DNA from: a virus
Length of the DNA stretch: 64,000 nt
Virus record (IMG/VR): IMGVR_UViG_3300031746_000002
Span: 64,001-128,000 of that record
Reading direction: 5' to 3' (one strand)
Shown here: positions 1-64,000 of the stretch, in pieces
How positions within the stretch are numbered: the stretch's first letter is position 1
Layout of the letters: each line of letters opens with the position of its first letter
Notes under the pieces: generated by a model
Seen by the model: the letters and a program-made list of their open reading frames with translations, nothing else
Told to the model about the DNA's origin: nothing
Databases searched by the model: none
Translations under genes and position numbers: made by a program

Positions 1-42
1 GCTTATTAATTATAATAAGTTAAATTCAAAAGGAGGAAGAGT

Positions 43-618
43 ATGAAAATTCACGTGGACGAAGACAAGCCGGTAGTTCAAGAAGGACGTTACAAAGTAA
101 GGTTCATTAAACACGAAGCAGGTATTCCAGGGCAGGGACCGGGAAGTTCAGGCACAAGGTTAACATTTCAGGTTTTATCCAAAGAGTTTAAAGGTGAAAC
201 TGTAAATTGTATAATTTGGATGAAAAAAGATGATGATAATGAATATCATATACTTGAAAGGGAACCTGGCTATAAACTTCTGTTGGGATTAAATAAAGGT
301 AAAGAAATTTCTGATATTAAATTCAAACCTCTTTATGATGAAGTTTATTGGGTTGAAGTAATTCACAAGCAGAACAAAGATGGTGATAGAACATTCGCCA
401 ATGTTACTGAAATAGAACCATATGAAAAAGAAGAAGAGAAAGAAGAAAAACCAGAGAAAACAGAAAAAAAGAAATCATCTGATGATGATGATAAAGACAC
501 TGAAGACAAAGATTTTAAAGATGATGACAAAGGGAAAGACAAAGACAAGTCTTCAAAAAAGAAAGGCAAAGAAGAGGAAATAGACGACAAAGAACTAGAC
601 GATGGAGATGATGAATAA
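43..618 (+). CDS. Probable phage single-stranded DNA-binding protein (DUF669-like OB fold) with long acidic/lysine-rich tail
   Basis: AGGAGG RBS; beta-rich N-terminal domain ending ...GDRTFANVTEI; D/E/K-rich tail ending DDGDDE; sits just upstream of recA. Confidence 0.55.
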   Translation: MKIHVDEDKPVVQEGRYKVRFIKHEAGIPGQGPGSSGTRLTFQVLSKEFKGETVNCIIWMKKDDDNEYHILEREPGYKLLLGLNKGKEISDIKFKPLYDEVYWVEVIHKQNKDGDRTFANVTEIEPYEKEEEKEEKPEKTEKKKSSDDDDKDTEDKDFKDDDKGKDKDKSSKKKGKEEEIDDKELDDGDDE

Positions 619-650
619 GGAATAAAGAACAAACGAATAGGGAGGATAAC

Positions 651-1238
651 ATGGCAGTTAAATATGATAAGAAGTGGTTAATGGACCAGTTGAAGTTAAG
701 GGATATTGATTTTGATACAATAATAAAACCTCTCGACCACAAGAAATACCGAGAGGAAATAAAAGAATTCAGCATAGAACTAGATGAAGACCCATGTTCT
801 GATTTACAAGCAGTACTAGCTAACTATGCCAAAATCGATGCATTCAATCAGCGGACATTAAAAATTAGTTCTATAGCAAGGCGGTCTTTAATGCGGAAAG
901 AACACATGTTAAAGACTATAAATTCAGTAATTGAATTGGAACTATTTAAACTTCAATCAACTGACTCTGAGATTATAGAGCTATCATCTGCTGACAAAAG
1001 GAAAGCGATGGCTGAACAAAAGATACAAGACTTAAGGTTACTAGAGGATCAAATCACTACTGACCTTGTAGAAGCTAAGGCATTCATGCATGATATTGAT
1101 ATTAAGAAAGAAGCTATCGAGTCAAGTTATAATTCACTGAGTAGGCAACAGGCTTTGATAGAGGGTCCAATACTTGTAGTTGACCCAGGTAAATTAAAGT
1201 ATCATGTAGGAAAATCAGTGAAAGTAAATCCAGATTAA
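651..1238 (+). CDS. Coiled-coil protein, possible UvsY-like recombination mediator
   Basis: GGAGG RBS; helical heptad pattern; between SSB-like gene and recA (function inferred from context). Confidence 0.3.
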   Translation: MAVKYDKKWLMDQLKLRDIDFDTIIKPLDHKKYREEIKEFSIELDEDPCSDLQAVLANYAKIDAFNQRTLKISSIARRSLMRKEHMLKTINSVIELELFKLQSTDSEIIELSSADKRKAMAEQKIQDLRLLEDQITTDLVEAKAFMHDIDIKKEAIESSYNSLSRQQALIEGPILVVDPGKLKYHVGKSVKVNPD

Positions 1239-1249
1239 GGATTACTGTT

Positions 1250-2224
1250 ATGGAAAAGAAAAATATTAAGCAAGCAATTGAAGAAGTAAGAAAGTTTGGT
1301 GTTGATATTGGCAAAGCTTCTGATGGTTCCGCTGATGATAATATTAAAGTGATACCTACTGGTTCTTTGATGTTAGATATGGCAATAGGAACTGGTGGGT
1401 ATCCTTGCGGAACATTGATAGAAGTTTTTGGCCCAGAGTCTGGTGGTAAATCAACACTATCTTTGCTTGCAGTAAAACAATGCCAAAAAGCTGGTGGCAC
1501 TGCAGCGCTTTTAGATATAGAGAATTCATTTAATAAAAAATGGGCTAGATCATTAGGTGTTGATGTGGATAATCTTTGGAGAGCACAGCCTGATAATGCA
1601 GAAAAAACTTTGGACACTGCAATTAAACTTATTGATGGTGGTTTTGATTTAATTGTAATTGATAGTACTGCTGCATTAATACCCAAAGCAGAAGTAGAGG
1701 GTAATCTTGAAGATGCAACAATGGCACCGTTAGCTAGGGTTATGTCTAAAGGTTTACGAAAAATTGTTAATCGTATAAAAAGAACAGATGCAGTGCTTAT
1801 TTTTATAAATCAGATACGTGAAAAAGTAGGAACAATGTGGGGAAGTCCAGAAGATACACCGGGTGGAAGAGCATTAAAATTTTATAGTGCATTAAGAATA
1901 AGAGTGGCAAAAGTTTCAAGATCAGAAAGGCTTAATGAACTTAATGAACCAATGGGACATAGTGTTAAATTTAAAGTAGTAAAAAATAAAGTAGGACCAC
2001 CTTTACGAGAAGGAGAATTTTATCTCAGCTATACTAAAGGTGTTAAACGAAGTGAAGAAGTCTTTGCTCTTGGCATAAAGTTTGAAATCATTGGTTTTAC
2101 TGGTGGAAAAACTTATACATTTGAAGACTATAAATGGAATGGAAAAGAACAATGCAAAATGGCGTTAAAAGAAAGCAAAGAGCTAAGACAAAAAATAACT
2201 GCATTGATACTAAAAAAATTATAA
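1250..2224 (+). CDS. recA: RecA recombinase
   Basis: IPTGSLMLDMAIG, Walker A GPESGGKST, LIVIDS, IFINQIREKVG, TPGGRALKFY, KVVKNKVGPP. Confidence 0.97.
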   Translation: MEKKNIKQAIEEVRKFGVDIGKASDGSADDNIKVIPTGSLMLDMAIGTGGYPCGTLIEVFGPESGGKSTLSLLAVKQCQKAGGTAALLDIENSFNKKWARSLGVDVDNLWRAQPDNAEKTLDTAIKLIDGGFDLIVIDSTAALIPKAEVEGNLEDATMAPLARVMSKGLRKIVNRIKRTDAVLIFINQIREKVGTMWGSPEDTPGGRALKFYSALRIRVAKVSRSERLNELNEPMGHSVKFKVVKNKVGPPLREGEFYLSYTKGVKRSEEVFALGIKFEIIGFTGGKTYTFEDYKWNGKEQCKMALKESKELRQKITALILKKL

Positions 2225-2742
2225 ACGAGAAGCATTGGTTTATACTGTATTATGCAGGCATAAGATTACATAAGCTGTTAATTTTGTTAAACAGATGTTT
2301 TGCTGATACTGAAGTTTGGTACCCTACATATACAATAAGGAAATATAATAATAGGAAATTAATCTATGAAACACGATATATTCCATTTTATCCAAACTAT
2401 CTTTTTATCTATACTAATCTTGAATTTGTTTTTTCAAACAAGATTACAGATGAAACTGCTAGAGTAAGATTTATAAAAAGTAACAATGCTTATTATTATC
2501 TTGATGATGAAGAAATTGGAATAATAAAAGAATTAGAAAAAGAACTTGCTGTTTCTAAAGATATAATTGAAGATGAATGTATTTTTAAAGAGGATGATGA
2601 AGTTAGAATAATTTCAGGACCGTTCGAAAATTGTAATGGTAGAATTTTAAAAATATCCAAAGAAAAAGTTATAGTACATATCGTAATATTTGGTAGAGAA
2701 ACAAAATTTGAAACTGAAGTTAAAGGTATAGTAAAATTATGA
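2134..2742 (+). CDS. NusG/RfaH/LoaP-family transcription antitermination factor (true start uncertain, probably near 2221)
   Basis: NGN domain (HWFILY, PFYPNYLFI) plus C-terminal KOW (FKEDDEVRIISGPFENCNGRI...IFGRETK). Confidence 0.85.
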   Translation: MEWKRTMQNGVKRKQRAKTKNNCIDTKKIINEKHWFILYYAGIRLHKLLILLNRCFADTEVWYPTYTIRKYNNRKLIYETRYIPFYPNYLFIYTNLEFVFSNKITDETARVRFIKSNNAYYYLDDEEIGIIKELEKELAVSKDIIEDECIFKEDDEVRIISGPFENCNGRILKISKEKVIVHIVIFGRETKFETEVKGIVKL

Positions 2743-3749
2743 AGATCAAAAGTGTAAGATTAAAAAACTTTCAGGGTTATGAAGATACTAAAATAGAATT
2801 TGCACCAACATTCAATGTAATTATTGGTAGGAATGAAAGTGGAAAATCTAGTATTGTTAGAGCATTGAACTTTGTATTTTGTAATGAATGGTCAAAAGAT
2901 TTTGTTCGTAATGATGCAGATGAAACTCAAATCATAGTTACATTAGACTCAGGTATAAAGATCTTTAGAACTAAAGGTAATACTACTAATCGATGCACAA
3001 TTAAATATAATGATGATAAAAAAGATGTTTTTGAAAATTTTGGTACAACACTTCCTAAAAAAGTATCTGAAATACTTGAAGTCAATCCATTGAAATTAGA
3101 TGAACATACAGAAATCAATATGATTGTTGCTGGACAGCATGATGGATTATTCTTATTGCAAGAACCAGGAACACTGAAAGCAAAACTATTAGGCAAAATT
3201 TCTGGCTTACATTATATAGACTTTGCATTAAGAGACATTGCAAAGGATAAGAAAAATTTAATGATTGTTACACAGGAAAGAAATAATGAACTTCAACTCA
3301 TCTCCAAAGAATTAGAACAGTTTGAAGACATCAGTATTTATGAAAAACAATTGAGTTCTATAGAAAAGGATATAATATCATTACAAGATGACGAAACGAA
3401 GTTACAAAAATTATTAGATACAAATATACAATTAAAAGAATTGAATGTTAAAATAGCTAATTTAGCAGATGATGCTGAACGATATGATAAAATAAATTTT
3501 GAAGATTATGATAAATTAGAATTACTTATGAGAAAAATGGACATGTTAAATGTATCATTTCAAACTATTAATAATTTTGAAACTCAAATAGAAAATAAAA
3601 AGCAGCAGCTTAAAGATTTAAAAGAGGATATGGACAAAGTTGTAGAACAATATGTTTCATTATTAAAGACATCAAAGACTTGCCCAGTATGTTCAGCTGA
3701 AATTACAACAGGACAAGTTAAGAAAATAATAGAGGAAATCAATGTATAA
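2739..3749 (+). CDS. SbcC/Rad50-like ATPase, N-terminal half (Walker A, coiled coil, zinc hook)
   Basis: IKSVRLKNFQ, Walker A GRNESGKSS, Q-loop GQHD, coiled coil, CPVC hook near C-terminus; lacks Walker B. Confidence 0.88.
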   Translation: MKIKSVRLKNFQGYEDTKIEFAPTFNVIIGRNESGKSSIVRALNFVFCNEWSKDFVRNDADETQIIVTLDSGIKIFRTKGNTTNRCTIKYNDDKKDVFENFGTTLPKKVSEILEVNPLKLDEHTEINMIVAGQHDGLFLLQEPGTLKAKLLGKISGLHYIDFALRDIAKDKKNLMIVTQERNNELQLISKELEQFEDISIYEKQLSSIEKDIISLQDDETKLQKLLDTNIQLKELNVKIANLADDAERYDKINFEDYDKLELLMRKMDMLNVSFQTINNFETQIENKKQQLKDLKEDMDKVVEQYVSLLKTSKTCPVCSAEITTGQVKKIIEEINV

Positions 3750-4695
3750 AATTTTATACTTTACAGATACTCATTTTTCTTATCAACGACCGAAATATCG
3801 TATTGATGATTTCTTAGAAACACAAATAAATAAATTACAGCAGATACAACAAATTATAAAAGATGAAAAGATCGAATTAGTAATTTTTGGCGGAGATATG
3901 TTTCATTCATATCAACCACATAATGTAATACTTGGTGAAGTGTTACATGGATTTTTAAAATTTGATAGGTTGATATTTACTATTATGGGCAATCATGACT
4001 TAATAGGATATAATCATAATGCATTACCGGAAACAGGATTAGGAGTTATGTGTAAAGCTGGTGTAGTACAATTGATAAAGCAGGAAACAAAATTTATACC
4101 AAAAAATAATCCAGAACTAACAATGTTTGCTATACATTATAGAAAACAGCAGGATTTATCAACGTATGATTTAAAACCAGAGAAAGATAAAGTGTATGGT
4201 ACAAAAATTATTGTTAGTCATGATATGATTACACCAACTGAACAAAAATATGAATCGATTTTAATTAAAGATGTAGCAAAAGTTACAAATGCAGATATTA
4301 TTTTATGTTCACATTATCATGGTTCATTCTTAGAAAAAGTAAATAATACTTGGTTTGTAAATCCAGGTGCATTAGTAAGACGAAAGATTACTGATGCTGA
4401 TCATAAACCACAAATTGCTATCATTGAAATTGATAAAAAAATTAAAATAGATTTTATATCATTAGTTACTAAAAAGAATAATGAAATTTTTAACATTGAA
4501 GCTATGGATAAAATTAAAACTAAAAAAGTTAACCTTGAAGATTTTATAACGTTGTTAAAAGAAACAAGAATAAAGGATACAGATATTGATAAGCATATAG
4601 ACAGATTAGGAGAGAAGCTGAAGATCAGCAAGGATATAATAAGTCTAGCAAAAGAACGAGTGCAGAAGGCTAGAATAACATTAGGGGGTGATTAA
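3742..4695 (+). CDS. SbcD/Mre11-like metallophosphoesterase nuclease
   Basis: DTH, GGDMFH, GNHD, SHD, SHYH, NPGAL motifs; next to SbcC halves. Confidence 0.92.
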   Translation: MYKILYFTDTHFSYQRPKYRIDDFLETQINKLQQIQQIIKDEKIELVIFGGDMFHSYQPHNVILGEVLHGFLKFDRLIFTIMGNHDLIGYNHNALPETGLGVMCKAGVVQLIKQETKFIPKNNPELTMFAIHYRKQQDLSTYDLKPEKDKVYGTKIIVSHDMITPTEQKYESILIKDVAKVTNADIILCSHYHGSFLEKVNNTWFVNPGALVRRKITDADHKPQIAIIEIDKKIKIDFISLVTKKNNEIFNIEAMDKIKTKKVNLEDFITLLKETRIKDTDIDKHIDRLGEKLKISKDIISLAKERVQKARITLGGD

Positions 4696-4995
4696 ATGAA
4701 ACTACCAGAATTAAAAAAAGGTGAAACATATGCGAAGGTAGAGATTATGCGAATTAATTCAGTGGGTTCTGATAATAATTCTTTTTCTGAAAAAGCTATA
4801 AAGTTTTGTGTTAAAAATTGGCGTAAAACTTTAGATCCCATAATGCGAGATAAAAATAAGAAAATAATTGGAAGAATTGTTAATGTAATATACGCTCCAG
4901 CTGACAAGGCACTTCAAGCAATTGCAATCATCAAAGAAAATAGAGTAAAAGAGCAAATGCCCGTTAATATCGAATTTGTGGACAAATTGCAATAA
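4696..4995 (+). CDS. Small protein resembling the N-terminal half of an HK97-type prohead protease, without the catalytic His
   Basis: Pattern match by eye to 49700 protease (F-x-x-K, G-x-I, D-x-x-[LI] spacing); low identity. Confidence 0.3.
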   Translation: MKLPELKKGETYAKVEIMRINSVGSDNNSFSEKAIKFCVKNWRKTLDPIMRDKNKKIIGRIVNVIYAPADKALQAIAIIKENRVKEQMPVNIEFVDKLQ

Positions 4996-5025
4996 ATTTT
5001 CTTAGAAAGGGCTTATTAATTAAAT

Positions 5026-5286
5026 ATGGATAATAAATTATTAGAACTTAAATCAAAGATAGATAGCATCAAGGAAAAAGTTCAGCTGTTAAAAGGTCAG
5101 CAACAATCATTGGCAAACTCTAAAAAAGAATTGCTTGATATGTTAAAGCAGAAAGAAAACATTTCAAGTACTTCAGAATTACATGATAAAATTGCAGAGC
5201 TTGAAGCTGATATTAAATCTAAGCAGGCAAAGTTAAATAAAGCACTTTCATCAATAACAATATCCGCTGGAGAAGAAGATGAGTGA
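5026..5286 (+). CDS. Coiled-coil protein, probable middle segment of the split SbcC
   Basis: Pure heptad repeat; overlaps the start of the C-terminal SbcC half. Confidence 0.5.
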   Translation: MDNKLLELKSKIDSIKEKVQLLKGQQQSLANSKKELLDMLKQKENISSTSELHDKIAELEADIKSKQAKLNKALSSITISAGEEDE

Positions 5287-5920
5287 GATTACCACAAATG
5301 ATATTATAAGAAAGTATAATAGTTATAAGTCTGAAATAGACCAACGTAAAGGACAGAAATTACAGTTGGAAAAAACTATTGAAAATCTAAAAAAATCTAT
5401 TGAAGAAGATGCAGGTCAAGAAAAGATACTTACAGATACAAATGCTTTTCTACAAGAATTAAATATACAGCGTAGAGAAACAACTGTAACTAGAATAGAA
5501 GATATTGTTACAGAAGCATTACAAGAAATTTTAAATAATGATAACATTAATTTCAAAATTATATTTGAAGCAAAACGTAGTGCAGTTAATACAGAGTTTA
5601 AAATTTTTAATAGTATTAACATGACTGAGTATGACATATTGACTTCACGTGGAGGCGCATTAGCTCATATAGTGAGTGTTGCTTTAAAAATAATCATTTC
5701 AAAATTATTAGGTTTAGAGCATTGTTTAATATTTGATGAGTCAGCAACATTTCTTGATGATGAAAATGTTGTAAGGTTTGCAGAATTTTTACAGAAAGTA
5801 AGTAAGCAACTTGATGTACAAATAATCTTTGTAACTCATATCAAACCAATTATTTCAGCAGCTGATAATGTTATTAAAATAAATTCAGTTAAGGGAAAAA
5901 GTTATGTCGAAGAGGACTAA
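5279..5920 (+). CDS. SbcC/Rad50-like ATPase, C-terminal half
   Basis: Coiled coil, ABC signature-like TSRGG, Walker B LIFDE, D-loop FLD, H-loop IFVTH. Confidence 0.88.
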   Translation: MSEITTNDIIRKYNSYKSEIDQRKGQKLQLEKTIENLKKSIEEDAGQEKILTDTNAFLQELNIQRRETTVTRIEDIVTEALQEILNNDNINFKIIFEAKRSAVNTEFKIFNSINMTEYDILTSRGGALAHIVSVALKIIISKLLGLEHCLIFDESATFLDDENVVRFAEFLQKVSKQLDVQIIFVTHIKPIISAADNVIKINSVKGKSYVEED

Positions 5921-6530
5921 GTTTACTCAAGAATATATTACAAACTATTTATCAAAAGTATTTATACCAGCAAACCATGATGAATTAATTGTTGGGTTAG
6001 ATATGTCATTAGGAGCTTTTGGTGTTTGTGCGGTTAATACAAAAAAAGATATGCAAATGAATCAGTTGATTAAAGTAAAAACTAGAGGCGCTGAAAGATT
6101 AGCAAACATTAGAAGTCAATTAAAAATAACATTGGAACAAAATAATATTAAATTTGCTGTAATTGAAAGTTATGCTTATGGTAAAAGTGTAGGTAGATTT
6201 TTTGAAATAGGGGAATTAGGCGGAGTTATTAAACATTTATTATTTATACGAAATATACCATATATACTTATATCTCCAATGACACTTAAGAAATGGATAA
6301 CTGGTAGTGTTAAGGGAGACAAATCAGCAATACTATTACAGATATATAAAAAATATAAAGTAGAACTTAATGATAATAATTTGGGCGATGCATTTGTATT
6401 GGCACAAATTGGATGTGCTTTAAATAGTTTAGCAATAGGAAATAGTTCTATAGATGACTATCCAAAATATCAACAAGAATGTATAAAATCATTTATAGAT
6501 AAAATAAAGGAGAGAGAAAATGGCAATTGA
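5904..6530 (+). CDS. RuvC-like Holliday junction resolvase
   Basis: IVGLDMS, VIES, ELGGVIK, LKKWITG..KGDK, NLGDAFVLA acidic-residue pattern. Confidence 0.85.
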   Translation: MSKRTKFTQEYITNYLSKVFIPANHDELIVGLDMSLGAFGVCAVNTKKDMQMNQLIKVKTRGAERLANIRSQLKITLEQNNIKFAVIESYAYGKSVGRFFEIGELGGVIKHLLFIRNIPYILISPMTLKKWITGSVKGDKSAILLQIYKKYKVELNDNNLGDAFVLAQIGCALNSLAIGNSSIDDYPKYQQECIKSFIDKIKERENGN

Positions 6531-6801
6531 TATTAATAGTGAGATTAAGGAATCATCTGAGGACTCGTATGAGGGTCAATTTTCTACAATTACCACAGTT
6601 AAAGACAAAGATGGTAAAGAAATTCAAATGCCATCTTTAGTGAAATCATTTTTTGATGTATTTAAAAAATGGTTAGAAAAATATAAAGATAAGCGTGTAT
6701 GTATTAAGATTACAACTATTGAAGGTACCAATGATGAAACAAAAATAGAAAGTCATGATACAAAAGAAGAGAGTATAACAATAGAAGGGAAACCAGAATG
6801 A
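6520..6801 (+). CDS. Hypothetical protein
   Basis: AGGAG RBS, ORF in tightly packed operon. Confidence 0.6.
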   Translation: MAIDINSEIKESSEDSYEGQFSTITTVKDKDGKEIQMPSLVKSFFDVFKKWLEKYKDKRVCIKITTIEGTNDETKIESHDTKEESITIEGKPE

Positions 6802-7139
6802 CATTTAGAATTATATTGATTGAAACAAAAACTTGGTTAAGAACTATTTGGTATAATATTAAGAATTATAAAAAGATAAAAGAAGCAAAGAAACAGGAAG
6901 AACTACAAAAAATTGCTGAAGCTAAAAAAACACCACAAGAAAAAATGCAAGAAGAATTAGCTAAAAAGTCACCACAAGAGCTTAAACGAATAAATAAAAG
7001 AATTGAAGAATTAAGACTTAGAGGCAGACCAATTATTTGTGCTAATTGTAAAAGACCGGGTATCACAAAACAAACAGGTGCTTTTATTAAAACAATGGTT
7101 GATGGTGAAGAACTTTATATTCATGAGGCATGCAAATGA
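6798..7139 (+). CDS. Hypothetical protein with C-terminal zinc finger
   Basis: CANC...HEAC; ATGA coupling to upstream gene. Confidence 0.55.
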   Translation: MTFRIILIETKTWLRTIWYNIKNYKKIKEAKKQEELQKIAEAKKTPQEKMQEELAKKSPQELKRINKRIEELRLRGRPIICANCKRPGITKQTGAFIKTMVDGEELYIHEACK

Positions 7140-7720
7140 TTATTTTTATTCCGCAAGGTGAGCATTTAGAAAAATATGAAAATGGTATGAGAGTTGTATG
7201 TATAGAAGCTTGTGATGGTAATATGGATATAATGGGCAAGCATGGTACTGTAATAAATGATAAATATAAGCGCCCACTCATATTATTTGACCAAGAGGTT
7301 AATGGTCATGACGGATATGAAAAAGGTTCAAAGAATAGAGCTAGGTGTTGGTTAGTTAACAATCAGTATCTAATAGTAATGCCACGGCAGGCAAATAAAA
7401 AAGCCGAAGATAAAACGAAAACAAAGGAGGAAACAGAAATGGCAAAGATGAGAAAGTTGTTTGAGTTAATTGTGTTTGACCCAAAGCAGCAGAAGGTGAT
7501 TTACAAAGACATCATTCCAGCTGATGATGAGAAAGAAGTATTGATTGAAGCTGATATCAAAGCCATCATGACAAAAGAAAGCATAGCAAAGCTTCGTGAT
7601 ATTGATATTCTTATTACCGAAAGAGGAAGTGTCAGGTCTGATATTTCAGAAATTCCAGTGAAGATGGTTATTCAAGCTGGGAAAACAATATTGTTAAGAG
7701 AAGAAGAGGGGAAAAACTAA
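7130..7720 (+). CDS. Hypothetical protein (SH3-like N-terminus; in-frame internal start at 7439)
   Basis: YENGMRVV...GKHGTVI pattern; AAGGAGG RBS precedes in-frame ATG at 7439. Confidence 0.5.
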   Translation: MQMIIFIPQGEHLEKYENGMRVVCIEACDGNMDIMGKHGTVINDKYKRPLILFDQEVNGHDGYEKGSKNRARCWLVNNQYLIVMPRQANKKAEDKTKTKEETEMAKMRKLFELIVFDPKQQKVIYKDIIPADDEKEVLIEADIKAIMTKESIAKLRDIDILITERGSVRSDISEIPVKMVIQAGKTILLREEEGKN

Positions 7721-7726
7721 TTGAAT

Positions 7727-7797
7727 TTCCGGGTCGACTAATGGCAGGTCAACAGGCTTTGAACCTGTCAGTGTAGGTTCGAATCCTACCCCGGAAG
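7727..7797 (+). tRNA. trnQ: tRNA-Gln (anticodon TTG), CCA not encoded
   Basis: Acceptor TTCCGGG/CCCGGAA, anticodon arm ACAGG-CTTTGAA-CCTGT, T arm GTAGG-TTCGAAT-CCTAC. Confidence 0.93.
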
Positions 7798-7810
7798 TTT
7801 AGGAGAAAAC

Positions 7811-8161
7811 ATGAGTATATTAAAAATAGCTATTGGTTTGGAAGAAGACAACATAGAATTATTCAAAGAATTAAGAGCAATAGGAGTAGAACCAGAAGCA
7901 GGAGACACAGCAGTAAAATGGAATGCTAATGACCCTGATGAAGTTATAAAAGCAAAAGCTGCATTTAATGTTGCATTAAAACAATACGGAAAAGATGCTA
8001 TCATTTATTCTATAGGTAAGGATGGGAAGAAAGATAAAGAGCTTAAAGAGTTTGACCCATTAGCAGAGGAAATTTTAGTATTACCAAAACCACATCCGGG
8101 ACCAGACCCAGGTTCTGAATTTTCTTATGGCAGCGAATTTGATATGAAGGAGTTAGGATAA
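7811..8161 (+). CDS. Conserved small phage protein (GDT..W...D.DEV...FDP.AE.I pattern)
   Basis: AGGAG RBS; motif pattern recalled from phage hypothetical proteins, not verified. Confidence 0.5.
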   Translation: MSILKIAIGLEEDNIELFKELRAIGVEPEAGDTAVKWNANDPDEVIKAKAAFNVALKQYGKDAIIYSIGKDGKKDKELKEFDPLAEEILVLPKPHPGPDPGSEFSYGSEFDMKELG

Positions 8162-8163
8162 TT

Positions 8164-9663
8164 ATGCCAACACTACCTTTAGTATATACAGAACCTATGT
8201 GTTCAGACCCAATGACACAACTTATAAATTCATGCTTAGCAAGCATAGTATGTACAAGAGAAGAAGCTGCAATATTAAGAAAATTTAATGTATTACATAA
8301 TTTAAATCCATATTCACTTCAAGAGGAAATAAGTATAAGAGGTACTTTTCAAATTCCATTAGAAGTAACAAAAAGAAATGATATGAGTTGGGTTCCTTCT
8401 GGAGTACTTGATAGTGAAGCAGCTAAAAAATTATTAGAAGTAAGATTTAAGAATTGTAGGTTTATGTCTAATGTAGATGTGGCACATGAAGAACTTGTTT
8501 ATTCAAGAGATTCGCAAAAAGCAATTATAAGACGTTTATTAGATAGACAACTTCATGAGATTAAAACATTACATAGAAAAGAAATGAAGAAAGAAATGGA
8601 ACGAAGTAAACAATGCTTAGCTCCATTATCAATATTACCTACTCATGTAAAGGAGAATGATGCTATGGTTCTGCTTACAATGCAAGACATACGTCAAAGA
8701 TTTAATAAAATGGAAGCTGAACGATATGATATTGAAATGGGTTTTGGTGATACTCTTCTTGCTTATTCAGGGGCTACTAATATGGCAACAACTAATTATA
8801 AAAATTATGAAACTGCAGGTACTGTTACAAATGCTCAATACGGATACTTTGAAGAAACATTGCAACAGTATTACCCCCAAATTCAAATTAACCACATGAT
8901 GCCCGAAGGTACAATAATAATAGATGAACAAAGATTTGCTGAATATCCATTACATACTACGTATAGTACAACTACTGATACTAATAGTTATGAAGATTAT
9001 GCTTCAAGAATGCGGTATTATGAAATGATGGGAATTCCAAGTCCGTTTATGGCAAGTCCATACAATCCACAATTATTTGAAAATATTTCATCAGAAGCAT
9101 ATGAGTTACGAGAAAAACAACAGAAAGAAAGGCAATTCAAACTTCAATCAGCTGATGAAAAAGCACAGAAACTTTTGAAAGATATGATTAGTGAAATTGA
9201 TTTCAGACGATATAAAGAAAAAGGATATCTATTAGTTAAAGGTGAAAGTGGTAGAATTTATCGTATCTGGAATAATAATACAATGTTAGATGTTTATGAA
9301 CTAGAAGCGCATCAAAAAGATTATTCACAAAATGATAAAGACAGTCAAATGAGAATAATTAAACCTAATGAATTAGCTATACATTTATTGAAAGATGATA
9401 AGCTCACACTTCGTAGAAAACTTTGTATACATAGTCCAAGTAAAAATCTTCCGCAAACAGACGAAGTCATATTGAAATTTATCTTAGCTAAAAACGATGA
9501 AAAACGATTACTTGAAATGTCACATCATTTTATACAAAGTGAACAACCAACAGCACCTTCAGAACCATTTGGTTTTGGTCCATCACCAATTGATCCATCA
9601 AGAATAATGGATCCGAGATTATTTACTCCACAACCACATGAAAGGCTAGGGTTAATGAGATGA
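8164..9663 (+). CDS. Multi-domain hypothetical protein; N-terminal part with a degenerate HK97-capsid-like pattern, C-terminal conserved phage domain
   Basis: 499 aa; IP...SWVPSG...MSNVDVAHEEL segment; C-terminal KAQKLL...KGYLLVKGESGRIYRI...LCIH...DEKRLL. Confidence 0.5.
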   Translation: MPTLPLVYTEPMCSDPMTQLINSCLASIVCTREEAAILRKFNVLHNLNPYSLQEEISIRGTFQIPLEVTKRNDMSWVPSGVLDSEAAKKLLEVRFKNCRFMSNVDVAHEELVYSRDSQKAIIRRLLDRQLHEIKTLHRKEMKKEMERSKQCLAPLSILPTHVKENDAMVLLTMQDIRQRFNKMEAERYDIEMGFGDTLLAYSGATNMATTNYKNYETAGTVTNAQYGYFEETLQQYYPQIQINHMMPEGTIIIDEQRFAEYPLHTTYSTTTDTNSYEDYASRMRYYEMMGIPSPFMASPYNPQLFENISSEAYELREKQQKERQFKLQSADEKAQKLLKDMISEIDFRRYKEKGYLLVKGESGRIYRIWNNNTMLDVYELEAHQKDYSQNDKDSQMRIIKPNELAIHLLKDDKLTLRRKLCIHSPSKNLPQTDEVILKFILAKNDEKRLLEMSHHFIQSEQPTAPSEPFGFGPSPIDPSRIMDPRLFTPQPHERLGLMR

Positions 9664-10010
9664 AAGCTATTTACATTAAATGGGAATGTATCGAATCAGT
9701 GTTTCAACCAAAATTAATAAATGTTAATGAAATAAAAGAAACTATATATTACAGAAAATATATGGGCATAGGTATTATGGTTTCAGAAACAAAAGATAGC
9801 ATCATTTATACTCCAGCAATAAATGAAGGAAATTGTTGTTCATTAATAACAGTGCCAAAAAAATCGATTACACAATTAAAAGCTATAGACATAAACATGT
9901 TTGATGATATACTTGCAAAAGAAAATGAAAAGAAACAAAACGAACGAAAACAGAAAAAAGAAAAGAAAAAAGAAGAGAAGAACAAAGATGCAAATGGAGA
10001 TAAGAAATGA
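9660..10010 (+). CDS. Hypothetical protein
   Basis: ATGA-coupled ORF, lysine-rich tail. Confidence 0.55.
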   Translation: MKAIYIKWECIESVFQPKLINVNEIKETIYYRKYMGIGIMVSETKDSIIYTPAINEGNCCSLITVPKKSITQLKAIDINMFDDILAKENEKKQNERKQKKEKKKEEKNKDANGDKK

Positions 10011-10903
10011 AATATGTAGTGGACTATAATGTTAAAAAGAAATATGGTGGGTTTATTCCTACTAGTTTAATCACATATAAGATGCTTGCTAATGATGATG
10101 TATATAAAGATTATGGTAAACGGCTAGATGCTTTGATGGGAGATGAAATACCAATTCGTAGAGTGATTGGTGGTAATGTAAAGCAAAGGGGCGGTGGTAA
10201 ATTAGGTACTGACTATGATTTATCAAAGATCAATTCATTGCTTGCAAGATTTTTAATTAAGAAATTTACAATGCAAAATGATTTAATTTTAGATCCGTTT
10301 TTAAATAGAGGCGAAATAGGAATTGTAGCGAATGTATTGAAAAGACATTTTAAAGGTATAGACATCAGCAAACTTTATGTTGATTTCGTAAACAAACGAT
10401 GGGATACGTTGCTTAAAGAAAAAAATGAAATGATAAAACCAAACTATAGTTTCGATGTTTCTCTTGGAGATGCAACATTGATGACTGGTATTAAAGATAA
10501 TTCAATTGATGATATAATAACATCACCACCTTATTGGTATATGGAAATATATAATGATGTACCTGGAGAACTTAGCCATTACAAAAAATATAAAGACTTT
10601 TTAATTGAATATGAAAAATTTATTAAAAGAGCTTATGAAGTAATGAAACCACTTGACATTGGTGATTATAAACATTTCTTTGTTATTATAACTGGGAATG
10701 TCAGAGGACGAAAAGGATTTACAATACCATTTACTAATCATACGCAGCGGTTAGCTGTAAAGCATGGATTTAAATTATGGGATGAAATTATATATGTACG
10801 TAAAGAAATGGCTACAGTGTTTACTTACAAACGTGAAGAAGTGATGAAACGAGTTAAACGGGTGCATGAAACTGTTTCAATTTTTGTAAAGGTGGATAAA
10901 TAA
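10007..10903 (+). CDS. Amino-DNA methyltransferase (N4-C/N6-A type)
   Basis: LILDPF motif I region, GIDIS, GDA, catalytic TSPPYW, C-terminal HE-x-V-x-IF. Confidence 0.85.
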   Translation: MKYVVDYNVKKKYGGFIPTSLITYKMLANDDVYKDYGKRLDALMGDEIPIRRVIGGNVKQRGGGKLGTDYDLSKINSLLARFLIKKFTMQNDLILDPFLNRGEIGIVANVLKRHFKGIDISKLYVDFVNKRWDTLLKEKNEMIKPNYSFDVSLGDATLMTGIKDNSIDDIITSPPYWYMEIYNDVPGELSHYKKYKDFLIEYEKFIKRAYEVMKPLDIGDYKHFFVIITGNVRGRKGFTIPFTNHTQRLAVKHGFKLWDEIIYVRKEMATVFTYKREEVMKRVKRVHETVSIFVKVDK

Positions 10904-11085
10904 TGGCTGATATTAAACCACAATATCTTTGGTTGATTGAAAGAATGAAAAAATTAAAACATGGAACTATGATAATTCATATTCAAGATGGTGTACCAGT
11001 TAAAACTTCAAAGGAAGAAAGTGTTGCTGATTTTACATTTCAGGAATATCTAAAAGATATAGAAAATGAAAAGGATAAAAAATAA
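10903..11085 (+). CDS. Small YezD/DUF2292-like protein
   Basis: LKHGTMIIHIQDGVPV matches the G-x-h-x-h-x-h-QDG pattern of the family. Confidence 0.55.
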   Translation: MADIKPQYLWLIERMKKLKHGTMIIHIQDGVPVKTSKEESVADFTFQEYLKDIENEKDKK

Positions 11086-11087
11086 TT

Positions 11088-11939
11088 ATGCCAGTAGGAA
11101 TTTATAAACGAACTAAAAAAAATAGCAATAAAGGAAAGCATCTTACTAAAGAATGGTGCGATCATATAAGAAAAGGTAACTTAAAAGCTATCAAAGAAGG
11201 AAGACATAAATCTTGGAATAAGGGTTTAACAAAAGAAACAGATAAAAGATTAATGAATACAAGTAAAAATTTAAAAGGAAAAATTTCATGGAGTAAGGGA
11301 TTAACTAAAGAAAATAATTCGAGTTTAAGACATATGAGTAAATTATTAAAAAATCATACTACTTGGAATAAAGGATTAAAAAAAGATACCGACAAAAGAG
11401 TAAAAAATAGTGCAGAAAAATTAAGTAAAAAACTAATAGGACGAAAACTTTCTAAAAAGCATTGTATAAATATAGGTAAAGCAAGAATTGGTAAGCATCC
11501 GTCTATAAAAATAAGAAAAAATATGATAAAAGCTACAGCTAAAAGAATTTTTGAAGGAAAACAGAAACTTGGTACTAATGGTAAATATTCTAATGTCGTT
11601 ACTTATTTTTATTCAAAGAAAAATAATAAAACGTTTAGGACTGTTTCTAAAAACTATGAATTGAAATGTATTAAACATCTAGAAAATGATAATAATATAG
11701 TTAGTTATGATATGAATTGCTTAGCAATCAGATATTTTTATAAACAAAAATGGCATAACTATTTTCCTGATTTTATAGTAAAAGTTAAAAAAGGGAAAGA
11801 TATAATAATTGAATGTAAACCAAGTAATCATTTAAATGATGAGCAAGTCAAAATTAAGATAAAAGCAGCAAAAAAATATTGTAAGAAAAACAATACGATA
11901 TTTAAAGTTTGGACAGATGAAACAAAGGAAACCAAATGA
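11088..11939 (+). CDS. Free-standing homing endonuclease: WNKGLTK repeats plus TnsA-N-like PD-(D/E)XK domain
   Basis: Three W[NS]KGL[TK]K[ED] repeats; YE...YFPDFIV...IIECKP...KIKAAKKYC...FKVWTD. Confidence 0.8.
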   Translation: MPVGIYKRTKKNSNKGKHLTKEWCDHIRKGNLKAIKEGRHKSWNKGLTKETDKRLMNTSKNLKGKISWSKGLTKENNSSLRHMSKLLKNHTTWNKGLKKDTDKRVKNSAEKLSKKLIGRKLSKKHCINIGKARIGKHPSIKIRKNMIKATAKRIFEGKQKLGTNGKYSNVVTYFYSKKNNKTFRTVSKNYELKCIKHLENDNNIVSYDMNCLAIRYFYKQKWHNYFPDFIVKVKKGKDIIIECKPSNHLNDEQVKIKIKAAKKYCKKNNTIFKVWTDETKETK

Positions 11940-12099
11940 ACGAACTATATTATAAAAAAATTATTAAAATATTAAATCTTGATAGTTATGATACTGAAAA
12001 AATAGAAAATTTAATTAAACTATTTATAGACACAGATCCAGAGTTTAGTCCCACAATGTTTAGGCTTTGGGTTCGTAATAAATATTATTTAGGTGCAAT

Positions 12100-12330
12100 A
12101 TGAAATCGACTAAAGCAATGAAAGAACTTGACAAACAAATTAGGAAAACTATTAAAGAAATTATTAAAGACTTTGTAGGGTCACATAACGATGAAGTTAC
12201 AAGAAGCAGAATAAATTTAAAAGTTACAGAAGTATTAAACAAATTTTATCCAAAGTGCAAAGTAAAGATTAAGTTGAAGTCTAAACGAAACAGCATATAC
12301 AAATTCGAAGTTAAAGTGACTGACCTGTAA
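12100..12330 (+). CDS. Small protein resembling the C-terminal domain of a contractile tail sheath protein
   Basis: IRKTIKEIIKDFVGSHNDEVTRSRINLKVTEVL resembles the sheath-C pattern (FVG/FE-x-N-D-x-x-T-R-x-x-I...L). Confidence 0.45.
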   Translation: MKSTKAMKELDKQIRKTIKEIIKDFVGSHNDEVTRSRINLKVTEVLNKFYPKCKVKIKLKSKRNSIYKFEVKVTDL

Positions 12331-12366
12331 ACAGAGGCATGCAGTAATAAGCTGACTGTAACGAGG

Positions 12367-12414
12367 AGGGCACTTCAAATAGTAGAAATACTATCTGGAG
12401 TGCCCTGTTTTTTT
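12367..12414 (+). terminator. Strong intrinsic terminator/attenuator hairpin directly before the sigma-like gene
   Basis: AGGGCACTTCA-AATAGTA-GAAA-TACTATC-TGGAGTGCCCT followed by G and T7. Confidence 0.85.
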
Positions 12415-12825
12415 ATGAGACTATTTAAAAGAAAAAAACGATTTATAAAATTAGATTATAAATTTTTTGAAGACCAGCTTGAATATGATAAGTTTGTCGA
12501 AATACCAATGCCGATAGATAGCATATATGCATTAGCTGAAGACGCTAATGCATTACGTATATTACGAGAACGTCAAGATAAAAATAAGGAATATGTAGAA
12601 CTATTGAAACGATACATAAAACAAAAAAGATTTACCCCAATGCAAACATATGTAGTAACACTGCGTTTAGGATATACCAGAACTACATTCAAAAAAAAGT
12701 ACTATATTGGACCGCGAACAAATGCTCAAATAGCTACGATGCTAGGAATTAGTAAAGTGATGATAACTAAACACATCAAACGAGTTCGTGATAGAGTATC
12801 TCAGATTATCAAAAACAAGGGTTAA
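12415..12825 (+). CDS. Sigma70 region-4-like HTH protein, candidate late-transcription regulator
   Basis: FTPMQTYVVTLRLG...RTNAQIATMLGISKVMITKHIKRVRDRV; ATG 12415 preferred over GTG 12400, which lies inside the hairpin. Confidence 0.7.
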   Translation: MRLFKRKKRFIKLDYKFFEDQLEYDKFVEIPMPIDSIYALAEDANALRILRERQDKNKEYVELLKRYIKQKRFTPMQTYVVTLRLGYTRTTFKKKYYIGPRTNAQIATMLGISKVMITKHIKRVRDRVSQIIKNKG

Positions 12826-12844
12826 CCAATAATATTATTATATA
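12819..12844 (+). promoter_or_regulatory. Candidate late promoter/operator, copy 1 (GGGTTAACYAATAATATTATTATATA)
   Basis: 25/26 identical to 49231-49256; both precede structural operons. Confidence 0.75.
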
Positions 12845-12923
12845 TTATAGATACAAAGAAATAGCACTACAATAATTGTAAACAATTGTAGTGAGCAGAA
12901 ACTGAGAGTGAGGTAAACGAACA

Positions 12924-13736
12924 ATGATAAATGAATCAACAGGGAAGACAATCAACGATTCAAAATATTCAGATGCAGTTATTTTAATGATCCAAAAAGG
13001 AATGTCAGATAGAGCTATTGCAAGTGAACTTAAGGAAAAATATAAATTCAAAGCAGATGGACGAACAGTAAAAGCTTTTAGAGATAATTTTGTTTTGTCA
13101 AATAAAGAAACACAGAAAAAGATTGCTGAATTAAAAAAGCAACGTGAAGAAAAGATAAAGAAAATACAAGAAGAGTTACCAACAAGAATTTTTGAGTCTA
13201 TAGAGTCTAGAAATAATCATATTAAAACATTGCAAGAACAAATTAAAGTAACTTCAAAAATTCAAGGCGAAATCCATGAATTCAGAAACCAGAAGCTTAG
13301 TGATATAAAAAGTATATATGAAAAGCTTGTAGCTGAATTACTTGCTTGGAAACCAGTAATTGATAAAGAAAAAGTTGAAGACAAAAAATCAAAGCAATTA
13401 ACTCAACTAAAAGATTTGGAAATTAAGCTAGAAGAATTAAAAAAGTTACCAGTTGAAAGAGCACTTACATTATATAGAGCAAACAATGATGCACAGATTA
13501 TGAAGTGCATCGATGAAATCAGAGTGCTTCAAGGTGAGATTGAGCAATACACACAACTTTATGATTTACAAGGATTAATAGACTTCGTAGCAAAAAAGGT
13601 AATCGATATTGTTGGAATGTTAATAATCCCAGAAATAGATAAAAATAAAGTAAGCATTGTAGTACCTCGGTTTAAAGCGGAAGTATCTAAAGCAATAGAT
13701 GAGATAAAAGAAAAAACGATGCTGGAGGCAAAATGA
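12924..13736 (+). CDS. Probable terminase small subunit / HTH coiled-coil protein
   Basis: N-terminal HTH (GMSDRAIASELKEKY...RTV) plus coiled coil; first gene of the packaging operon. Confidence 0.45.
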   Translation: MINESTGKTINDSKYSDAVILMIQKGMSDRAIASELKEKYKFKADGRTVKAFRDNFVLSNKETQKKIAELKKQREEKIKKIQEELPTRIFESIESRNNHIKTLQEQIKVTSKIQGEIHEFRNQKLSDIKSIYEKLVAELLAWKPVIDKEKVEDKKSKQLTQLKDLEIKLEELKKLPVERALTLYRANNDAQIMKCIDEIRVLQGEIEQYTQLYDLQGLIDFVAKKVIDIVGMLIIPEIDKNKVSIVVPRFKAEVSKAIDEIKEKTMLEAK

Positions 13737-13942
13737 AAACTAAAGAATATACAGTACCTATAGTAGCAGGTCTTCTTCAAACAGCAGCAAATCAAATTGA
13801 AGATGCATTATTAAACGATAACCGAATAACCGAGGATAATAGAGAACTACTGAAAAAATTATATCGTAGTACACAAACATCAAGTTGTTTAGCTAATCAG
13901 TTATCTCAAAACCTCAAAACACAAAAGGAGAAAATAAAATGA
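13733..13942 (+). CDS. Hypothetical protein
   Basis: GGAGG RBS, ATGA coupling on both sides. Confidence 0.55.
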   Translation: MKTKEYTVPIVAGLLQTAANQIEDALLNDNRITEDNRELLKKLYRSTQTSSCLANQLSQNLKTQKEKIK

Positions 13943-16569
13943 AATGGTTATCTAGAATAACAGCAGTTGCAACTGAAGTTGAAGAGGTAACAAAAGAAGT
14001 ATATAGACGTACGTTTGAAGATATGGCAAAGCGCTACATTGAACTCAATAAAAAAATGGAAGAGTCAGAAGCATTAATAGAACAAGCAATAGAAGAGATC
14101 AATGCAAGACTTGAAATAGCAAAGCTTACTGAAGTTACTGAAAAAGAAGAAAATATACTTAAAGCAATGCTCTATAAATTAGAGGAGCATAAAAAATCTA
14201 TAGATGGTTGGGAATTAAAATTAGCTCAAGCAAAAAAGAAATCACTCAAATCAAAAGACTTCATAGAAGAAATAACCGAAACATTTACTGAAATTAATCC
14301 TGCCTATAAGCAAATGATAGAATTCATTGCTTCAAAACATACAGAATATCCAGAACTAGATGATATTGATACTTATAAAATAACTCTTAAAAAAGAAAAG
14401 AAAGCCGGACTTAAGATAAATGCTGCTTTTGTAGAAAAATTTAAAGCAGCATTGGGTAAGTTCATAAACTGGTTAAAAGATAAATGGGACAGCATAATTG
14501 GAAAGATAGATAAAAAATATGCTGACATTGAAGATGCTATGAAAGAATTAGAAAATGCCCCGATGTTGGTAGTTAAAGAAGCTTCAATAGAAAAAGAAGC
14601 AAAATCAATAACAATTGAAGAATATAAAGCTGGAATAGTTGATGCTGTTGAAAGAGCATTTCCAGGAAAAACTTTTAGTATTGGTGTTTCTAGTATTTTA
14701 ACAGATCAGAATTTTCATACTCCTTTAGAGGCATTAGTTGAAGCTGGAATATGTGCAAAGCCAACAAGCAAATATGATTTTATGGCTATCATTGATGCAG
14801 ACAAAAAAGAAGCAGATGATTTAACGACAGTAATAGCTGATCATGATAATAAAATAGGTTATATAGGAATGGGTGGGGATAAAGTTGTTTTAGAAGAAAC
14901 AGCTTCATTAAAAAAAGAAGCAAGAGATTGGAAATATAAAGTTTACATTCCTGTTAATGCAGATAAATATGAAGACCCAACTGATGAAGGTGCATTAGAA
15001 CTTGCAAAAATAGCAGTCAATGAAATTACAAGAATACTTTCTACTGTTCCTGCTGAAAAAGATGATCTTAAAGATCAGTTAGAAAGTGTTAAGATGGAAT
15101 TTGAAGATGTTGTAGCAGTCGAAGATTTCGATGCAGCTTTAGAAACATTATATGATATGGGAGATAGTGAATCTATTTGGATAGAGACATATGAAAAGAA
15201 AGGTTCATTAAGTAAAGAAGCAGAAGAAAAAACTTTTGAAATTCCAACAGGCAATGCTCAGCTAGTATATAGTATAGATGGCATAGTAGGTGAAGAGTTT
15301 GAAGTTGATAGAGGAGGCACAATGCTTCCTATTGGAAAATATAAAGTTGTTACAAAACCAAAAGTTGATGTAGAACATTCTGGACCCTGGGGAACTTATT
15401 CAACTATCCTTGTTGAAAGAATTGCAGGGAATAGAGTTACATTGAAAAAGAAAGCAGGAGCAGTATGTAAAGAATGCGGCAAAGATATGATGGACCCAAC
15501 AGCAAAATCATGTACTTATCCTAAAATTAAGATTGATGGGGAAATCTATAATAGAGACACAGAATATTTTGATGTAAATGAAAGATGTCATGATTGTAAC
15601 ATAGTAAATAAAAAAGGAAACATACATCATTTTGGCTGCGATATTGAAAGATGTCCAAAATGTAACGGTCAAATTATAAGCTGTGAATGCAAAAAAGAAT
15701 TTCTTATTGGTCCAGATGGACAGGAAAGCAAAGCATCAATGAAAAAAGAAGCAACATCATATACTGATTTCTTAACAAACCGCGGAACTGAAATTAAACA
15801 GGCTATTAAGCAGTTAAATGAAATTCATAAAATATATGATAGTCTTTCTGAAGAAATTCTTGATAAAGCTCATGACAAAGTAGCAGGAATATATGATAAA
15901 AATGTTCCAGATTATATAGAAGATTGGGTTGCTGATGGAGATGCAGACGTTGATAGTATTGCTAGTTTAGCACTTAGTAATCAGGACAATTATGGAACAG
16001 AAAAACAAATGATATTATATGCTATAGAAGATTTTTATAACGTGATTATGAGAGGTAGAAAAGAATCTTCATTGAGAAAGAAAGCAGATAGTTATAATCC
16101 TTATATGTATACCTCTCCAACTGGTCCAGCTACTTCAGATGCTAAAACTAATCATAAGAAATATATGGTTAAATTTAAAGAAGCTGATGGGTCATGGAAA
16201 TTCTCTACAATGGAAGATGATCTTGAAGCAGCTAAGTCACAGGCACAAGAAATATATAATAATGAAAAGAAGAAATCAAAGGTAATTGATACTACTACAA
16301 GCAATGTTATCTTTGTTATAGGTGCTGAAAATAGTGAAACACTTAAACGTTATGCAAGTTTAGATGCTGATATTGATGCAATGGAAAAAAATGAACATAA
16401 AAAACATGTTGAAGGATTTAAAAAAGCAGCATCTTTACAAGCTAACATAGAAAAAGAAGTATATCAATGTGATAATTGTCATATCAGGCTTGGTAGATTT
16501 ATAAAGCAGCTTCCAGACAGTTGCCCACGCTGTGGAAAGCAAGTAAAATTTGACAATGTAATAAGGTAG
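13939..16569 (+). CDS. Putative head polyprotein 1 (MKWL leader; small domains separated by SLxKxA linkers)
   Basis: MKWLSRITA start; linkers AGLKINA, ASIEKEA, ASLKKEA, GSLSKEA, VTLKKKA, ASMKKEA, SSLRKKA; includes Cys-rich zinc-binding modules. Confidence 0.7.
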   Translation: MKWLSRITAVATEVEEVTKEVYRRTFEDMAKRYIELNKKMEESEALIEQAIEEINARLEIAKLTEVTEKEENILKAMLYKLEEHKKSIDGWELKLAQAKKKSLKSKDFIEEITETFTEINPAYKQMIEFIASKHTEYPELDDIDTYKITLKKEKKAGLKINAAFVEKFKAALGKFINWLKDKWDSIIGKIDKKYADIEDAMKELENAPMLVVKEASIEKEAKSITIEEYKAGIVDAVERAFPGKTFSIGVSSILTDQNFHTPLEALVEAGICAKPTSKYDFMAIIDADKKEADDLTTVIADHDNKIGYIGMGGDKVVLEETASLKKEARDWKYKVYIPVNADKYEDPTDEGALELAKIAVNEITRILSTVPAEKDDLKDQLESVKMEFEDVVAVEDFDAALETLYDMGDSESIWIETYEKKGSLSKEAEEKTFEIPTGNAQLVYSIDGIVGEEFEVDRGGTMLPIGKYKVVTKPKVDVEHSGPWGTYSTILVERIAGNRVTLKKKAGAVCKECGKDMMDPTAKSCTYPKIKIDGEIYNRDTEYFDVNERCHDCNIVNKKGNIHHFGCDIERCPKCNGQIISCECKKEFLIGPDGQESKASMKKEATSYTDFLTNRGTEIKQAIKQLNEIHKIYDSLSEEILDKAHDKVAGIYDKNVPDYIEDWVADGDADVDSIASLALSNQDNYGTEKQMILYAIEDFYNVIMRGRKESSLRKKADSYNPYMYTSPTGPATSDAKTNHKKYMVKFKEADGSWKFSTMEDDLEAAKSQAQEIYNNEKKKSKVIDTTTSNVIFVIGAENSETLKRYASLDADIDAMEKNEHKKHVEGFKKAASLQANIEKEVYQCDNCHIRLGRFIKQLPDSCPRCGKQVKFDNVIR

Positions 16570-16572
16570 GCT

Positions 16573-19491
16573 ATGCCACGCAAAGCAAATATTAGAGGTG
16601 TTGATTTTATAAAACCAAAGAAAACAAAAGAAAAATCACTCTTCGATTCTTTTGATAGATCAGTAGAAGCAAAGAGCAGCAACTTAGGAATATATTGGGA
16701 AGAAAATCCTGTTGGAATTAGAGAATTTGTAACAAGCTTTGACCATATGGGAATACCCAATGGTTTGAGTGATGAACAGTACGAACCATTAGAATTTTTA
16801 TTTGGAAATGAACCAAAGAAAATTTTTGATAATGGTAACACAACAGGAATTGAAGAGTGGGGCAAAGGATGTATAAGCGGTGATGCTAAAATTAGGGATG
16901 TAGAAACAGGAACAGAATATACTATTGAACAACTATATAAATTAAAAAAAGAAATAACAGTACAATGTATTGATGAAGAAAATAAAATTAGAATATCGCA
17001 AGCATCAGTTCCTTGGATTAAAGGAATAGATGATTTATATGAAGTAAAAACAAAATTGGGAAAATCAATTAAAGTAACTAAAGAACATAGATTTAAAACA
17101 CAAAATGGCTGGAAACAATTAAAAGATCTTAGAGTTGACAGCGTTATATTAGATGACAATGATAAAGTAGAATGTAAGTTATGTGGAGAATATGTAAAAT
17201 CGATTCCAAACCACTTACAATGGAATCATCCAGATATAAAGTTAAATGATTATAAATTATTATTTCCTAAAGCAAAGGTATTATCAGATACATGGAAAAA
17301 ATCATGTGGCAGAGCTGGAAAGAAACATTGGGCATTTGGAAAAAAACATCTTAATTCTGGTATAGGATTTGTTAAATATAATAAATCGAGAACTGGTAAA
17401 ACATTTAATGAATATTTTGGTAAAGAAAAAAGTAAGCAAATAAAAGAAAAAATAAAAAATACAGTAAATAAAAATAATAGTCTTTTAACATTAGCTGAGT
17501 CTAAAAAAAAATATGGACGATCTGGTAAAAAACATCATAATTGGAAAGGCGGCATTAGTTATACTTATAAAATCGGTGATACTTATTTAGGAACATTTGG
17601 AAAAAAGCTTCATGAATATATTAGGAAAAGAGATAAAAATCATTGTAAGTTTTGTAAGAAACCAGTTAAAAATAAATTCAAAGGTGATATACATCATATA
17701 AATTATAACAAACTAGATGGTAGATTAGAAAATTTAATATTACTTTGTAAAAGCTGTCATTGTAAAACGCAATATGGTTTACGAAAAGTATGGATCGAAA
17801 AATGTTTAAATAAGATAATTAAACCCAAATGGGACACTATAACATCTATTACATTTTGGAAACATGATAAATATTATGATTTGGAAGTTGAAAAATATCA
17901 TAATTATTTAGCAAATGGTTTATATAACCATAATTCAGGGAAAGATTTAATAGCAGCAATTGGCTTATGTTATATCACACATGTTTTGCTTTGTTGTTCA
18001 GACCCACAGAAGTTGTTAGGAATAGGCGATATATCTGGGGAACCAATTGACTTTGTAAATGTAGCAACAAATGCAGACCAAGCATCAACAGTATTCTTTA
18101 CAAAGTTTACTGAAAGAGTAAAGCGTTGGAAATGGTTAAAGGATAAATATAATTTTAAAGTATCAGGACGAAGTTTAAATGCATTGACTACTAATAAGAA
18201 TAAGGAAATAAATTTATTCAATGATGATGTAGTAATAACATCAAACGGTATTTTATTTCCAAAGATGATAAGAGCATTCAGTGGTAACTCAGAGCAAGAA
18301 GCCCAGGAAGGTAAGAACTATTTAGTATTCATATTAGATGAAGCCAGCGGCTTTGCAGAGACAAAGACATTAAGTGCAGAGAAGATATATAAATCATTAA
18401 AGAGTTCAGCAAGAACAAGGTTTGGTGATAAGTGGAAATGCTTCATACTTTCATTTCCAAGATATAAAGATGATTTCATAGAAGTAATGCACAAAAAAGC
18501 AAAGAAACATTTGCATTGGCACACAGCAAAATTAGCAACATGGCAAGTAAAACCACCACATTGTTTCAGCGGCAAATGGTTTGAATATGAAGGACATAGA
18601 ATTCCATTAGAATACAAAGAAGATTTTGATGATGATCCAAGAGATGCAAAAGCAAAGTTCTTATGTATTCCGCCAGATGCAATTAATCCATTTATAGAAG
18701 AACAGGAAAAGATAGAGCTTTGTATAAATAAACAACGAAAGCAAATGTTCACATGTTATGATTCTCAGAAAGATAATTACGTACAGAAGAAACTAACGTT
18801 AGCACCTTGGATTAGAGTATTGCCAGCACATACTTATACATTGACTATAGACTTAGGAGTTAGTCAATGTAGTTGCGCATTATCATTGCATCATAAAGAA
18901 ATAAAAGGAAATATAGATATAATAGTACAAGACCTTGTAACAAGATGGGAGCCTATACCAAAGAAAGGATTGAGAGTAGATTTCTTTAATGTAGGTTCAA
19001 CCATTTCAATGCTTGTAAAAACATTGGGAGTAAAACAAGTAAGAGTATTCTTTGACCAATGGCAGAGTGAATTACTAATAAACATTTTAAAGAAGATAGG
19101 TATCAATGCTTTAATATATTATTTGGGTTATGAAAACTATCAAGACTTAAGAGAAAGAATTTATACAGGCAGAATAGACCTGCTTGATTATGCACCACAA
19201 ACAAAAGAGTTAAAAGAGATTTCATTAATTAAAGGTAATAAAGTAGACAGACCAGAAAATGGAACAAAGGATATTTGCGATACAGTAGCTGGTGCAATTT
19301 ATGTTCTAACAAAATATGATGAAGAGCATAGAGATAATAGGAAAGATAAAAGAGCACTGCTAGCAAAATTAAATGACGGTGAATTTATTGGATCTAATAT
19401 TTCTGAAATTGATGGTGAAGGAAATTATATTAAGCAAGAAGAAAATGCATTTGAAGGCGCAATCAGCGTATGGGATATTGCTGGTAAATAA
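16573..19491 (+). CDS. terL: Terminase large subunit, intein-containing
   Basis: Walker A GKG|SGKD split by intein; Walker B FILDEAS; nuclease LTIDLG, FFDQWQS, KVDRP...KDICD; upstream of portal. Confidence 0.92.
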   Translation: MPRKANIRGVDFIKPKKTKEKSLFDSFDRSVEAKSSNLGIYWEENPVGIREFVTSFDHMGIPNGLSDEQYEPLEFLFGNEPKKIFDNGNTTGIEEWGKGCISGDAKIRDVETGTEYTIEQLYKLKKEITVQCIDEENKIRISQASVPWIKGIDDLYEVKTKLGKSIKVTKEHRFKTQNGWKQLKDLRVDSVILDDNDKVECKLCGEYVKSIPNHLQWNHPDIKLNDYKLLFPKAKVLSDTWKKSCGRAGKKHWAFGKKHLNSGIGFVKYNKSRTGKTFNEYFGKEKSKQIKEKIKNTVNKNNSLLTLAESKKKYGRSGKKHHNWKGGISYTYKIGDTYLGTFGKKLHEYIRKRDKNHCKFCKKPVKNKFKGDIHHINYNKLDGRLENLILLCKSCHCKTQYGLRKVWIEKCLNKIIKPKWDTITSITFWKHDKYYDLEVEKYHNYLANGLYNHNSGKDLIAAIGLCYITHVLLCCSDPQKLLGIGDISGEPIDFVNVATNADQASTVFFTKFTERVKRWKWLKDKYNFKVSGRSLNALTTNKNKEINLFNDDVVITSNGILFPKMIRAFSGNSEQEAQEGKNYLVFILDEASGFAETKTLSAEKIYKSLKSSARTRFGDKWKCFILSFPRYKDDFIEVMHKKAKKHLHWHTAKLATWQVKPPHCFSGKWFEYEGHRIPLEYKEDFDDDPRDAKAKFLCIPPDAINPFIEEQEKIELCINKQRKQMFTCYDSQKDNYVQKKLTLAPWIRVLPAHTYTLTIDLGVSQCSCALSLHHKEIKGNIDIIVQDLVTRWEPIPKKGLRVDFFNVGSTISMLVKTLGVKQVRVFFDQWQSELLINILKKIGINALIYYLGYENYQDLRERIYTGRIDLLDYAPQTKELKEISLIKGNKVDRPENGTKDICDTVAGAIYVLTKYDEEHRDNRKDKRALLAKLNDGEFIGSNISEIDGEGNYIKQEENAFEGAISVWDIAGK
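16870..17934 (+). mobile_element. Intein (355 aa) carrying a C2H2 zinc finger and an HNH homing endonuclease
   Basis: N-terminal C(ISGD), block B VTKEHRF, C-terminal YDLEVEKYHNYLANGLYNHN followed by Ser; CKFC...DIHHINYNK..NLILLCKSCH. Confidence 0.93.
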
Positions 19492-19502
19492 AGGAGGAAA
19501 TA

Positions 19503-21161
19503 ATGTTAACAAAGCAAGCAATAATAAATGACCTTAAAAAGATTTTGGCTTATTCAACCCAGAAACTTAGTGCTATGTCATTAGATGATATAGAAGAAGA
19601 ATTTGGAAATTTGTATGATACTATAAAATGGTCAAAAAAGAATGTAACTGCTGAACAGCTGAAAACAATAATACTTGATATAAACAAAAGATTCAATGTT
19701 GAAGATATAGAACAAAAACTAGAAGATATATTTGATAAAATTGATAGTGTTATTAGCAGAGCTGCTTCATTAGAAAAGAAAGCAGCTATTGATAACTTGA
19801 TGGAATTGATGGATCGAGACTTTGAAATCACTGATGCAGACATGGTTGAATTAAAAGAAGATGAAATTGAATTCGTATTAAAGCACCCAGCAAAATTTGA
19901 TATGAAAGCAAATGAAATTAAAAGTCTAGAAGATAAGTTAAAGCGGCTTAGGGCATCATTGAAAAAAGAAGCAATACTCAGTGTTGGTACTGAAGTAGAA
20001 ACTCTTGATGGTTCTGGAGTAATAACTAAAGTTAAAGATATGGGATTGAACGATTCTTATTATACTGTAAAATTAGAAAATGGGGAAGAGCATGATTATT
20101 ATCCTGATGCTAAAGAAGTATGGCTTAAAGCTACATTAGAAAAAGAAGCAGGATTAGGAAAGCATATTGCAGAAACATTAGAAGCAGCTGGAATTAATGT
20201 AGCTTTTGAAATGAGTGAGGATGGAATTATAGTTGAAGATGAAAAGGATGCAAAGAAAGTAATGAAAGTTCTTGATGACTCTGGTAGCTTTGGACCCACA
20301 GCATATAATAATGAAACTAAAGAAATTATGATAGGAGAGTATAAAGAAAAGAAATCTTTATTAAAAAAAGAAGCTTCAAAATATACACGTTGGGCATCAA
20401 CTGATAGCCAAGAAGAAGCCATTGAAACTATAGAAGAAACACTTAATCTATTAGGTATTAAACTTGGCGGAGGAACTGCTATAGGTAAATCACCACAAAC
20501 TGTGATTTTAGATATTAAATATCAAGACGGTGCAATAAGTGTTAATGCTGAAGGTGAAGTTAAATTATTCGGTGATGATGTTACTGGCATAATTAATGAA
20601 AAAGATGGCATAGCAGATAAATTAAAAGAAAATGGTATTGAAGTTAAAGAATCAACTGAAGCTAATCCAAACTATGAAATCAAAACAGGTTCTGCTAATG
20701 AGCTTAAAGAAATAGAAGCAAGCATCAGGAAGAACCACCCAAACATTACAGACCTTGAAGTAGGAAGGCAGATGAGGGATATTATAACAGTAGCAAAAGG
20801 GAAAGCTACAGATAAGAAAGTTATTGCAAGATTAACAACAGCAGAAATCAGTAACATGTTTCCAGAATTTGATAAGACAGGAGGGGTATGGCAAGTGGAA
20901 GAAAAAAATGGTAAGAAGACAATCATACGACCTGACATTAAAGCTATTGAAGAAGCAGTAGAAAACAAAGGGCATATCAGAAAGGTTAATGATATAGTCC
21001 TTTATGATGATGGAAGTCCAGATAGCAAAATGTTTGAAGTCCAGATAAAAGAAATCCTTGATGGCGGCAAATACAAGGTTATAGCAATGCAAACAGGTAA
21101 AGAATTCACAGCAGTGGAATCACAGCTCCTAGATGAGTCAAAAATTGAAGAGCTAATGTAA
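19503..21161 (+). CDS. Putative head polyprotein 2
   Basis: AAGGAGG RBS; MLTKQA start; linkers ASLEKKA, ASLKKEA, ATLEKEA, SLLKKEA; two SH3/Tudor-like modules. Confidence 0.7.
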   Translation: MLTKQAIINDLKKILAYSTQKLSAMSLDDIEEEFGNLYDTIKWSKKNVTAEQLKTIILDINKRFNVEDIEQKLEDIFDKIDSVISRAASLEKKAAIDNLMELMDRDFEITDADMVELKEDEIEFVLKHPAKFDMKANEIKSLEDKLKRLRASLKKEAILSVGTEVETLDGSGVITKVKDMGLNDSYYTVKLENGEEHDYYPDAKEVWLKATLEKEAGLGKHIAETLEAAGINVAFEMSEDGIIVEDEKDAKKVMKVLDDSGSFGPTAYNNETKEIMIGEYKEKKSLLKKEASKYTRWASTDSQEEAIETIEETLNLLGIKLGGGTAIGKSPQTVILDIKYQDGAISVNAEGEVKLFGDDVTGIINEKDGIADKLKENGIEVKESTEANPNYEIKTGSANELKEIEASIRKNHPNITDLEVGRQMRDIITVAKGKATDKKVIARLTTAEISNMFPEFDKTGGVWQVEEKNGKKTIIRPDIKAIEEAVENKGHIRKVNDIVLYDDGSPDSKMFEVQIKEILDGGKYKVIAMQTGKEFTAVESQLLDESKIEELM

Positions 21162-21337
21162 GTCATATGAAAATACCTGAATGGGTATTAAAATTGAGCA
21201 GAAGACTCCAGGAACGATATGGCGATGATGTAGGGAAGGTATTATTTATTGCTATAGGATTAATTGTAATAATAGCATTATTCGTATACATGCAATTCAC
21301 AGTTTACAGCATACTATCTAAATGAGGAGGAAACAGT

Positions 21338-22558
21338 ATGGAATTCATTAAAAGCAACACAGACCTTGTTGATAACCAAAGATCTGAGGAAACAGAAAAT
21401 GGAGACCCAGTATTAAATGCACTTAAAAAGAAAGCAGGCAGCACAGGTGATTACAATGTAACAAGATGGTTGTCTGATAGAAGCTTTGCAGGAACAAACA
21501 CAAAGCAAGAAATCATTGAGCTCGACAGACAGCTTATAAAAATGATAAACGAAAAAATGTTCGGTTATAAATATATAGAAGAATATCTGTCAACAGTAGG
21601 CTACCAGAAAGCATTGATACGTGCAAGGTTTAAAGTTTTAACAGGTGCAGATTATGAGGACTTTATGCCTTATGCAAAGTTCTTAAAGACTCCTCCAACA
21701 ATTCCTGGAATTAACTACGGCTGGGGAGTAAGTAAAGATTCTAAGTACGAACATTATTTCATTCAGCCATATTATCTGGGATATTCTATCTGGGGGCAAA
21801 AGGGTTATCTTGATAGGAAAGAAGTCAATGCATTTCTTACACTGGAACTTGCACAGAAAGCAATGGAGAAACTAGTAAAAGAATTTATCTATTATGATGT
21901 AATTGTAGATGTACCAGCAACACAGAAACCAGTATTACTTACAGAGCCAGTTGGTACATATGAAAGAGGGCAGAGAAAACAAGAACAGCAAGACATTGCA
22001 ATGAAGAAAGCAATGTTAGAAATTCAAGCCGATAGTGATGCAGATGAAGAGCCTTCACCCGAAGAAACAGCGAAAAAGGAGGAAACGATGGAAGAGGCTG
22101 ATAAGAGGAAACAAATTCCATTTGACTCAATTCGAAAAGAACTTACTCCTCATGATATGTTTGAAAATGAGAAACAAGAAGTTTCTGGAGATATAGTTCC
22201 AAAGACAATAAAGAAAGTTGTTGATTACATAAAAGCAAAAGATGAAGCTATCACTGCTTATGTAGTTACAATAGATAGTTTCAAATATAAGCAAGAGGAA
22301 CTTGAGTCTATCATAAAGAATGTTACTCCTGCTATAGAAGAGGAAAAGGTTGAAGAGTATTTCACATCAAACGCAGTAATTACAGTAGTGATTAATATAC
22401 AGAATAAGAAAGCATCAACAGGCAACATGAAACAAGGCTACATGGTTTTCACAGTTTTTAATGGTGATGTAGTTAGTGATGATACATTCAAAGGTGAAGA
22501 CGATAAGATATATGGTCTTACTGAAGCTGGACTAGATCAGTACTTCAGTATAAGATAA
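21338..22558 (+). CDS. Virion/head-associated protein (hypothetical)
   Basis: GAGGAGG RBS; ALKKKA motif near N-terminus; directly upstream of portal. Confidence 0.55.
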   Translation: MEFIKSNTDLVDNQRSEETENGDPVLNALKKKAGSTGDYNVTRWLSDRSFAGTNTKQEIIELDRQLIKMINEKMFGYKYIEEYLSTVGYQKALIRARFKVLTGADYEDFMPYAKFLKTPPTIPGINYGWGVSKDSKYEHYFIQPYYLGYSIWGQKGYLDRKEVNAFLTLELAQKAMEKLVKEFIYYDVIVDVPATQKPVLLTEPVGTYERGQRKQEQQDIAMKKAMLEIQADSDADEEPSPEETAKKEETMEEADKRKQIPFDSIRKELTPHDMFENEKQEVSGDIVPKTIKKVVDYIKAKDEAITAYVVTIDSFKYKQEELESIIKNVTPAIEEEKVEEYFTSNAVITVVINIQNKKASTGNMKQGYMVFTVFNGDVVSDDTFKGEDDKIYGLTEAGLDQYFSIR

Positions 22559-22584
22559 ATTGGAACAACGATAAGGAGATTACA

Positions 22585-24516
22585 ATGGCAAAGTTAGAAG
22601 ATTTTAGTGAAGCACAAAAAAAACGTGCTATAGAACGTTTGGAAAAATTAAATCCTTTAAGTCTTAAAAGGCCTTTACATAAGGGTGAAGAAAATATAGC
22701 TTCTAAAGTAGAGGAACAAATATTTAAAAGACAGGCAGCATTGAAAAGAGAAGCTGGAGACTCTTATTCATTTTCAATGGATTCTACAGCAGGTGTTTCA
22801 AGAGTACCCATTCTATTTGTAGACCCACTATTTGACCCAGTCTTGTTGTTATTTCCTACAGGCGATCTTGAACAATTAAATAAACGGTTACGACATTATT
22901 ATATGTATCATTATTTAGTAGGGAATTTAATAGACCTACACAGCGAATTTCCATTGTCTGATCATGTGCTTGAATGTGAAGATGATAGCATAAAGAAATA
23001 TTACAATGATTTCAAAGACAGAATAGGTGCATTAGATATAATGACACAACAGTTAAGAGGTTATCATTTATTGGGAGAAGCAGTACATTATGGGAACTGG
23101 GATAACAATAACTTTGAATGGGAAAGCTTCACACAGTTCCAGCCAGAAGATATAGAATTGATGGATACGTTTGTAAGTCAACCAGTATTCTTCTTGAAAG
23201 TAAAGAAAGACTCTGAAATAGGAAAGATAGTAAACAACACTTCAGATATGGTAGCAAGAGCAATCACTGAATTACTTCCAGATAAATTAGTATCAGCAGC
23301 AAGGACAGGAAGAAGGGTGCATCTCGATTCAAGCCGAGTTTTGTACTTTGCTAATAAGCCAGAAGGAAGTATGAAGCGTGGACATTCATTGCTTAAAAGA
23401 TGTTTGAAAGATCTAGTGCATGAAGATAGGTTAAGGTTACTTCAACAGAGTTTTATTGAAAGACATTCAAAGCCAATTAAGATATTTAAAGTGGGTTCAA
23501 AAGAACTTGGTTGGATCCCATCAGACAGGCATATGGTGAAACTGCAGAAGTTACTTGCGCAAGCAGCAAATGACCCTGATTTCAATTTAATATATCACCC
23601 ATTCTTAGAGGTTGATTATGTAGGGACAAAAGAAAAGATCACAAACCTCAGTGAAGAATTCGATGATGTACAGAAAAAGATTATGGTAGGATTATTTGCT
23701 AATGATGCATTAGTGCATGGGGAAGCCACTACTTACGCATCTAGTACTGTTCAGCTTAAAATCATAATGTATAGATACTTAGCACAGAGGGCGAAGCTGG
23801 AGAACCTTTGGAAGTATAGAGTGTATCTACCATTAGCAATGAAGAGGGGATTTGTAAGAAGGAGTAAAGCAGAGATAGATCACAATCTACGAATTAATAG
23901 TAAGCTTGATAAATATATAAAGGTTAAAGGACAGGATAGATTAATTGAAGCAGAATTTGTAACAGGTTCTCAAGGACAGAGACTTAATGGTGATGATGGT
24001 AAACCTTTATTAAGGATAGGGAATTCTGTTTATAGAGGCAGTGAATATGATAAATATATAATCCCAGAATATATTTGGCAGAAGAGGAACTTAGTAGACA
24101 GTTCATCTGAAAGGGACATGTTAAGACAACTTAGAGATAATAGTGAAATTCCATTTGAGATGATTGCAGATGCAATGGGTTGGGATATGAAGCATATTGA
24201 AGACATGCTTAAGAAAGAACAGTCAACAGTATTTGATCCAAAATACCGTGCAATAGTAGATGAAAAAACAAAAGATGATGATGCTTATAAAGAGCAGATA
24301 CTTTTAAAGAAGACTCCAGAAGAGGCATTGAAAGAATTAGAAAGACAAAAGCAGAAAGAGAAAGCACCAGTGGTTGAACAAGAAACAGCAGAACAACCTG
24401 AATTAAAAATTCCTGCTAAAGAAGAGACCCCAGAATTACCGCCAGAAGAGGGCGAAAAGAAAGAACCAAAGAAACCCCGAACACCAGTAGGTGGCGAGGA
24501 AACGATAAAGGAATAA
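22585..24516 (+). CDS. Portal protein
   Basis: Position after terL; LVGNLIDLHSEFP, LLGEAVHY, GHSLLKRCLKDL, GEATTYASS; acidic/proline tail; ALKREA motif near N-terminus. Confidence 0.85.
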   Translation: MAKLEDFSEAQKKRAIERLEKLNPLSLKRPLHKGEENIASKVEEQIFKRQAALKREAGDSYSFSMDSTAGVSRVPILFVDPLFDPVLLLFPTGDLEQLNKRLRHYYMYHYLVGNLIDLHSEFPLSDHVLECEDDSIKKYYNDFKDRIGALDIMTQQLRGYHLLGEAVHYGNWDNNNFEWESFTQFQPEDIELMDTFVSQPVFFLKVKKDSEIGKIVNNTSDMVARAITELLPDKLVSAARTGRRVHLDSSRVLYFANKPEGSMKRGHSLLKRCLKDLVHEDRLRLLQQSFIERHSKPIKIFKVGSKELGWIPSDRHMVKLQKLLAQAANDPDFNLIYHPFLEVDYVGTKEKITNLSEEFDDVQKKIMVGLFANDALVHGEATTYASSTVQLKIIMYRYLAQRAKLENLWKYRVYLPLAMKRGFVRRSKAEIDHNLRINSKLDKYIKVKGQDRLIEAEFVTGSQGQRLNGDDGKPLLRIGNSVYRGSEYDKYIIPEYIWQKRNLVDSSSERDMLRQLRDNSEIPFEMIADAMGWDMKHIEDMLKKEQSTVFDPKYRAIVDEKTKDDDAYKEQILLKKTPEEALKELERQKQKEKAPVVEQETAEQPELKIPAKEETPELPPEEGEKKEPKKPRTPVGGEETIKE

Positions 24517-24634
24517 ACGATGAATGGTATACTCATTCCTGTTGTAACAATCATAATTGGTAGTGATGGTAAAGAATATACGACAGTTAGAACAATATTC
24601 TATACAGCTGATTATTCAACTCGTAATTGGTTAG

Positions 24635-24880
24635 ATGAGGACTGCTATGAAATTAATAATCAAGAGCCATGAGGGTGAATTTGAAGTTGATACATCAGAC
24701 ACAATAACAATTGGAGAATTAGTAGAAGTAGCAAGAAAACATTTCAAGCTTCAAAAACGCGGACATTATGTGTTAGGTAAGTTCAATCACGTATCCGTTG
24801 AATTTATGGCTTCATCAAGATTATCAGAGTTATGTTTAAAAGATAATGATGTGTTAATCTTTGAAAACTATACAAGTTAA
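24635..24880 (+). CDS. Ubiquitin-like beta-grasp protein (EsaB/YukD-like), no C-terminal GG
   Basis: MKLIIKS...EVDTSDTITIGELVE...RLSELCLKDNDVLIF parallels the ubiquitin pattern (TI..L/V, TLSDYNI..ESTL). Confidence 0.65.
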   Translation: MRTAMKLIIKSHEGEFEVDTSDTITIGELVEVARKHFKLQKRGHYVLGKFNHVSVEFMASSRLSELCLKDNDVLIFENYTS

Positions 24881-24921
24881 CAAAAAAGGCTTAATAATAA
24901 GATAAGCATAGGAGGGATTCA

Positions 24922-25167
24922 ATGAGTCAGGTTGAAGAAAGAGTAAAAGACTTGATTGATGAATTGTCAGGAATAAGTGGAAATGAAATAGTTTCTACTG
25001 ATCGTATTGAAGAAGATTTATGCATTGATGAATTAGATAAAGTAGAATTGATGATGTCTATTGAAGATGAATTTGTGCTAGATGGAATATCAGATGAAGA
25101 TACTGAGAAAATAAAAACAGTGCAAGACTTAGTGGATTATGTAGAGAAGAATAAACAAGATGAATAA
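24922..25167 (+). CDS. Acyl carrier protein homolog lacking the phosphopantetheine serine (DSL changed to DEL)
   Basis: VEERVKDLI...EDLCIDELDKVELMMSIEDEF...ISDEDTEKIKTVQDLVDYV. Confidence 0.88.
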   Translation: MSQVEERVKDLIDELSGISGNEIVSTDRIEEDLCIDELDKVELMMSIEDEFVLDGISDEDTEKIKTVQDLVDYVEKNKQDE

Positions 25168-25814
25168 TAGAATGACTGCATCAGAATACCTTAATACTCA
25201 TTGCCCTTGCGGAATGAAACTTGATAGTACTTCTACCATTCCTTCTTATCTTCAAACTATATATCATAATAATGAAATAGTTTATGCAATTTGTATGCAT
25301 GGGCATGTAGTAATTGATAAACTAAATAAAGGAGAGAACAATGAAAATCGAAACAAGGAAGAAGCGGACATTCAAAGCACATGAAGAAACAGTAATTGTA
25401 TTAGAGTCATTTGATGAAATAGCATTCATGAGGGATATAGTCGATGCATATATCTTTACAACTACAAGCGATGAACTGCAGCCCACAGCAACAAGAGAAA
25501 GATTCGTTAATGATTTAAAAGCTCTTTGCGAATCAAAACTAAAAGAATAACATGCAACTTACTCATTGTTTAAATTGCACAAAGAAAATTCCTAAGTCAA
25601 AGCAGAAACAAGGACTTCGGATATACTGCACTAAATGCAGTAAGATAGTAAATAAAAAACAGATTAGTAAAAGGGTTATGAAGTTTTATATATTTCACCC
25701 TGAAAAGAAATATAGATGGTGTAAAGTTTGTCAATCATATGGAATGCGACGTAAGATTAAAGATGGAATTAAAATATATCATTGCAAAAATTGTAATGAG
25801 ACATGGAGCAGAAA

Positions 25815-26225
25815 ATGAAAACAATAACATCAGATATAATCATTGATCTAATTGCAATAGGATTAGTATTAACAACTGTAACATTAGTTGGCTGTATTCA
25901 TCGACCAGCAACAACTATCACTACTACTGTAAGTACAGGAGCAGTGCATGTTGATGTGCCTATAAACAATACAGGGGTTGACGCCAGTTCAGCAACAATA
26001 AATGCTAATGATAATAAGGTAGGGGTCAATGATAACAAAGCAGGCGTCAATGATAACGTAGTAAAGGATAATAAGGTTTATATAGAACACATAGTTTATG
26101 TCCCATCAGCTACTGTAGTAGGAGTAATAGGAACATTGAAACCGTGGCAGTTCATTTTTATTGTGTTAGTTTTAGCTGTAGTTGGTATAATATGTTTTAT
26201 GATTTATATTAATAAAAAAAAATAA
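25815..26225 (+). CDS. Lipoprotein with C-terminal transmembrane helix (u-spanin-like architecture)
   Basis: Hydrophobic signal ending lipobox LVG-C; NDNKxGV repeats; C-terminal TM followed by NKKK. Confidence 0.55.
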   Translation: MKTITSDIIIDLIAIGLVLTTVTLVGCIHRPATTITTTVSTGAVHVDVPINNTGVDASSATINANDNKVGVNDNKAGVNDNVVKDNKVYIEHIVYVPSATVVGVIGTLKPWQFIFIVLVLAVVGIICFMIYINKKK

Positions 26226-26235
26226 AGGAGGATTT

Positions 26236-26487
26236 ATGGTAAGAGGAAAGTTTGTAGTTACACAGATCAACATTTATAAAGGAAGTAAAAAAGAAGGAGA
26301 CAAGTGGGTTGAATGCGAAGGTAGGACAATTTATTTAAGTCCAGTAATGGAAGGATCAAAAGAGAATGAAATATTTGGCAATGCAAGTCCATGTGGAAAA
26401 ATTGAAATATCTATTTTAAATTCAGATGCATTTAATCAGTTTGAATGGAATAAAGAATACTATGTCGATTTTACAAAGGCAGAATAA
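26236..26487 (+). CDS. Conserved small phage protein
   Basis: MVRGKF...EN..F..ASP.G.I.I.I.N..A...F...KEYYVDFT pattern; AGGAGG RBS. Confidence 0.6.
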   Translation: MVRGKFVVTQINIYKGSKKEGDKWVECEGRTIYLSPVMEGSKENEIFGNASPCGKIEISILNSDAFNQFEWNKEYYVDFTKAE

Positions 26488-26733
26488 ATGAAAGTAAAAG
26501 TTTGCGTTACTATTCCTTCAAATCTTTATATCTTAATGGAAGCATTCAGAAAAAAGATTAAGATGACAAGAAGTAAGTTCATTGAAAAAGCAATCAACAA
26601 TTTCTTGGGCCCTACATATGACATAAAAGAATTGAAGAAATGGAAGAAAGTTTACAAAGCATTAGAGAAAGACGATATAATAACCAGCAGGGAAATGATG
26701 AAGATAGTAAACAAAACATTACCAAAGAAATAA
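26488..26733 (+). CDS. Ribbon-helix-helix DNA-binding protein
   Basis: KVCVTIPSNLY..ME.....MTRSKFIEKAI. Confidence 0.7.
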   Translation: MKVKVCVTIPSNLYILMEAFRKKIKMTRSKFIEKAINNFLGPTYDIKELKKWKKVYKALEKDDIITSREMMKIVNKTLPKK

Positions 26734-26790
26734 ATGTTTACCCGATACAAAAATATAAATAAAAAAACTAGGGTAAAAAAGGAGAACAAA

Positions 26791-27102
26791 ATGGAAACAG
26801 ATGCAGAAATTATTAAAGGGTTAGAAATGAAGAACAAGAAGTTAGTAGAGCGAAATGATGAACTACAAAAAGAAAAGCAAGATTTACAAGCAACAGTAGA
26901 TGAGTTATATGTACCATTAGCATTTGAGTATAAAGAAGGAAGAAAAACATTGCTAATAAAACTTGGATCAAAAGAACGTGGTTGGTTTCCAAGCGGTAGA
27001 CATTTTGCAGCAGCACAGAAACAATTCAAAGCTTGTATGTTGGATAAGAAATTCAATATCATATTATATCACTATGCTATTGAAACACAAATAGTAGAAT
27101 AA
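26791..27102 (+). CDS. Coiled coil fused to a copy of the portal KxGSKExGWxPSxRH segment (mini-portal paralog)
   Basis: GGAG RBS before ATG 26791; 17 identities in 35 ungapped positions against portal codons around 23488-23592. Confidence 0.8.
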   Translation: METDAEIIKGLEMKNKKLVERNDELQKEKQDLQATVDELYVPLAFEYKEGRKTLLIKLGSKERGWFPSGRHFAAAQKQFKACMLDKKFNIILYHYAIETQIVE

Positions 27103-27103
27103 A

Positions 27104-27178
27104 CGGGGTATAGCTCAGTTGGCTAGAGCACACGGTTTGGGGCCGTGGGGTCCGTCAGTTCGAATCTGACTACCCCGA
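27104..27178 (+). tRNA. trnP: tRNA-Pro (anticodon TGG), CCA not encoded
   Basis: Acceptor CGGGGTA/TACCCCG, D arm GCTC/GAGC, anticodon arm CACGG-TTTGGGG-CCGTG, T arm GTCAG-TTCGAAT-CTGAC. Confidence 0.93.
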
Positions 27179-27194
27179 TTTAAAAGGAAGATTT

Positions 27195-27839
27195 ATGCCA
27201 AAAGGACAAATTGCTTGGAATAAAGGATTAACAAAAGAAACAGATGAGCGAGTTGCATTAATAGGAAAAAGCTCGGGTAGGACAAGAATAGGAATGGTAG
27301 GATCGTTTAAAGGAAAACATCATTCTAAACAATCACGTAAAAAAATTAGTAAGAAAATGATGGGTATGGTACATTCTAAAGAACGTCGTTTAAATGAAAG
27401 TAAAGGATATAATCATTCTGAGCAGCATCGTCTTAAAATAAGTATAGCAGCAGCTAAACAAGCTATACAAAATAAACAAGATCATAAATGGAGTTGGGGT
27501 AAATCGGGTTGGTTTTATTCTAAAAAGAATAATAAAAGATTTAGATATTTATCTAGTATTGAATTACAATGTTTAAAATTTTTAGAAAGTAAAGAAGATG
27601 TTTTAAAATATCAAACTAATCCATTAAGAATACTTTATACATATCAAATGCAACAAAGAAATTATATACCCGATATTTTGGTTGAATATAATAATGGTAA
27701 AAAAATATTAATAGAAGTAAAGCATAATAAAGGTTTGAAGAATAATATAGTTCAAATTAAAGCAAAAGCAGCTATAAAATATTGTAAAGAAAATAATATG
27801 GAATATAAATTTTATACAGAGTCTAAATTGCTGATGTAG
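27195..27839 (+). CDS. Free-standing homing endonuclease (WNKGLTKETD, NUMOD3-like, TnsA-N-like domain)
   Basis: AWNKGLTKETD, FKGKHHS..SRKKIS, SSIEL, YIPDILV, LIEVK, KAKAA..YC; paralog of 11088. Confidence 0.8.
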   Translation: MPKGQIAWNKGLTKETDERVALIGKSSGRTRIGMVGSFKGKHHSKQSRKKISKKMMGMVHSKERRLNESKGYNHSEQHRLKISIAAAKQAIQNKQDHKWSWGKSGWFYSKKNNKRFRYLSSIELQCLKFLESKEDVLKYQTNPLRILYTYQMQQRNYIPDILVEYNNGKKILIEVKHNKGLKNNIVQIKAKAAIKYCKENNMEYKFYTESKLLM

Positions 27840-27844
27840 CTTAT

Positions 27845-28423
27845 ATGAAAAGTAAACTTATAGAAGATGATTTTATAGATAACATTCCGCATGAGCAGAA
27901 TAAAATAGGTGCAAAAATGAGTGCTGATATAATTAAGGAAATCATAATAATCAGACAATGCAGTAAATGTGGATCATTAGATGTAACACCAGTTCCTGGC
28001 GATAATGTAATGTATACATGTAATGAATGTAGTGAAGAGATGGTACCTACAGAAACAACAAAAGAAGAACTTAAAAAAGAGGAGACGAAAATGGTAAAGG
28101 AAGAAAAGAAAGGTTGCAGTGAATGCGGCGATAAAGTTCTTGCTAAAGGATTATGCAGCAAACATTACTATTCGCCTGCATCAGTGCTTTTAATGGATGT
28201 GCAAAAAGGTGGTGTTGGACATAATCCTGTGCCTGCAGGACAATGCCCTATAGCAAAACCTGGTGATAAGATTAGGATTAAGCAAGTCGATGAAGTTGGC
28301 AGATATAAATTACTTCCTGTAAAAACTTGTGCTACATGTATACATATGCATGTTTGTTTTATACTTCAAGCAAATAAAAAAATAGATATACATGAAGTAG
28401 TATGCGAAAATCATAAGGAGTAA
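27845..28423 (+). CDS. Multi-zinc-finger protein
   Basis: CSKC...CNEC, CSEC...AKGLCSKHY, CATCIH; in-frame internal RBS/ATG at 28091. Confidence 0.6.
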   Translation: MKSKLIEDDFIDNIPHEQNKIGAKMSADIIKEIIIIRQCSKCGSLDVTPVPGDNVMYTCNECSEEMVPTETTKEELKKEETKMVKEEKKGCSECGDKVLAKGLCSKHYYSPASVLLMDVQKGGVGHNPVPAGQCPIAKPGDKIRIKQVDEVGRYKLLPVKTCATCIHMHVCFILQANKKIDIHEVVCENHKE

Positions 28424-28428
28424 CGAAA

Positions 28429-28932
28429 ATGAAAAAACGAAAAGTAGGATTTGAAAAATATTTAACAGAAACTTTAGATGCAGACATAGAAAGCAAAGAA
28501 TTGTTTTTAAAGTTGTTTTACAAGCAACCTGTTACAACACAATTAGCAATGTTTCGTAAAGGAATGGGGTTATCCCAAGTAACATTAAGCAACAAAGCAA
28601 AGTTAAAACAATCAGGTGTAGCTAGGTTTGAGAAAGCAGAAGCAAATCCAAGAGTACAAACTATAGAAAAAATAGCAAAAGCATTGGGAGCTAAAGTAAT
28701 TTTGGCTACTCCACGAATGATCGATGTTTTAATTAACAAGGAATTATTGGCACAAGGCGAAGCATATTTTTCTAGTATAGTTTTTGGTAAGAAAAATATT
28801 AAACTTGAAGATTATGTTTCTGATAAATTTAAAAAACCAGCAGATAAAAAACGGTTAGATAAAGAGTATTGTCTAGCAAAGAAAGAACTCGAAAGAGTAG
28901 AAGCAAAGAATAAAATTAAAAGGAGGAAGTAA
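28429..28932 (+). CDS. XRE-family HTH transcriptional regulator
   Basis: RKGMGLSQVTLS...KQSGVARFE....NPRVQTIEKIAKALG. Confidence 0.85.
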   Translation: MKKRKVGFEKYLTETLDADIESKELFLKLFYKQPVTTQLAMFRKGMGLSQVTLSNKAKLKQSGVARFEKAEANPRVQTIEKIAKALGAKVILATPRMIDVLINKELLAQGEAYFSSIVFGKKNIKLEDYVSDKFKKPADKKRLDKEYCLAKKELERVEAKNKIKRRK

Positions 28933-28935
28933 ACA

Positions 28936-29139
28936 GTGAAAGGAAAAGTCAAATGGTTCAATGAGTCCAAGGGTTATGGGTTCATCACAAGAGCAGATGA
29001 AGGTGGAGATGTATTCGTGCATTACAGCAGTCTTATTACTGACGGTTTCAAAACATTAGCTGAGGGACAAAATGTTGAGTTTGAAACTGAAGACACAGAG
29101 AAAGGATTAAAAGCAGTTAACGTTAAAGTTCTTAGCTAA
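28936..29139 (+). CDS. cspA: Cold-shock domain protein
   Basis: [36 protein letters not shown]. Confidence 0.95.
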
Positions 29140-29464
29140 TCGAAAAGAAAAACGATAAAAGGAGTAACCGATGGCTTGGAAAAAAATAGTAGCTGAAAAG
29201 GCAGATAAGTTTTTTGCTATTCACAGCAAAAGACCCAATGTAGTTATTAATCCTTCTGTAACAGAACAAGAATTTATAAATGAGCATAAACATATTTATA
29301 ATCTTTTTGAGCCAGCAGAAGCAACGATACAAATGCAGAGGGTTATCAAATCATTTCATGATGGGGATTATACGATTTATGGAATGAGAGCTATTAAGCT
29401 TCCAGAACATGGGAATGATACTGTTGGGTATCAAAATTTTGATGGCTCTGTGAATACATAAATG

Positions 29465-29527
29465 GCAAGGCAAACCTCTATTGTTTTTTGACTGATTTCA
29501 ATAGAATGATTTGCCTTGCGCCTTTTG
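29465..29527 (+). terminator. Long hairpin, probable terminator ahead of an early promoter
   Basis: GCAAGGCAAA...TCTATTG / CAATAGA...TTTGCCTTGC, then GCCTTTTG. Confidence 0.6.
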
Positions 29528-29540
29528 TTGAATTATTTTG

Positions 29541-29569
29541 TTTACGTTTTCACCGAAATATGGTATAAT
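29541..29569 (+). promoter_or_regulatory. Sigma70-type early promoter, copy 1
   Basis: TTTACG-17 nt-TATAAT with extended -10 TG; spacer conserved with three other copies. Confidence 0.85.
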
Positions 29570-29607
29570 ATAACTAAGGAAACAAGATAAACCGAAAGGA
29601 GCAAAAC

Positions 29608-31422
29608 ATGGAAATAGAAAAAGTGGTGAAACAGTTACTAAAAGCAAAGGAAGCTTATTACAATGAAACACCTATAATGTCAGATAATGAGTTTGATAAG
29701 TTAGAAGACCAGCTCAAAGCAGCAGACCCAAACAATGAATACTTTTCAGTAGTAGGAATTCCAACCGAAGGAAAGAAAATCAAACATTCAATCCCAATGC
29801 TTTCAATGAATAAAGTTAAAACAGCTAAAGAAGCAGTCAACTGGTTTGAAAAATTAAATGTTGAAAGCAATGTTGTAATGGAACCAAAGATAGATGGGGC
29901 AAGCGGGGAAATCTTTTACAGAAATGGAAAGCTCGAATATGTTGCAACAAGAGGAGATGGTGGAGAAGGAAGGGACATCACTCATGCAGCAAAGTATCTT
30001 TCAACAATACCAAAGACAATCAGTGCAAAATGTAATGTTTATGTAAGAGGCGAATTCTACTTTCCTAAAAATAATCCAGTAGTAAAATCAAAACTCAGAA
30101 ACAATGCATCAGGAATATTGAACAGGAAAACAGACCTTGAAAATCTTAAGTATCTCAAATTCGTTGCTTATCAGTTATTTGGAATTCCTCAGAAAACAGT
30201 AAGTGATAGTTTAATAGATTTAAGAGCACTGGGATTTAACATCATCTCATATAACATAAAGGATATAAGCAAACTGGAAGCAGAGTACAAATTTTATTTA
30301 GATGTTTTAAGGGATGAATGGGAATATGAAACAGATGGAATGGTACTTGTAATAAATGAAATAGGACTTCATGAAGAAATAGACAGCAGGTGGAAAGTAG
30401 AACATCATCATCACTATGCAATGGCATTGAAACCACCTTCAGAAGGAAAAGAAACACAACTGATGGGAATAAGTTGGGGAGTAACAAGGTATGGAAGTAT
30501 AATCCCAGTAGCAGTGCTTGACCCAATAGAAGTTGGTGGAGTAGAAATAAGTAGAGCAGCTTTAAATAACTATCAATACTTATTGGATTTGAAATTAAAC
30601 ATCGGTGATAAGCTGTACATAGAAAGAGCAAACGATGTAATACCTCATGTATCAGAGAATAGAAGCGGCTCAACAAAGTCAAACATAACATTGAAATATT
30701 GCCCATACTGCAATTCAACATTAGTCAGAGATGGAATTCATCTTAAATGCGTTAATAAAGATTGTGGCGAACAAAAGATACAGCAGATAATATTCTGGTG
30801 CAGTAAAGCAGAAATGGAAGGAGTTAAAGAAGGAACAGTAAGAAAACTATATGATACTACAGCAATTCGAAACATCAAAGATTTATATCATTTAACAAAG
30901 CATGATTTAGCAATTATACCAGGGTTTGCACTTACAAGCATTACAAAGATATTAAATGAAATAGAGAAATCAAGAACTGTTACATTTGCAAAGTTCATTG
31001 AAAGATTAGGCATCCCAATGGTAGGAATTAAAGCAGTAGAAAGTCTTGGTATAGAAACATTAGAAGATTTCATGCATTTCAATGATGACACTTATAGGAC
31101 AGGTCAAGAAGTAATGGACTGGACTTCTAAGCATATGGGAATGTTTAAGTTATTGCTCGAGGAGTTACATATCATAGACAAGGTAAAGATCGAAAAGAAG
31201 TCATCCAGGGGAACAGTGTGTATGACTGGTACAGGACCCAAAGCAAGGAAAGAACTCATTGCAGATATAAATAATAAAGGATATGAATTTGTGGACCACA
31301 TTACAAATGATTTAGGAATTCTTATTTGCGAAGATATTAATGGGAATAGCAGCAAACTACAGAAAGCAAAGAAGTGTGGAATTACGTTAATGAGTTATGA
31401 AGAGTTCTTCACTGAAAGTTAA
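29608..31422 (+). CDS. ligA: NAD-dependent DNA ligase
   Basis: YY...MSDNEFD, PMLSM, EPKIDG, TRGDG..GRDIT, VRGE, ETDGMV, RANDVIP, CPYC zinc finger, HhH and BRCT (VCMTG...SSKLQKAK). Confidence 0.95.
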   Translation: MEIEKVVKQLLKAKEAYYNETPIMSDNEFDKLEDQLKAADPNNEYFSVVGIPTEGKKIKHSIPMLSMNKVKTAKEAVNWFEKLNVESNVVMEPKIDGASGEIFYRNGKLEYVATRGDGGEGRDITHAAKYLSTIPKTISAKCNVYVRGEFYFPKNNPVVKSKLRNNASGILNRKTDLENLKYLKFVAYQLFGIPQKTVSDSLIDLRALGFNIISYNIKDISKLEAEYKFYLDVLRDEWEYETDGMVLVINEIGLHEEIDSRWKVEHHHHYAMALKPPSEGKETQLMGISWGVTRYGSIIPVAVLDPIEVGGVEISRAALNNYQYLLDLKLNIGDKLYIERANDVIPHVSENRSGSTKSNITLKYCPYCNSTLVRDGIHLKCVNKDCGEQKIQQIIFWCSKAEMEGVKEGTVRKLYDTTAIRNIKDLYHLTKHDLAIIPGFALTSITKILNEIEKSRTVTFAKFIERLGIPMVGIKAVESLGIETLEDFMHFNDDTYRTGQEVMDWTSKHMGMFKLLLEELHIIDKVKIEKKSSRGTVCMTGTGPKARKELIADINNKGYEFVDHITNDLGILICEDINGNSSKLQKAKKCGITLMSYEEFFTES

Positions 31423-33088
31423 TTGATATTGGGCTTAATAATATAAGGAAAGGAAGAAAAATAGAAATGAACGGTAAAACACAAAATATAATAGACATGT
31501 ATTTAAGCAGAAAATATAAACCTTTTTATATTGATAATATTATGTATGGTAGAACTTTTACAAGAATAATGAAGCGTAATTTGAAAAATATCAAATCTGA
31601 CCCAGGTGATGAAATTTATAAAAATGATTTTGATATGAAGTGGAATATACAAGGGGTTAATTACTTATCCAAAAAAGATTTAGAAAGCATCGCTTATTCA
31701 ATTATATGGTGGGTAAATCTTGAAGGTGGTGGAACTCGTCTTACAAATCATGCTGACTCTGTAAGGGAAAGATTTACAAAAGATGCTTTGAAATGGTATA
31801 AAAAGCACAGTAAGATTAAGAAGATAAAAGAATATCCATTTGAAGTATATCTTATGGATGCTATTTGTAGGTTAGCATTGTTTGCTTTAAAACAAAAAGA
31901 ATTAATGATACGAAAGAAGTTAATAGCTTAAGGAGGAAACTATGATAAGAATACAAGCTGAAATTCCATACACAGAAGAAATTAAGACACTGAGGCTTAC
32001 AAGGAACCCATTCTATTACGGAATAGGTTTCTATACAGATACTGATGGAGTCGAATGGGATATACCAGCAATGGGAAATAATGGAACTGTGCGTTATGTA
32101 TGTGCAAGGAAGGTGGATCATAACATGCCTTATTACAGCACCTGTTCCTGGGGGAATTCATATGGTAATCACCAATGGATACCGTATTACGTTGAAATAA
32201 TAGAAGTGAAGGAGGACTCGTGGTTCATAAAAGTATTAAAAGGGTTTATAGAATATGTGACCAAGCTAAAAGTTGCACTAGCTGCAAAGCTACTAAGGAA
32301 TGCCACAAGCTAGATGATATTATCAGGAAGTTAGACCCTGATAATCAATTCAATCTTTTATCTGCAGAACTCAGTGAAATGGAGAAGGGATATAAGCGAC
32401 TTCAAATAGTAGTTAATAATTATAAGCAGCTTAAAAAATTGCTTGATGTAATGGATAACGGAGTTTAAAATGAAAGACAATGAAGAGGAAGTAATATGTA
32501 GTATCTGTGGAGAAACATTCATTCGTAAAATAAATATAGAAGATGTTGGGCATCCCGATATATGCAATGAATGCAGAGGTGAAGATCTTTCAGAAGGGAA
32601 TGGTGATTGGTAATGGGAATGCATATTAACAAGCCAGTGATAGTACTTAATCTTTTATTAGCAGAAAGAGAAGTTGAAATTGATGGGATAGTAATGGCTA
32701 TCCGCGAATTTAATAAAGTAAAGAAGATATGTACACCAGCTACAACTAATTCAGGCGATAAAATATTTGTACCAGTAGATATGCCAATGGATCTATTCAT
32801 TAAACTTTGTGAAGCAATACCCGATGATAAATTATTCTTGATGACAGCAGGTAAAGCACTGCAAGATATGGCAGAAGAGAAAAGAAAGAAGAGGAGTAAG
32901 AAATGAAAATATTTAAAATCATCGTATACATATTTTATTCTATAATTTGTATAGCAGAAGGCTTATTAGTTAATAAGGTAGCAGATCATAGCCAGCATTT
33001 GGCTTGGGGTTTACTAGTAACATTTATACTGTTGCTTATCAGTACAGAATTAGTAGAATTAACAAGGAAATTGAAATGAAGGAGTTAC

Positions 33089-33230
33089 GAGACATCTCCG
33101 AAATTGGCGAAAGCCGTATGGGCGAAATACCCGTTAATCAAATAGTCTCCGCGTCAGGGATGAAGAAAGGTGGGACTAGTAGTGTCCATCCTCTAAAGAG
33201 TGTGTAATAACTCATCTGCAATGCCTGACG
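33089..33230 (+). ncRNA. Candidate structured non-coding RNA
   Basis: GC-rich island with stems GAGAC/GTCTC, GGC-GAAA-GCC, TGGG/CCCG, CGTCAGG/CCTGACG, GGAC/GTCC, GAGT/ACTC; overlapping ORF lacks a good start. Confidence 0.45.
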
Positions 33231-34166
33231 TAGTTTGGTAGAGATAATAAGGAAAAATAGAATATGGATTTTAAAATAGGCGATCATGTAAAATGGGAAT
33301 GTAAAATCTGTGATTGCATGCATGCTGGAGTTATAATAGATATACATGTTGATGGAATAAATATTGATAAGGAAGAAATCAAAATGGCGAAGATTAGATT
33401 AGGTGAAGATCTTGAAATGATAAGTGGAACTATTATAGAAGCATATACAGGAGATTTAACAAAGGAGTGAGAAATGAAAATTAAAACGAAGTATAATATA
33501 GGAGATCATATAATATACCTTTATCATAGTAAGAAAAAGCATGGGTTGATTGTAGCTATTAAAATTGATCTAGAACAACGAATATTATATAGAGTTTATT
33601 ATAATGCTACACATGCATGGGTTTATGAAAGCCAAATAGAAGGAGTGGAATACCAATGATAATAAATAAACTAACAAAGATTTGTCATGGACAATGGTCA
33701 TTAGATGATATAGCAAGAAGAGCAGTATATTTTCCAACACTCACTGAATGCACATTTGAATGTGATTTTGGAATTATACATGTGAAGGAAGAATTATATG
33801 ATGCTTTTCTAAAAGCAATATTTGCATTACCAGAAGAAGATAGAAAGAAATTAAACATCTCATTTGAAGAGTCACGACCAGATGTTGCATTTACACCACC
33901 ATTTAATTACGAAAGATTTAGATATGATAATGTTACAAAAGGAGTAGTGAAATTTTAAAGGAGGAACGATGGCTAGTAATTCAATACCAGACGATGTTGT
34001 ATTCAGTACATGCAAACCAGGGAAAGGCGCAGAAACTTGCAGATATTTAGCTATGGGCTCAGAAGGATTTGAATGTTTAAAGAAAACAGATCTCAAATGG
34101 AATTTAGATGCAAGAGTAGCAGCTGATAATATAGTAGCACGCGGAGATAACTGTGAAGGAAGATAA

Positions 34167-34373
34167 ATGATTTCTTATTATGTAGATGATAAAACAGGTA
34201 AAGATATTAATCGTCGAAAAGGAAAGAACCCTAAGAAACCGTGGAAGACTTGGCAATATGCAGTAGATCATATAACAATAATTCCTTGTATATTAAGGTT
34301 TAAACCAAAATACCCTGTTAAATATATAACAGCTACTTTTGATTTGAACAATCTAAAAAGGAGGAAACGATGA
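34167..34373 (+). CDS. Small chimeric protein: beta-helix/tailspike-type N-terminal cap motif plus sheath-like terminal strand
   Basis: YYVD..TG.D....G....PWKTWQYA and LRFKPKYPVKYITATFDL. Confidence 0.45.
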   Translation: MISYYVDDKTGKDINRRKGKNPKKPWKTWQYAVDHITIIPCILRFKPKYPVKYITATFDLNNLKRRKR

Positions 34374-34876
34374 GAAAATTAGGTTGGGTATTAGTTGTGT
34401 TAAGTATTGTGCTGTTTACTGTTTATGGGTTTGGTGCATTATCAGTACATAACAGGGTAATGAATTCAAGCTTAGGTTATTGGAATTTAGCAGACAAGTC
34501 AAGTACGCTAGAAGCAAAATGCGATAACATTGACAAGTTCGTTGCAGCTATTAATAAGGAAACATTTACAACTAACAATGCATGGCTTTATCCCAATATC
34601 AATAATAGCATTGAATATAATAAAGCGGCATTACTAACATTACAGAAGAGACTACATGAAATAAAAAGGCTGGATCCGAATTCACTTGCATACGCTACAA
34701 GTATTCAGCAGATAACAGCGCAAGAACAAGGTGAAGCTCAATATATGATAGGTGAAATTTATGGATGCTTATATAAAGCAACATACCCAATGTATTGGGG
34801 CTGGTTATCTGCATTGATACTTACTTTATATAGCATTATTTTTATAGTTGGATGTGTTTTTTGTAATTGGGATTAA
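34370..34876 (+). CDS. Membrane protein with two TM helices
   Basis: AGGAGG RBS; hydrophobic N- and C-terminal segments. Confidence 0.65.
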   Translation: MRKLGWVLVVLSIVLFTVYGFGALSVHNRVMNSSLGYWNLADKSSTLEAKCDNIDKFVAAINKETFTTNNAWLYPNINNSIEYNKAALLTLQKRLHEIKRLDPNSLAYATSIQQITAQEQGEAQYMIGEIYGCLYKATYPMYWGWLSALILTLYSIIFIVGCVFCNWD

Positions 34877-34884
34877 TTATTCTA

Positions 34885-34913
34885 TTTACGTTTTCGCTGA
34901 AATATAGTATAAT
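34885..34913 (+). promoter_or_regulatory. Sigma70-type early promoter, copy 2
   Basis: TTTACG-TTTTCGCTGAAATATAG-TATAAT. Confidence 0.85.
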
Positions 34914-35506
34914 GTAATTAAAGGAAAACGATAAATAGGAGGAAATGAAAATGATTAAAGTAAGACCGGAATCACAGGCATGGAATGTTTTGGTAGATCT
35001 TTGGGAGCAAGAGGAACAGCATCCTGGTATATTTGATAAAGAAAGAAAAGAAAGAAGAAAAGGTGCTGCATGGAAGAATAGTAATATTTGTAAATCTATA
35101 GAAAGACATAAAAAATAAAATAGGAGGAACGATGAAATATAGCGAAGGTTTTTTTAAGAAAGCAGAATCTTATGCTAATGAATGTTTATTGGGATGTTTG
35201 AAAAGAAAGCATTATTATTCAATTGATTGCGAAGTTCCTGATGAGCTAGGGATTAAATGTCCTTTTATAAAAGTTTGTAAGCACATAAAAAAGTTGATTA
35301 AATAATAAAGGAAAACAGAAATGAAAACAAAAGAAAAGAAACAAGAAGTAGCTAAAGCAAATCAAGAGACTCATGATAAGCTTACACCACAGCAGAAGAT
35401 AGCAAAGCTGGATGCAAAGTTTGGTGTAGGAAAAGGTGCAAAGAAAGAACGAGCAAGATTGATAGCATTATATATTGGTTTAAATCATCTATAATATAAA
35501 GGATAA

Positions 35507-35619
35507 GCCTGGAGACATGGTGAAAATCCATCTGGATGAGAAGCAAAACAATACGCTCCTCGGCAATCGTCTAGTAAGGTTCACAGCCTGTGAACAAATA
35601 TAGAGGACACCAGGCACCA
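35507..35619 (+). ncRNA. Candidate structured RNA with tRNA-like ends
   Basis: Closing stem GCCTGG/CCAGGC followed by ACCA; ATGG-TGAAAAT-CCAT, CTGGATGA/TCGTCTAG, GAGAAGC/GCTCCTC, GTTCACA/TGTGAAC stems; ORF-free; TATAAT at 35490. Confidence 0.55.
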
Positions 35620-36370
35620 TCAAAATGAGGATAGTAATATATAAGCACCCATTGCAATTAAAGATTTCAATTAATAAGTTCGGCAGAGGAATTGCTGTCT
35701 TTTTCTTTGGATTAAGCTTATATATTTATATGTACGGCAATACTGAAAGAGATAAGGTTCTATGGTATACAATGTTAACATGGTAAGGAGAAAACAATGG
35801 GAAATGTATTTAGCTGGTTTAAACATGTAATGGGAATAGGCAGGTGGGAGAAACCAAAGACTGATGCAGTGATAGAGAAATTAATTGCAAAAACAAGAGG
35901 TCCAAGTGTGGATCAGAAAACAGCGGATTATAATAAGATGCTAAAACATCGAAGGGAAAGAGTAAAGTTTGCTAGAAGGACAAGGAAGATAAACATTGCA
36001 TTGGAGAAACAATAACTCATGATAAAAAAGAAACGACCAGACTATAGAGGCTTCATGCTACATCTAAAGGATTTAGATAAATATGGAATTGCGTATGGAA
36101 TAAATGATTTGATAGAACTGGCAAATAAGTACAGAACACCAATTCCAAGGTTTATAGGGAGAAGGACACCGAAACTGCTTATGGTAAAAAGATAATGAAA
36201 CCTAAATTAACTGTTAAGATATTAAGGGATAAGATAGGAATGGCTAGAATACATATAGACAGTGCTAAGGCTGTTATGCATTGCGCAACAATAAAGTTTC
36301 ATGATGCAGAATACGAATATAATATATTACGAAAAAGATTAAAAGCAATGATAAGTAAAAGGAAAAACAA

Positions 36371-36811
36371 ATGAAAATCTGCATTGTAGGAAGTTATAAA
36401 TGGAAAGATGAAGATATTAAAGTTGCAAAGAAAGTAATTAAGTTGATCTTTGATGTTATAGAAAAATACAATGATGTAATAATCATATCAGGTGAATGTC
36501 CAAAAGGCGGAGTAGATATTTGGGCAAAAGAAGAGGCTGAAAACAGGGAAATGGAATATCAGGGGTTTTATCCTAAAGGTAATTCAAAAATGTTCTACAT
36601 GCAACGTAACAAGAAGATGGCACTTACTTGTGATGCTTTATTCAGAATAGCTTCACGTGCAAGTACTACATATGGAAGTGGAATAACAATGAAATGGGCA
36701 GCAGAGCAGAAGAAACCTTTTTATAACATAATCGTAGCAAATTATATCAATACTGATGAAATTAAAAAAGGCATTAGAAAAATATTAGACTCAATAACAG
36801 AGAGGAAATAA
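36371..36811 (+). CDS. SLOG-superfamily (YspA/DprA-like) protein
   Basis: KICIVGS, IISGECPKGGVDIWA, RNKKMA..CD, GSGITM..A. Confidence 0.75.
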   Translation: MKICIVGSYKWKDEDIKVAKKVIKLIFDVIEKYNDVIIISGECPKGGVDIWAKEEAENREMEYQGFYPKGNSKMFYMQRNKKMALTCDALFRIASRASTTYGSGITMKWAAEQKKPFYNIIVANYINTDEIKKGIRKILDSITERK

Positions 36812-38504
36812 TGGTTAAGAATAAGAGAACAAAGAAAAAGAAATCATATGAAGTTATTATAGCTATGGTATTAACAACAAAAATGAAAGATGGTGAAAGA
36901 ACAACAATACCCATAACACACTACGATGATAGTGATCTAGACAAGCTACAAGCTATAGTAATTAAACATGTCAACTGTATATTTAAGAAAGGAAAAGAGA
37001 TATGGAGAAAATAAATGGGCAGGTGTATTTATAGATATAGTGTAAAAATATATTATCCAAAAATTCATATGGTACAACTTTGTCAATTAAAAGAAGCAGC
37101 GTATGGTGGCGATTATAATAAGACAGCATGTAATAGTATAAAGAAAGATTGTCCAATTCTTAGAATGGTTAATAGAGTGGAAGAGATAAGGAGAACAAAT
37201 GATAATAACAAACAATGATATTTTGGGATTGTGTTTACTTGGGTTAGTAATAGTAATTTTTGGAATGGGAAGTGGAGGAGGTGGTGGAGGATGTGGAGTT
37301 AATCCTCCTCCTAAAACACCGAGACCAGCAAATCCACCGCAAGGACAAGAGACAAGAATAATAACATCAATAGGTGATAACAAAATAGCGCACCAAGAAA
37401 TGAGAACTTTACAACCACCTCCAGCTACAAAGGAGAAACAATAAGAAAAACGAAATAGCAGAACAAGAGGATAGTATGGAATTTTTTGGTTTAATATTTA
37501 AAATAGTCTTTAGTATATTTGCACTGATTATACTCTATTATATATCTAACTATTTTTTAGGTCCAGTTCTATTTTATCTATTTGAAACTGAAGATAATTT
37601 ATTCTGGTTTGTAGTGGTAGGATTAATAGCTGTATTTTGCTGGAAAAAGGAGGGATAAATGTTATTAGCGGATTGTCTTGGTAAAAGGATTTTGTATGAT
37701 GTTAGATATAGTGAATATGGTATAGATGAAGCAACAGTAGTTGAAATATCTCCCAACAAAGAATATGCACGTTTAAGACATCCTAATGGAAACTTTACTT
37801 GGGAAAGAATAGAAACTTGGAATGGAAAACATCATGTAGTAGATACATTGATAATAAAGAATGGTGCACTATCAATACAAAAGATTATGCATGTGATGAG
37901 AACAGGTAAACCTTTAAAGGAGAAAAAGTAATGGAAACATTGCGTATATTAATGAAGGATCCAGGCATGGCAATATTCTTAATCATATTAGGAATATGTG
38001 CTATTGGGTGCATCATAGGAATATTCTATTCAATATTAAGGAACGACCCAGAAAGACCGTTCTAAAGGAGAAATAACATGGATTATATGGGAATGGATCC
38101 AGCTTTCGTTTGGTATAGCTTCTCATTCTTTATATTTTTAATAATAGTGTTTAGTAGTGCTATGGTTTACTGCAAGCATAGAACAGAAAAAGGTCTTGCA
38201 AGATATTTAATTGTTTATCCTATTTTTTTAACAATCGCTGCAGGTTGGTGCTACCTACAAGCAGGAATACCAGTATTTGTTAGTAGCGATAGTCTTACAT
38301 TATTTTGTGCTGGCTTCTTTTTTATAGGGGGATTTATAGTATTCATGGTTATTTATAACCAGATGAAAAAAGATTTAGGTCCTAGAATTGATATTAAAAT
38401 TAAATCAAATACACAACGGGATAATAAAGGAAGATTTAAGAAGCAGAACAAAATGACTGCAGATGAAATTGCAAGTATAGATACAATAGATTAAAGGAGA
38501 AACA

Positions 38505-39248
38505 ATGGGAATGTATGATAATGTAACAGGCAAATGTCCCTACTGCGGAAAAGAGTTTTATACACAAACAAAGTTATTTGGGTCGATGATGATGAATTAT
38601 ACAATAGGCAGCCGGATATTTGAAAACTCATTAGCGCTTTATGCATCAGTATTACTTAAGGATGTTTGCTTTGAATGCAGGCAGCCAATAGTTATGATGA
38701 TTGAAAACAACATAATAACAGCATTTAAAAAAGTAACTGAAGAAAAACCAATGTATATTGAAGGACCGTGGGGCAGCTTTGAAAAGAATGAAGAAGCTAA
38801 TGCTGTAGACAATGATGGCAACCCAATTAAAACAGGGTTCAGCGGAGGAACAGTATCAAGTGTAATAGATGCTCCATTAGACAGTCATATCATAGACGTA
38901 ATAAAAGAAAGAATACGGTGCATTGATTTTGGACACCATGATATAAATAGCTTCTGTACTGAAAAAGAGTTCTTAAATAACTTATTAATATTAAATGAAC
39001 GAGCAGCTAAGCTACCAGCACATAGCTTACCGCCAAAAGAGATATATGATGTATTACATGCAGCAGAAGAGAATGGAATAAATATCCCACTTACAGTTGA
39101 TGAATGGTGGAAGAAAGAAACGGAGATAAACGAAATGAACAAAGGATTTACATTGCCTGAACTGGTAATTACAACGGTGATAGTAATAGTTATAGGGTTC
39201 TTATTCTGGAAGTTTGTATTGACTACAGTAATTAAATTGATAATGTAA
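38505..39248 (+). CDS. Zinc-ribbon protein with in-frame C-terminal prepilin-like peptide (own RBS/ATG at 39135)
   Basis: MGMYD...CPYC...QTK; C-terminal MNKG-FTLPELVITTVIVIVIG. Confidence 0.6.
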   Translation: MGMYDNVTGKCPYCGKEFYTQTKLFGSMMMNYTIGSRIFENSLALYASVLLKDVCFECRQPIVMMIENNIITAFKKVTEEKPMYIEGPWGSFEKNEEANAVDNDGNPIKTGFSGGTVSSVIDAPLDSHIIDVIKERIRCIDFGHHDINSFCTEKEFLNNLLILNERAAKLPAHSLPPKEIYDVLHAAEENGINIPLTVDEWWKKETEINEMNKGFTLPELVITTVIVIVIGFLFWKFVLTTVIKLIM

Positions 39249-39580
39249 TGAAGATACGAAATAAAAAACAATATTTCAAAGAATATAATTGTGAGAAAGA
39301 GCTTAAACAATTCTGTAAATATGTATTCAAAGATTTAGAACTTAAGGGCTGGAAAGTTAAGAAAGCAAAAGATAGTTACTGTAACCAAAGAACAAAAACT
39401 ATCACATTAGCTGAATATCACTTTGCAGGATTATATCTTTTTGATGCTAAGATATTCTTTCTGCATGAAGTAGCACATATATTTACATATCCGAAAGATC
39501 ATTGGCATGGAGATTTATGGCAAAATAGATACAAAGATCTAGTTTTTAAATTCATCATACATGAAGGAGAAGTATATTAA
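39248..39580 (+). CDS. SprT-like HEXXH zinc metallopeptidase
   Basis: FLHEVAH.....HWHG..W. Confidence 0.7.
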   Translation: MKIRNKKQYFKEYNCEKELKQFCKYVFKDLELKGWKVKKAKDSYCNQRTKTITLAEYHFAGLYLFDAKIFFLHEVAHIFTYPKDHWHGDLWQNRYKDLVFKFIIHEGEVY

Positions 39581-39593
39581 AAGGAGGAGTAAC

Positions 39594-39938
39594 ATGTGGA
39601 TAACTAGGAAATATATTCAAGAACATGAAGACACAATCTTTGTATTTGGAGACAATGTAGAAGGTTATGGGAATGGAGGACAAGCAGCAGAGGCACGTGG
39701 AGAAAATAATGTAATAGGCATTCCAACTAAATGGAGTCCCAGGGAATTCTTCAAAGATGAAGACTATGATAAGGTAATACCCATTATTGATGCAGCATTC
39801 CAACAGATTAAATATCAACTGAACATAATGGGATTTAATATAGTATTCTTTCCAGACATCGGCAAAGGACTTGCAGAGCTTCCAAAGAGAGCACCCAAAA
39901 TCTACCAATATATTAAGGATAAGATAGAGAGCTTCTAA
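39594..39938 (+). CDS. Conserved phage protein (FVFGDN...GGQA...GIPTK family)
   Basis: AGGAGG RBS; FVFGDNVEGYGNGGQA, IGIPTK, IGKGLA motifs. Confidence 0.65.
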   Translation: MWITRKYIQEHEDTIFVFGDNVEGYGNGGQAAEARGENNVIGIPTKWSPREFFKDEDYDKVIPIIDAAFQQIKYQLNIMGFNIVFFPDIGKGLAELPKRAPKIYQYIKDKIESF

Positions 39939-40187
39939 TGCCCAATCCAGAATTAGGTCAAGTTGTCCAAGCCACTCATTTCAAATGTCCCAAGTGTAAA
40001 ACAGATAGATTCATTCTAGATAAGATGGGTTTAATCTGCACTATATGTAAGGCATTCTTTAGTGCAGCATATATCAATTACGATAATGATAACCAACAAA
40101 ACGGAGTAGATATTTATGCTGATAATATAAACCAAGCTGAAAGTTCGACGAAATAAAGCTTAATAATTAAATGGGAAGGATAAGAAG

Positions 40188-40856
40188 ATGGTATCTATTA
40201 AACTAACAAAAGAAGAATATGAGCTTTTGAAAAGTCCAGAGATGCAGAAATATTATATATTTAAAAAAAGTAAAGCATCACACCAGCAATGTTTAAATGC
40301 AGCTCTTACTGAATTAAGCTGGGGTAAATTCATGCAGCCCAATCATATAGATAAAACAAGATTTCCTTATCCTTTATTAAAAGAAGCACATGGGGGATTT
40401 GATTATACACGTTTTGCTGTAATGATAGATATTAAATCAACAACTATAAATGTTAAATATGTAGCAAAATATTTTCAATGCTCTATTGATGCAGGACAAA
40501 TAGATCAAAAATGTGAGATATATGTTTTTATATTTGTAAACATTGAAACTTTAACTTGTATAATTGCTGGATATATTTTAAAGAAAGATTTTATTAAGAA
40601 AGCAAGGATAATTAATCCCGGTGAATTATTAGGTAATAAAAAGCCAGCAGTTAGAAAAAGCTATACTGTTGAAGTACAAGATTTGATATTAATAGAATCA
40701 CCAAGGAATTTTAGTATTGAGATGAAAGCATTAAGTAAAAAATTAGGTTATTATAAGAAATGGAAAGAGAATCATGATTTACATCTTAATTTAACAAAGA
40801 TGAAATCTAAAACAATGCATGCAATAGATTATGATGATGAAGATGATGAGGAATAA
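40188..40856 (+). CDS. Putative PD-(D/E)XK nuclease-like protein
   Basis: E...GGFD.....IDIKST...IYVF...IAGYI pattern. Confidence 0.5.
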   Translation: MVSIKLTKEEYELLKSPEMQKYYIFKKSKASHQQCLNAALTELSWGKFMQPNHIDKTRFPYPLLKEAHGGFDYTRFAVMIDIKSTTINVKYVAKYFQCSIDAGQIDQKCEIYVFIFVNIETLTCIIAGYILKKDFIKKARIINPGELLGNKKPAVRKSYTVEVQDLILIESPRNFSIEMKALSKKLGYYKKWKENHDLHLNLTKMKSKTMHAIDYDDEDDEE

Positions 40857-40859
40857 ACA

Positions 40860-41141
40860 ATGTCAAAACCAGAAAGAGTTCATATAACAAAGAAAATTAT
40901 AAATGAAGCAGTTGGACGTTTTAAAAAAATTGTAGCTGGCAGGTTATACCAAAAGGGATCAGGTGCTTTCATAAACAATCATGAAACTCTTGGCATTATT
41001 ACTGAAGAATATTATGAGTTGATAGAAGCAGTAAAAACAGATGATGATGAAAAAGTATTACATGAATTACAAGACATAGGCGTTGCTTGCATTTTAGGTT
41101 GGATAGGTATAGTATTAGGATGGAGGGAAATAGATAAATGA
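40860..41141 (+). CDS. MazG-like NTP pyrophosphohydrolase domain protein
   Basis: ITEEYYELIEAV......HELQDIG (ExxE...ExxD). Confidence 0.65.
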   Translation: MSKPERVHITKKIINEAVGRFKKIVAGRLYQKGSGAFINNHETLGIITEEYYELIEAVKTDDDEKVLHELQDIGVACILGWIGIVLGWREIDK

Positions 41142-41700
41142 AAACAATATACAAGTATGTAGTACCTCATGATGGCACTGAAATACAAATGCCAATAGGT
41201 GCAGAGATATTAACTGTTGCAATGCAAGTAGGTGAAATATACATCTGGGCAATAGTTGATACTGATAATAAATTTGAAACAAGAAAATTTATAGCCCAAG
41301 CTACAGGAAGAGAAATGCCAGAAGGCAAATTAAAATATATAGGAACTGTATTTATAGGGACTATGCTTATGGAGTTGGTGTTTCATGTGTTTGAGAAGCT
41401 GAAGGAGTTACAGTGAAAAAAGAAATAATGAATTTTAAAGATGCTATTAACATACTTAAAAATCTTACTGTTAATGATAAGAACGAATCTATAGATATAG
41501 GTATAAATCAATATGACGGTATTTATGAGCATGGTGAATTACATATAGATTTTGGTTTAGGAAATAGTTTTGAAGAAGCAGTAATTAGTGCTGCTAAGGA
41601 AGTAATAAGAAAATATCCAGAATATTCAAAATATTTAAGAATGCCAAATGATAAAATTTTAGAAAATTTTGAAAAGTTTAACTTGAGATAAGGAATTGCA

Positions 41701-42114
41701 ATGAGAAAAGCAATTGACATATGTGTTATCCCTTGGCATGAACGTTGGGCAGTCAAGAAGGACTCCTGCAAGCGACCAATAGTTACTTGCCAATATAAAT
41801 ACCAAGCAATTCATATTGCTGAAGAGCTGACCATCTGCGATAGGATGCCGACATCAGTAAAGATAGGATTAGATGATAGGTTATTCAATAGGGCTAAAAT
41901 CCATTATTTAGTAAGTTATAAAAAAGGAAAGATAGTAAGAACTGGTGTACATAAGTTGGTAAAGAAATTAGCACCAGCATTTGCTGCACCGCTTCGGATA
42001 AGATTGGATTATCAAGGAATTGCTAAAAGGTTGGTTCGTTCATTTAAGAAATTTAAAAGTAAGCTTCCAGTATACGATAAAGATCTGCCGAAACGAAAAA
42101 GGAGCAAACGATGA
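41701..42114 (+). CDS. DUF2188-like domain fused to a copy of the major-capsid N-terminal segment
   Basis: VIP...RWAVKK....QAI..A; C-terminus has 18/45 ungapped identities to MCP codons 53026-53160. Confidence 0.8.
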   Translation: MRKAIDICVIPWHERWAVKKDSCKRPIVTCQYKYQAIHIAEELTICDRMPTSVKIGLDDRLFNRAKIHYLVSYKKGKIVRTGVHKLVKKLAPAFAAPLRIRLDYQGIAKRLVRSFKKFKSKLPVYDKDLPKRKRSKR

Positions 42115-42580
42115 GAAACGAACAAGAAACAATCGAACAGTATAGAAAAGAAGAGAAAGAAGTATTTAGCTTTGCAGAGGACTTGCTTGAATTCGTAACC
42201 TTTGAAGCGGCTAAAGAATTCATAGAACCAAAGCTTCTTAAAGATTATGAAAGCGGCAAAGAGAAGTGGACATTTACAAAACCTACAAGAGCAAATATAT
42301 TAAAGAAAATAAGGGACTACATGGAATTCGCATTAGGGAAAGCAGAAGACCACAGAGGATTATCAGCGGAAAGATCTATAGAACATTTCAAACATTGGGT
42401 CTGGCTGCTTGGCGATAAGGATTATAAAGTAATTAATTGGGAGAACTATACCAATTATGGTACACCAATATTAAAACAAATCTGCGAAGTATATGAAATA
42501 GACTTTCCTGAAGACAATCATAAATTAGTGAGTATGTCACAAGGAAAGAAATGCGACATTGAGTGCGAAGGATGTGGAGA

Positions 42581-42961
42581 ATGAAACAAAAAACTATAGC
42601 AGTAGATTTCGATGGAGTACTAGCATCATATAATGGCTGGAAAGGTTTTGATGTATTGGGACGACCCGATGCTTATATCATTACATTGTTACATGATTTA
42701 CACCAAGAGGGTTGGAAAATAATAATCTTCACAACACGACAAGATACCCCTACATTAAGGGAATGGTTAAAGATATATGAAGTACCATTTAATGAAATAA
42801 ATAGAAACTCAGATAATCCTGAATGTACATCTATCAAACCTATCTATGATATTATATTAGATGATAGAGCAATAAACTATCACGGGCAAAATGTTAGTGA
42901 AATAAAAGATCAGATAGCGGAAGTATTAGCAAACGATGAGAAACGAAAAGATAAAGAATGA
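42581..42961 (+). CDS. HAD-superfamily phosphatase-like protein
   Basis: IAVDFDGVL, IFTTR, KP..DIILDDRA. Confidence 0.85.
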   Translation: MKQKTIAVDFDGVLASYNGWKGFDVLGRPDAYIITLLHDLHQEGWKIIIFTTRQDTPTLREWLKIYEVPFNEINRNSDNPECTSIKPIYDIILDDRAINYHGQNVSEIKDQIAEVLANDEKRKDKE

Positions 42962-44594
42962 CAAAAGTTAAATTACAATTTATGGTAGCAGATTTAGATA
43001 GGGTTGCTTATGTTCCTAATAGGGTCAAGATAAAAATTACAGACCCTGAAGCAATATGTATTACAGGCATGTTGGGTGAAAGCGGCAGGAAGCTTGTCAA
43101 GCAAGGAATATATTTTTACTTCACAAAAAGACTGGCTAACAAACTTATCAGAATGGGTGTCGCTGAAAAGGTAGAATAAAAAAGCTTAGTAATAAAATAA
43201 GGGAGCAATAAAATGATTTACATATCTACAGGAACAGTTGCTATGAGCCAAGATGCAAGACAGTTCTGGATTACTGCAGGAAGTATAGGAATAGTTCTTG
43301 TAGTAATTCTTGCACTTATAGGAGTTGGTTTTTTAATAAGCAAAACAATTAAAAACGCTTAAGGAGAAACAAATGAAACAATCAGCATGGAAAAAATTAG
43401 TAGAACTTATTAATTCATTTAATACTACACCGCTTATGCACCCAAGAGTATCAAGGAAATATATAATGAAGACTTTGCAACCTTGCAAAGGATGTACTTT
43501 AGACAATTATAAACTGATACTTATGAAGTTAGGATATCTTAAGAAGGTACATGCAGGTGTTTATGAAATAATGAATAGAATACCAATGAGTCTTACAAGT
43601 GAAGAAGCATGGAAGCAATGCGGCTATCACAAAGGAAAACGAAATGCCAGAAGCAGAAAGAGTAAAATCAACAGGTAAATATAGCTATACCATAATGTTT
43701 TGTAATGCTGCTTATGGCAGGGAATTTAATATAAGAGCAAATAATATATTTTCTGCAATTAAGAAAGGGACAGACGTTATAAAGAAAAGAATAGCAAAGA
43801 TAAATCCAGAGTTTGAAAAAGACGGACAGGATATCCCATTAAGAATATGGAGAGATTGGGAATAAGGAGAAACAAATGAAACTTGGAATTGAAGTAGATT
43901 TAAAGAGGTTAGAAGACGGTAAATGGCATGTGATGGATGTTCAATATCTTAGTGTTAATCCAGACGAGAAAGAAAATCAAGAGAAAGATTTATTATTTCA
44001 AGGTATAGCATCACATCTTAAAGCTACAACATTTAGTCATAGGATAGTTCCAGATGTGCCGGAGACCAAATGAATAAGAAATTATCTAGAACTAATGAGT
44101 TAAGAAAAGAAAGTGGTAAAGTAACTAGCAATGATGAATTGGTAGCATTCTTATATGTGCTTATGCGGGACCATCTTCCTTGCGGACAAGTAGAACAAAT
44201 AATCCAAGATAATATTCTTGCGCAGAAAGAAGAAAAGATTACATTTAGTAATGGCTATCTTGCAAACTATGCTAAAAATTTAGCTAACATTTTAAGGAGG
44301 AACAAATGAACAGAACAGATTGGGTTGACATTTTTGTTAAATTGTTATTAGCGGGGTTAAGTGCAGTTGTATTGGGCGTTGCAGGTAAAACTATAGAGGC
44401 TATTCCTAAATTAGCAATTTATAATGGAATTAAACATGCATGGGAATATCTAGTTTGGATAGTGCCTATAAGTATTCCTAATGCGTTGCTTTCAATAGGT
44501 GGCTGGATAATAATAGCAGCTGTTATTTCATTGATTATTTTGTTAATGATAAACATCATAAAAAAGCATATATAAAAATAAATAAACTTTCCTA

Positions 44595-44623
44595 TTTACG
44601 TTTTCGTCGAAATATAGTATAAT
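44595..44623 (+). promoter_or_regulatory. Sigma70-type early promoter, copy 3
   Basis: TTTACG-TTTTCGTCGAAATATAG-TATAAT. Confidence 0.85.
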
Positions 44624-44670
44624 ATAATTAAGGAAAAGGAACAAAGACAAAACGATAAAGGAGGAAAGCA

Positions 44671-45471
44671 ATGGAACTCAAACTGGAAAACGGAAAAGTG
44701 GTGGAATTAAGTAGAGAAGATTTAATAAAACAGTTAAATCAAAAGACAGAAGAATTAAAGCAGCTTAATTTAAAGCAACGCGAAATAGATGTTAGATCGC
44801 ATGCAATCCTCGATAGTTTATTACCTCAGTTAAAATCATATTTTGTTGGACTTCCTCAAGCAGTTAAAATCGCAATAGAAGATTCAAGGATAAGATTCGG
44901 GATGCAAAAACCAGATAAGGATTATGATACTGGAATATTTGATTTGAATATCAGTCATACATATTCAGAACCAGAAGTTGTAAATATATACCTTAATTAT
45001 TATACAACGATGACAGATATCAATGATTCATTTGAGCTGATAAGATTAGAAGCACTTGGTGTTTTTGCTAACACGCTTAGAGATGTAACTTTTATAGGTA
45101 AAGTTACAGAAGGGTATAAAGCATATTGGAAGTTCGGCAATGAAAACTATGTTTCAGTTCATTCAGTTACTGAAAGCATCAAGAAGCTTCAAAAGCAAAT
45201 TAAAGAAATAAATTTCAAAGCAAAGTTAGTTCTTGGTGTAATATTTAATACTGAAAATAATTCACATGTTCCATTTTACTTTGGTGAAAGAAGTTATTTC
45301 TACGCTGATACAATAGAAATCATAAAGATAAACGCTAAGTCAGTTAAAGTTAAATACAAAAATCCAAGATATGAAGGTGAACAGATAATAGATAGGGACT
45401 GGATGGAACGCATATTTAATAAAATAGAAGAAGTTAAGAAAATTAAAGTAATCACAAAGGATATGGTGTAA
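44671..45471 (+). CDS. Hypothetical early protein
   Basis: AAGGAGG RBS directly after early promoter; coiled coil plus beta-rich C-terminal domain. Confidence 0.65.
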   Translation: MELKLENGKVVELSREDLIKQLNQKTEELKQLNLKQREIDVRSHAILDSLLPQLKSYFVGLPQAVKIAIEDSRIRFGMQKPDKDYDTGIFDLNISHTYSEPEVVNIYLNYYTTMTDINDSFELIRLEALGVFANTLRDVTFIGKVTEGYKAYWKFGNENYVSVHSVTESIKKLQKQIKEINFKAKLVLGVIFNTENNSHVPFYFGERSYFYADTIEIIKINAKSVKVKYKNPRYEGEQIIDRDWMERIFNKIEEVKKIKVITKDMV

Positions 45472-46778
45472 CAATGGTTAGTATTGAACTTACAATAGCA
45501 CATATAGAGCATTGTAAAAACTGGAACATGAGTTGTTATGAATGCGAATATAGTGGTGGTGATACTGGTTGTTATGACAGTGTAGAAATCAATGGTAAGA
45601 CAAAGTATCCTAAAGATTTAACAAAGGAAGATATAAAACAGTTAACAAAGGAGCCTAAATGAAACTACAGATAGATGCGAAAAAGAATGAGCAGGGCGAA
45701 TATATATTCCAAGGGCAACCTATTCATATAGGAGACGACCTGATACCCCGACAATTAAGGTCTACTAAGGGTAAAGTATTTATAAAACATATTAAAGGTA
45801 TAGAAGACTCACCCAACGTTAAAGGCGTTATATTAGTAGACATAGAAGAAATTGAACTAACAACTGAACAAACAGTGCAACTATTAAAGTTAATGAAAAA
45901 GGCTTAATAATTAAATAAGGATAAACAAATGAAATGTAAAGCAACACTTATAACAAGCCATTTCAATATGCCAAGAGAGGAACCTTGCCAGAATGAAGCA
46001 AAGACAAAGGAAGGATATTGTTTAATACACGATGCAGCTAGAATGGAACAACGACGTTTAAAGAATTTAAAGAAACGTGAAATAACAATGGAAAGAAAGC
46101 ATAAATTATACATAGCTTATTTAACAACTAAACAAAGGAATAACAAATGAAATATCAACCAGGCGATAGAGTGGAATTCAAAAGTTTTCCAGACAATAAG
46201 AAGGGTGAAATCATTGAAATAAGAAATGATAAATATGGTGAGCGATATCTTATTGATGGCGATAATAGAATGGGTTATAGTAGAAAAGAAGATGAAGTCA
46301 TAAGACTCATCAGGAAGAAAAAATGAAACATATATTTATTATTTACGATGGAAGAGCAGCTGGTGGAGATACTGAAGATGCAAGTGTATATGAATCTTGT
46401 GATACATTACAGGAAGCACAGAAAGATAGAAAAGAAATGTTTCCTGATGGTGTAATTTATCGTTATGATATAAATGGCAAAGAGATGACAAATGAAACGT
46501 TCATGAATAATTAAAAGGAATAACATGAGCATCATATATAAAGAAAATAAAAAATTGATTGATAGAATAATTTCTGATATTTTGAAAACAAGAGATGCTG
46601 AAGGATTTAATAGTATAGCATTTATTCATAGATCAGATTGTGAAGTTATATCTCGTAAAATATTAATTAAAGAAAATATCCTATTGGATAAAATTATGGA
46701 TATTGAAGATGCTGTTTGGTATAAAATTTTAGATAAAAGAGATAAAATGAGAGCGAATCTAGACAAGGAGAATTATTA

Positions 46779-47222
46779 ATGGATAAAATTAAATACATAG
46801 TATTAGAACATTCAGCTGATATTCTTATTGAAGTAGAAGGTAAGACACTTGGTGAATTGTTCAGGAATGCAGCGATAGGAATGTGCGAAGAAGTATTAGA
46901 TAACAACACAGTACATTATGAATTCGTTTGTATAGGTGGTTTATTATATTGTGAAAATATTGAATATGGTGAAATCAATGTATTTGATAATATAGAGAAT
47001 GCATTAAAGAATTTTCTTGATCGTGTTAAAGAAATATTATATGATAAAAGAATGTATCCGCAAAATATTCAATTTGATGTGAATGGAATTTCATTATATA
47101 AAACTTTATTAAATCCTGAAGCAGTTTTCTGCGATGAAATAAAAGCAGTCACATTACATATGATGAAGATTACTAGGAGCGAAGATGGTATCTGGAGAAC
47201 TAAAGTATTATTTGATGTATAG
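46779..47222 (+). CDS. Archease
   Basis: Y..LEHSADI.IEV.G.TL.ELF.NAA...EIKAVTLH.M.I......W...VLFDV. Confidence 0.88.
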   Translation: MDKIKYIVLEHSADILIEVEGKTLGELFRNAAIGMCEEVLDNNTVHYEFVCIGGLLYCENIEYGEINVFDNIENALKNFLDRVKEILYDKRMYPQNIQFDVNGISLYKTLLNPEAVFCDEIKAVTLHMMKITRSEDGIWRTKVLFDV

Positions 47223-48554
47223 GAGGAACAATGGATATAAAGAAAATATTAGAAAAATTTGAACAAGATATGCATGAAGCAGGAATGGAGAGAAAATTAG
47301 GAAATAGAATAACAGGTAAAGACAAAGCATATAAAGAAGCTATAGAAGCAATTGAAGAATATGGCAAAGAACGCCGTAATAGTGGCTATCCAGATGCAAA
47401 GGACGATATATAATGCCAGAAAATAATAAAGTAAAGATTACTATAGTACTTGAAGCTGAAGTTGATGCTGATGGTAACTATAAAGCACTATCAATTGAAG
47501 AGTCTGAAACTAAAAGACTTAACGAACAGAAGCAAAAGGATAGCGAAGGGTTTAAAGTAATATATGAAGACATGATAAAGAAGTTTGCTAAGTCAGGATT
47601 ATTCAAAGCTTGGGTTGATGATTTTATAAAGGAGCAAAAATGACAGTTAAAAATATGATACTTAAAAAATTTGAAGATGAATGGTCAAAAATAATGGTAA
47701 TCAAAATGCAAGAGAAGTTTGGCTATACTCATGCTTTTAAAATATCTTTTGATTATGAAAAACAAAAAAGAACAATAGAATGGGGCGATGTTGATATAAG
47801 CACAACGATGCAAAAGAAATGGAAGCATTATGCAGAAGGATTAAATGATAGTTTAAGTGCAATGTTGATTATGTTAAAAGAAATAAAAACATAAAGGAGG
47901 AAACAAATGAAAATAGATAAAGATTTTCCAGATTTCTTAAAGAGCTTAGCAGAGTTCTTTGGGCCAATGCTGGGAATAATAGCTATCATTGTTGTATTGG
48001 CTATTATAAATCCTATTATACTTTTCATATCTTTAATCTTAGCTGCTATATTTAGTGCTTTAGGAATAATGTGGGAAGGTTTTAAAGATATGAAAGAGGG
48101 GCGTTATCACAGTTTCACTGGTGGTTTTGGAGTTAATGTAAATAACGTTAATGAAATTGCAGATAGTATTGCAAATAAAATAAAGGAAAAGAAATGATAA
48201 ATGGAAATGATATAGTCTTAATACTCATCTTAGTGGTACTCATTGAAATCATGATAGAGGTATGCCACATTGAAAAGATTTTGAAAGGGGAAAACAATGA
48301 CAAAGAAAATGAAGAACAGAATGGTAACAAAGTTTCCACTAAAAGTATTGAAAGCAAAAGCGAAGAATAAGCATGAGTTTATTTTGCCAGAATACAAAGT
48401 TAATTTCGCTGACTTGGAACATATTGAATTTGAATTGAGAATGACAGGCATTGATTTGGGTTTGGTTGATAATAAGATTATACGTAAAAGAGTTAAACAC
48501 GCTTTAGAAACAATTAGCAGAATATATAAAAGCAATGAAATCAAAAAGTAATCC

Positions 48555-48583
48555 TTTACTTTTTCACCGAAATATAGTATAAT
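48555..48583 (+). promoter_or_regulatory. Sigma70-type early promoter, copy 4
   Basis: TTTACT-TTTTCACCGAAATATAG-TATAAT. Confidence 0.85.
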
Positions 48584-48601
48584 GAAGTAAAGGAGGAAAC
48601 A

Positions 48602-49054
48602 ATGAAACTAAAAAATGAATTCATGAATGTAGAAGTAAGCAAAGACAAAACAAGAGGGGAAAAACGAATAATGCCAGCGAATAAAGATAGAAAACCAGAT
48701 TACATATCTCCACAAGGCAGAAAATTTTATCTTCAAAAGATTTCTACAAATTATGCTAAAGATTTGGGATTGCAAAGAGTTCAAGTCTTTAATGTAGACA
48801 ACATGCGAATAATAGTTCAAGATGGAAAAGTAGTTTATGAGAATAGTAGTATAGAAATGATAGGGGCTCATTTAGATATTATGAGTTTAAATAAAAAGGA
48901 GGCAGTCATGGCGCAAGGAAGATGTATGAAGTGTAAGAAACAAGTTGAAATCAAGAACGGAGTTGAAGTAACAATGAAGAACGGTAGACCTGCAATGAAG
49001 GGCGAATGCCCAATCTGCGGCACAAAAGTATTCTGCATTCTTAAAAAGAAGTAA
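48602..49054 (+). CDS. Hypothetical protein fused in frame to a DUF5679-like zinc ribbon (internal RBS/ATG at 48908)
   Basis: CMKCK...MKNGRPAMKGECPICGTKVFCI; AAGGAGG before ATG 48908. Confidence 0.65.
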   Translation: MKLKNEFMNVEVSKDKTRGEKRIMPANKDRKPDYISPQGRKFYLQKISTNYAKDLGLQRVQVFNVDNMRIIVQDGKVVYENSSIEMIGAHLDIMSLNKKEAVMAQGRCMKCKKQVEIKNGVEVTMKNGRPAMKGECPICGTKVFCILKKK

Positions 49055-49061
49055 ATCATAC

Positions 49062-49128
49062 GAGGCAAGGAAAGTGAAAGTGGGCTTTAGGTTACCAATG
49101 GGTCCATAACGACACTTTCCTTGTCCTC
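49062..49128 (+). other. Long RNA hairpin at the end of the accessory region
   Basis: GAGGCAAGGAAAGTG / CACTTTCCTTGTCCTC with inner TGGGCTT/GGGTCCA; no U-tract. Confidence 0.6.
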
Positions 49129-49230
49129 CATATGCCTATCCTATACATACCCAGCATACAGCCAGACCTCGTAGGCTCAATCTTTTCAACAATCTAACAT
49201 ATTACCATTCGAATCAAAATTCGTCAAACT

Positions 49231-49256
49231 GGGTTAACTAATAATATTATTATATA
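49231..49256 (+). promoter_or_regulatory. Candidate late promoter/operator, copy 2
   Basis: GGGTTAACTAATAATATTATTATATA, 25/26 identical to 12819-12844; precedes head operon. Confidence 0.75.
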
Positions 49257-49479
49257 AATATATGGCTATTCTATCAGATAATGAAATTGCAGAGCTGCAA
49301 GATAACATATTAGCATCAATGAACCGTGCATTACGGGAATTAAACTTTATTAAAAGGCTACTCGATGAATACGACATTGATGCTTCATCTATTAAAAACA
49401 ACATAGCTCAAGCTGAAGGGCTAAAAAAAGAACTGTTACATAAAATCGAAGTACATAATGAAGAGCAGGAGGAAAGCTA

Positions 49480-49680
49480 ATGTTTGAAAGAAAAGGAACA
49501 CCCGAAAAGATTATTGGCTTAGTTAAATTTAATGAAAAGAAAGCTACTGAAATTAAATGTCCATTTTGCGCAGCAATCGTTGGATGTGAAAATTGTGGAA
49601 TTAAAAAAGTAGGCGAATTGAAAGTGATAGGCCGAATACAAGTAAGATGTCCTTCCTGTGGTAAAGAATTCGAAATATAA
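49480..49680 (+). CDS. Small zinc-ribbon protein
   Basis: CPFC...CPSC; AGGAGG RBS. Confidence 0.6.
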   Translation: MFERKGTPEKIIGLVKFNEKKATEIKCPFCAAIVGCENCGIKKVGELKVIGRIQVRCPSCGKEFEI

Positions 49681-49699
49681 AAAAGGGAGAATATAAATC

Positions 49700-52153
49700 A
49701 TGCTGAAATCGGGATATAATCAAGGCGTAGGCTTTTACAGGCAAGCAGAACTTCAAATCATATCTACACTCACTAAGCAAGGCGACTGGCAAAACTTCTT
49801 AAATAAAGAATCATCCTTCTTAAAAAAAGCTGCATTTGAATACGACCCAGAAAATTTCTTATACTTTAGAGCTAGAGCAATTTCAGGCGGAGAGAAACAT
49901 GGCCCAAATGGTAATGGAGATTATTTTCCGTGGAAAGAATTACTCGCCTCATACGATACCTTTATAGGAAAAGGTTTCTACTTAGATCACAAATCAGATA
50001 ATATAGAGAATGCAAAAGGAATTATTCTTGATGCATTTCCTGTGGAACCAGATGAATATATTGAATGCTTAGTTGCTGTTGATAGAAAATTAGCTCCAGA
50101 TGTTTGTAGGCAAATCGAATCAGGAATTCTTAATGCAGTATCAATGGGTTGTTTGGCACAATCTGCTGAATGCTGCATTTGTCATAATGTAGCTCATAAT
50201 GAAGCACAACTTTGCGATCATATGAGACCAGGTCATGCTGCTTATGTTAAAGGTAGAGAATATTCAGGGCAAGTAAAAGCTGATATGAAATTGTGGCAAG
50301 ATAAAACAGCATTTGAAATAAATAAACAAATCATATTTACAGAGTTAAGTGGAGTAACAACTGGTGCAGATAAAGGTGCTCATATATTTGAAATTATAGC
50401 AGCAGAGTTAAAAGAAAAAGTAGAGCAGCTATTAAATCATTTCAAACGATATCAAGCATTAAAACAAGGAGTTGATATGGATAAGAAAACTATAAGTGAA
50501 GCTAAGCTGAAAATGCTTGCAGAAATATTAAATGTATTTGAAGAAAAGCAGAAAGGTGCTACATCAGAGGAAATGATAAAAGCACTTGGTTCGCTTAAAG
50601 AAGAAATAGCTGGAAAGCTGGGTACACTTGATAAACAGATAGAGGATTTTGTCATTGCAAAGTTTGATGAGATACTTAATGATGAAGATCAAGGCGAAGG
50701 CCCAATAATTAATGAAGCTATAGGAACTATTGACCCAGCCAAAGCTGCGACAACTGGCGATGCGGCTGCATCTGTAGTAGTTGACCCAGCCGGTAAGACT
50801 CAAGCAGAGCTTGATAAGGATGCAATATCTGAAGAAGAAGTAAAGAATAAAGAAAAAGAAGACAAAGAAAAGAAAGTAAAAAAGATGAAAAAAGAAATGC
50901 CAAAGCTTAAATCATTAATTGAAAATATAGTAAGACGAATAGTGAAGGGCGAAGATATCGAGAGGCTAGAGAAAAAAGAAACCGAAACAGGAACTGAATT
51001 AGAAATAGCACTCGGTGATGGTTATGTCCTGAAACAATGCAAGGATGTACCCAAGTTATTAGCACAGCTTTTTGACAGAGACCAAGCGACTGGAGTATAC
51101 ATTGAATTGCTTGATCCCAAAGGCGAAATGTCAGAGGCTGATAAAGTTGTACATTACAGAAAAAGATTAATGTTAGAAGTACCAGCAGTACAATCTGAAT
51201 TAAAGGAGGAAGCAGCAATGGAACAAAAAAATGCACATTTTAAAATTGATTATGAAGATGCACAGTCAGGGTCATTGAGGGATAACTATTTTGTAGCTTC
51301 AGAAAATGGAGAAGAGAAAAGGGTTAAGGCTACTTATATTATACCTTTAGATATCCAGAAAAAAATTGAAGCTAAAGAACTGGAAGATATAATTTCAGTT
51401 GAAGAAAGTATTGAGCAAATGACAAAAGAATGCGGCGGAACAATGGACGGTTTCAGACAGTTTGTGAAATCAGCCAAAAGGGAAGCATTTTCTAGGGCTG
51501 CAAAAGAACTAATAACTTCAGTCAACCCTGCAGAAATGCCAGCACCTCCAAAGAAACAATTTGGTAAGGTTACAAAGTCAGTCAATGAAGCTGAAGAAGC
51601 TGCTGATAAGAAAGACATACCAGGCACATCAGGTGGTTCAGCTGGTAAAAGGGTAAAGGATTTTTATAGCAGGCTGCCGAATGCTGGTCCTGGCGGAGAA
51701 GATATCGTTAAAGCTATTAATCCCCAGAGCGCTCTTCTTGTTGAAGAGAATAAGAAAATAGCAGCAGACCTTAAGAAATCACAGGATGATTTAGCTGCTA
51801 GAGAAGCAGAGCTTAACTCATTGAAACAAAAAGAAACAGTAAGAGCAAGTTCAGAAACAATAGCAATGGTATTAAATGAAATCAACCAGAAACTTGGCAT
51901 AGAAGTTGGCAAGGACAGGACCAAGATACTGGTAAATGCATTAGCCCAAATGGACCAGGATAACCTGTTAAAGGTGAAATCATTCATAGGGCTGCTGACA
52001 GACAAAGAGGTAAACGAAATCGAAATCGAAGAAGAGACAGGTAATCTACCTCAGATTACTGCAAGTGCAGAAGGATCTGCTGGGGTTGAAATGGTTGAAA
52101 ACCTCAAAGATGCAATGGTAGCAAGAGAAAAATCCAAGTATGTAAAGAAGTAA
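49700..52153 (+). CDS. Prohead protease-scaffold fusion
   Basis: NGNGDYF, YLDH (His), AVSMGC (Ser), CCIC...CDH zinc insert, FTELSGV..GAD; long acidic coiled-coil C-terminus; upstream of MCP. Confidence 0.88.
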   Translation: MLKSGYNQGVGFYRQAELQIISTLTKQGDWQNFLNKESSFLKKAAFEYDPENFLYFRARAISGGEKHGPNGNGDYFPWKELLASYDTFIGKGFYLDHKSDNIENAKGIILDAFPVEPDEYIECLVAVDRKLAPDVCRQIESGILNAVSMGCLAQSAECCICHNVAHNEAQLCDHMRPGHAAYVKGREYSGQVKADMKLWQDKTAFEINKQIIFTELSGVTTGADKGAHIFEIIAAELKEKVEQLLNHFKRYQALKQGVDMDKKTISEAKLKMLAEILNVFEEKQKGATSEEMIKALGSLKEEIAGKLGTLDKQIEDFVIAKFDEILNDEDQGEGPIINEAIGTIDPAKAATTGDAAASVVVDPAGKTQAELDKDAISEEEVKNKEKEDKEKKVKKMKKEMPKLKSLIENIVRRIVKGEDIERLEKKETETGTELEIALGDGYVLKQCKDVPKLLAQLFDRDQATGVYIELLDPKGEMSEADKVVHYRKRLMLEVPAVQSELKEEAAMEQKNAHFKIDYEDAQSGSLRDNYFVASENGEEKRVKATYIIPLDIQKKIEAKELEDIISVEESIEQMTKECGGTMDGFRQFVKSAKREAFSRAAKELITSVNPAEMPAPPKKQFGKVTKSVNEAEEAADKKDIPGTSGGSAGKRVKDFYSRLPNAGPGGEDIVKAINPQSALLVEENKKIAADLKKSQDDLAAREAELNSLKQKETVRASSETIAMVLNEINQKLGIEVGKDRTKILVNALAQMDQDNLLKVKSFIGLLTDKEVNEIEIEEETGNLPQITASAEGSAGVEMVENLKDAMVAREKSKYVKK

Positions 52154-52190
52154 GAAACACAAAAATCCAAGAAAGGGAGGATGTAAGAAC

Positions 52191-52700
52191 ATGGTTAATG
52201 TTGATAAAGACATTTTGAATGACCCGACAAAAACAGTGAAAGCAGGCGAAGCCATAACTTCCGGAATACCATTGACAATAAGCGCTGCAGTAGATGCGTA
52301 TATTGGCCAGCTGATACTTCCAGGAGCGGAATCAAGAATTTATGGTGTAGCTCTCTTTGATCAGAACGCATATAGGAATCAGGTGATGGACACAACTGGT
52401 GGACTGTATGGTTCAGGTAAAGGAACAGTAGAAATTCAAGGTATCGTTTCTATTGGTAGGACAGTGTATCATGACCCAGATGGTACTCCTCACAATGTAG
52501 ATGTATATGATGTAACAAAGACATTTGCTTATCTCGATCTCGTAGGGATAGCAATAGTCGATGGAGTTCCAGTAGTGACAAACGCGTACAGCGATGCAGA
52601 TACAATCTTCGGGTATGTTGTAGGTATTCCTGAAGATCATACAAAGGGTACACCGCTTCAAATTCTTTTAGTACCTAATGCGAATGAACCAACAGCATAA
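52191..52700 (+). CDS. Probable capsid decoration/cement protein
   Basis: Between protease and MCP; Gly-rich beta pattern (AGEAITSG, YGVAL, GSGKGTV, IFGYV). Confidence 0.6.
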   Translation: MVNVDKDILNDPTKTVKAGEAITSGIPLTISAAVDAYIGQLILPGAESRIYGVALFDQNAYRNQVMDTTGGLYGSGKGTVEIQGIVSIGRTVYHDPDGTPHNVDVYDVTKTFAYLDLVGIAIVDGVPVVTNAYSDADTIFGYVVGIPEDHTKGTPLQILLVPNANEPTA

Positions 52701-52869
52701 AGTAAATACTTTACTCTTAGTTAAAGAGTTGAAGCAAAGAGTGTTACTCAATAATTTGAGTTAGATGACCACTCCCCCGATAAAAAGAAAAAACGATTAA
52801 CAGAGTTCGAATTACAGGAGTATGAAGTTGAAACAAAAAATCGTTATATGAAAGGGAGGAACAGAGGTC

Positions 52870-53823
52870 ATGTATACACAAAAACAAATCGATCAAATAA
52901 TTAACGGCATAGTCCAGTTGTCCGACTCAGTTCGTGGCGCTGGATTACAGAGGCAAGCAGGTTTAAGTTCAGTACCAGCTCCAGAACTAGAACAATGGTT
53001 CGAGCAGACATTTGATGGTCCAAACGGACTCAAGAGAATAGCGTATGCATTCAAAGAGCCGTTGAAGATAGTAATGGATTATCAGGGTGTAGGCAGGAGA
53101 ATACTGAAAGTTGACGACATGCCAGTAGGCGAAATCCCGGCGTATGATAAAGATATTCCGGAATTTGCAGCAGTCCGAATGGCACAGCGCGGCGCACCAC
53201 CGCAGGTTGAGTGGGAACTTGAAAGGCTTGCAATACCAACAACTAAAATCATGGTCAATGATAAAGTTGACTATGAAGAAATTCAAATCAGAAGGTACCC
53301 TGTATTTGACAGAGCAAAAGAAAGAACAGGTATCGCAATTGCAATAGCAGAAGACAGGGAAATATTCCAGCTTCTGGAAACAGCAGCACTTGTAGGACCC
53401 AATGATAGCATCGACATTGGTACTGACCCATTCTCAAAGACAGCATTTGCAGAAGCATTTGGTATAATCACTGGTAACCAGCTTGCAGCTGGAGCCATAC
53501 TGATGCATCCAAAAGATTATGCAGATATTTTGACATGGAACAGTACTGATCTTGACCAAGTAACGTTGAATGAAATAATTTCAACGGGAGCAGCAGGAAG
53601 CATATGGAATATGCCGTTCATAGTTTCAACAAAGATGCCAATAGGCGTAGCATATGCAGTTACAACGCCTGATAAGCTTGGTAGGATTCCTGAAAGGAAG
53701 CCAGTAGAACTGAAGATATTTGACTATGTTCCAAAGGCACATTATGCATTCATGGCTTGGGAACAGGTTGGATTTGGCTGCCATAACACGCAAGGTGTCG
53801 TCAAGATTTACAGATCAGCGTAA
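52870..53823 (+). CDS. Major capsid protein (HK97 fold)
   Basis: Strong RBS; MDYQGVGRRIL, P.YDKD, DRAK...AEDREIF.LL, ILMHP..Y.DI, WEQVGFG; followed by strong terminator. Confidence 0.88.
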   Translation: MYTQKQIDQIINGIVQLSDSVRGAGLQRQAGLSSVPAPELEQWFEQTFDGPNGLKRIAYAFKEPLKIVMDYQGVGRRILKVDDMPVGEIPAYDKDIPEFAAVRMAQRGAPPQVEWELERLAIPTTKIMVNDKVDYEEIQIRRYPVFDRAKERTGIAIAIAEDREIFQLLETAALVGPNDSIDIGTDPFSKTAFAEAFGIITGNQLAAGAILMHPKDYADILTWNSTDLDQVTLNEIISTGAAGSIWNMPFIVSTKMPIGVAYAVTTPDKLGRIPERKPVELKIFDYVPKAHYAFMAWEQVGFGCHNTQGVVKIYRSA

Positions 53824-53853
53824 AAGATGGCCTGAGTAGTAAATAATATCAAT

Positions 53854-53889
53854 GTAGGAGAGGTAGTAAATCTACCTCTCCTACTTTTT
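53854..53889 (+). terminator. Intrinsic terminator after MCP
   Basis: GTAGGAGAGGTAG-TAAAT-CTACCTCTCCTAC perfect 13-bp stem plus T5. Confidence 0.92.
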
Positions 53890-53964
53890 AAAATGAATAA
53901 CACAGGTAGTTACCTTTAATATAGTTTGCAAAGCAGTAAAATAGATAAAAGGAGGAACGAACAA

Positions 53965-54420
53965 ATGAAAGTAAAAACAACAAGAACAAAGGGATTTATT
54001 ATTCAAGGGACAGGCGGTTGGTCAATTCACCCTGGAGAAGTTAGAGTTATTAGTACAGTACAGCAGAAGAATCCTAAGTTTGAACATTTAATTGACATCG
54101 GAGCATTAGTAGTTGTATCAGAAAAAACACCAGTTGCAAAACCAGCAATAACTAAAGGAAAGAAAGATGTAGTTATTGGTAATGCAAAAGAAAGTAAAGA
54201 GTTTCAAACTGATGCAAAAGGTGCAGTAGTAGCCGGTGTTAATGATATACCAACAGGACCAAGAAAGAAAACAGTTGATGAATTAGCTAATGGACCTTCT
54301 CCTGATGATGATGAAGATGAAGGAACACCAGCTCCAAAAAATACGGAGGGTGCACTACCAAAAAAAGCGAAGGGCCCAAGGACTCCAACTTCAAGGAAAG
54401 TAAGAATAGCCCAGAAGTAA
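53965..54420 (+). CDS. Head-associated protein, probably extended by a -1 frameshift into 54456-54761
   Basis: AGGAGG RBS before ATG 53965; A-AAA-AAA at 54360 with open -1 frame. Confidence 0.65.
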   Translation: MKVKTTRTKGFIIQGTGGWSIHPGEVRVISTVQQKNPKFEHLIDIGALVVVSEKTPVAKPAITKGKKDVVIGNAKESKEFQTDAKGAVVAGVNDIPTGPRKKTVDELANGPSPDDDEDEGTPAPKNTEGALPKKAKGPRTPTSRKVRIAQK

Positions 54421-54455
54421 TCTTTGAAGATGAAGATACTGGTGATGGGCCTTCA

Positions 54456-54761
54456 TTGATTGTTAATGGCGAAGAGAAAACTCTTGGAACTATCAGCAAA
54501 GAAATTGGCAACCAGATAAAACAATCAATTGACAAAGTAGACAATGATGCTATTGATATAGAGAAACATTATCAAGAGGTGAAGGCCCTAAAGCAGCCAA
54601 AAGGCAAAGTAAAAGAATTTTTAGATATGCCTTTGATGACACTTAAAACAGAAATAACAAAATGTAAAGATGTTAAGCTTCTAAAGAAAATAGCTGATGC
54701 AACAATTGATGATAATGTAATAAGCCTTTGCGACCAACGTATTAAAGAATTAAAACATTGA
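54456..54761 (+). CDS. Probable C-terminal (-1 frame) extension of the upstream gene
   Basis: TTG start without RBS; reading frame open from 54321. Confidence 0.55.
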   Translation: MIVNGEEKTLGTISKEIGNQIKQSIDKVDNDAIDIEKHYQEVKALKQPKGKVKEFLDMPLMTLKTEITKCKDVKLLKKIADATIDDNVISLCDQRIKELKH

Positions 54762-54780
54762 TGATAGGAGAAACGATAAA

Positions 54781-55257
54781 ATGAATCGAGATAATAACAT
54801 TATGCATTTCCGCGTTTATCGTCGGGAAAAAGGAAACATAGTTTTTTGTTGGAACAATGAAAAACTAACCGACGATCAGCGAAGTAACGTAGGTATTTTT
54901 GTTGAACAAAATGGTGAGTGGAAAGTAGTTATTCATCACTTAGTAGACTCATTACAATATCCAAGAATTGCAACAGAAAGTAAACAGATTATTGGAGCTG
55001 TAGTGAAGGAAAGTGAGAACCAACTAGTTTCTACGAAACCCTACGACTTCGTTCTAAGACTGGGGAAAAAAGAACCAGTAGAAGGGTACAAAACAGTTTT
55101 TCCAGAAAACGACTTGAAAGAGACTAGCGACGATAAAAAGAAAGATGTCCATTTAAGGTTATGGGACAGCAACGAAAAAGTCTGGAGAAAAGCTGAAGGC
55201 AAATTTAATAAGGACGGAAAATTTTGCCTACTTACACTGCCCAGCAACGAAGCGTAG
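54781..55257 (+). CDS. Hypothetical virion protein
   Basis: AGGAG RBS; within head operon. Confidence 0.55.
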   Translation: MNRDNNIMHFRVYRREKGNIVFCWNNEKLTDDQRSNVGIFVEQNGEWKVVIHHLVDSLQYPRIATESKQIIGAVVKESENQLVSTKPYDFVLRLGKKEPVEGYKTVFPENDLKETSDDKKKDVHLRLWDSNEKVWRKAEGKFNKDGKFCLLTLPSNEA

Positions 55258-55304
55258 TTCTTCTATAGTCTAAAGTAATATGAATTAATGGAGGAACTAC
55301 CAAT

Positions 55305-56066
55305 ATGTCAACCAGAGTCAAGTGGCTCATCCCTGCTATCATCCAAGCAGATGTTCAATATAATAAAATAAGATTATTCCGTGCAAATACAGAACAGTCT
55401 GCACAAGAGGCTGGCGGTTATGAATTAAAGAAAACTGTTGATATTCAAACAGGTGGTGTTTATAATACATATGTAGATGATGACACAACAGATAATGGAA
55501 AGAATAAATATTATTACATCAGGTTTTTTAAATCAGTTCAAGTAGTTGAAAGCGATATATACCTTACATTCTTCGAAATCACCCCGCGAGAGTTACGAAT
55601 TATTAATCAAGCATACACATTCATGCCAACAAAACTTCAAGGAATACTAGTTCAAGAAGATTACAGAGCTGGTATAAAATTAGCAATTGATGCATTCAAT
55701 GTTGTTCCTCCTATAACACAATTCGATATTAATGGCTATCCTTATTATGGTTATGAAATATTTTTAGCACTGGGTACATGTGTATTTACAGTACTATATA
55801 AATATATGTATATAGCATTTAAAGATTTCCAATTTACTGATAGTGGATTATCATTTAATGTAGCACGCGGTGAAAAGATAAATACTGTTGTAGATAAATT
55901 AATGGGAATATATAATCCTTTATTAAAAGCAGCTAAGTTAGATCTGATGAGTGAAATTCAAATGGGCAGTGGATTAGGTACATTCCAGCTGCCTATTTCT
56001 ATGGGTGGGAGAATTTCAGCAGGACTATTAAATGTGCTTGACGTATTCACACATTTCAGTCAATAA
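55305..56066 (+). CDS. Probable neck/head-completion protein
   Basis: GGAGG RBS; LAIDAFNVVPPIT...FTDSGLS pattern; position after MCP. Confidence 0.5.
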   Translation: MSTRVKWLIPAIIQADVQYNKIRLFRANTEQSAQEAGGYELKKTVDIQTGGVYNTYVDDDTTDNGKNKYYYIRFFKSVQVVESDIYLTFFEITPRELRIINQAYTFMPTKLQGILVQEDYRAGIKLAIDAFNVVPPITQFDINGYPYYGYEIFLALGTCVFTVLYKYMYIAFKDFQFTDSGLSFNVARGEKINTVVDKLMGIYNPLLKAAKLDLMSEIQMGSGLGTFQLPISMGGRISAGLLNVLDVFTHFSQ

Positions 56067-56077
56067 GGAGTACTAAG

Positions 56078-56464
56078 ATGGAATGGTTAAAAAAGATTGC
56101 TAAGGCAAAATATGAAAAGGACGACATTGTAATTCTTGATGATAAGACACAAGGAAAAATAGAAGATATACGATCTGAAAGAGTATGGCAAAAAGTTGTT
56201 TATGTCTATGATCTTAAAATACTCGATGGCCCAGATAAAGGAAAAAAATTGGAGAATGTAAATGAAAGAGCAATAGTTAAGAAAGCATCATTACATAAGA
56301 AAGCAGAAGAGACTGATGCTGAAAGAGCTTCAGGTATTATAATGCTCGCATTAGACAATTTTAGTGATGGAAAATTAAAAATTACAAAAAAGGGTCCTCA
56401 GATTTTAAAAGTTGAAACACCAGATGGGTTTAAATTTGAAATAAATATTGCATTAATATATTAA
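56078..56464 (+). CDS. Leader-tagged two-module protein (SH3-like plus small domain)
   Basis: MEWLKKIA leader; internal ASLHKKA linker. Confidence 0.65.
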   Translation: MEWLKKIAKAKYEKDDIVILDDKTQGKIEDIRSERVWQKVVYVYDLKILDGPDKGKKLENVNERAIVKKASLHKKAEETDAERASGIIMLALDNFSDGKLKITKKGPQILKVETPDGFKFEINIALIY

Positions 56465-56473
56465 GGAGCTAAC

Positions 56474-56701
56474 ATGAACTGGTTAAATAGAAAGGCAATG
56501 CAAACTGTTACTGTAGAAATTTCATCTCATGAATTTAGTAAAATTATAACTAAATTACAAAAGCTTACTAATAAGCCAATTAATTTTGATAAGGCAATAA
56601 AAATCATTGTTCAAAATTTTCTTAATAAGCATTTTCAAATAGAACAATTTGATGAAACAGATATTCAATGGCTGAAAGATGATATAGATAAAATGGTATA
56701 A
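56474..56701 (+). CDS. Leader-tagged small protein (RHH-like)
   Basis: MNWLNRKA leader. Confidence 0.6.
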   Translation: MNWLNRKAMQTVTVEISSHEFSKIITKLQKLTNKPINFDKAIKIIVQNFLNKHFQIEQFDETDIQWLKDDIDKMV

Positions 56702-56711
56702 GGAGAATAAC

Positions 56712-57155
56712 ATGAAATGGTTAAAAATAGAATCTCAGCCAGAAGCATCAGTAATGTTAAATGAAAACCAATATAATCGCATTACAGATTTTATTGGTAA
56801 TTTAGCATTAACACTTAAACAGGATAAAGCTTGGGATAAATCAATTGAAGATGCAATTAATGAACTTAAGAAAAGACTGGACAAAAAAGTAGTTGTTACT
56901 GAGACTATTCAAAACAGTTTAAATAAAGAAGCAGCTGGTGAAAGAGCTAATGTTCTTAAAGCGCTTGAAAAGATGAAAGCATCGTTGGAAGATTTGTATG
57001 AACTTGGAAATGTGTTGGTTCCACAAATGAAAGAAATTGGGTTAGAGTATAATACAACAGATATGTTTCAAAAGCAGATAGTAAATGTAATAGGATTACG
57101 AATCATAGATATATTAGAAGATATTACTGAAGATGTACGACATCTAGAAATGTAA
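56712..57155 (+). CDS. Leader-tagged two-module helical protein
   Basis: MKWLKIES leader; internal NSLNKEA linker. Confidence 0.6.
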   Translation: MKWLKIESQPEASVMLNENQYNRITDFIGNLALTLKQDKAWDKSIEDAINELKKRLDKKVVVTETIQNSLNKEAAGERANVLKALEKMKASLEDLYELGNVLVPQMKEIGLEYNTTDMFQKQIVNVIGLRIIDILEDITEDVRHLEM

Positions 57156-57163
57156 GGTATATA

Positions 57164-58525
57164 ATGAAATGGTTAGACAAGCAATCATCAATACTAGATT
57201 ATGGAAAGCCGGGACTAGACGAAGCAGTCTGGGACCCGACGAGTGATTTTAAACTATATCCAGAACATAAGATACAAATTCTTAAAAGACTCTATGATTA
57301 TTTAGAAGCAAATAAATATACACATCATAATGAATGGATATTAACAGGCAGAATAGTTGGTTCGTTAACAAGTTGGAGATATAGTTCATGGACAGACATT
57401 GACTGTCATTTCATTATAAGCTATGGTAAGTTTGGTGAAGTAGAACTTAATGGAACACATGATACAGAAACAATTCAAGAGTCATTGAATGAAATTCAGA
57501 AAAGTCTTAATCGACATAATGTTCCAACACTGGGAAATACACGGCATCCAATAGAATATTATTTTGAAAACCGTGATGACCTTACTGAAGCTGAATTAAA
57601 ACGGTTGAAACTTATAGCAGCAAAAGCAGTTGTTAAGGACGGTGAATATAATTTTGACCCAAAAGATTTTACAGTCAAGAATGATAAATGGACAGTGCCT
57701 GCAAGAAAGATAGATGTAGATTATGATTATGAAGAAATATATAAAAATCTTATTCCTGTTGTAGAAGAAACAATGGAAGAGTTTGATATTTCATTGGGTA
57801 AGATAGATAGGAAGATAACGCAGGTAGAATATTTGGATGATTCGCTTAAAGCATTTAGCAATGACCAAAAGAAGTTATTCAAAGAAAAGATAGAAAAGAA
57901 GCTTGATGAAATTGAAGCTGAAATTCATAATCTTATTAAAACAGGTGAAGCGGCCCATGAGAAAAACAAGGAAGAATTCTTAGCAGATGATTTTGAAGAA
58001 GGCGGAATAGGGAACCTCACATTTAAGTGCCTTCAGAAATATGGATATTATTATATTTTAGTTAAATTGAAAGAGCTGCTTGGAGAAGATAAAGAAGTAA
58101 CAATGGAAAATGTAGATGAGGTAAAAGATATCGTTGAAACAAGGAGGGAAAGCAAAATGGAATGGTTAAATATTAAAGCAGGCGGATTAAACCAAAAAAC
58201 AATAGACTCTGTTGATATAACAGATTTAGAAACAAAAGTTATGGGAATAGTTGGAACAGAAGTTAAATTTAAAAAATCTCTTAGCAATAAGGGAAATTTA
58301 GAACTTGAAAGTCAAGACTTAGTTAATAAAGCTGGTGTCATGAGTCCAGTTTTTAAAACATTGAAAATAGAAACATTCAATACAGAATACAGTGCTAAAG
58401 AAGATGTTATATGGATAACACTTGATTTTCGTTTTGAATTAAAAAATGGTGGGTCTAATGGTGTTCATTTATTAACAGCATGGTATAACTTTGATACTAA
58501 TGATTGGACATTCAGAGAGGAATAA
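57164..58525 (+). CDS. Leader-tagged Pol-beta-superfamily nucleotidyltransferase fused to a second leader-tagged module (internal start 58157)
   Basis: MKWLDKQS; IVGSLTS..YS..TDIDCH (GS...DxD), HPIEYY; AGGAGG plus MEWLNIKA at 58157. Confidence 0.75.
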   Translation: MKWLDKQSSILDYGKPGLDEAVWDPTSDFKLYPEHKIQILKRLYDYLEANKYTHHNEWILTGRIVGSLTSWRYSSWTDIDCHFIISYGKFGEVELNGTHDTETIQESLNEIQKSLNRHNVPTLGNTRHPIEYYFENRDDLTEAELKRLKLIAAKAVVKDGEYNFDPKDFTVKNDKWTVPARKIDVDYDYEEIYKNLIPVVEETMEEFDISLGKIDRKITQVEYLDDSLKAFSNDQKKLFKEKIEKKLDEIEAEIHNLIKTGEAAHEKNKEEFLADDFEEGGIGNLTFKCLQKYGYYYILVKLKELLGEDKEVTMENVDEVKDIVETRRESKMEWLNIKAGGLNQKTIDSVDITDLETKVMGIVGTEVKFKKSLSNKGNLELESQDLVNKAGVMSPVFKTLKIETFNTEYSAKEDVIWITLDFRFELKNGGSNGVHLLTAWYNFDTNDWTFREE

Positions 58526-58526
58526 T

Positions 58527-59108
58527 ATGAACTGGTTAAACATCAAAGCAAAGAACGATATCCTTTATAAAATAACATTCGATGGTAAGGAATATTATAA
58601 ACGTGCAGATTCTGAAAGCCAAGCATTCAGATATTTCGTTGCATCAAAAATAAAAGAAAGTACTGATGGAATATTCTGGTTCAATCGAAATAGTTATAAT
58701 AAAGACATGATAGGATTAGCAGTTAAGAAACTTATGGAATCTGATGTCAAAATTGAGATTGTCAAGGAGGCGAGTATGAACTGGAATAAAAGAGAAGCAA
58801 ATGAACTAAGCAATAAAGAAATAAAAGATTGTATAAAGGCAATGAGTAAAGAAGAATTAGAAGAAAACCTTATTTATTTAGTTAATGAAATGAGTGATGA
58901 AGATACAAAAGAATTTTTAGGATTAGAAATGAAAGCTGTATTATTAAATAAAAAAGCAGACGAAGAGAAAAAGAAAATACATGTAGAAAAATTACAGGAA
59001 GATGCATATAATTGGTGGAACAACCTTGATGATGGTACAACACAAAAAATAATTACTGAATTATATATGAAAGAAAATAATATTACTGATAAAGATGTTG
59101 ACTGGTAA
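58527..59108 (+). CDS. Leader-tagged three-module protein
   Basis: MNWLNIKA; internal RBS plus MNWNKREA at 58776; LLNKKA linker. Confidence 0.65.
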   Translation: MNWLNIKAKNDILYKITFDGKEYYKRADSESQAFRYFVASKIKESTDGIFWFNRNSYNKDMIGLAVKKLMESDVKIEIVKEASMNWNKREANELSNKEIKDCIKAMSKEELEENLIYLVNEMSDEDTKEFLGLEMKAVLLNKKADEEKKKIHVEKLQEDAYNWWNNLDDGTTQKIITELYMKENNITDKDVDW

Positions 59109-59119
59109 AGGAGATTAAC

Positions 59120-59677
59120 ATGAAATGGTTAAAGATAAATGCAGATGTTACACCTTCACAAGTCTTTGATGAACTAACAGCAGACATGATTGAGGGAATA
59201 ATTAAGTATCATGAAAGATGGTACAAAAAAGAAGAACCAATTAAAATGGAAACAGTTGATAAATATATATTAGGTTATATGGGTGATATAAAATCTGCTG
59301 TAGTTGAAGGGTTAAAAAAGAAGGGAATTAAAATTGAGGGAGGTTTGAATATGAATTGGAATAAAAGAGAAGCACAGGAAAAAACAGTGTATTCAAAAAT
59401 AATTGATATATTTGGAAGGGAAGCAAAAGTTATAGCTTTTTATTATCCTGATGAGTTGAAAGATATGACTCGTATTCATGCACGTATTGATTGCAGAATA
59501 GATACACCCAAAGAACAATATGCATCACAGACTATAGTTCTATATACTATCCCTGTAATAATAATTACAAAAGATACTGAAGTAAGGAAGAATTATTTTG
59601 AAAAAGGATATAAAGTTTTTGAAATTATTGAACAGGCTGAAAAATACATAACAGATTTTGCAGAAGGACTTGAATAA
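59120..59677 (+). CDS. Leader-tagged two-module protein
   Basis: MKWLKINA; internal RBS plus MNWNKREA at 59351. Confidence 0.65.
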   Translation: MKWLKINADVTPSQVFDELTADMIEGIIKYHERWYKKEEPIKMETVDKYILGYMGDIKSAVVEGLKKKGIKIEGGLNMNWNKREAQEKTVYSKIIDIFGREAKVIAFYYPDELKDMTRIHARIDCRIDTPKEQYASQTIVLYTIPVIIITKDTEVRKNYFEKGYKVFEIIEQAEKYITDFAEGLE

Positions 59678-59688
59678 AGGGAGGAATA

Positions 59689-62600
59689 ATGAATTTTAAT
59701 CTAATTGGGTTAATAAAGCAGGCAAGTAATGCAATATTTGCTAATAAGGGAAAAGAAGAAGCACTAAAAGAATGGGCGCAAGATAAATTTGTAAAAGAAA
59801 CAAAAGAAGGTGTCACATATGATTTTGACTGGGCTGAAATTAAGAAAGAAGGACAGTCGATTGAGATGACAGACAAGCAGATAGATAATGTAATCGAGAA
59901 ACTGAAGAAGGTATCTTCATTGAAAGTGGAAGCAGGCAAACAAATTGTAAAAATATATTATAAAGATCATGTTGAAATGAGAGGCACAGGAATTACTAAA
60001 GTTGAGATTGATGGAGAGCAAGAAACAGCAGACAGATTTTTTGAAAGTTTATTAGAGAATATTTCTGCTGACTTACCAGAATTTTCAGATGAAGATGTTC
60101 ACATATACGTTGGAAACTTAACGCTTTGGACATATGATATTATGTTTGATGCGCAGCCAGAAGTTGATTTGGATAAATATGAGAAATGGCTTGATGAAAA
60201 TTATAAGATAGAATTTATAAAAGAGACCGAAACTTCATTAAAACAATCTTGGCTCGAAACAGAAGAAGCAGTTGGGCCAGATACAGAATATGCTGCAATT
60301 AGATTTCCTGAAGAAGTATCGCAAGGACTTGTTTTTAGGCTTCCTAAAGATTTTGCTTATAATAAAAAAGACCCGCAGGCTGGTCATGAAGTTACAGTTC
60401 AATTATCCTATCCAGAAACAGCAGAAATATTACGGCTCAATGATGATGGCACTATAAATATTAAGATAAAGTATAATGGAGATATTGTCAAAAATTTAAA
60501 TCCAAAAGAATTAAAAGCATCGTTAGAAATAGAAGCATCAGCATACACTGATTTTGTAAAGAGTTATTATAAGGAACATGAAGGTGCAAAGCCTGGAGAT
60601 AAAAAAACAATGCAAGAAATAGGCAAGGCATGGAAAGCATGGAAAATAAAGCATCCTAAAAAGAAAGCATGGTTAAGTAACAAAGCTTATGGTAAATTTC
60701 AAATAGGTGATCAAGTTATAGATGATAATAATGACATAGGTTATGTTAGTGAAGTTAATACAAATAATACATATGATATTGAATATACAAAACTTGATAA
60801 CTTAAAAAGAATTGAAACTGTTCCTGAAGACGAATTAAAAAAAGTAGAATCGAGATTAACCAAAGCAGACTATGAAGAATTTCCTACATATTTTACAGGA
60901 AATGATTTACATCTTACGTTGAGTGCTGAGTCTGTTCCTGATAAAATAAATGATATTGAACAAACAATTTGGGATAGTGATAATCAACAAGCAACAGATG
61001 AATGGGATAGAGAAGCAGAAAAAGTTTTAGATTTAGCTGGTAAAGAATATTGGGAAGAAGCTTTTAAGAATGATCCAAGAGTTGAAGAGATAGTTAGCTT
61101 CGGAATAGAATTAATGAAAAGATATAATATTCCATATCCAAAAAGAAAAGGTTCATTTAATAAAGAAGCAGCTACAAAATCAATAGATGAAATGTCCAAA
61201 GATGAAGCAAAGGAATTATGGAAATCATATGGCGGAGATTTTGATAAATGTGTAAAGAAGGCAGGTAGCTGGGCAAAATCACCAGAGTCATACTGTGCAG
61301 CACTCGCAAAGAAGGCTACAGGTAAAACACCAAAAGAATTAGCTGCATGCCCAGAATGTGGATTGAATATTGAAGCTTCAGCATATACTGATTTTGTAAG
61401 TAAATATTTTAAGTCTCATCCTGGTGCAAAGTTTAAAGATATTGCGAAAGCATGGAGAGCTGGTAAAAAACCATCTAAGAAAGAAGCACCAAAAGAGAAA
61501 GCTCCAGAAAAAGAAGAAAAGAAAGCATGGTTAACTAAAGCAGATGTTGATGATATTCCATCAGCTATCACAAGAGATACGTTGCATTTAGATGCAGATA
61601 AAGAAAAAGCAAGAAAAAGAGAAGAATTTGGATTTCTTCCAATATATGAAATTGGAGATAAAGTAGAAGATATGTATAGCAAACCTGGTAGGAAGGGAAA
61701 GATTTTAGAATTTTCATCAGAAGGAACAGTATTAATAAAATGGGATAATGGTGAAAAGTCTTATCAAGATATGGGTGATATTAAAAAGGCATCATTGCAT
61801 TTGGATGCTGATGATGAATTAAAGATTGGTGATAAAGTAGAATGGAAAGAAGATGTTAGTCAATTACACGATATAGCAGACATGCAAGAATATTGTGGAA
61901 AAGTATTATCAATTAAACCTGGTAGAGGAATGAGTCCCATTGTTGAAGTGAAATTAGAAGACTCTGGTGAAATAGTAGATGTAGAAAGAAATTTCTTGCA
62001 TAAAGTTAAAGCATCATTAAATAAAAAAGCATATCATCCAAGTTGGGAAGATTATAAATATTCTAAAGATCCAAAAGAAGTAGAATTATACAACAAGATT
62101 AAAGAGCAAGCAACTAAAGCAATGGATGATATTGTTAAGATATTGCAAGCAAAGAACTTAGTTGTTAAACGAGTAAGTTTTAAAAAAGTAATTGTAGAAC
62201 AGAAAGATTTATTTGATGGATTTCTTACTATTGAAGTACATGATATGGCATCTAAAATTTCTGATGAATTTGATGAAAATGCAGAACCAATGATTTCAAT
62301 GGATTCAATAGTAGTTCCTAAAGGTGAAACTGATAGAAGAAAATGGAAAGGTGATGTTGCTTCTGCTATGAGTATATCTGAATTTGAAAAGAAACTAGAT
62401 GAACAGTTAGAATATGTACAAAGTGTAACTAAAGAATCACCAATGCATCGCTGGATGGAAAAAGCATCATTGAATAAAGAAGCAAAGATAAAGAAATTAC
62501 CCAATGGCAAATATCGAGTAATGGCAGAAACTGGCAGGAATATGGGAACATACGATACTGAAAAAGAAGCAAAGGAAAGATTGCAACAAATTGAGATGTT

Positions 62601-64000
62601 TAAACATATGAAAAAAAAGAAATCATGGTTAAGTAAAAAAGCATTAGATAGAACAGAATGGGATTTAATAAATGAAGCAGTTGCTGATGTTATTGCTAAT
62701 TTTAAAAAAATAACAAAAATAGAACCGTGGAAAACTATAGATCCTAAAGGACAATTTTATCAGGAGGTAGTTAATAAAACATATCCTACAATTATAGAGT
62801 ATTTAAAGAAAAATTTTCCTGATATAATTGAAGACGGTAAAATTAAATATGAAGAATTTTTATATAGGATGGATGAGGAATTAATGTCATATGCAGACCA
62901 AGCAGTTGAAATGTATAAACAAGAACATGGAATATATCCTGAACCGGCTTTATTAAGAAAACAAGCATTTATCCCAGGTAAAGAAGCATTAGTAGTTCTT
63001 GAAGATTTTAACAAAGACCAGAAACAAATATACCCTGATGCTGCTGATACAGGAATAGTAACAAAGGATAAAGAAGGAACATATCAAGAAGTAGATGCCA
63101 AAATACAGAAAGCATTAGATGAGCTACTTGAAATATATAAAGCAGATATTAGTGAATATACTGGTGGAAAGCACTGGGAAATATTTATTCCTGTTGAAGA
63201 AGATGGAAAATATCTTGCAGGATATTATGTATCAGTTAGTAAAAATACAGACAAAGCAAGAGGTATAGAGTTCTTTAGCATCGATATCATGCATGAAAGA
63301 AGGGAAAACGTTAATGTTAATGATTTCTATAAAAAGACAGCTTGGTTAAAAAAAGCAGCTAATGATTATTCAAAAGCTGAGAAAAGTAAAAATAAAATAA
63401 TAGAACAATTACAGCAAAGAGCAAACACTAAAGGTATTCGTGAAAACTGGGGAGACAAAGAACTTAGACAATACCAAGATTGGTTGGAAACTTTAAATTT
63501 AACATATGCAGAAAAATCTAGTTTATATGTTGCACTATCACAAGCACTCAGTTCTATGACTGAAACAAAAGCTTCATTAAAACATAAAGCAGATGATGAA
63601 CTTTCAGCAGAAGATAAAACTGTAATCGCTAAGGGAAAAGAAATACTTGAGAAAATGAAAAAAGAAAATGTTGATATACTTGATATCGATGCTTATGAAC
63701 CTACAGGAGATATAATGATGCTAGTAGGTGAGGGCATTGCTGATGCTATAAATTCGCATGGTAAAAACTTCTTTGAATGGGATATTAAAATGGGAAAAAT
63801 TAATATTCCTGATGAAGTTAGAACTAAAATCAATGATGATAAATTAAATCGAATATATCAAGATGAAGCGCAATTAAATGTAAAGACATTGGGCGATGAA
63901 ATTGTAGATGGATATTCTTGGGCAGAAGATTGGTATCAAGAAGGCAGGATGGGTGGTTGGTTCTGTATTGAAGCTGATTTCAATGAATTGGTTAGTGATA
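59689..64000 (+). CDS. Giant putative head polyprotein 3 (>1430 aa, 3'-truncated; absent from the ORF track because it has no stop in the window)
   Basis: GGGAGG RBS, ATG 59689, open frame to window end; at least 14 [SW]L-x-x-x-A-type linkers; HMG-box-like and SH3/KOW-like modules. Confidence 0.85.
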   Translation, partial: MNFNLIGLIKQASNAIFANKGKEEALKEWAQDKFVKETKEGVTYDFDWAEIKKEGQSIEMTDKQIDNVIEKLKKVSSLKVEAGKQIVKIYYKDHVEMRGTGITKVEIDGEQETADRFFESLLENISADLPEFSDEDVHIYVGNLTLWTYDIMFDAQPEVDLDKYEKWLDENYKIEFIKETETSLKQSWLETEEAVGPDTEYAAIRFPEEVSQGLVFRLPKDFAYNKKDPQAGHEVTVQLSYPETAEILRLNDDGTINIKIKYNGDIVKNLNPKELKASLEIEASAYTDFVKSYYKEHEGAKPGDKKTMQEIGKAWKAWKIKHPKKKAWLSNKAYGKFQIGDQVIDDNNDIGYVSEVNTNNTYDIEYTKLDNLKRIETVPEDELKKVESRLTKADYEEFPTYFTGNDLHLTLSAESVPDKINDIEQTIWDSDNQQATDEWDREAEKVLDLAGKEYWEEAFKNDPRVEEIVSFGIELMKRYNIPYPKRKGSFNKEAATKSIDEMSKDEAKELWKSYGGDFDKCVKKAGSWAKSPESYCAALAKKATGKTPKELAACPECGLNIEASAYTDFVSKYFKSHPGAKFKDIAKAWRAGKKPSKKEAPKEKAPEKEEKKAWLTKADVDDIPSAITRDTLHLDADKEKARKREEFGFLPIYEIGDKVEDMYSKPGRKGKILEFSSEGTVLIKWDNGEKSYQDMGDIKKASLHLDADDELKIGDKVEWKEDVSQLHDIADMQEYCGKVLSIKPGRGMSPIVEVKLEDSGEIVDVERNFLHKVKASLNKKAYHPSWEDYKYSKDPKEVELYNKIKEQATKAMDDIVKILQAKNLVVKRVSFKKVIVEQKDLFDGFLTIEVHDMASKISDEFDENAEPMISMDSIVVPKGETDRRKWKGDVASAMSISEFEKKLDEQLEYVQSVTKESPMHRWMEKASLNKEAKIKKLPNGKYRVMAETGRNMGTYDTEKEAKERLQQIEMFKHMKKKKSWLSKKALDRTEWDLINEAVADVIANFKKITKIEPWKTIDPKGQFYQEVVNKTYPTIIEYLKKNFPDIIEDGKIKYEEFLYRMDEELMSYADQAVEMYKQEHGIYPEPALLRKQAFIPGKEALVVLEDFNKDQKQIYPDAADTGIVTKDKEGTYQEVDAKIQKALDELLEIYKADISEYTGGKHWEIFIPVEEDGKYLAGYYVSVSKNTDKARGIEFFSIDIMHERRENVNVNDFYKKTAWLKKAANDYSKAEKSKNKIIEQLQQRANTKGIRENWGDKELRQYQDWLETLNLTYAEKSSLYVALSQALSSMTETKASLKHKADDELSAEDKTVIAKGKEILEKMKKENVDILDIDAYEPTGDIMMLVGEGIADAINSHGKNFFEWDIKMGKINIPDEVRTKINDDKLNRIYQDEAQLNVKTLGDEIVDGYSWAEDWYQEGRMGGWFCIEADFNELVSD

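Follow-up and report, generated by a model that had tools for sequence, protein, structure and literature searches.

Two small genes of an uncultured sediment phage carry copies of the portal clip and of a major capsid protein segment and are probably molecular mimics of head-protein pieces

[quoted passage not shown] The genome is represented by one 138.9-kb contig, and the window studied here, to which coordinates refer unless stated otherwise, is the stretch of 64,000 nucleotides at its bases 64001-128000. The first-pass annotation had proposed pieces of portal and major capsid sequence at 26791 and 41701, and both turned out to be real and conserved in relatives. The corresponding full-length genes are those of the portal protein (643 aa; 22585-24516, + strand; phrog_16240, 2.5e-41), whose structural model had solved portals (T4, lambda, HK97) as its best Foldseek matches, and of the MCP (317 aa; 52870-53823, + strand; phrog_2522, 1.2e-36; PDB 6WKK, phage G gp27, 9.9e-45), which by sequence is a member of the phage-G gp27 family. 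The tail sheath is encoded at genome positions 9295-11010, and a prohead-protease domain lies within 49700-52153.

The mini-portal gene (26791-27102, + strand) encodes 103 aa, matches the portal, and is represented by a gene-call-sized protein in a public collection (P0001); its ATG at 26791 is preceded, at 8 nt, by the ribosome-binding site AGGAG. A coiled-coil-like N-terminal half (aa 1-43; weak coiled-coil Pfam matches to ZapB, bZIP and DivIC) is followed by the clip copy (aa 44-103). When residues are counted from the start of a longer reading, at 26734, aa 63-121 align to portal aa 289-346 with 22 of 59 positions identical (blastp, E 2e-8); phmmer against the portal gave E 2.3e-8, and a portal-family profile of 45 portals E 1e-8. 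The clip-like module occupies 26920-27099 on the + strand (tblastn match 26920-27096). Judged from these alignments, the mini-portal is a homologue of the portal clip segment. Its identification as a full portal (wing, stem, clip and crown, assembled into a dodecamer) was rejected, as it covers only positions 291-336 of the 585 in the profile and has 103 aa against 643.

[quoted passage not shown] In the AF2 model of the phage's own portal (mean pLDDT 72.5, with blocks of 61-86 at residues aligned to the mini-portal), DSSP assigned a stem helix at 269-295, a strand at 298-303, a helix at 314-328, strands at 333-336 and 341-346, and a stem helix at 356-369, which places the source-type clip at aa 298-346 (23476-23622), between the stem helices. 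Since this model, which is that of the own portal and not of the mini-protein, fits the clip definition of T4 gp20 and YonE, the portal copy would comprise a whole domain. In the alignment, the mini-portal C-terminus coincides with the last strand of the clip. The invariant or near-invariant portal residues G304, G309, P312, D330 and H338 are retained, and W310, H316, F333 and N334 are shared with this phage's own portal. The mini-portal matched 45 of 50 portal homologues at E < 1e-3, and the own portal ranked only 11th among them (43.5 bits, against 49.7 for the best); on this ranking the copy is old, not recent. In three related portals the clip-coding region is interrupted by an intein, at residue 333/334 in P0044 and P0050 and at 305 in P0061.

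Comparison of the mini-portal with its counterpart in a relative, L008, as the first-pass annotation had suggested, gave a dN/dS of 0.20 over 95 codons (0.17 in the clip part) at a dS of 0.81; it is a real gene under purifying selection. Five homologues, each of 95 aa, were found on five contigs. The gene is kept in L008 while the neighboring genes differ between the two phages, and its linkage to tRNA-Pro(TGG), located directly 3' of it (27104-27178, + strand), is found there as well. A homing endonuclease gene (27195-27839, + strand; NUMOD3 with a TnsA-like N-terminal nuclease, one of four paralogues in the phage) starts 93 nt after the mini-portal and is absent from this place in L008.

The second gene, the capsid-segment mini-gene (41701-42114, + strand), has a good ribosome-binding site, and its stop codon and the start codon of the following gene overlap (ATGA at 42111). 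Its 137-aa product consists of a Cys/His, DUF2188-like N-domain, the MCP segment copy (aa 87-131) and a basic tail, KRKRSKR. Membership of the N-domain in DUF2188 (PF09954) was rejected, as it scored 14.7 bits against a Pfam gathering cut-off of 22 (E 0.035); an Atlas feature score of 0.77 for DUF2188 serves as a lead only. The copy aligns to MCP aa 54-98 with 18 of 45 residues identical (E 1e-8), the protein being found by phmmer at 8.6e-9, by an MCP-family profile at 2.6e-8 and, in a tblastn search of the genome with the MCP, at 2.6e-7 (module 41959-42093, + strand; core ...APLRIRLDYQGIAKRL...LPVYDKDLP). It carries the motif P-[LI]-[RK]-x-x-[LM]-D-Y-x-G ... [LI]-P-x-Y-D-K-D of the N-terminal segment of phage-G-type MCPs, in which D70, Y71, P90, Y92, D93 and K94 are invariant over three MCPs and three mini-proteins, and likewise in a further alignment (A7). 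All 24 IMG/VR loci with this motif are full-size MCPs (255-348 aa). The profile match is confined to positions 65-106, and only 6 residues separate the motif from the C-terminus of the protein; an HK97-fold MCP with spine helix, P and A domains was rejected, only the N-terminal segment being present. The module shares 47.5% of its residues with phage G gp27 and 40% with the own MCP, which suggests that this copy, too, is old.

Six small proteins (among them P0004, P0005, P0010, P0011 and P0012) make up the capsid-segment family, with two N-terminal architectures. All six stop just past LP[VI]YDKD, where a basic tail is present in five, P0005 ending at the motif. A strain variant (runs X2 and X3) from which the upstream ORF (41413-41691) is missing still contains the capsid-segment gene. 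The copied segment (aa 54-98; 53029-53163) is the best-conserved stretch of the MCP family and lies N-terminal to the spine helix. By its position in the HK97 fold it is a candidate N-arm/E-loop region, the AF2 model being too poor for confirmation (mean pLDDT 43.6; residues 6-163 below 50; helix 145-173 the only confident landmark).

The homology of both mini-genes is far above chance in the sequence comparisons, since with 125 small ORFs set against 49 large proteins the best real matches were 7e-9, 9e-9 and 1e-4, whereas over 20 shuffles the best match per shuffle lay between 1.3e-4 and 0.034. When profiles were run against 2,491 six-frame pieces of the genome, each matched only the full-length gene and a single mini-gene, with E values of 1.3 and 2.4 for the matches that followed; no further portal or MCP fragments were detected in six frames of the whole genome by tblastn or profiles. 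Searches of 5.8 billion and of 1.84 billion proteins turned up members of the mini-gene families in relatives only, and both families were absent from 50,697 deposited phage records. We found no description of genes of this kind, small genes copying portal clip or capsid pieces, in the literature searched.

The two genes had been placed by the first-pass annotation in a dispersed arsenal of virion-protein fragments and host-protein mimics. The search of small ORFs against the structural proteins that it had proposed gave two strong cases and a marginal one, the other named ORFs being negative, and no structural PHROG or Pfam match was found in any of the six named ORFs. The marginal case (34167-34373, + strand; 68 aa, with a basic C-terminal tail, KRRKR) had been called sheath-like; phmmer gave no match to the sheath at E <= 100, and its aa 4-35 instead resemble aa 6-38, at the N-terminus, of a 756-aa virion protein (genome positions 25424-27694; 14 of 33 identical; E 1e-4 to 8e-4; tblastn 0.03), a match at the edge of the shuffle null (best of 20 shuffles 1.3e-4). 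The other supposed sheath piece (12100-12330, + strand) reached only E 13 against the sheath in phmmer and has a weak DUF7355/phrog_1695 match. No better founded was the protease-like ORF (4696-4995, + strand), with no family match, phmmer E 6.2 against the protease, and a best match at noise level to a 26-aa stretch of TerL (E 0.006-0.01). The 499-aa ORF at 8164-9663 (+ strand), which contains the supposed HK97-like sequence at 8341, has no capsid family match and no phmmer match to the MCP at E <= 100. As to the host-type modules, when the 89 small ORFs on the + strand from 4696 to 49680 were screened with Pfam, 43 families reached E <= 0.01; among the best 25 of these there were no PP-binding/ACP or prepilin families, and all that remained of the ubiquitin-like claim was one weak match, to UN_NPL4 (7.9e-4). 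With four of the six named ORFs failing or marginal, two mimics, perhaps three, are left, and as only the two strong cases hold, part of an outcome that the first-pass annotation had itself named as contrary to its proposal, there is no arsenal.

How might the two mini-genes act? Of the portal domains, only the clip is accessible from outside the capsid, and the TerL motor and later the neck adaptor dock on it; the N-arm/E-loop region of the HK97 fold makes inter-subunit contacts. We tentatively favor the possibility, to which we would give clearly less than an even chance, that the mini-genes encode soluble assembly-interface mimics binding competitively to the partners of the copied elements; binding, target and benefit are what we infer here. 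In each gene a short, autonomous and highly conserved contact element, present as an old and selected copy, would be fused to a small N-terminal domain unrelated to it, the coiled coil of the mini-portal presenting the clip, and the Cys/His domain and basic tail of the capsid-segment protein presenting the N-terminal segment of the mature capsid protein. The mini-proteins would then occupy whatever ordinarily binds these elements. Their likeliest immediate targets would be phage-encoded: TerL or a neck protein for the clip copy, and neighboring capsid subunits, scaffold or prohead protease for the capsid copy. Such binding could keep the phage from packaging and assembling its own particles before there are proheads, or it could spoil assembly in relatives that infect the same cell. 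A T4 clip peptide provides a precedent (PMC4493910). However, these genes are rare, whereas one would expect a core regulator of packaging to occur more widely, and blocking its own TerL or capsid would be an obvious cost to the phage. Moreover, both genes sit in variable accessory regions with non-structural neighbors (ligase, MazG, HAD phosphatase, HTH regulators, homing endonuclease), a setting in which one would sooner look for conflict or anti-defence genes than for core assembly genes.

That setting, together with the narrow and patchy distribution and with modules as close to the proteins of other family members as to the phage's own, would suit immune trigger decoys, that is, soluble, low-valency epitopes that occupy host sensors without the clustering or change of conformation that activation requires. 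We consider this explanation unlikely, if still a serious one. The clip is a proven sensor epitope for SpbK acting on YonE (PMC12847820), DSAD1 occupies a trigger pocket without activation (PMC10973363), and the most conserved segment in the N-terminal quarter of the T4 capsid protein is immunologically visible through Gol and Lit (PMC3014915). On the other hand, Avs7 is described in the cited account as binding mainly the A-domain of the MCP, which the capsid-segment protein does not have, with only surface contacts to the E-loop (PMC13581612), so that 45 aa from the N-terminal part would make a poor decoy for Avs7. As the Gol peptide alone activates Lit, a Gol-like fragment could also act as a trigger instead of a block. 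With its coiled coil the clip copy would be oligomeric, and there are two cases only. If the decoy explanation were true, the mini-proteins would titrate sensors in a non-activating form, the clip copy as for SpbK and Avs4 and the capsid copy as a Gol-like segment. That large phages in general carry self-epitope decoys, as selected mini-genes away from the virion modules and containing only the pieces that sensors read, seems rather doubtful on our analysis; it would amount to a general anti-defence principle, of which we found no description in the literature searched.

It is less probable still, and in our opinion quite improbable, that the mini-proteins are minor components of the prohead or virion, the copied segment docking or targeting them in the capsid, for instance at the portal vertex with its unsatisfied capsid contacts, and the basic tail contacting DNA. 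In T4, a short sequence targets internal proteins to the capsid, which speaks for such a role, as does the basic tail directly after the capsid module in five of six family members. The module also begins at a candidate MCP processing motif, LKRIA (aa 54-58); L-x-[KR]-x-A occurs 61 times in the proteome, against 26.2 +/- 5.3 in shuffles, and is concentrated in head-module proteins. However, the motif is lost in the mini-protein itself (VKKLA, then Pro), both genes are distant from the head modules and have non-structural neighbors, and a copy of the clip, which lies outside the capsid, has no evident place in the shell. Finally, recombination debris left open by chance, an alternative that the first-pass annotation had named, would agree with the heavy colonization of the phage by mobile elements (a TerL intein with HNH and four homing endonucleases), with the endonuclease next to the mini-portal and with the inteins in the clip-coding region of related portals, but is very improbable and in its simple form ruled out by the mini-portal dN/dS, the copying at exact domain boundaries and the conservation in relatives, all of which fit mimicry, and is further disfavored by the intact ORFs with good ribosome-binding sites, the absence of the endonuclease beside the mini-portal in L008, the two architectures and invariant motif of the capsid-segment family and the lack of further fragments in six frames.

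Among known systems, the clip of T4 gp20 is the same structural element as the portal segment copied by the mini-portal; it is exposed outside the capsid as the docking site of the packaging motor and neck, and a 24-residue peptide from it (288-311) binds gp17 and inhibits DNA packaging (PMC4493910), so that a free clip piece can be an active competitor. That peptide is a laboratory reagent, whereas the mini-portal is a natural, selected gene with the whole clip of a phage-G-like portal family and a coiled coil. In the Bacillus subtilis system of SpbK and YonE, the clip alone is what the host immune protein binds: the N-terminal domain of SpbK was modelled on the clip, an escape mutation (A291P) lies in the clip helix, and activation requires many copies gathered on one dodecamer (PMC12847820), which implies that a free clip could compete without activating. 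The cited literature supports recognition of the clip by Avs4 as well. SpbK is, however, a host defence system and the mini-portal a phage gene, and the known anti-SpbK phage protein, Nip, is described in the cited account as binding the NADase domain, not as a clip copy (PMC13728456). DSAD1 of SPbeta-like phages is a small accessory protein lodged, without activation, in the DSR2 pocket for the tail-tube protein (PMC10973363). The capsid copy resembles Gol of T4 gp23, a short, most conserved segment in the first quarter of the protein, active as an isolated peptide that binds EF-Tu (PMC3014915); Gol is part of gp23 and has no gene of its own, its effect on the Lit protease is activation and not a block, and gp23 belongs to another MCP family. 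As far as the cited accounts go, these precedents would cover equally a decoy, since SpbK senses the clip, and a competitor for an assembly partner, as the T4 peptide is.

[quoted passage not shown] The comparisons comprised all-against-all blastp among the 203 ORFs, tblastn of 97 proteins of at least 140 aa against the whole genome, phmmer searches of six named ORFs against the portal, MCP, sheath, protease, large terminase (TerL) and two other virion proteins, and profile HMMs of 45 portals and 15 MCPs run against all 2,491 six-frame pieces of at least 25 aa. The mini-portal (window 26791-27102, + strand, 103 aa) is identical to portal aa 289-346 at 22 of 59 aligned positions, and aa 87-131 of the capsid-segment protein (window 41701-42114, + strand, 137 aa) are identical to MCP aa 54-98 at 18 of 45. 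With values of 7e-9 and 9e-9, these matches lie four orders of magnitude beyond the best of 20 shuffles (1.3e-4). Each profile recovered the true gene and one mini-gene only, the next matches among the 2,491 pieces having E > 1.

The first-pass annotation had proposed an arsenal of six virion-protein fragments, accompanied by host-type modules and serving as anti-defence decoys, of which only the portal and MCP pieces proved solid. The ORF at 34167, regarded as sheath-like, resembles instead the N-terminal 33 residues of a virion protein of 756 aa, and we consider this match marginal because its E-values (1e-4 to 8e-4, and 0.03 in tblastn) sit at the edge of the shuffle null. For the ORFs at 4696 (protease-like), 12100 (sheath-like) and the 499-aa ORF holding 8341 (HK97-like), neither a structural family match nor, by phmmer, similarity to the phage's own protease, sheath or MCP was found. 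Among the 25 strongest of the 43 Pfam families matched by 89 screened small ORFs there was no ACP or prepilin family, and the sole ubiquitin-like match was a weak one to UN_NPL4 (7.9e-4). With two of six cases solid, one marginal, and three unsupported along with the host-type modules, the notion of an arsenal fails; what holds is its core, namely that mimics of the phage's own virion epitopes are maintained under selection. The small ORFs of window 4696-49680 do match cold-shock domain (4e-28), Archease (3e-18), DUF7831, DUF7352, DUF5679, HTH and RHH regulator and MazG families, and weakly RuvC-like and DprA-like ones, the families being known for the ORF set as a whole.

The genome, a single 138.9-kb contig of about 32% G+C in which the window spans bases 64001-128000, belongs to a tailed phage related only distantly to deposited ones. 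No DNA match to the window was present among 50,697 phage records, megablast and tblastn with pieces of it revealed no close relative among deposited phages, and the best protein matches were to Bacillus phage G, at 30.9% identity for the MCP and 26.3% for the portal. Parts of the stretch occur in eight sediment-metagenome DNA runs, with near-identical DNA in several; no RNA run was found to contain it. On the + strand lie 189 of the 203 greedily called ORFs in the window. The landmarks are the portal (window 22585-24516; phrog_16240, 2.5e-41), the 972-aa TerL (window 16573-19491), the MCP (window 52870-53823; phrog_2522, 1.2e-36; phage G gp27, PDB 6WKK, 9.9e-45), a prohead-protease domain inside an 817-aa protein (window 49700-52153) and the tail sheath (genome 9295-11010). 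About aa 112-454 of TerL are an intein, which itself contains an HNH endonuclease (Intein_splicing 7.2e-17; HNH PHROGs). There are also four paralogous free-standing homing endonucleases (NUMOD3 with a TnsA-like N-terminal nuclease) at window 27195-27839, window 11088-11939, genome 28844-29722 and genome 137023-137679, the best pairs being 37-45% identical. Promoter and terminator scans gave no excess over shuffles (27 against 26.3 and 34 against 34.2, respectively). Three consecutive 57-aa ORFs at window 34945-35494, where contigs skip repeats at 35032-35062 and 35312-35348, resemble an array of small genes in tandem. The contig opens with a 332-aa ORF (genome 57-1055) whose two internal repeats match, at 63% and 51% identity, translated sequence at the extreme end of the contig (genome 138621-138899), which may reflect a repeat-domain gene spanning the contig ends or a terminal repeat.

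What the mini-portal copies could be defined from an AlphaFold2 model of the portal (45 homologues, mean pLDDT 72.5), for which Foldseek returned 151 matches at E <= 0.001, the best being solved portals of T4, lambda, HK97 and others. A PDB sequence search with the portal found no match, and one with the portal profile found YonE only, weakly (0.014). The model runs through a long helix (269-295), a strand (298-303), a helix (314-328), two strands (333-336 and 341-346) and a helix (356-369). In T4 gp20 the clip, residues 279-358, is described as 'three beta-strands and helix alpha6' joining two stem helices (PMC4493910), and the YonE clip is described in the same way (PMC12847820); the predicted elements at 298-346, lying between two helices, correspond to this published definition. 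The mini-portal match starts where the first stem helix finishes and runs to one residue past the last clip strand. It retains G304, G309, P312, D330 and H338, invariant or nearly so in the portal family, as well as W310, H316, F333 and N334 of this phage's portal. The 43 residues N-terminal to the clip copy are coiled-coil-like and match ZapB, bZIP and DivIC weakly. As to the full-length portals, five of the 50 homologues (P0032, P0041, P0044, P0050 and P0061) reach 982-1045 aa, being split by long inserts, and Pfam intein families are on record for all of these except P0044. Since three of the five bear the insert inside the clip-coding part (P0044 and P0050 at residue 333/334 in this portal's numbering, P0061 at 305), the clip is an intein hotspot in this portal family.

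The mini-portal has the marks of a maintained gene. An AGGAG lies 8 nt upstream of its ATG, and five homologues of 95 aa each, 72-78% identical, occur on five contigs. Compared with the DNA of a single relative, L008, dN/dS is 0.20 over 95 codons (dS 0.81), and 0.17 in the clip part. Around the gene, the window and L008 have in common an upstream membrane-protein gene, tRNA-Pro and a homologue of the ORF at window 29171, while from 27195 to 29139 the window's ORFs, the homing endonuclease among them, give way in L008 to different ones; contigs of two sequencing runs, X3 and X5, join 29573 to 26774. The gene is thus retained amid reshuffled surroundings. Hitch-hiking with the adjoining homing endonuclease was rejected, since L008 has no endonuclease at this position. 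Directly upstream of the mini-portal, 85 nt (window 26651-26734) are 72% identical to L008 1334-1417, which lies directly downstream of the mini-portal there; this may be a regulatory or recombination element that both genomes share and that borders the cassette.

The capsid-segment protein consists of a Cys/His-containing domain (weak DUF2188 leads only), the copied segment and, directly after it, KRKRSKR. In the phage-G-type MCP family no stretch is better conserved than this segment, which aligns with approximately residues 23-67 of the 280-residue gp27 chain (PDB 6WKK). Our AlphaFold2 model of the MCP (15 sequences, mean pLDDT 43.6) was too poor to place it. The segment lies well N-terminal to the sole confident part of that model, the spine helix at aa 145-173; from this position and the order of elements in the HK97 fold, it would belong to the N-arm/E-loop region. 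A complex prediction for the MCP with residues 78-137 of the mini-protein gave no answer either way (score 0.00, the partner's fold being uncertain). The motif L-x-[KR]-x-A occurs 61 times in the proteome, against 26.2 +/- 5.3 in 200 shuffles, with a concentration in proteins of the head module (12 in the 2100-aa ORF, 6 in that at window 13939, 5 in that at window 19503). Examples are MCP aa 54-58 (LKRIA), ending just where the copied segment begins, portal aa 53-57 (LKREA) and aa 41-45 of the protease protein; such a distribution is consistent with a proposed processing code of the prohead protease.

In a full HMMER search of 1.84 billion representatives, only three proteins matched the capsid-segment protein at E <= 1e-3: the protein itself and two others, both small (91 and 79 aa) and matching in the module only. 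With a profile, 1,829 candidates yielded seven proteins at E <= 0.01, the additions being three further small ones and a truncated true MCP. Two architectures occur among the six small proteins, one of about 137-141 aa with a long N-domain and one of 79-108 aa with a short C-x6-H...C-x2-C ribbon; all share the invariant core APL[RL]..[LM]DY...L...P[VI]YDKD. All six end just past this core, five adding a basic tail. Short, strongly basic C-termini are found in the capsid-segment protein, in four relatives (P0004, P0010, P0011 and P0012) and in the marginal ORF at 34167 (KRRKR), and may represent a shared functional tag. That the small ORFs are first exons of intron-split capsid genes was rejected, since an intact MCP is present in this genome and the mini-proteins begin with sequence unrelated to the N-termini of MCPs. 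A strain variant (runs X2 and X3) keeps the capsid-segment gene and lacks the 288-bp ORF upstream; the contigs skip exactly 288 bases (window 41401-41690), removing ORF 41413-41691, and eight letters fit either side of the joint.

Both modules are, by sequence comparison, old, independently evolving copies, as near to the proteins of other family members as to the phage's own, rather than recent duplications. Of 50 portal homologues, 45 match the mini-portal at E < 1e-3, and its own portal ranks only 11th (43.5 bits against a best of 49.7), and the capsid module is closer to phage G gp27 (47.5% identical) than to its own MCP (40%). The distribution is narrow. No such mini-genes were found in the 50,697 records of deposited phages, single-protein IMG/VR scans with both mini-proteins, the portal and the MCP gave no match, and a scan of IMG/VR with the pattern [LM]DYx[GS][IM][AS][KR][KR]L gave true MCPs only, all 24 confirmed loci encoding full-size proteins of 255-348 aa with the motif near the N-terminus.

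The joining of an unrelated small domain to one autonomous contact element, under selection and in accessory regions, argues for mimicry by competition. It is possible, and this is the reading we tentatively prefer, that the mini-proteins bind phage assembly partners, own or a competitor's. The packaging motor would be the favoured target, because free T4 clip peptide is reported to bind the motor and block packaging (PMC4493910). The variable context, like the narrow distribution, speaks for a conflict function. That the mini-proteins are immune decoys is somewhat doubtful, yet it is one of two near-equal readings. The clip is described as the element bound by the Bacillus TIR defence protein SpbK, and also contacted, on portal monomers, by Avs4; as SpbK is said to be activated by gathering on the portal dodecamer (PMC12847820), a clip in free form could fill SpbK-like sensors and leave them inactive. 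A phage-encoded, non-activating occupant of a trigger pocket is on record in DSAD1 (PMC10973363). For the capsid piece the analogies are weaker: Avs7 is reported to read mainly the A-domain (PMC13581612), and the T4 Gol region activates Lit (PMC3014915). A role as a minor prohead or virion component is improbable, and debris is most improbable.

Phage structural proteins are the main 'patterns' for bacterial immunity (Avs families, SpbK, CapRel, Lit, DSR2), and the two genes may bear on how phages hide such unavoidable proteins. Natural, selected genes for the clip alone, or for the most conserved capsid segment alone, are ready-made probes, and their binding partner, whether motor, neck, capsid or sensor, would mark a functionally critical interface. 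A sensor as target would mean a new anti-defence class; terminase or capsid would mean a natural packaging or assembly inhibitor, useful in studies of head-assembly timing or phage-phage competition. The phenomenon may be general.

Literature searches listed no account of phages with separate accessory genes for parts of their own portal or capsid; the finding would be a case of molecular mimicry by phage accessory proteins. The T4 Gol region, within the first quarter of its capsid protein, resembles the copied segment in being, as described, the part most conserved; as a free peptide it acts on EF-Tu, but there it activates Lit (PMC3014915).

Follow-up and report, generated by a model that had tools for sequence, protein, structure and literature searches.

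In phage T4 the internal proteins IPI-III and Alt carry an N-terminal capsid targeting sequence, cleaved by gp21, which Mullaney and Black reportedly described in 1996. The cleavage motif of phiKZ gp175 is S/A/G-x-E, and the N-terminal regions of the major capsid protein (MCP) and portal are places of head-protein processing in other phages. The gp21 cleavage rule is given as I/LxE (PMC12991175), and SPN3US gp245 (A-x-E) is described as acting at 14 sites in 9 substrates, with several cuts per precursor (PMC10052503). Herpesvirus assemblin cuts after Ala, as at YLQA-T and VQA-S in pseudorabies virus (PMC4498786). For polyvalent proteins, which carry embedded metallopeptidases, Iyer et al. 2017 proposed packaging, delivery alongside the DNA and proteolytic release (PMC5512222). 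For such a system as the one presented here we found no published description in the literature.

The window analysed is a stretch of 64,000 nt (positions 64,001 to 128,000 of IMGVR_UViG_3300031746_000002) from an uncultured 139-kb phage. An earlier note on this DNA had claimed an L-x-[KR]-x-A processing code linking its capsid, portal and protease with leader-tagged proteins and polyproteins. The observation behind this claim stands: L-x-[KR]-x-A occurs 61 times in the genome's 190 plus-strand proteins (43,173 aa), against a mean of 26.1 (sd 5.1) in 300 within-protein shuffles, the highest of which gave 41. Three ORFs stand out, with 12 matches in ORF 59689 (1.43 expected), 6 in ORF 13939 (0.71 expected) and 5 in ORF 19503 (0.46 expected). 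A tighter pattern chosen post hoc, [AGST][SW]L...A, gives 26 matches against 3.3 expected, and a PSSM built on the motif sites gives 43 against 2.9 in shuffles, a count that is partly circular because the training sites came from the same proteome. The excess is confined to the head/polyprotein block, where a relaxed motif occurs 94 times (54.8 expected); there is none in the tail block (37 observed, 38.3 expected) or among early and accessory genes (81 observed, 98.9 expected). The note had not noticed the motif in replication or accessory proteins. Single instances of the relaxed motif carry little weight because it is short and common (~1.2% of positions). The consensus proved broader clade-wide than claimed, namely hydrophobic-x-[KR]-x-[AS], in which the initiator Met can fill the hydrophobic position. 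Within the present genome the pattern narrows to [AS]-[SW]-L-x-K-[KE]-A.

The motif lies near the N-terminus of four head-block proteins:

21338..22558, + strand, conserved head-block protein, 406 aa, with NALKKKA (21416-21436) and AMLEIQA (22010-22030)
22585..24516, + strand, portal protein (phrog_16240, 2.5e-41), with AALKREA (residues 51-57, 22735-22755)
49700..52153, + strand, head maturation protease (residues ~46-250) with a scaffold-position C-terminal region (phrog_18299, 1.5e-17)
49733-49747 and 49814-49834, + strand, protease N-terminal sites GFYRQA and SFLKKAA (residues 39-45)
52870..53823, + strand, MCP (phrog_2522), with AGLQRQA (residues 24-30, 52939-52959)

All the peptides named by the earlier note were found here (AGLQRQA in MCP, AALKREA in the portal, SFLKKAA in the protease and ALKKKA, residues 28-33, in ORF 21338), and their position is conserved clade-wide. 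The MCP motif was scored 19-35 residues ahead of a conserved GPNGLKR-type anchor in a set of 120 homologs, of which 33 had no anchor match and one had too short an N-terminus, leaving 86 evaluable. It is at the same place in 74 of these (15.8 expected), and in portals it lies 12-20 residues ahead of the conserved RVP..(Y/F)VDP core in 16 of 16 relatives (1.7 expected; 15 residues ahead in the window protein); these counts are not independent events because the carriers share ancestry. The 12 MCP misses fall into one subgroup, in which V/I replaces K/R while the Ala and the hydrophobic residue are retained, and in an alignment of 40 sequences Ala30 reaches at least 90% conservation. In the nearest isolate, phage G (MCP identity 31%), the MCP (gp27) has no propeptide, and its Met1 aligns with residue 32, two after the motif Ala. 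Homologs of ORF 21338 adjoin the portal on the upstream side in relatives and carry [ILF]-K-K-x-[AGS] near their N-termini; some start roughly at the predicted cut point of the window protein. Across these relatives the peptide is kept in loci ranging from 28% to 60% G+C.

The protease is predicted to have the T4 gp21/herpesvirus assemblin fold. Its AF2 model (mean pLDDT 79.6) reaches VIA Z 10.7 to T4 gp21 (5jbl; rmsd 2.8, 128 aligned) and Z 10.4 to the VZV protease, on a scale where unrelated structures begin at Z ~6, and Foldseek places the same families on top at E ~6e-3 only. Residues His97, Ser148 and His174 are invariant in 20 sequences and appear to echo the assemblin Ser-His-His triad (PMC4498786). 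Assemblin (UL26), which has the same fold in these comparisons (Z 8-10.4), likewise carries a scaffold region behind its N-terminal protease domain. The C-terminal part of the phage protein aligns to separate ORFs sitting between protease and MCP in relatives, and the gene order protease (with scaffold region), 52191 ORF, MCP is kept. Among protease relatives, 14 of 20 begin M(A/S)?[FW]-x-[KR]-x-[ASG].

Small late proteins bear the motif at their very start:

56078..56464, + strand, leader-tagged small protein, MEWLKKIA, internal site ASLHKKA (56285-56305)
56474..56701, + strand, leader-tagged small protein, MNWLNRKA
56712..57155, + strand, leader-tagged small protein, MKWLKIES, internal site NSLNKEA (56913-56933)
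57164..58525, + strand, leader-tagged protein of two modules, MKWLDKQS
58527..59108, + strand, leader-tagged protein, MNWLNIKA, internal start 58776 (MNWNKREA), site VLLNKKA (58938-58958)
59120..59677, + strand, leader-tagged protein, MKWLKINA, in-frame internal start 59351 (MNWNKREA)

Nine or more starts of the form M-x-W-[LN]-x-x-x-[AS] had been claimed, and the window holds exactly nine, all on the + strand (56078, 56474, 56712, 57164, 58157, 58527, 58776, 59120 and 59351). Three of them (58157, 58776 and 59351) are in-frame internal ATGs, and the start of ORF 13939, MKWLSRITA, is one residue off the pattern. Residue 3 is Trp in 10 of the 190 proteins, the overall Trp frequency being 1.1%. 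Module 2 of ORF 57164 begins at one of the internal ATGs (58157, MEWLNIKA) with AAGGAGG ahead of it; since such in-frame ATGs have Shine-Dalgarno-like runs, some modules could arise without proteolysis. Module 1 of the same ORF (residues 9-339) is a candidate nucleotidyltransferase-like domain, a lead given by an Atlas score of 0.97 to viral NTP_transf_2 clusters; a Pfam search of the ORF was without match. The first 324 aa of the ORF are related to the beginning of an ORF of 1642 aa in the relative L013.

As in T4, a short N-terminal leader (the nine starts, and MLTKQA and GLIKQA on two polyproteins) would end in a head-protease motif, the genes lie among head genes, one motif is found on capsid and core proteins, and the protease fold is common to both. 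By analogy, the putative targeting role of the leader resembles that of the T4 capsid targeting sequence. Unlike in T4, however, the leader is 5-8 residues long, and in place of L/I-x-E with its Glu there is hydrophobic-x-[KR]-x-[AS], whose P1 residue is probably small. The T4 internal proteins are moreover single, whereas most sites here are internal, in ORFs ranging up to at least 17 unrelated modules.

These internal sites punctuate four ORFs (876, 552, 2100 and 1219 aa) built of unrelated modules of 50-570 aa. The fourth, of 1219 aa, lies entirely outside the window; the others, with the gene between the first two, are as follows:

13939..16569, + strand, polyprotein A, 876 aa, start MKWLSRITA, at least 7 modules
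14581..14601, + strand, A linker ASIEKEA (residues 215-221), PSSM 19.1
14902..14922, + strand, A linker ASLKKEA (322-328), PSSM 23.7
15202..15222, + strand, A linker GSLSKEA (422-428), PSSM 23.2
15436..15456, + strand, A linker VTLKKKA (500-506), PSSM 14.8
15733..15753, + strand, A linker ASMKKEA (599-605), PSSM 21.3
16066..16086, + strand, A linker SSLRKKA (710-716), PSSM 23.4
16573..19491, + strand, large terminase subunit carrying an intein and an HNH insert, between A and B
19503..21161, + strand, polyprotein B, 552 aa, N-terminal motif MLTKQA (19506-19520), 5 modules
19764..19784, + strand, B linker ASLEKKA (88-94), PSSM 20.6
19953..19973, + strand, B linker ASLKKEA (151-157), PSSM 22.0
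20130..20150, + strand, B linker ATLEKEA (210-216), PSSM 22.1
20355..20375, + strand, B linker SLLKKEA (285-291), PSSM 21.7
59689..64000, + strand, polyprotein C, 2100 aa, N-terminal GLIKQA (59710-59724), at least 17 modules
59914..59934, + strand, C linker SSLKVEA (76-82)
60517..60537, + strand, C linker ASLEIEA (277-283)
60667..60687, + strand, C linker AWLSNKA (327-333)
61150..61170, + strand, C linker GSFNKEA (488-494)
61525..61545, + strand, C linker AWLTKA(D) (613-619)
61789..61809, + strand, C linker ASLHLDA (701-707)
62011..62031, + strand, C linker ASLNKKA (775-781)
62464..62484, + strand, C linker ASLNKEA (926-932)
62623..62643, + strand, C linker SWLSKKA (979-985)
62947..62967, + strand, C weaker linker ALLRKQA (1087-1093)
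63340..63360, + strand, C linker AWLKKAA (1218-1224)
63571..63591, + strand, C linker ASLKHKA (1295-1301), PSSM 25.5

The linker copies had been put at about 25. At PSSM >=9 the window holds 21 (6 in ORF 13939, 4 in ORF 19503 and 11 in ORF 59689), rising to 26 when ORF 59689, which extends 1991 bases beyond the window, is traced to its true end. The description of these ORFs as beads-on-a-string is borne out, both by high-confidence domains in AF2 and by a module comparison in which 58 segments yielded only one paralogous pair. The modules are autonomous and mutually unrelated.

Pfam and PHROG screening, which covered selected ORFs among the genome's 190, gave no significant match for polyprotein A and no recognisable effector domain in the four polyproteins. 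Nor did any of the four match a peptidase, MPTase, LPD, MuF, ART or methylase-helicase family (Pfam/PHROG, E<=0.01 / 1e-3). Only an AAA ATPase and DUF815, on the same module of the fourth polyprotein, reach the curated Pfam cutoff in these four ORFs; KOW and wHTH matches on the fourth are under it. Like polyvalent proteins, these ORFs string many unrelated globular domains into a single polypeptide and are encoded among virion genes. Their modules are far smaller, and where release by an embedded MPTase was proposed for polyvalent proteins, the Pfam search of these ORFs turned up neither a peptidase nor an LPD-type domain. The main text of Iyer et al. 2017 (PMC5512222) discusses no shared linker motif, the word 'linker' occurring 0 times in it.

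Motif and domain boundary coincide. An AF2 model of residues 920-1235 of polyprotein C (316 aa), covering four linker sites, contains three domains, most of whose 10-residue blocks have a mean pLDDT >90, and its pTM of 0.41 is expected because the domains are loosely tethered. Segments of pLDDT <50 are 920-927, 979-986, 1088-1107 and 1231-1235. The sites ending at A932, A985 and A1093 overlap the first three, and the A1224 site falls at the C-terminal edge of the third domain, where confidence is falling, ahead of the last. All four sites fall in linkers or at edges of low confidence that separate or flank domains of high confidence, where the earlier note had expected them, and the domain after ASLNKEA opens its first strand at residue 933.

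A HMMER search against 1.84 billion representatives gave 349 matches at E<=1e-3, many of them stand-alone small proteins. Of 18 stand-alone homologs of module 1094-1200, 8 begin no more than 3 residues from A1093. The motif itself is at the boundary in only 1 of 18 library homologs, and 9 of the 18 lack both the motif and a start there. For module 933-985 the motif is at this boundary in 53 of 80 homologs, against a background of ~6%, and at SSLKVEA (residues 76-82) 3 of the 6 library homologs aligning there also start there. The library protein P0128 contains a copy of module 986-1083 (42% identical) flanked by ESKV[KN]E, with 6 SK[VI]xE matches in the whole protein. At the boundary it has ESKVKE, its linker ending 2 residues from the end of SWLSKKA in polyprotein C, so that by alignment the pair appears to be a natural linker swap. 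Multi-module ORFs punctuated by the motif are present in relatives as well, at 2-1435 in L008, 4140-5657 in L007 and 14563-19491 in L013, and count in favour of the processing signal.

Comparative, boundary and fold evidence supports the view that the motif is a shared processing signal, putatively common to MCP, portal, protease, the ORF 21338 protein, the small proteins and the linkers. On balance we think it probable that the phage's own head-maturation serine protease recognises and cuts hydrophobic-x-[KR]-x-[AS], and that the ORFs so marked are co-assembled into the prohead, diced and kept there. The cut would most likely fall directly after the Ala/Ser, placing the hydrophobic residue at P5 and Lys/Arg at P3; we infer this position from the phage G MCP start, the 8 of 18 homolog starts at Ala+1 and conservation concentrated on the N-terminal side of the Ala. 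The AF2 domain start at A932+1 is a further indirect pointer to it. N-terminal copies would then be short propeptides on MCP, portal, protease and the ORF 21338 protein, and in some ten small late proteins the 8-residue M-x-W-L-x-K-x-A start may serve as address and cut site at once. Internal copies would link independently folding, unrelated modules into the four polyproteins, which the N-terminal motif would bring into the prohead core by co-assembly. At maturation these would be diced into roughly 35 or more small proteins, and the folded pieces would remain in the head as internal proteins, with ejection as a possible later step. Against this reading count the missing MCP propeptide of phage G, the 9 of 18 module 1094-1200 homologs noted above, the in-frame internal ATGs, the TCA bias described below and the lack of a recognised effector domain in the four polyproteins.

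In SPN3US and phiKZ a motif is likewise common to MCP, portal and protease, and there to ejection-protein precursors too. Their P1 residue is however Glu, whereas the motif here ends in Ala/Ser, and their extra cuts mostly dismantle long N-terminal propeptides, whereas the sites here separate folded, unrelated domains. The specificity for Ala at P1, announced as new, would be unusual for a phage prohead protease, yet herpesvirus assemblins, with the same fold, cut after Ala. The predicted cut here resembles theirs in having Ala with an upstream hydrophobic residue, which is at P3 in assemblin and would be at P5, with a basic P3, in this phage. Herpesviruses have two or three sites each and no cargo polyproteins.

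Other explanations fit parts of these data. We hold it unlikely that the head protease does cut the motif while no cargo is delivered, the polyproteins serving either as throw-away prohead core or filler removed to clear space for DNA, or as a means of expressing numerous small late proteins from a single ORF by free protease in the cytoplasm, with no piece packaged or ejected. This would agree with accounts that gp21 degrades T4 scaffold and core proteins and is active alone in cells (PMC12991175), and that the propeptides of SPN3US, cut at more than one site, for the most part exit the head (PMC10052503); most modules also have no recognised effector-type domain. Yet the polyprotein genes are located within the head block, and the modules, predicted with high confidence, are unlike debris able to pass capsid pores because they are compact folded domains of 50-570 aa. 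They are mutually unrelated and occur as stand-alone proteins in other phages, and therefore function fits better than filler. That the motif goes uncut, as a docking or assembly peptide (binding scaffold, portal or MCP, for example) and a flexible linker kept intact, seems to us quite improbable. AF2 shows linkers, nothing more, and the phage N4 virion RNA polymerase is reported as packaged unprocessed despite a peptidase domain (PMC5512222). But an uncut peptide sits poorly with a motif at the propeptide/mature boundary of MCP, where the phage G protein begins, and at the very start of the protease in those 14 relatives, with stand-alone homologs beginning at Ala+1, or with another clade's linker at this boundary, which ends in Glu and resembles a T4-protease site.

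Very little probability goes to a signal in the nucleic acid, a joint of ~21 nt for module recombination, translation re-initiation or regulation, of which the peptide is a by-product. The Ser preceding the motif Leu is encoded by TCA in 23 of 25 cases, a nucleotide-level feature that a purely peptide-level signal does not explain; codons ahead of the motif are purine-rich, and some modules are preceded by the in-frame ATGs with Shine-Dalgarno-like runs. Against such a joint, copies of the 21-nt core average just 0.66 in pairwise nucleotide identity, the remaining codons vary (GCA 13, GCT 10), the peptide survives the G+C range given above, and the motif also stands at the N-termini of single-copy core genes, which have no joint. 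Equally remote is cleavage by another protease, of host or phage. The family-library screen, limited to selected ORFs, leaves some room for one, but it found no peptidase domain in the four polyproteins, the excess of the motif lies within the head block only, and the protease's own N-terminus, MCP and portal are described as classic prohead-protease substrates (PMC10052503).

Should processing by the head protease hold, the substrate rule of a very large, uncharacterised family of phage head proteases, one reaching more than 120 MCP clusters at 90% identity, would be readable from sequence alone, and a phage protease of gp21/assemblin fold would be seen to cut after a small residue like the herpesvirus enzymes. 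Some 45 virion-internal proteins would be predicted in one genome, among them a nucleotidyltransferase-like enzyme and an AAA ATPase, as candidates, brought in together with the DNA, for taking over the host early or countering its defences. How a phage selects its head-borne proteins, a long-standing question, also becomes testable. The code suggests a possible way to load many small proteins into a capsid, and would offer a very short tag for putting foreign proteins there.

A wider reading, which we put forward tentatively and think somewhat doubtful as a whole, is that throughout an uncultured myovirus clade a portable peptide as short as M-x-K-x-A could direct the loading into the prohead and the trimming of any small protein that bears it. 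An assemblin-like protease with Ala at P1 would do the trimming, genes with the peptide could be fused head-to-tail into polyproteins of at least 20 unrelated cargo modules, and modules could be re-flanked with the local code on exchange between phage clades, SWLxKKA here against ESKVNE in a T4-type clade. Large phages would then possess, in their protease-coded cargo polyproteins, a general and evolvable means of protein delivery, and a common P1-Ala rule would functionally join the maturation proteases of phages and herpesviruses.

The earlier note had proposed that one short motif, L-x-[KR]-x-A, cut after its last residue by the phage's own head maturation protease, links the head proteins to leader-tagged small late proteins and to several polyproteins. 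Every peptide that it quoted is found in the sequence, and the motif is indeed enriched, with 61 occurrences in the proteome against 26.1±5.1 in within-protein shuffles (maximum 41 in 300). The window, bases 64001-128000 of a 138.9-kb virus genome record of ∼31% G+C, belongs to a genome with a tail sheath gene (genome positions 9295-11010), and the phage is therefore a myovirus; 190 of the 202 called ORFs lie on one strand. Both ends of the record share one peptide-coding stretch (genome 52-90 and 138865-138900), which points to overlapping ends and hence to a genome that was assembled as a circle and is complete. The genes that bear on the proposal are as follows, in window numbering.

ORF 13939: polyprotein A, 876 aa
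16573-19491: terminase large subunit (PHROG profile), carrying an intein and an HNH insert
ORF 19503: polyprotein B, 552 aa, with four strong motif sites
22585-24516: portal (PHROG profile)
49700-52153: head maturation protease (PHROG profile)
52870-53823: major head protein, MCP (PHROG profile)
ORF 59689: polyprotein C, running past the window end, 2100 aa in full
67771-71430, outside the window: fourth polyprotein, 1219 aa

The motif excess comes from the four polyprotein ORFs, and the N-termini of polyproteins B and C themselves bear the motif (MLTKQA and GLIKQA). The sites give a position matrix of the form [EK]-K-K-[AS]-[SW]-L-x-K-[KE]-A-[ADG]; it picks out 43 sites where shuffles yield 2.9, a partly circular count. 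The excess is confined to the head/polyprotein block: a relaxed motif is found 94 times in the head/polyprotein block (54.8 expected), 37 times in tail genes (38.3 expected) and 81 times in early and accessory genes (98.9 expected). Within the window, the leader M-x-W-[LN]-x-x-x-[AS] stands at the start of nine genes or in-frame modules. We conclude that the feature is genuine, on solid statistical grounds.

The motif is not mainly a DNA repeat, because its 21-nt cores average 66% identity and most of their codons are mixed. Nor are the ORFs repeat proteins: cutting them at the motif sites gives 58 segments, mostly of 50-130 aa, and only one paralogous pair was found among these. Oddly, the Ser ahead of the motif Leu uses the codon TCA in 23 of 25 cases; the codons seen at this position, TCA for S, TGG for W and TTA for L, are each one step from TGA.

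The motif sites are domain boundaries. Searched by HMMER against 1.84 billion representative proteins, polyprotein C residues 1-1200 had 349 matches at E≤1e-3, most of which cover single modules, and many of which are small stand-alone proteins. For the module following A932 (sites in polyprotein C are named by their last Ala), the motif stands at the boundary in 53 of 80 homologs, against a background of ∼6%, and many homologs open directly with M-[IN]-K-x-[AS]. For the module following A1093, 8 of 18 homologs start within three residues of the Ala, one has the motif and nine have neither. In smaller samples the motif is at the boundary in 1/6 (A82), 1/4 (A494) and 4/9 (A985), with three, none and two homologs, respectively, starting there.

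Residues 920-1235 of polyprotein C were modelled with AlphaFold2 from a 27-row alignment; a smaller homolog set was chosen for this fold, and two MAFFT alignments had misplaced the homologs of one module. The model has a mean pLDDT of 78.7 and a pTM of 0.41, and in its three domains most 10-residue blocks average pLDDT above 90. Confidence falls below 50 at 920-927, 979-986, 1088-1107 and 1231-1235. Three sites, those with A932, A985 and A1093 as last residue, overlap the first three of these segments, and the A1224 site is at an edge where confidence is falling; in the first domain, strand one begins at residue 933. Foldseek comparison of the three-domain model with PDB and BFVD was not informative (best match an uncharacterised uncultured-phage protein, 3.1e-4), and the KLPNGKYRV-type module had no tblastn match in 50,697 phage records. 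A copy of module 986-1083 at 42% identity occurs in the 677-aa library protein P0128, where the linker is ESKVKE, ending two residues from the end of SWLSKKA here; the module boundary is thus conserved and the linker different. Such SK[VI]xE linkers number six in P0128, four in P0173 and two in P0127. A swap of this kind would be expected if each phage clade writes the code of its own protease at the joints.

The motif also recurs in head proteins across the clade. By MCP the nearest isolate is Bacillus phage G (31% identity), and there are 120 metagenomic relatives at about 43-57%. A search with the MCP alignment yielded 24 related IMG/VR loci, of 28% to 60% G+C, while searching with the protease alone found none; these loci keep a block of the ORF 21338 homolog (a conserved head-block protein), portal, protease, in some cases scaffold, decoration protein and MCP. 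After setting aside 33 of the 120 MCP homologs without a match to a conserved anchor and one with too short an N-terminus, 74 of the remaining 86 have hydrophobic-x-[KR]-x-[AS] 19-35 residues before that anchor (15.8 expected), and in the portal the motif lies 12-20 residues ahead of the RVPLLYVDP core in 16 of 16 (1.7 expected). The portal sample is drawn from 22 loci with a portal match, dropping the near-identical L014, L019 and L025, L007 (where the ORF starts past the region) and L020 and L021 (at a locus edge). The other 12 MCPs retain the hydrophobic residue and the Ala, with V or I at the basic position; the same absence of K/R at P3 is seen in the protease N-terminus of locus L027, to which this subgroup corresponds (n=1). 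Fourteen of 20 protease relatives start M(A/S)?[FW]-x-[KR]-x-[ASG], and ORF 21338 homologs carry [ILF]-K-K-x-[AGS] near the N-terminus, some starting right there. The phage G MCP is without a propeptide: its Met1 aligns to residue 32 here, two residues past the motif Ala. As all these sequences are related, none of the counts stands for independent events. Rhodococcus phage E3, with GSGLGRFA near the N-terminus of its MCP (23% identical), is too distant to serve as evidence.

Searches of the protease sequence against PDB chains, by single sequence and by profile, gave only a zinc-finger-like match to a CxxC..CxH insert, so fold comparison was needed. A model of the N-terminal 260 residues (20 homologs, mean pLDDT 79.6) matches T4 gp21 at Z 10.7 and herpesvirus proteases at Z 8-10.4, clearly above the unrelated rows, whose Z is about 6; these families also head the Foldseek list, at E of only about 6e-3. 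His97, Ser148 and His174 are invariant across homologs. The nearly invariant CxxC...CxH cluster (50170-50225, residues ∼158-174) resembles a zinc-finger segment by weak PDB profile matches, and is not known to be a feature of gp21 or assemblin. Since the C-terminal 300 residues align to separate ORFs between protease and MCP in relatives, the gene reads as a protease-scaffold fusion like herpesvirus UL26. In a related phage (L020:4857-8339, likewise L021) the head protease ORF is 1160 aa and leaves the family alignment just past the catalytic-Ser motif SMGC, in an intein-like insertion; an intein within a prohead protease would be unusual. Predicted cuts of pseudorabies assemblin at YLQA-T and VQA-S (PMC4498786) provide a precedent for Ala at P1 in this fold.

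The proposed system would work like T4 capsid-targeting sequence/gp21 processing and the head proteolysis of giant phages; in SPN3US, gp245 cleaves nine substrates at a total of 14 A-x-E sites (PMC10052503). It differs from both in its motif and its short leader, and in that most sites part unrelated folded domains instead of trimming propeptides. Polyvalent proteins (PMC5512222) are similar, although their embedded peptidases and signature domains are missing here. The T4, SPN3US and polyvalent-protein papers were the nearest in a broader literature search, and no description of head-protease linkers in phage polyproteins was found in the literature searched, most subscription journals and supplements lying outside its coverage; the 'polyprotein' of PMC7689252 is a fused replicase and not relevant. 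That the motif is a site of the phage's own head protease we consider, by a rough estimate, probable, and loading of the tagged proteins and polyproteins into the prohead is favoured less strongly; ejection of the pieces and activity in the next host is a tentative extension, somewhat less likely than not.

Hints of cargo function are limited to three. A nucleotidyltransferase-like module in ORF 57164 has an Atlas score of 0.97 and structural neighbours with NTP_transf_2, without a Pfam match; one module of the fourth polyprotein is an AAA ATPase by Pfam and also has KOW and wHTH matches that fall short of the curated cutoff; and polyprotein A has zinc-ribbon-like CxxC pairs, by eye. Among leader-tagged small proteins and their neighbours, Pfam matches occur in only three of ten ORFs, all outside the window.

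ORF 65994: DUF5661
ORF 66239: KTSC
71710-73026 (L001:15710-17023), downstream of the fourth polyprotein: LigD_N (LigD 3'-phosphoesterase), 4.2e-16, 438 aa, without leader

In-frame internal ATGs follow AAGGAGG-like runs at 58157, 58776 and 59351 and at genome 130479, and open M-x-W-[LN] modules within longer ORFs; fused leader-module genes may, by this reading, also be translated from internal starts.

The terminase intein matches Pfam Intein_splicing at 7.2e-17 (residues 112-454), with the HNH at 358-397. Portal and protease are separated by ∼25 kb (24635-49054) of small, mostly unannotated genes; in related loci the two are adjacent or nearly so. The MCP homolog P0107 (49% identity) is publicly filed under a metagenome-assembled genome of Heimdallarchaeaceae, which may reflect faulty binning or offer a clue to the hosts of part of the clade.

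Follow-up and report, generated by a model that had tools for sequence, protein, structure and literature searches.

A free-standing homolog of the portal clip, preceded by a leucine-zipper helix, in an uncultured sediment phage

The clip is the sole part of the portal ring that is exposed beyond the capsid; the large terminase docks on it during packaging, and the neck takes its place afterwards. As described for T4 gp20, the clip (residues 279-358) consists of three strands and one helix that link the two stem helices (PMC4493910), and the account of the SPbeta portal protein YonE likewise lists three strands and one helix that bridge both stem helices (PMC12847820). In gp20 and YonE, according to the same two sources, the clip protrudes outside the capsid and provides the docking site for the terminase and the neck (PMC4493910, PMC12847820). 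Both gp17 and gp13 are reported to attach to the T4 clip, with residues of the tip touching gp17, and a free 24-residue peptide from this clip (residues 288-311) binds gp17 and inhibits packaging (cited in PMC4493910).

The protein analyzed here corresponds to the clip outside of any portal. The ORF 26791-27102 encodes a real, selected small protein (hereinafter, the mini-protein) that consists of a leucine-zipper helix and, C-terminal to it, a stand-alone copy of the portal clip. The window, i.e., the whole stretch of 64,000 nucleotides that was analyzed, represents bases 64001-128000 of a 138.9-kb IMG/VR record with a completeness of 68% as estimated by CheckV; the G+C content of the window is 32%, and near-identical DNA is contained in sediment metagenomes from six studies; none of the six runs identified as containing it is listed as RNA. 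The features relevant for the discussion below are as follows.

22585..24516, + strand: portal protein gene, 643 amino acids (P0002), the paralogous source family (phrog_16240, phage G gp14, Foldseek)
23443..23625, + strand: portal residues 287-347, the end of the first stem helix and the clip, homologous to the mini-protein (alignments, portal model)
26779..26784, + strand: ribosome-binding site AAGGAG, 6 nt 5' of the ATG (read from the sequence; GGAG kept in the orthologue L003)
26791..27102, + strand: mini-protein gene (P0001), 103 amino acids plus stop (ORF, translation, start of the orthologue, dN/dS of 0.20)
26800..26919, + strand: helix, residues 4-43, with a leucine-zipper heptad pattern (AF2 model, block pLDDT 94-98; heptads)
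26914..27096, + strand: clip-like domain, residues 42-102 (hhalign E-value of 2e-16, secondary structure, domain HMM, column conservation)

The JGI metagenomes yield one orthologue of the mini-protein gene, L003. In this orthologue, an in-frame TAG shuts the upstream extension of the ORF, and the GGAG box and the ATG are retained, so that the 103-residue form is the gene. In the window itself, the longer frame starts at 26734, and a tRNA-Pro gene begins two bases past the mini-protein stop codon. The two orthologues are 73% identical at the protein level and 79% identical at the nucleotide level, with a dN/dS of 0.20 overall, 0.22 for the helix part and 0.17 for the clip part; the only indel is a seven-residue segment, exactly one heptad, that is absent from the orthologue. 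In contigs from two other sequencing runs, 11 codons of the gene are changed, 8 of these synonymously (these are single low-depth contigs and thus supporting evidence only); the replacements, M13E, V19I and E24A, fall on heptad positions f, e and c, and neither of the two changes that map to the clip part alters the protein. The mini-protein gene is under purifying selection. The earlier note, which was made from the nucleotide sequence alone, had named neutral evolution of a remnant as the finding that would undo its proposal, and the dN/dS of 0.20 along with the mostly synonymous variants shows the opposite. That the ORF is a relic without function, left by partial duplication of the portal gene, or arose by chance, would agree with its small size but is extremely improbable given the selection on the gene, the conserved start codon and ribosome-binding site, the heptad-exact indel, the 52 further members of the family (see below) and the confident structural model.

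The AF2 model of the mini-protein (pLDDT 94.9, from a 52-row alignment) consists of a helix at residues 4-43, a strand at 52-58, a helix at 69-81, a short helix at 84-87, a strand at 88-94 and a less confident tail. Within the clip-like domain, the layout is strand 52-58, a loop with the pattern G-x4-GW-x-P, helix 69-81, strand 88-94 and tail 95-102. The N-terminal part is predicted to form a single 40-residue helix in which L11, L18, L25, L32 and L39 occupy the heptad position d, and I8, N15, N22, K29 and V36 occupy the position a; a leucine zipper is recognized by at least four heptads with leucine at d, a pattern that this helix displays. Thus, the N-terminal coiled coil proposed in the earlier note holds as far as can be judged at the level of sequence, with leucine at five successive d positions in one helix (residues 4-43). 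In zippers of the GCN4 type, such a combination of leucine at d and asparagine at a accompanies parallel dimers. The sub-threshold Pfam matches of the mini-protein are weak and include zipper families only (DivIC, ZapB, HALZ). Prediction of a two-copy complex (alignment A2) gives scores of 0.33, 0.37 and 0.49, to be read against a mark of 0.42, with controls at 0.00. A strict heptad heuristic applied to the family passes 10 of the 41 N-terminal parts vs 31 of the 820 shuffled ones and is not discriminating; P0001 itself fails it because of the polar a positions.

The possibility that the zipper is the first stem helix of the portal was considered and rejected: the profile alignment begins only at residue 42 of the mini-protein, after P42, and the N-terminal parts of the family members are not conserved. 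Given this boundary and the lack of mutual relationship among the N-terminal parts across the family, the zipper is an addition rather than a portal stem helix.

The earlier note had described the ORF as a duplicate of the central segment of the portal protein. The two 35-residue strings that it compared are indeed present, with 17 of the 35 residues identical without gaps (counted by eye), and the similarity between the two proteins stands up to BLASTP comparison and shuffling, two of the checks that it had outlined. A BLASTP comparison aligns residues 44-102 of the mini-protein with residues 289-346 of the portal (22 of 59 identical, one gap, E-value of 2e-10). The Smith-Waterman score of this pair is 99, a value that is reached by 0 of 2000 shuffled sequences (mean 35.7, standard deviation 5.3, maximum 67; Gumbel p of 1.4e-7), and among the 267 frames of at least 60 amino acids in the window, the best score after the portal is 44. 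When the mini-protein is compared with the whole 138.9-kb record using tblastn, the portal is the only match apart from the gene itself, with an E-value of 2.1e-8. At the profile level, an hhalign comparison of 52 small proteins of this family with 44 portals gives a probability of 98.7% and an E-value of 2e-16 over 64 columns, and an HMM of the domain, derived from the small proteins, hits the clip in 64 of 64 portals of this clade, with i-E-values from 2e-17 to 9e-5. The strand 52-58, helix 69-81 and strand 88-94 of the mini-protein correspond to the strand 298-303, helix 314-327 and strand 335-338 of the portal, at an alignment offset of 245 residues.

The identity of the larger partner is clear from several searches. 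The portal of the window matches phrog_16240, “portal protein”, with an E-value of 2.5e-41; its nearest named relative is gp14 of Bacillus phage G, annotated as “portal protein” (26% identity, E-value of 4e-50); and a Foldseek search with its AF2 model (pLDDT 71.5) retrieves T4 gp20 and many other solved portals, with E-values of 5e-9 and weaker. A search of the PDB sequences with the portal profile A3 gives a sole match, SPbeta YonE, with an E-value of 0.0065, outside the clip. In the portal model, the order of elements is helix 269-295, strand 298-303, helix 314-327, strands 335-338 and 341-346, helix 356-369 and a 38-residue helix at 384-421. This predicted topology matches the published description of the clip and so supports the identification of the segment homologous to the mini-protein as the clip, an assignment that the earlier note had made from position and that is made here by topology of the model. 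The tail of the mini-protein (residues 95-102, AIETQIV) aligns with the third clip strand of the portal (residues 341-346) and, in the monomer model, is left as an unpaired coil at reduced pLDDT.

Structure searches started with the mini-protein model detect no significant match either in the PDB (best E-value of 0.48, to caspases and ribosomal proteins) or in BFVD (best E-value of 0.054, with a few “portal protein” fragments at 0.48-1.7) when run with Foldseek, and in a wide VIA-align search, with Z of 5.7 or lower, every row aligns the long helix 1-42 only. Thus, the correspondence of the two folds is based on profile alignment and secondary structure rather than on three-dimensional superposition. 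Comparison of the family profile A2 with the PDB sequences gives coiled-coil noise only (best E-value of 0.052), and a search of the ESM Atlas with residues 42-103 gives unnamed clusters only.

A phmmer search of 1.84 billion representative sequences detects 53 matches to the mini-protein with E-values of 1e-3 or lower, 18 of these at 1e-10 or lower; 52 of the 53 are proteins of 60-208 amino acids that contain the domain, and the other is a match to a coiled coil in a 1543-residue protein (P0054). Counting the query, the family includes at least 53 small proteins, and a word-indexed search adds twelve more members. The family is defined, outside any portal, by the motif K-L-G-[DS]-x3-G-W-[IV]-P-x3-H-F ... 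D-K-x-[YF]-N-[IV]-[LI], which P0001 fits as well. In 43 of the 53 members, the protein ends at most 11 residues past the domain, at the point where a portal would continue into the second stem helix; in nine of the 53, the domain is located near the N-terminus or is followed by a longer tail. The N-terminal parts vary and are mutually unrelated across the family, and one protein (P0051) contains a tandem pair of domains. P0001 matches 0 Pfam families at an E-value of 0.01 or lower, and none is common to more than one of the 52 members; in PHROGs, one of the 52 matches a single unrelated family; in NCBIfam, the matches are to coiled coils and sub-threshold only. An identity with the small terminase subunit TerS was rejected, since there is no TerS match in Pfam or PHROGs and the architecture differs from the HTH plus oligomerization core of TerS. 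A full-text search of open-access papers and bioRxiv preprints retrieved no publication that describes free-standing clip proteins of natural origin. This is an undescribed family, new as such, with a domain that is already known.

In a maximum-likelihood tree of 53 mini-protein domains and 60 portal clips, one branch separates the two sets, with an SH-aLRT support of 98, and the label (mini-protein or portal) requires one change vs 37.7 in shuffles; the tree is based on 61 columns and a quick search, and its inner forks are poorly resolved. Left out of the tree were three portals with inteins (P0085, P0091, P0102), L027, which runs into a contig end, the 1543-residue P0054 that matches by the coiled coil only, L021 and L025 (with the frame lengths of L020 and L024), and L013-L016 and L032, which represent the same places as other loci. 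The single branch and single label change point to one old capture or duplication of the clip as opposed to repeated recent copying: the family has a single old origin within the portal lineage of this phage group, and the clip of the mini-protein does not track the portal clip of its own phage. Accordingly, the notion of a duplicated portal segment is right with regard to homology but not with regard to the source, because the mini-protein is not a recent copy of the portal encoded in the same genome but belongs to a separate old lineage with residues of its own.

The mini-protein gene, which the earlier note regarded as lying outside the structural operon, is located 2.3 kb downstream of the portal stop codon, on the same strand. 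Nine small ORFs in close succession separate the two genes; a search of the intervening + strand detected no terminator-like site, and a promoter scan is at the background level (41 found vs 38.2 expected). A gene for an RHH_3 protein is directly upstream, and genes for a TnsA-like/NUMOD3 endonuclease, an HTH_3 protein and an NAD-dependent ligase are downstream. Scans of IMG/VR identify mini-proteins in only two further records. In one of these (G001, 183 kb), the gene is 26 kb away from the portal; in the other (G005, 66 kb), two divergent paralogues are encoded 0.6 kb apart, about 31 kb from the portal. In all three records, the mini-protein gene adjoins small non-structural genes, and in all three a portal of the same clade is present. 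All other confirmed IMG/VR matches (L005-L007, L014-L031) lie inside portal-length frames of 410-1452 amino acids. The mini-protein was not found in three other records of the portal clade (84, 83 and 53% complete), in the GTDB genomes scanned, or, in tblastn searches with P0001 and P0010, among 50,697 deposited phage records including phage G. The presence of the mini-protein in three of the six records of the clade and its distances from the portal imply that the gene is accessory or dispensable and is probably not tied to the packaging operon.

The residues that are near-invariant in both the mini-proteins and the portals are G59/G304, G64-W65-x-P67/G309-W310-x-P312, H71-F72, D85, N89 and H94, and the shared conservation peaks in the first loop of the clip. 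In percent of the mini-proteins and of the portals, respectively, conservation amounts to 100 and 100 for G59/G304, 91 and 95 for G64/G309, 94 and 92 for the tryptophan, 96 and 100 for the proline, and 74 and 77 for the histidine. Judging by position only, this most conserved shared loop may be equivalent to the tip that contacts gp17 in T4.

The reading that we favor, with a probability of roughly 40%, is that the mini-protein, soluble and probably dimeric, mimics the docking site of the portal and occupies a ligand of the clip, most likely the terminase. The large terminase of this phage, with its ATPase part, is encoded by ORF 16573-19491. The zipper would pair two clip domains, and the soluble pair would present the clip tip loop (G-x4-G-W-I/F-P-x3-H-F) to the ligands of the portal clip, so that the mini-protein could occupy such a ligand in competition with the portal. 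Such a protein might act as a regulator or competitor of motor docking, affecting either the terminase of the same phage before proheads are ready or the terminase of a co-infecting relative. The functions put forward in the earlier note, namely, a decoy of portal sensors, a packaging regulator or an inhibitor of competing phages, are all plausible. With respect to the ligand, we infer that the terminase comes first, followed by immune sensors or portal subunits; the terminase is ranked first because, in T4, the free clip peptide both attaches to gp17 and prevents packaging. The tandem domains of P0051 and the adjacent paralogues in G005 suggest that the functional unit consists of two clips. 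Several observations weigh against the mimic: the shared glycine, tryptophan, proline, histidine and asparagine residues could be retained for folding alone; the three records of the clade that lack the mini-protein indicate that its function is dispensable or accessory; and competition of a phage with its own motor docking requires a regulatory logic. A different function of a free clip, by analogy with the moonlighting of T7 gp8 on RelA/SpoT, was considered and rejected because deletion of the clip is reported to have enhanced binding in that case (PMC13483052).

Along with the shared residues, the mini-proteins show consistent differences from the portals. At the position of L54, 92% of the mini-proteins have a hydrophobic residue (L/M) where 95% of the portals have K299, and the second strand of the mini-protein contains one extra residue compared with the portals. 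These differences bear on the possibility that the mini-protein modulates portal assembly, with the free clip pairing with the clip strands of the portal through the inter-subunit three-stranded sheet by which the ring is held together, and capping monomers as a chaperone or timing device, or poisoning the rings of related competing phages. The tail at residues 95-102, which aligns with a portal strand and is unpaired in the monomer model, would be available for such pairing, and residues of the strands are among those common to both families; nevertheless, the replacement of K299 and the extra residue in the second strand imply that the pairing surfaces have diverged, and inhibition of the assembly of its own portal would be costly to the phage. 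We consider this function distinctly improbable.

The mini-protein also has lysines at positions 77, 80, 86 and 87 in place of glutamine, alanine, proline and aspartate in the portal, and three of these are conserved in the family (K77 in 58%, K80 in 77% and K86 in 58% of the members). The mean net charge of the clip part is +2.0 for the mini-proteins vs +0.6 for the portals (Mann-Whitney p of 6e-5), and in the phage analyzed here, it is +6 vs +1. The clip part of the mini-proteins is thus more basic than the portal clips, and its surface is not a faithful copy, which counts against the docking-site mimic as well; the higher basicity may in part be an adaptation to the absence of the stem helices. 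A basic domain with conserved lysines that portals lack, in an old, monophyletic family, encoded next to regulators and nucleases (RHH_3, HTH_3, the TnsA-like/NUMOD3 endonuclease and DNA ligase), would be compatible with re-use of the fold, i.e., co-option of the clip-derived domain for another ligand, such as a nucleic acid or a host protein, in a role unrelated to packaging. This hypothesis is rather doubtful because the most conserved stretch is the part shared with the portal, and each of the three records in which mini-proteins have been found so far also encodes a portal of this clade. Furthermore, the Pfam, family and PDB-sequence searches reveal no similarity to any DNA-binding family.

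The accessory character of the gene, present in three of six records of the clade, surrounded by small non-structural genes and variable in its N-terminal part, is also what could be expected of an anti-defense protein. Avs4 is a bacterial defense protein that senses portals. For SpbK, the published descriptions indicate that the clip of YonE is the docking platform of the N-terminal domain, that activation requires clustering on the dodecamer, and that the clip-helix mutant A291P escapes this defense (PMC12847820, PMC11984713). RAZR is a further defense system reported to sense portals, although it does not use the clip, a word that occurs 0 times in that paper (PMC13017515). A clip dimer could then serve as a decoy that binds sensors of the SpbK or Avs4 type and titrates them without clustering or activation, given that it is not a 12-fold ring. 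This scenario is possible but, in our view, somewhat unlikely. A faithful epitope decoy would be expected to track the cognate clip, unlike the mini-protein, which represents an old lineage and differs from the portal at conserved surface positions; a binder of an oligomerizing sensor might equally activate it; and in the case of uncultured sediment phages such as these, no sensor is known. Among the members of the family, 0 of 5 match in PADLOC, and the mini-protein has no match to a known anti-defense family. The broader proposition, namely, that free-standing clip proteins constitute a general class of phage accessory proteins that has escaped recognition until now, and in which a zipper-held pair functions as a non-activating decoy for SpbK-like clustering sensors, is speculative and unlikely to hold as stated.

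The portal clip is both a packaging hub for the terminase and later the neck, and a surface that is read by bacterial immunity. As the mimic of the docking site that we favor, a natural soluble copy of the clip would provide a probe for the long-unresolved terminase-portal interface, and its existence points to an additional level at which genome packaging could be controlled or sabotaged; as a possible epitope decoy, it is also a candidate, open to testing, for a novel kind of anti-defense protein.

Compared with the clips of tailed-phage portals (T4 gp20, residues 279-358; YonE, approximately 270-325), the mini-protein has the same unit of strand, loop, helix and strand, with a possible further strand, and is homologous to the clip of its own portal clade; in comparisons with T4 gp20 and YonE themselves, there is no significant sequence or fold match. 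Phage G gp14 and the metagenomic portals of the clade carry the clip motif that is common to the mini-proteins. However, the mini-protein stands alone, without the wing, crown, tunnel loop and second stem helix, and a zipper precedes the clip; with these parts absent and a size of 103 amino acids, it is not a portal. The mini-protein family also differs from portal clips in its own substitutions and in the one-residue insertion. The closest mechanistic parallel is the T4 clip peptide 288-311, a free piece of the clip tip that competes for the terminase, as proposed for the mini-protein, but the peptide is a laboratory product from an unrelated portal lineage, whereas the mini-protein is a natural, selected gene product with a predicted fold and putative binding. 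If the decoy scenario applies, the parallel is with Nip of phage phi3T, an accessory protein that, as described, defuses the clip-triggered SpbK defense, the role that would then be assigned to the mini-protein. By the same description, the target of Nip is the NADase (TIR) domain of SpbK, and Nip is no portal mimic. A decoy of the kind outlined above, if true, would represent the first instance in which a phage shields an unavoidable structural trigger with a soluble copy of the sensed epitope.

In the metagenome contig L003, which carries an orthologue of the mini-protein (P0001, 103 amino acids, a zipper helix with a stand-alone portal clip domain; window 26791-27102, + strand), the mini-protein gene adjoins a gene for a DUF5662 protein. 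The mini-protein gene of the IMG/VR record G001 is separated by 1 kb from an ORF that by eye resembles the DUF5662 gene (locus L004, 4484-5035); in the window, no DUF5662-type ORF adjoins the mini-protein gene. An endonuclease gene comes next after the tRNA-Pro gene in the window.

L003 508-999: DUF5662 protein (PF18907, E = 6e-39)
Window 27195-27839: TnsA-like/NUMOD3 endonuclease (PF08722, E = 1.8e-14)

The first 60-70 bases of the endonuclease gene are matched by very many unrelated metagenome contigs (at 27200-27270); their summed depth reaches 174, and dozens of them break off on either side. The start of this gene thus resembles a short mobile-endonuclease motif that many genomes share.

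The large terminase (TerL) and portal genes (the latter at 22585-24516, + strand) are interleaved with three large ORFs, none of which has a PHROG match, and two small ORFs lie immediately downstream of the portal.

Window 13939-16569: large ORF, 876 aa
Window 16573-19491: TerL, 972 aa (phrog_17415, E = 8.6e-23, residues 414-525)
Window 19503-21161: large ORF, 552 aa
Window 21338-22558: large ORF, 406 aa
Window 24635-24880: small ORF, 81 aa
Window 24922-25167: small ORF, 81 aa

For the first small ORF, Pfam gives a weak, below-cut-off match to the ubiquitin-like family UN_NPL4 (PF11543, E = 7.9e-4); for the second, no Pfam family reaches E ≤ 0.001. Residues ~289-431 of the TerL ORF form an HNH-endonuclease-like stretch (phrog_8446, E = 8.8e-10), which suggests that TerL carries an inserted homing element or an intein-like insert.

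Among the 50 portal homologues, five are 982-1045 aa long (P0073, P0082, P0085, P0091 and P0102), and in four of these (P0073, P0082, P0091 and P0102) Pfam identifies domains of the intein or LAGLIDADG kind (PF14528, PF14890). The match of P0085 and P0091 to the 61-position HMM of the mini-protein clip ends at position 44, as if the insert were located inside the clip, between the clip helix and the second strand.

The IMG/VR record G005 encodes two divergent mini-clip paralogues 0.6 kb apart.

G005 (locus L033) 7881-8174 and 8696-9085: mini-clip paralogues

One is of the P0107 type, with G-W-I-G, and the other of the P0108 type, with K-W-M-P. For P0055 and P0105, which represent the same two types, the longest contig listed is in each case 29,224 bases. 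These observations suggest that the two types form a conserved pair, possibly a heterodimer.

The top structural neighbours of the predicted mini-protein model in BFVD, both weak, are R4TM87 and R4T8M0, small uncharacterised proteins of Haloarcula tailed viruses (one match at E = 0.054, the other at E = 0.45, where 58 aligned columns are 28% identical). These could be remote stand-alone clip proteins of archaeal viruses.

Follow-up and report, generated by a model that had tools for sequence, protein, structure and literature searches.

The immune sensors Lit and CapRel detect the major capsid protein (MCP) via a short motif. For phage T4, a review (PMC3014915) states that a 29-residue stretch of gp23, Gol, which lies in the first quarter of the protein and is its most conserved region, suffices for Lit activation, and that Gol binds domains II-III of EF-Tu, with a suggested role in translation and folding of the capsid protein. 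Mimicry of virion proteins has also been described: DSAD1 of SPbeta-like phages is an accessory protein that resembles the tail tube and sits in the activator pocket of the defence protein DSR2, of which it is an inhibitor; in the source's words, it "mimics TTP to trap DSR2" (PMC10973363). In 80alpha, the helix-and-hook at the C-terminus of the scaffold binds the N-arm helix alpha1, a site for which CpmB competes (PMC5644958), and the SaPIbov5 protein Ccm is described as a capsid-protein homologue (PMC8569155). Among the papers listed by our literature searches, supplements aside, we found none on phage genes carrying MCP fragments.

We report a small gene of an uncultured sediment phage, here referred to as the carrier gene, the product of which (P0001) has at residues 87-131 a segment homologous to the predicted N-arm of phage G gp27-type MCPs (PDB 6WKK; phrog_2522; PF25209), with the invariant residues kept. 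Compared with an MCP of this type the carrier has approximately 45 of approximately 280 residues and is without the E-loop proper, the spine helix, the P-domain and the A-domain; moreover, the hairpin tip of the segment is changed, and a basic Cys/His domain with no relation to the MCP and a Lys/Arg tail flank it. P0001 resembles a virion protein, as DSAD1 does, through its likeness to the MCP N-arm, and the DSAD1 mode of action is the one that we rank first among those proposed for P0001. However, DSAD1 mimics a tail tube and P0001 would mimic a capsid, and binding, demonstrated for DSAD1, is a proposal for P0001. Gol and the MCP stretch of which the P0001 segment is a copy are both short, conserved and N-terminal, and Gol on its own is read by host factors (PMC3014915); Gol is, however, part of the MCP and the trigger itself, while P0001 is the product of a separate gene, and the MCP lineage of T4 gp23 is a different one. 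Finally, SaPI1 CpmB and SaPIbov5 Ccm compete at the N-arm interface or are capsid homologues (PMC5644958 and PMC8569155), and P0001 might act similarly, but they are satellite-encoded whereas the P0001 gene lies in a phage genome beside phage genes; what is copied is the scaffold side of the interface in CpmB and the N-arm side in P0001, and Ccm is a full-length capsid homologue, which P0001 is not. It is only by analogy that P0001 may be said to resemble DSAD1-type mimics or CpmB-type interface competitors in action.

The DNA analysed (the window) comprises 64,000 nucleotides, from base 64001 to base 128000 of a virus record of 138.9 kb that has an estimated completeness of 68% and a G+C content of 32%. 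The carrier gene was taken from the list of open reading frames and their translations; it is located at 41701..42114 on the plus strand and encodes 137 amino acids. A Shine-Dalgarno-like AAGGA (41690..41694, plus strand) is read six nucleotides upstream of the ATG. The N-terminal domain (residues 1-85, 41701..41955) has the invariant residues Cys8, Cys23, Cys30, Cys46, His38, His68 and His84, and it is followed by the MCP N-arm-like segment (residues 87-131, 41959..42093), which was delimited using BLASTP, hhalign and a comparison of alignment columns and consists of a helix, DYQG, a variable hairpin tip and PVYDKDLPK. The protein ends in the Lys/Arg tail KRKRSKR (42091..42111, read from the sequence); the AAGGAG ribosome site of the downstream gene lies within the codons of this tail, and the start of that gene overlaps the P0001 stop codon (ATGA). 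The downstream gene (42111..42584, plus strand) encodes 157 amino acids and belongs to phrog_5706, function unknown. P0001 is very basic, with a pI of 10.4 and 36 Lys and Arg compared to 11 Asp and Glu.

The initial annotation had described P0001 as a DUF2188-like accessory protein. Its accessory character holds (see below), whereas the DUF2188 label has little behind it: residues 9-43 give a weak Pfam match to DUF2188 (PF09954; E 0.035) with 14.7 bits against a gathering cutoff of 22, and over P0001 and its homologues P0003 and P0004 the E-values range between 0.035 and 0.077 (14.7, 14.2 and 13.6 bits, respectively), all below that cutoff. In the ESM Atlas the clusters nearest to P0001 are DUF2188, at 0.75-0.77, which is under the level that counts. 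We know of no stated counterpart in DUF2188 to the four invariant cysteines of the P0001 type. Membership in DUF2188 is not demonstrable with scores under the Pfam cutoff, and a small module that is very basic and rich in Cys and His describes the domain better. Other comparisons of the N-terminal domain gave an E-value of 0.01 against phrog_3220, and a profile search over 1.84 billion representatives retrieved, at E≤1e-3, neither a relative that has the domain by itself nor a relative from DUF2188. The only further Pfam matches were below threshold (DUF5817, E 0.0028; zf-Mss51, E 0.035), and a zinc site in the N-terminal domain is possible. The AlphaFold2 model of P0001, based on an alignment of nine rows, was too poor to use (mean pLDDT 38, pTM 0.17).

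The MCP of the same genome, P0002, is encoded on the plus strand at 52870..53823 (317 amino acids) and has the HK97 fold of the phage G gp27 type, as judged from its matches to phrog_2522 'major head protein' (E 1.2e-36) and to phage G gp27 in PDB 6WKK (E 1e-44, residues 39-313), and from Foldseek, where the top matches of its model are HK97 heads. The MCP's own copy of the segment, representing the source type, spans residues 54-98 (53029..53163, plus strand). In the model it opens with a helix (residues 53-72) and lies upstream of the P-domain strand (124-134) and the spine helix (145-175). The monomer model has a pLDDT of 68 overall and 32-46 over residues 61-121, where the path of the N-arm and E-loop is unreadable; since pLDDT is below 50 there, we infer from the order of the HK97-fold elements that the copied piece extends from the N-arm helix over a hairpin to the E-loop base. 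Of the 40 columns that are invariant among 36 MCPs, 11 fall within the 45-residue segment, which places it among the best-conserved stretches of the family. Upstream of the MCP gene, an 817-amino-acid protein (49700..52153, plus strand) carries an N-terminal prohead protease (phrog_18299, E 1.5e-17, residues 69-184) followed by approximately 570 charged residues that are helical by eye and end in REKSKYVKK, and it looks like a protease-scaffold fusion. Also upstream of the MCP is a 169-amino-acid ORF, which was considered as the phage G decoration protein gp26 and rejected (no similarity, E 0.28; no family match). Immediately following the MCP gene, at 53854-53884, are a strong hairpin of 13 bp and a T-run.

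The initial annotation had noted an ungapped match to the MCP with 18 of 45 residues identical at 41956-42090 (P0001 residues 86-130); the MCP sequence that it quoted starts at 53026. BLASTP bears this out: in a single comparison, P0001 residues 87-131 align without gaps to MCP residues 54-98 with 18/45 identities and 32/45 positives (E 9e-11), and in an all-against-all comparison of the 222 plus-strand ORFs of at least 50 codons in the 138.9-kb genome the E-value for the pair is 1.2e-8, one of just 10 non-self pairs at E≤1e-3. When a profile of three carriers was aligned to a profile of 36 MCPs using hhalign, 45 columns were matched (probability 96.3%, E 1.7e-9) and nothing aligned outside P0001 residues 87-131. 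Judged by its significance in BLASTP, in the all-against-all comparison and between profiles, the match is genuine and far exceeds what chance would give. Within the genome the segment is confined to the carrier and the MCP. Searching 50,697 phage records with tblastn, the sole match of P0001 was the MCP gp27 of Bacillus phage G (47.5% identity over 40 amino acids), and a second carrier, P0124, also matched gp27 (64.5% over 31 amino acids). As the initial annotation had it, DYQG and P-x-YDKD are intact in P0001 and the acidic middle has turned basic, KVDDMPVGE in the MCP corresponding to RSFKKFKSK. Two more extensive readings of the likeness were discarded. Some BLAST alignments span 78-84 residues with 24-31% identity, but the profile-profile alignment stops at 45 columns; and P0001, with 137 amino acids of which only 45 columns align and without a match to the PHROG and Pfam capsid models, was not taken to be an HK97-fold capsid protein.

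At the DNA level the carrier and the MCP share 51% identity over the segment and agree at 17 of 46 third codon positions, and the copy is therefore old and not the result of a recent duplication. Contigs from two other sediment runs (X2 and X3) span 41690-42400 with approximately 96% identity and no indels. Inside the carrier ORF they show 18 changes, 13 synonymous and five non-synonymous, giving a pN/pS of approximately 0.10 (approximately 87 synonymous and 324 non-synonymous sites). The low pN/pS and the lack of indels indicate that the carrier is a genuine gene and that purifying selection acts on it. Moreover, P0003 (73% identity to P0001) and P0004 (64%) retain PLR, DY-G-IAK and PVYDKDLPK without any change, whereas variation and indels are seen between these motifs. 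The third codon positions, the pN/pS ratio and the motifs that are invariant in homologues all agree with the earlier proposal of selection rather than recent duplication. The segment is present in all eight other members of the carrier family, i.e. it is neither missing nor frameshifted in the relatives, the outcome that had been named beforehand as speaking against the proposal.

To describe the family, P0003 and P0004 were found using a word-indexed search of 5.8 billion proteins, and when 1.84 billion representatives were searched exhaustively with a profile (E≤1e-3), four matches were obtained: P0001, P0124, P0126 and P0125. The last of these (3384 amino acids) was treated as spurious, being repetitive by eye and matching in four short stretches (E 1.4e-4). 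In all, five carrier clusters were found in the two collections, compared to 121 clusters of the MCP family (E≤1e-5), and we found no further member of the carrier family in IMG/VR, in GTDB genomes or in the 50,697 phage records. A scan of JGI metagenomes gave 31 loci; when the enclosing frames were read, 30 of these were MCPs and one (L013) represented the last 100 residues of P0004. Near the MCP gene, at nine long related loci, there was no second copy of the segment within 10 kb.

The segment was thus also found on other carriers, as the initial annotation had suggested looking for: P0124 (91 amino acids) and P0126 (79 amino acids, ending within the motif and possibly cut) have the same segment behind a different, shorter Cys/His N-terminus (C-x4-H...C-x2-C). 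The Cys/His positions are C10, H15, C23 and C26 in P0124 and C14, H19, C21, C28 and C31 in P0126. P0124 is 51% identical to P0001 over 59 amino acids (E 7e-15), and the part that they share is the segment and the tail only. The Lys/Arg tail is present in four of the five carrier types (P0001, P0003, P0004 and P0124), and all carriers are Cys/His-rich and very basic (pI 9.0-10.4). MAFFT aligns the C-x4-H motif and R-x-G between P0124/P0126 and P0001, while N-terminal homology between them is not supported by BLAST. In a tree of the segment, a weak one (152 segments, 51 columns), the nine carrier rows fall on one side of a branch with an SH-aLRT value of 89. In view of the shared C-x4-H and R-x-G and the grouping of the segments we set aside the alternative that P0124 and P0126 represent separate captures, and we therefore read the five carriers as one family with a remodelled N-terminal domain. 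Within this tree the carrier segment lies closer to the phage G clade than to its own MCP, with path lengths of 1.46-1.59 and 2.02, respectively, and pairwise identities of 22/48 (to the MCP of L007) versus 18/51.

Which residues the carriers have kept was studied by comparing columns with 143 MCP segments (from 151 sequences; eight of 175-249 residues, under full length and without a match, were dropped). D70, Y71, D95, P90, Y92, D93, P64 and L65 are retained in all five carriers, and D70, Y71 and D95 are each present in 143 of the 143 MCPs. Two basic positions have been exchanged, R76 to Lys in four of five carriers and K66 to Arg in all five. In contrast, the hairpin tip, which is acidic and near-invariant in MCPs, is lost, D82 and G87 each being kept in two of the five carriers. 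The MCP has a pI of 5.1, against the basic pI of the carriers. A predicted structure of the complex between the MCP (36 rows) and the carrier (nine rows) scored 0.00 in two runs made without controls and speaks neither for nor against an interaction.

Two kinds of repeated upstream motifs describe the genomic setting. The first is an extended sigma-70-like promoter, TTTACG-17-TATAAT, with near-identical copies at 29541-29569, 34885-34913 (plus strand), 44595-44623 and 48555-48583, i.e. four copies in the window compared to 0.00 expected. Each copy directly precedes a run of small genes, and a count of 9-mers suggests two more copies outside the window. The second, AATAATATTATTATATA, occurs at 12828-12844 and 49240-49256 (the latter on the plus strand; two copies compared to 0.02 expected); at 12828 it precedes an operon for large proteins that ends in the portal gene and at 49240 the protease-MCP (head) operon, and it is a candidate promoter of structural genes. 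The carrier gene is positioned between these two operons, and AATAATATTATTATATA was not found near it. It lies 6.8 kb downstream of the 34885 promoter copy in a series of closely spaced genes, and the interval from 36000 to 41701 has no terminator-like site on the plus strand, from which we infer that it is expressed with this early-type block, apart from the head genes. With respect to the neighbouring genes, a 92-amino-acid ORF (41413-41691) is missing in X2 and X3, the strains with 96% identity, where the end of the gene at 41138-41416 joins the carrier gene (loose contig ends at 41690). The genes downstream of the carrier fragment in L013 differ from those in the window, and the 157-amino-acid phrog_5706 gene is not its neighbour there. 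Together, the differing neighbours and the missing upstream ORF mark the carrier as a mobile, single-gene accessory cassette.

Since its tail is an old and selected copy, the carrier probably imitates the MCP N-arm stretch towards whatever reads that stretch. The most likely picture suggested by the sequences is that the N-arm is imitated in trans, such that a reader of the motif would be offered the same stretch on a small, early and expendable protein. Specifically, we propose, tentatively and with a confidence that stays short of even, that the carrier mimics the N-arm early in infection and thereby blocks whatever reads the MCP motif, probably an immune sensor. The carrier would be a small basic, putatively zinc-binding protein, the C-terminal 45-50 residues of which imitate the N-arm of a phage G-type MCP, presumably its best-conserved stretch and the hardest to change. 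Transcribed probably from the early host-type promoter block, ahead of the appearance of the MCP, it would occupy beforehand a factor by which this short MCP motif is recognised on freshly synthesised capsid protein. The likeliest candidate is an immune sensor of the Lit or CapRel kind, encoded by the host or by a prophage; being pre-occupied, this sensor would not be triggered later by the flood of true MCP. We favour this reading because of the accessory character of the carrier, its early-type setting and the presence of a second virion-protein fragment, from the portal, in the same genome; the activation of Lit by Gol (PMC3014915) and the trapping of DSR2 by DSAD1 (PMC10973363) fit it as well. 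A wider version, in which the carrier and the portal fragment are parts of an early kit of interface mimics that blinds sensors of unchangeable virion motifs, with the carrier counteracting a reader of the N-arm similar to Lit or CapRel, we regard as rather doubtful.

Some points speak against a decoy. Offered as a free copy, a trigger motif might activate a sensor instead of blocking it, and a pI of 10.4 and a Cys/His domain are unneeded for a decoy and suggest nucleic-acid binding instead. In addition, Avs7, Avs8 and Avs10 are reported to bind the A-domain of the MCP and not the N-arm (10.64898/2026.01.04.697583), and therefore only motif-reading sensors would fit.

Among the alternatives, the one that survives best, even if we think it unlikely, is that the carrier acts in head assembly as an adaptor or internal head protein. 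Its N-arm copy would dock on the C-terminus of the scaffold or on an adjacent MCP, at its inner face or its edge, by which a basic nucleic-acid-binding module might be brought into the procapsid, or assembly tuned or delayed. The binding of the 80alpha scaffold C-terminus to the N-arm helix alpha1 (PMC5644958) provides a precedent: the helix is a known place for scaffold docking, which fits an assembly role too. That the helix and its flanking motifs are retained in the carriers agrees with such a role, the pI of 9-10.4, the Lys/Arg tail and the Cys/His domain suit DNA binding inside the head, and the gene sits between the portal and protease-MCP operons; yet it belongs to the sigma-70-like promoter block and does not follow the motif of the structural operons. 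Moreover, the patchy distribution (five carrier clusters among the searched proteins against 121 for the MCP) and the nine related loci with no second copy near the MCP speak against a part of the head machinery, and the hairpin tip, near-invariant in MCPs, is not conserved in carriers. A targeting leader of the T4 CTS type or a cleavage motif is also lacking: L-x-[KR]-x-A, the proposed site of the prohead protease, is present three times in the MCP but absent from P0001, P0003, P0004 and P0124, and in P0126 it occurs once, inside the helix.

It is more doubtful still that the carrier is a dominant-negative N-arm fragment, which would poison the capsids of co-infecting phages or soak up satellite redirectors while the phage's own assembly is tolerant. 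An accessory single-gene cassette would suit interference of this kind, satellites act at the same interface (CpmB, PMC5644958; Ccm, PMC8569155), and the segment is nearer to the phage G clade and the family consensus than to its own MCP, but alignments of approximately 48 residues are too short to assign a donor clade. The family-invariant residues that the carrier has kept are also those of its own MCP, and self-poisoning would therefore be hard to avoid. We give an equally low probability to a shared handle for a host factor, where the N-arm motif would bind a factor that handles nascent MCP and the carrier would redirect or reserve this factor early. The segment is, like Gol, a conserved N-terminal MCP stretch, and binding of Gol to EF-Tu perhaps aids translation and folding of the capsid protein (PMC3014915). 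Finally, that the segment is an idle relic of an old gene fusion, with selection acting on the N-terminal domain alone, is very improbable: the drift of the hairpin tip would agree with it, but the MCP-invariant residues are kept in five of five carriers while the rest of the protein has been changed or replaced, and P0124 shares with P0001 precisely the segment and the tail.

If the early mimic does block a sensor of capsid motifs, it would exemplify a general route by which phages shield motifs that they cannot mutate, i.e. by copying them onto expendable early proteins, and the partner of the carrier would, if the sensor reading is true, lead to a new sensor in sediment bacteria. If the carrier instead docks on the head-assembly machinery, it would represent a natural case of targeting by N-arm self-mimicry. 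Under either reading the segment would mark the part of phage G-type MCPs that is read in trans.

Other fragments resembling virion proteins are present in the window. A 122-amino-acid ORF (26734-27102) matches residues 289-346 of the 643-amino-acid portal protein (22585-24516) with 37% identity over 59 amino acids (E 1e-7). The first 35 residues of a 68-amino-acid ORF (34167-34373) match the N-terminus of a 756-amino-acid virion structural protein (G000:C1:25424-27694, locus L036; phrog_21285) with 42% identity over 33 amino acids (E 1.8e-4), and this ORF, too, ends in a Lys/Arg tail. Such tails, defined as at least five Lys or Arg among the last eight residues, are present in seven of the 199 non-overlapping plus-strand ORFs of the genome compared to 0.54 expected from internal windows; those within the window end at 28932, 32906, 34373, 42114 and 46326. 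They may represent a shared C-terminal tag or a mere bias at the C-terminus. In addition, the genome has four paralogues of 214-292 amino acids with 28-45% mutual identity, two of which (11088-11939 and 27195-27839) are in the window, and tRNA genes are located at 7726-7798 (tRNA-Gln, ttg) and 27104-27178 (tRNA-Pro, tgg).
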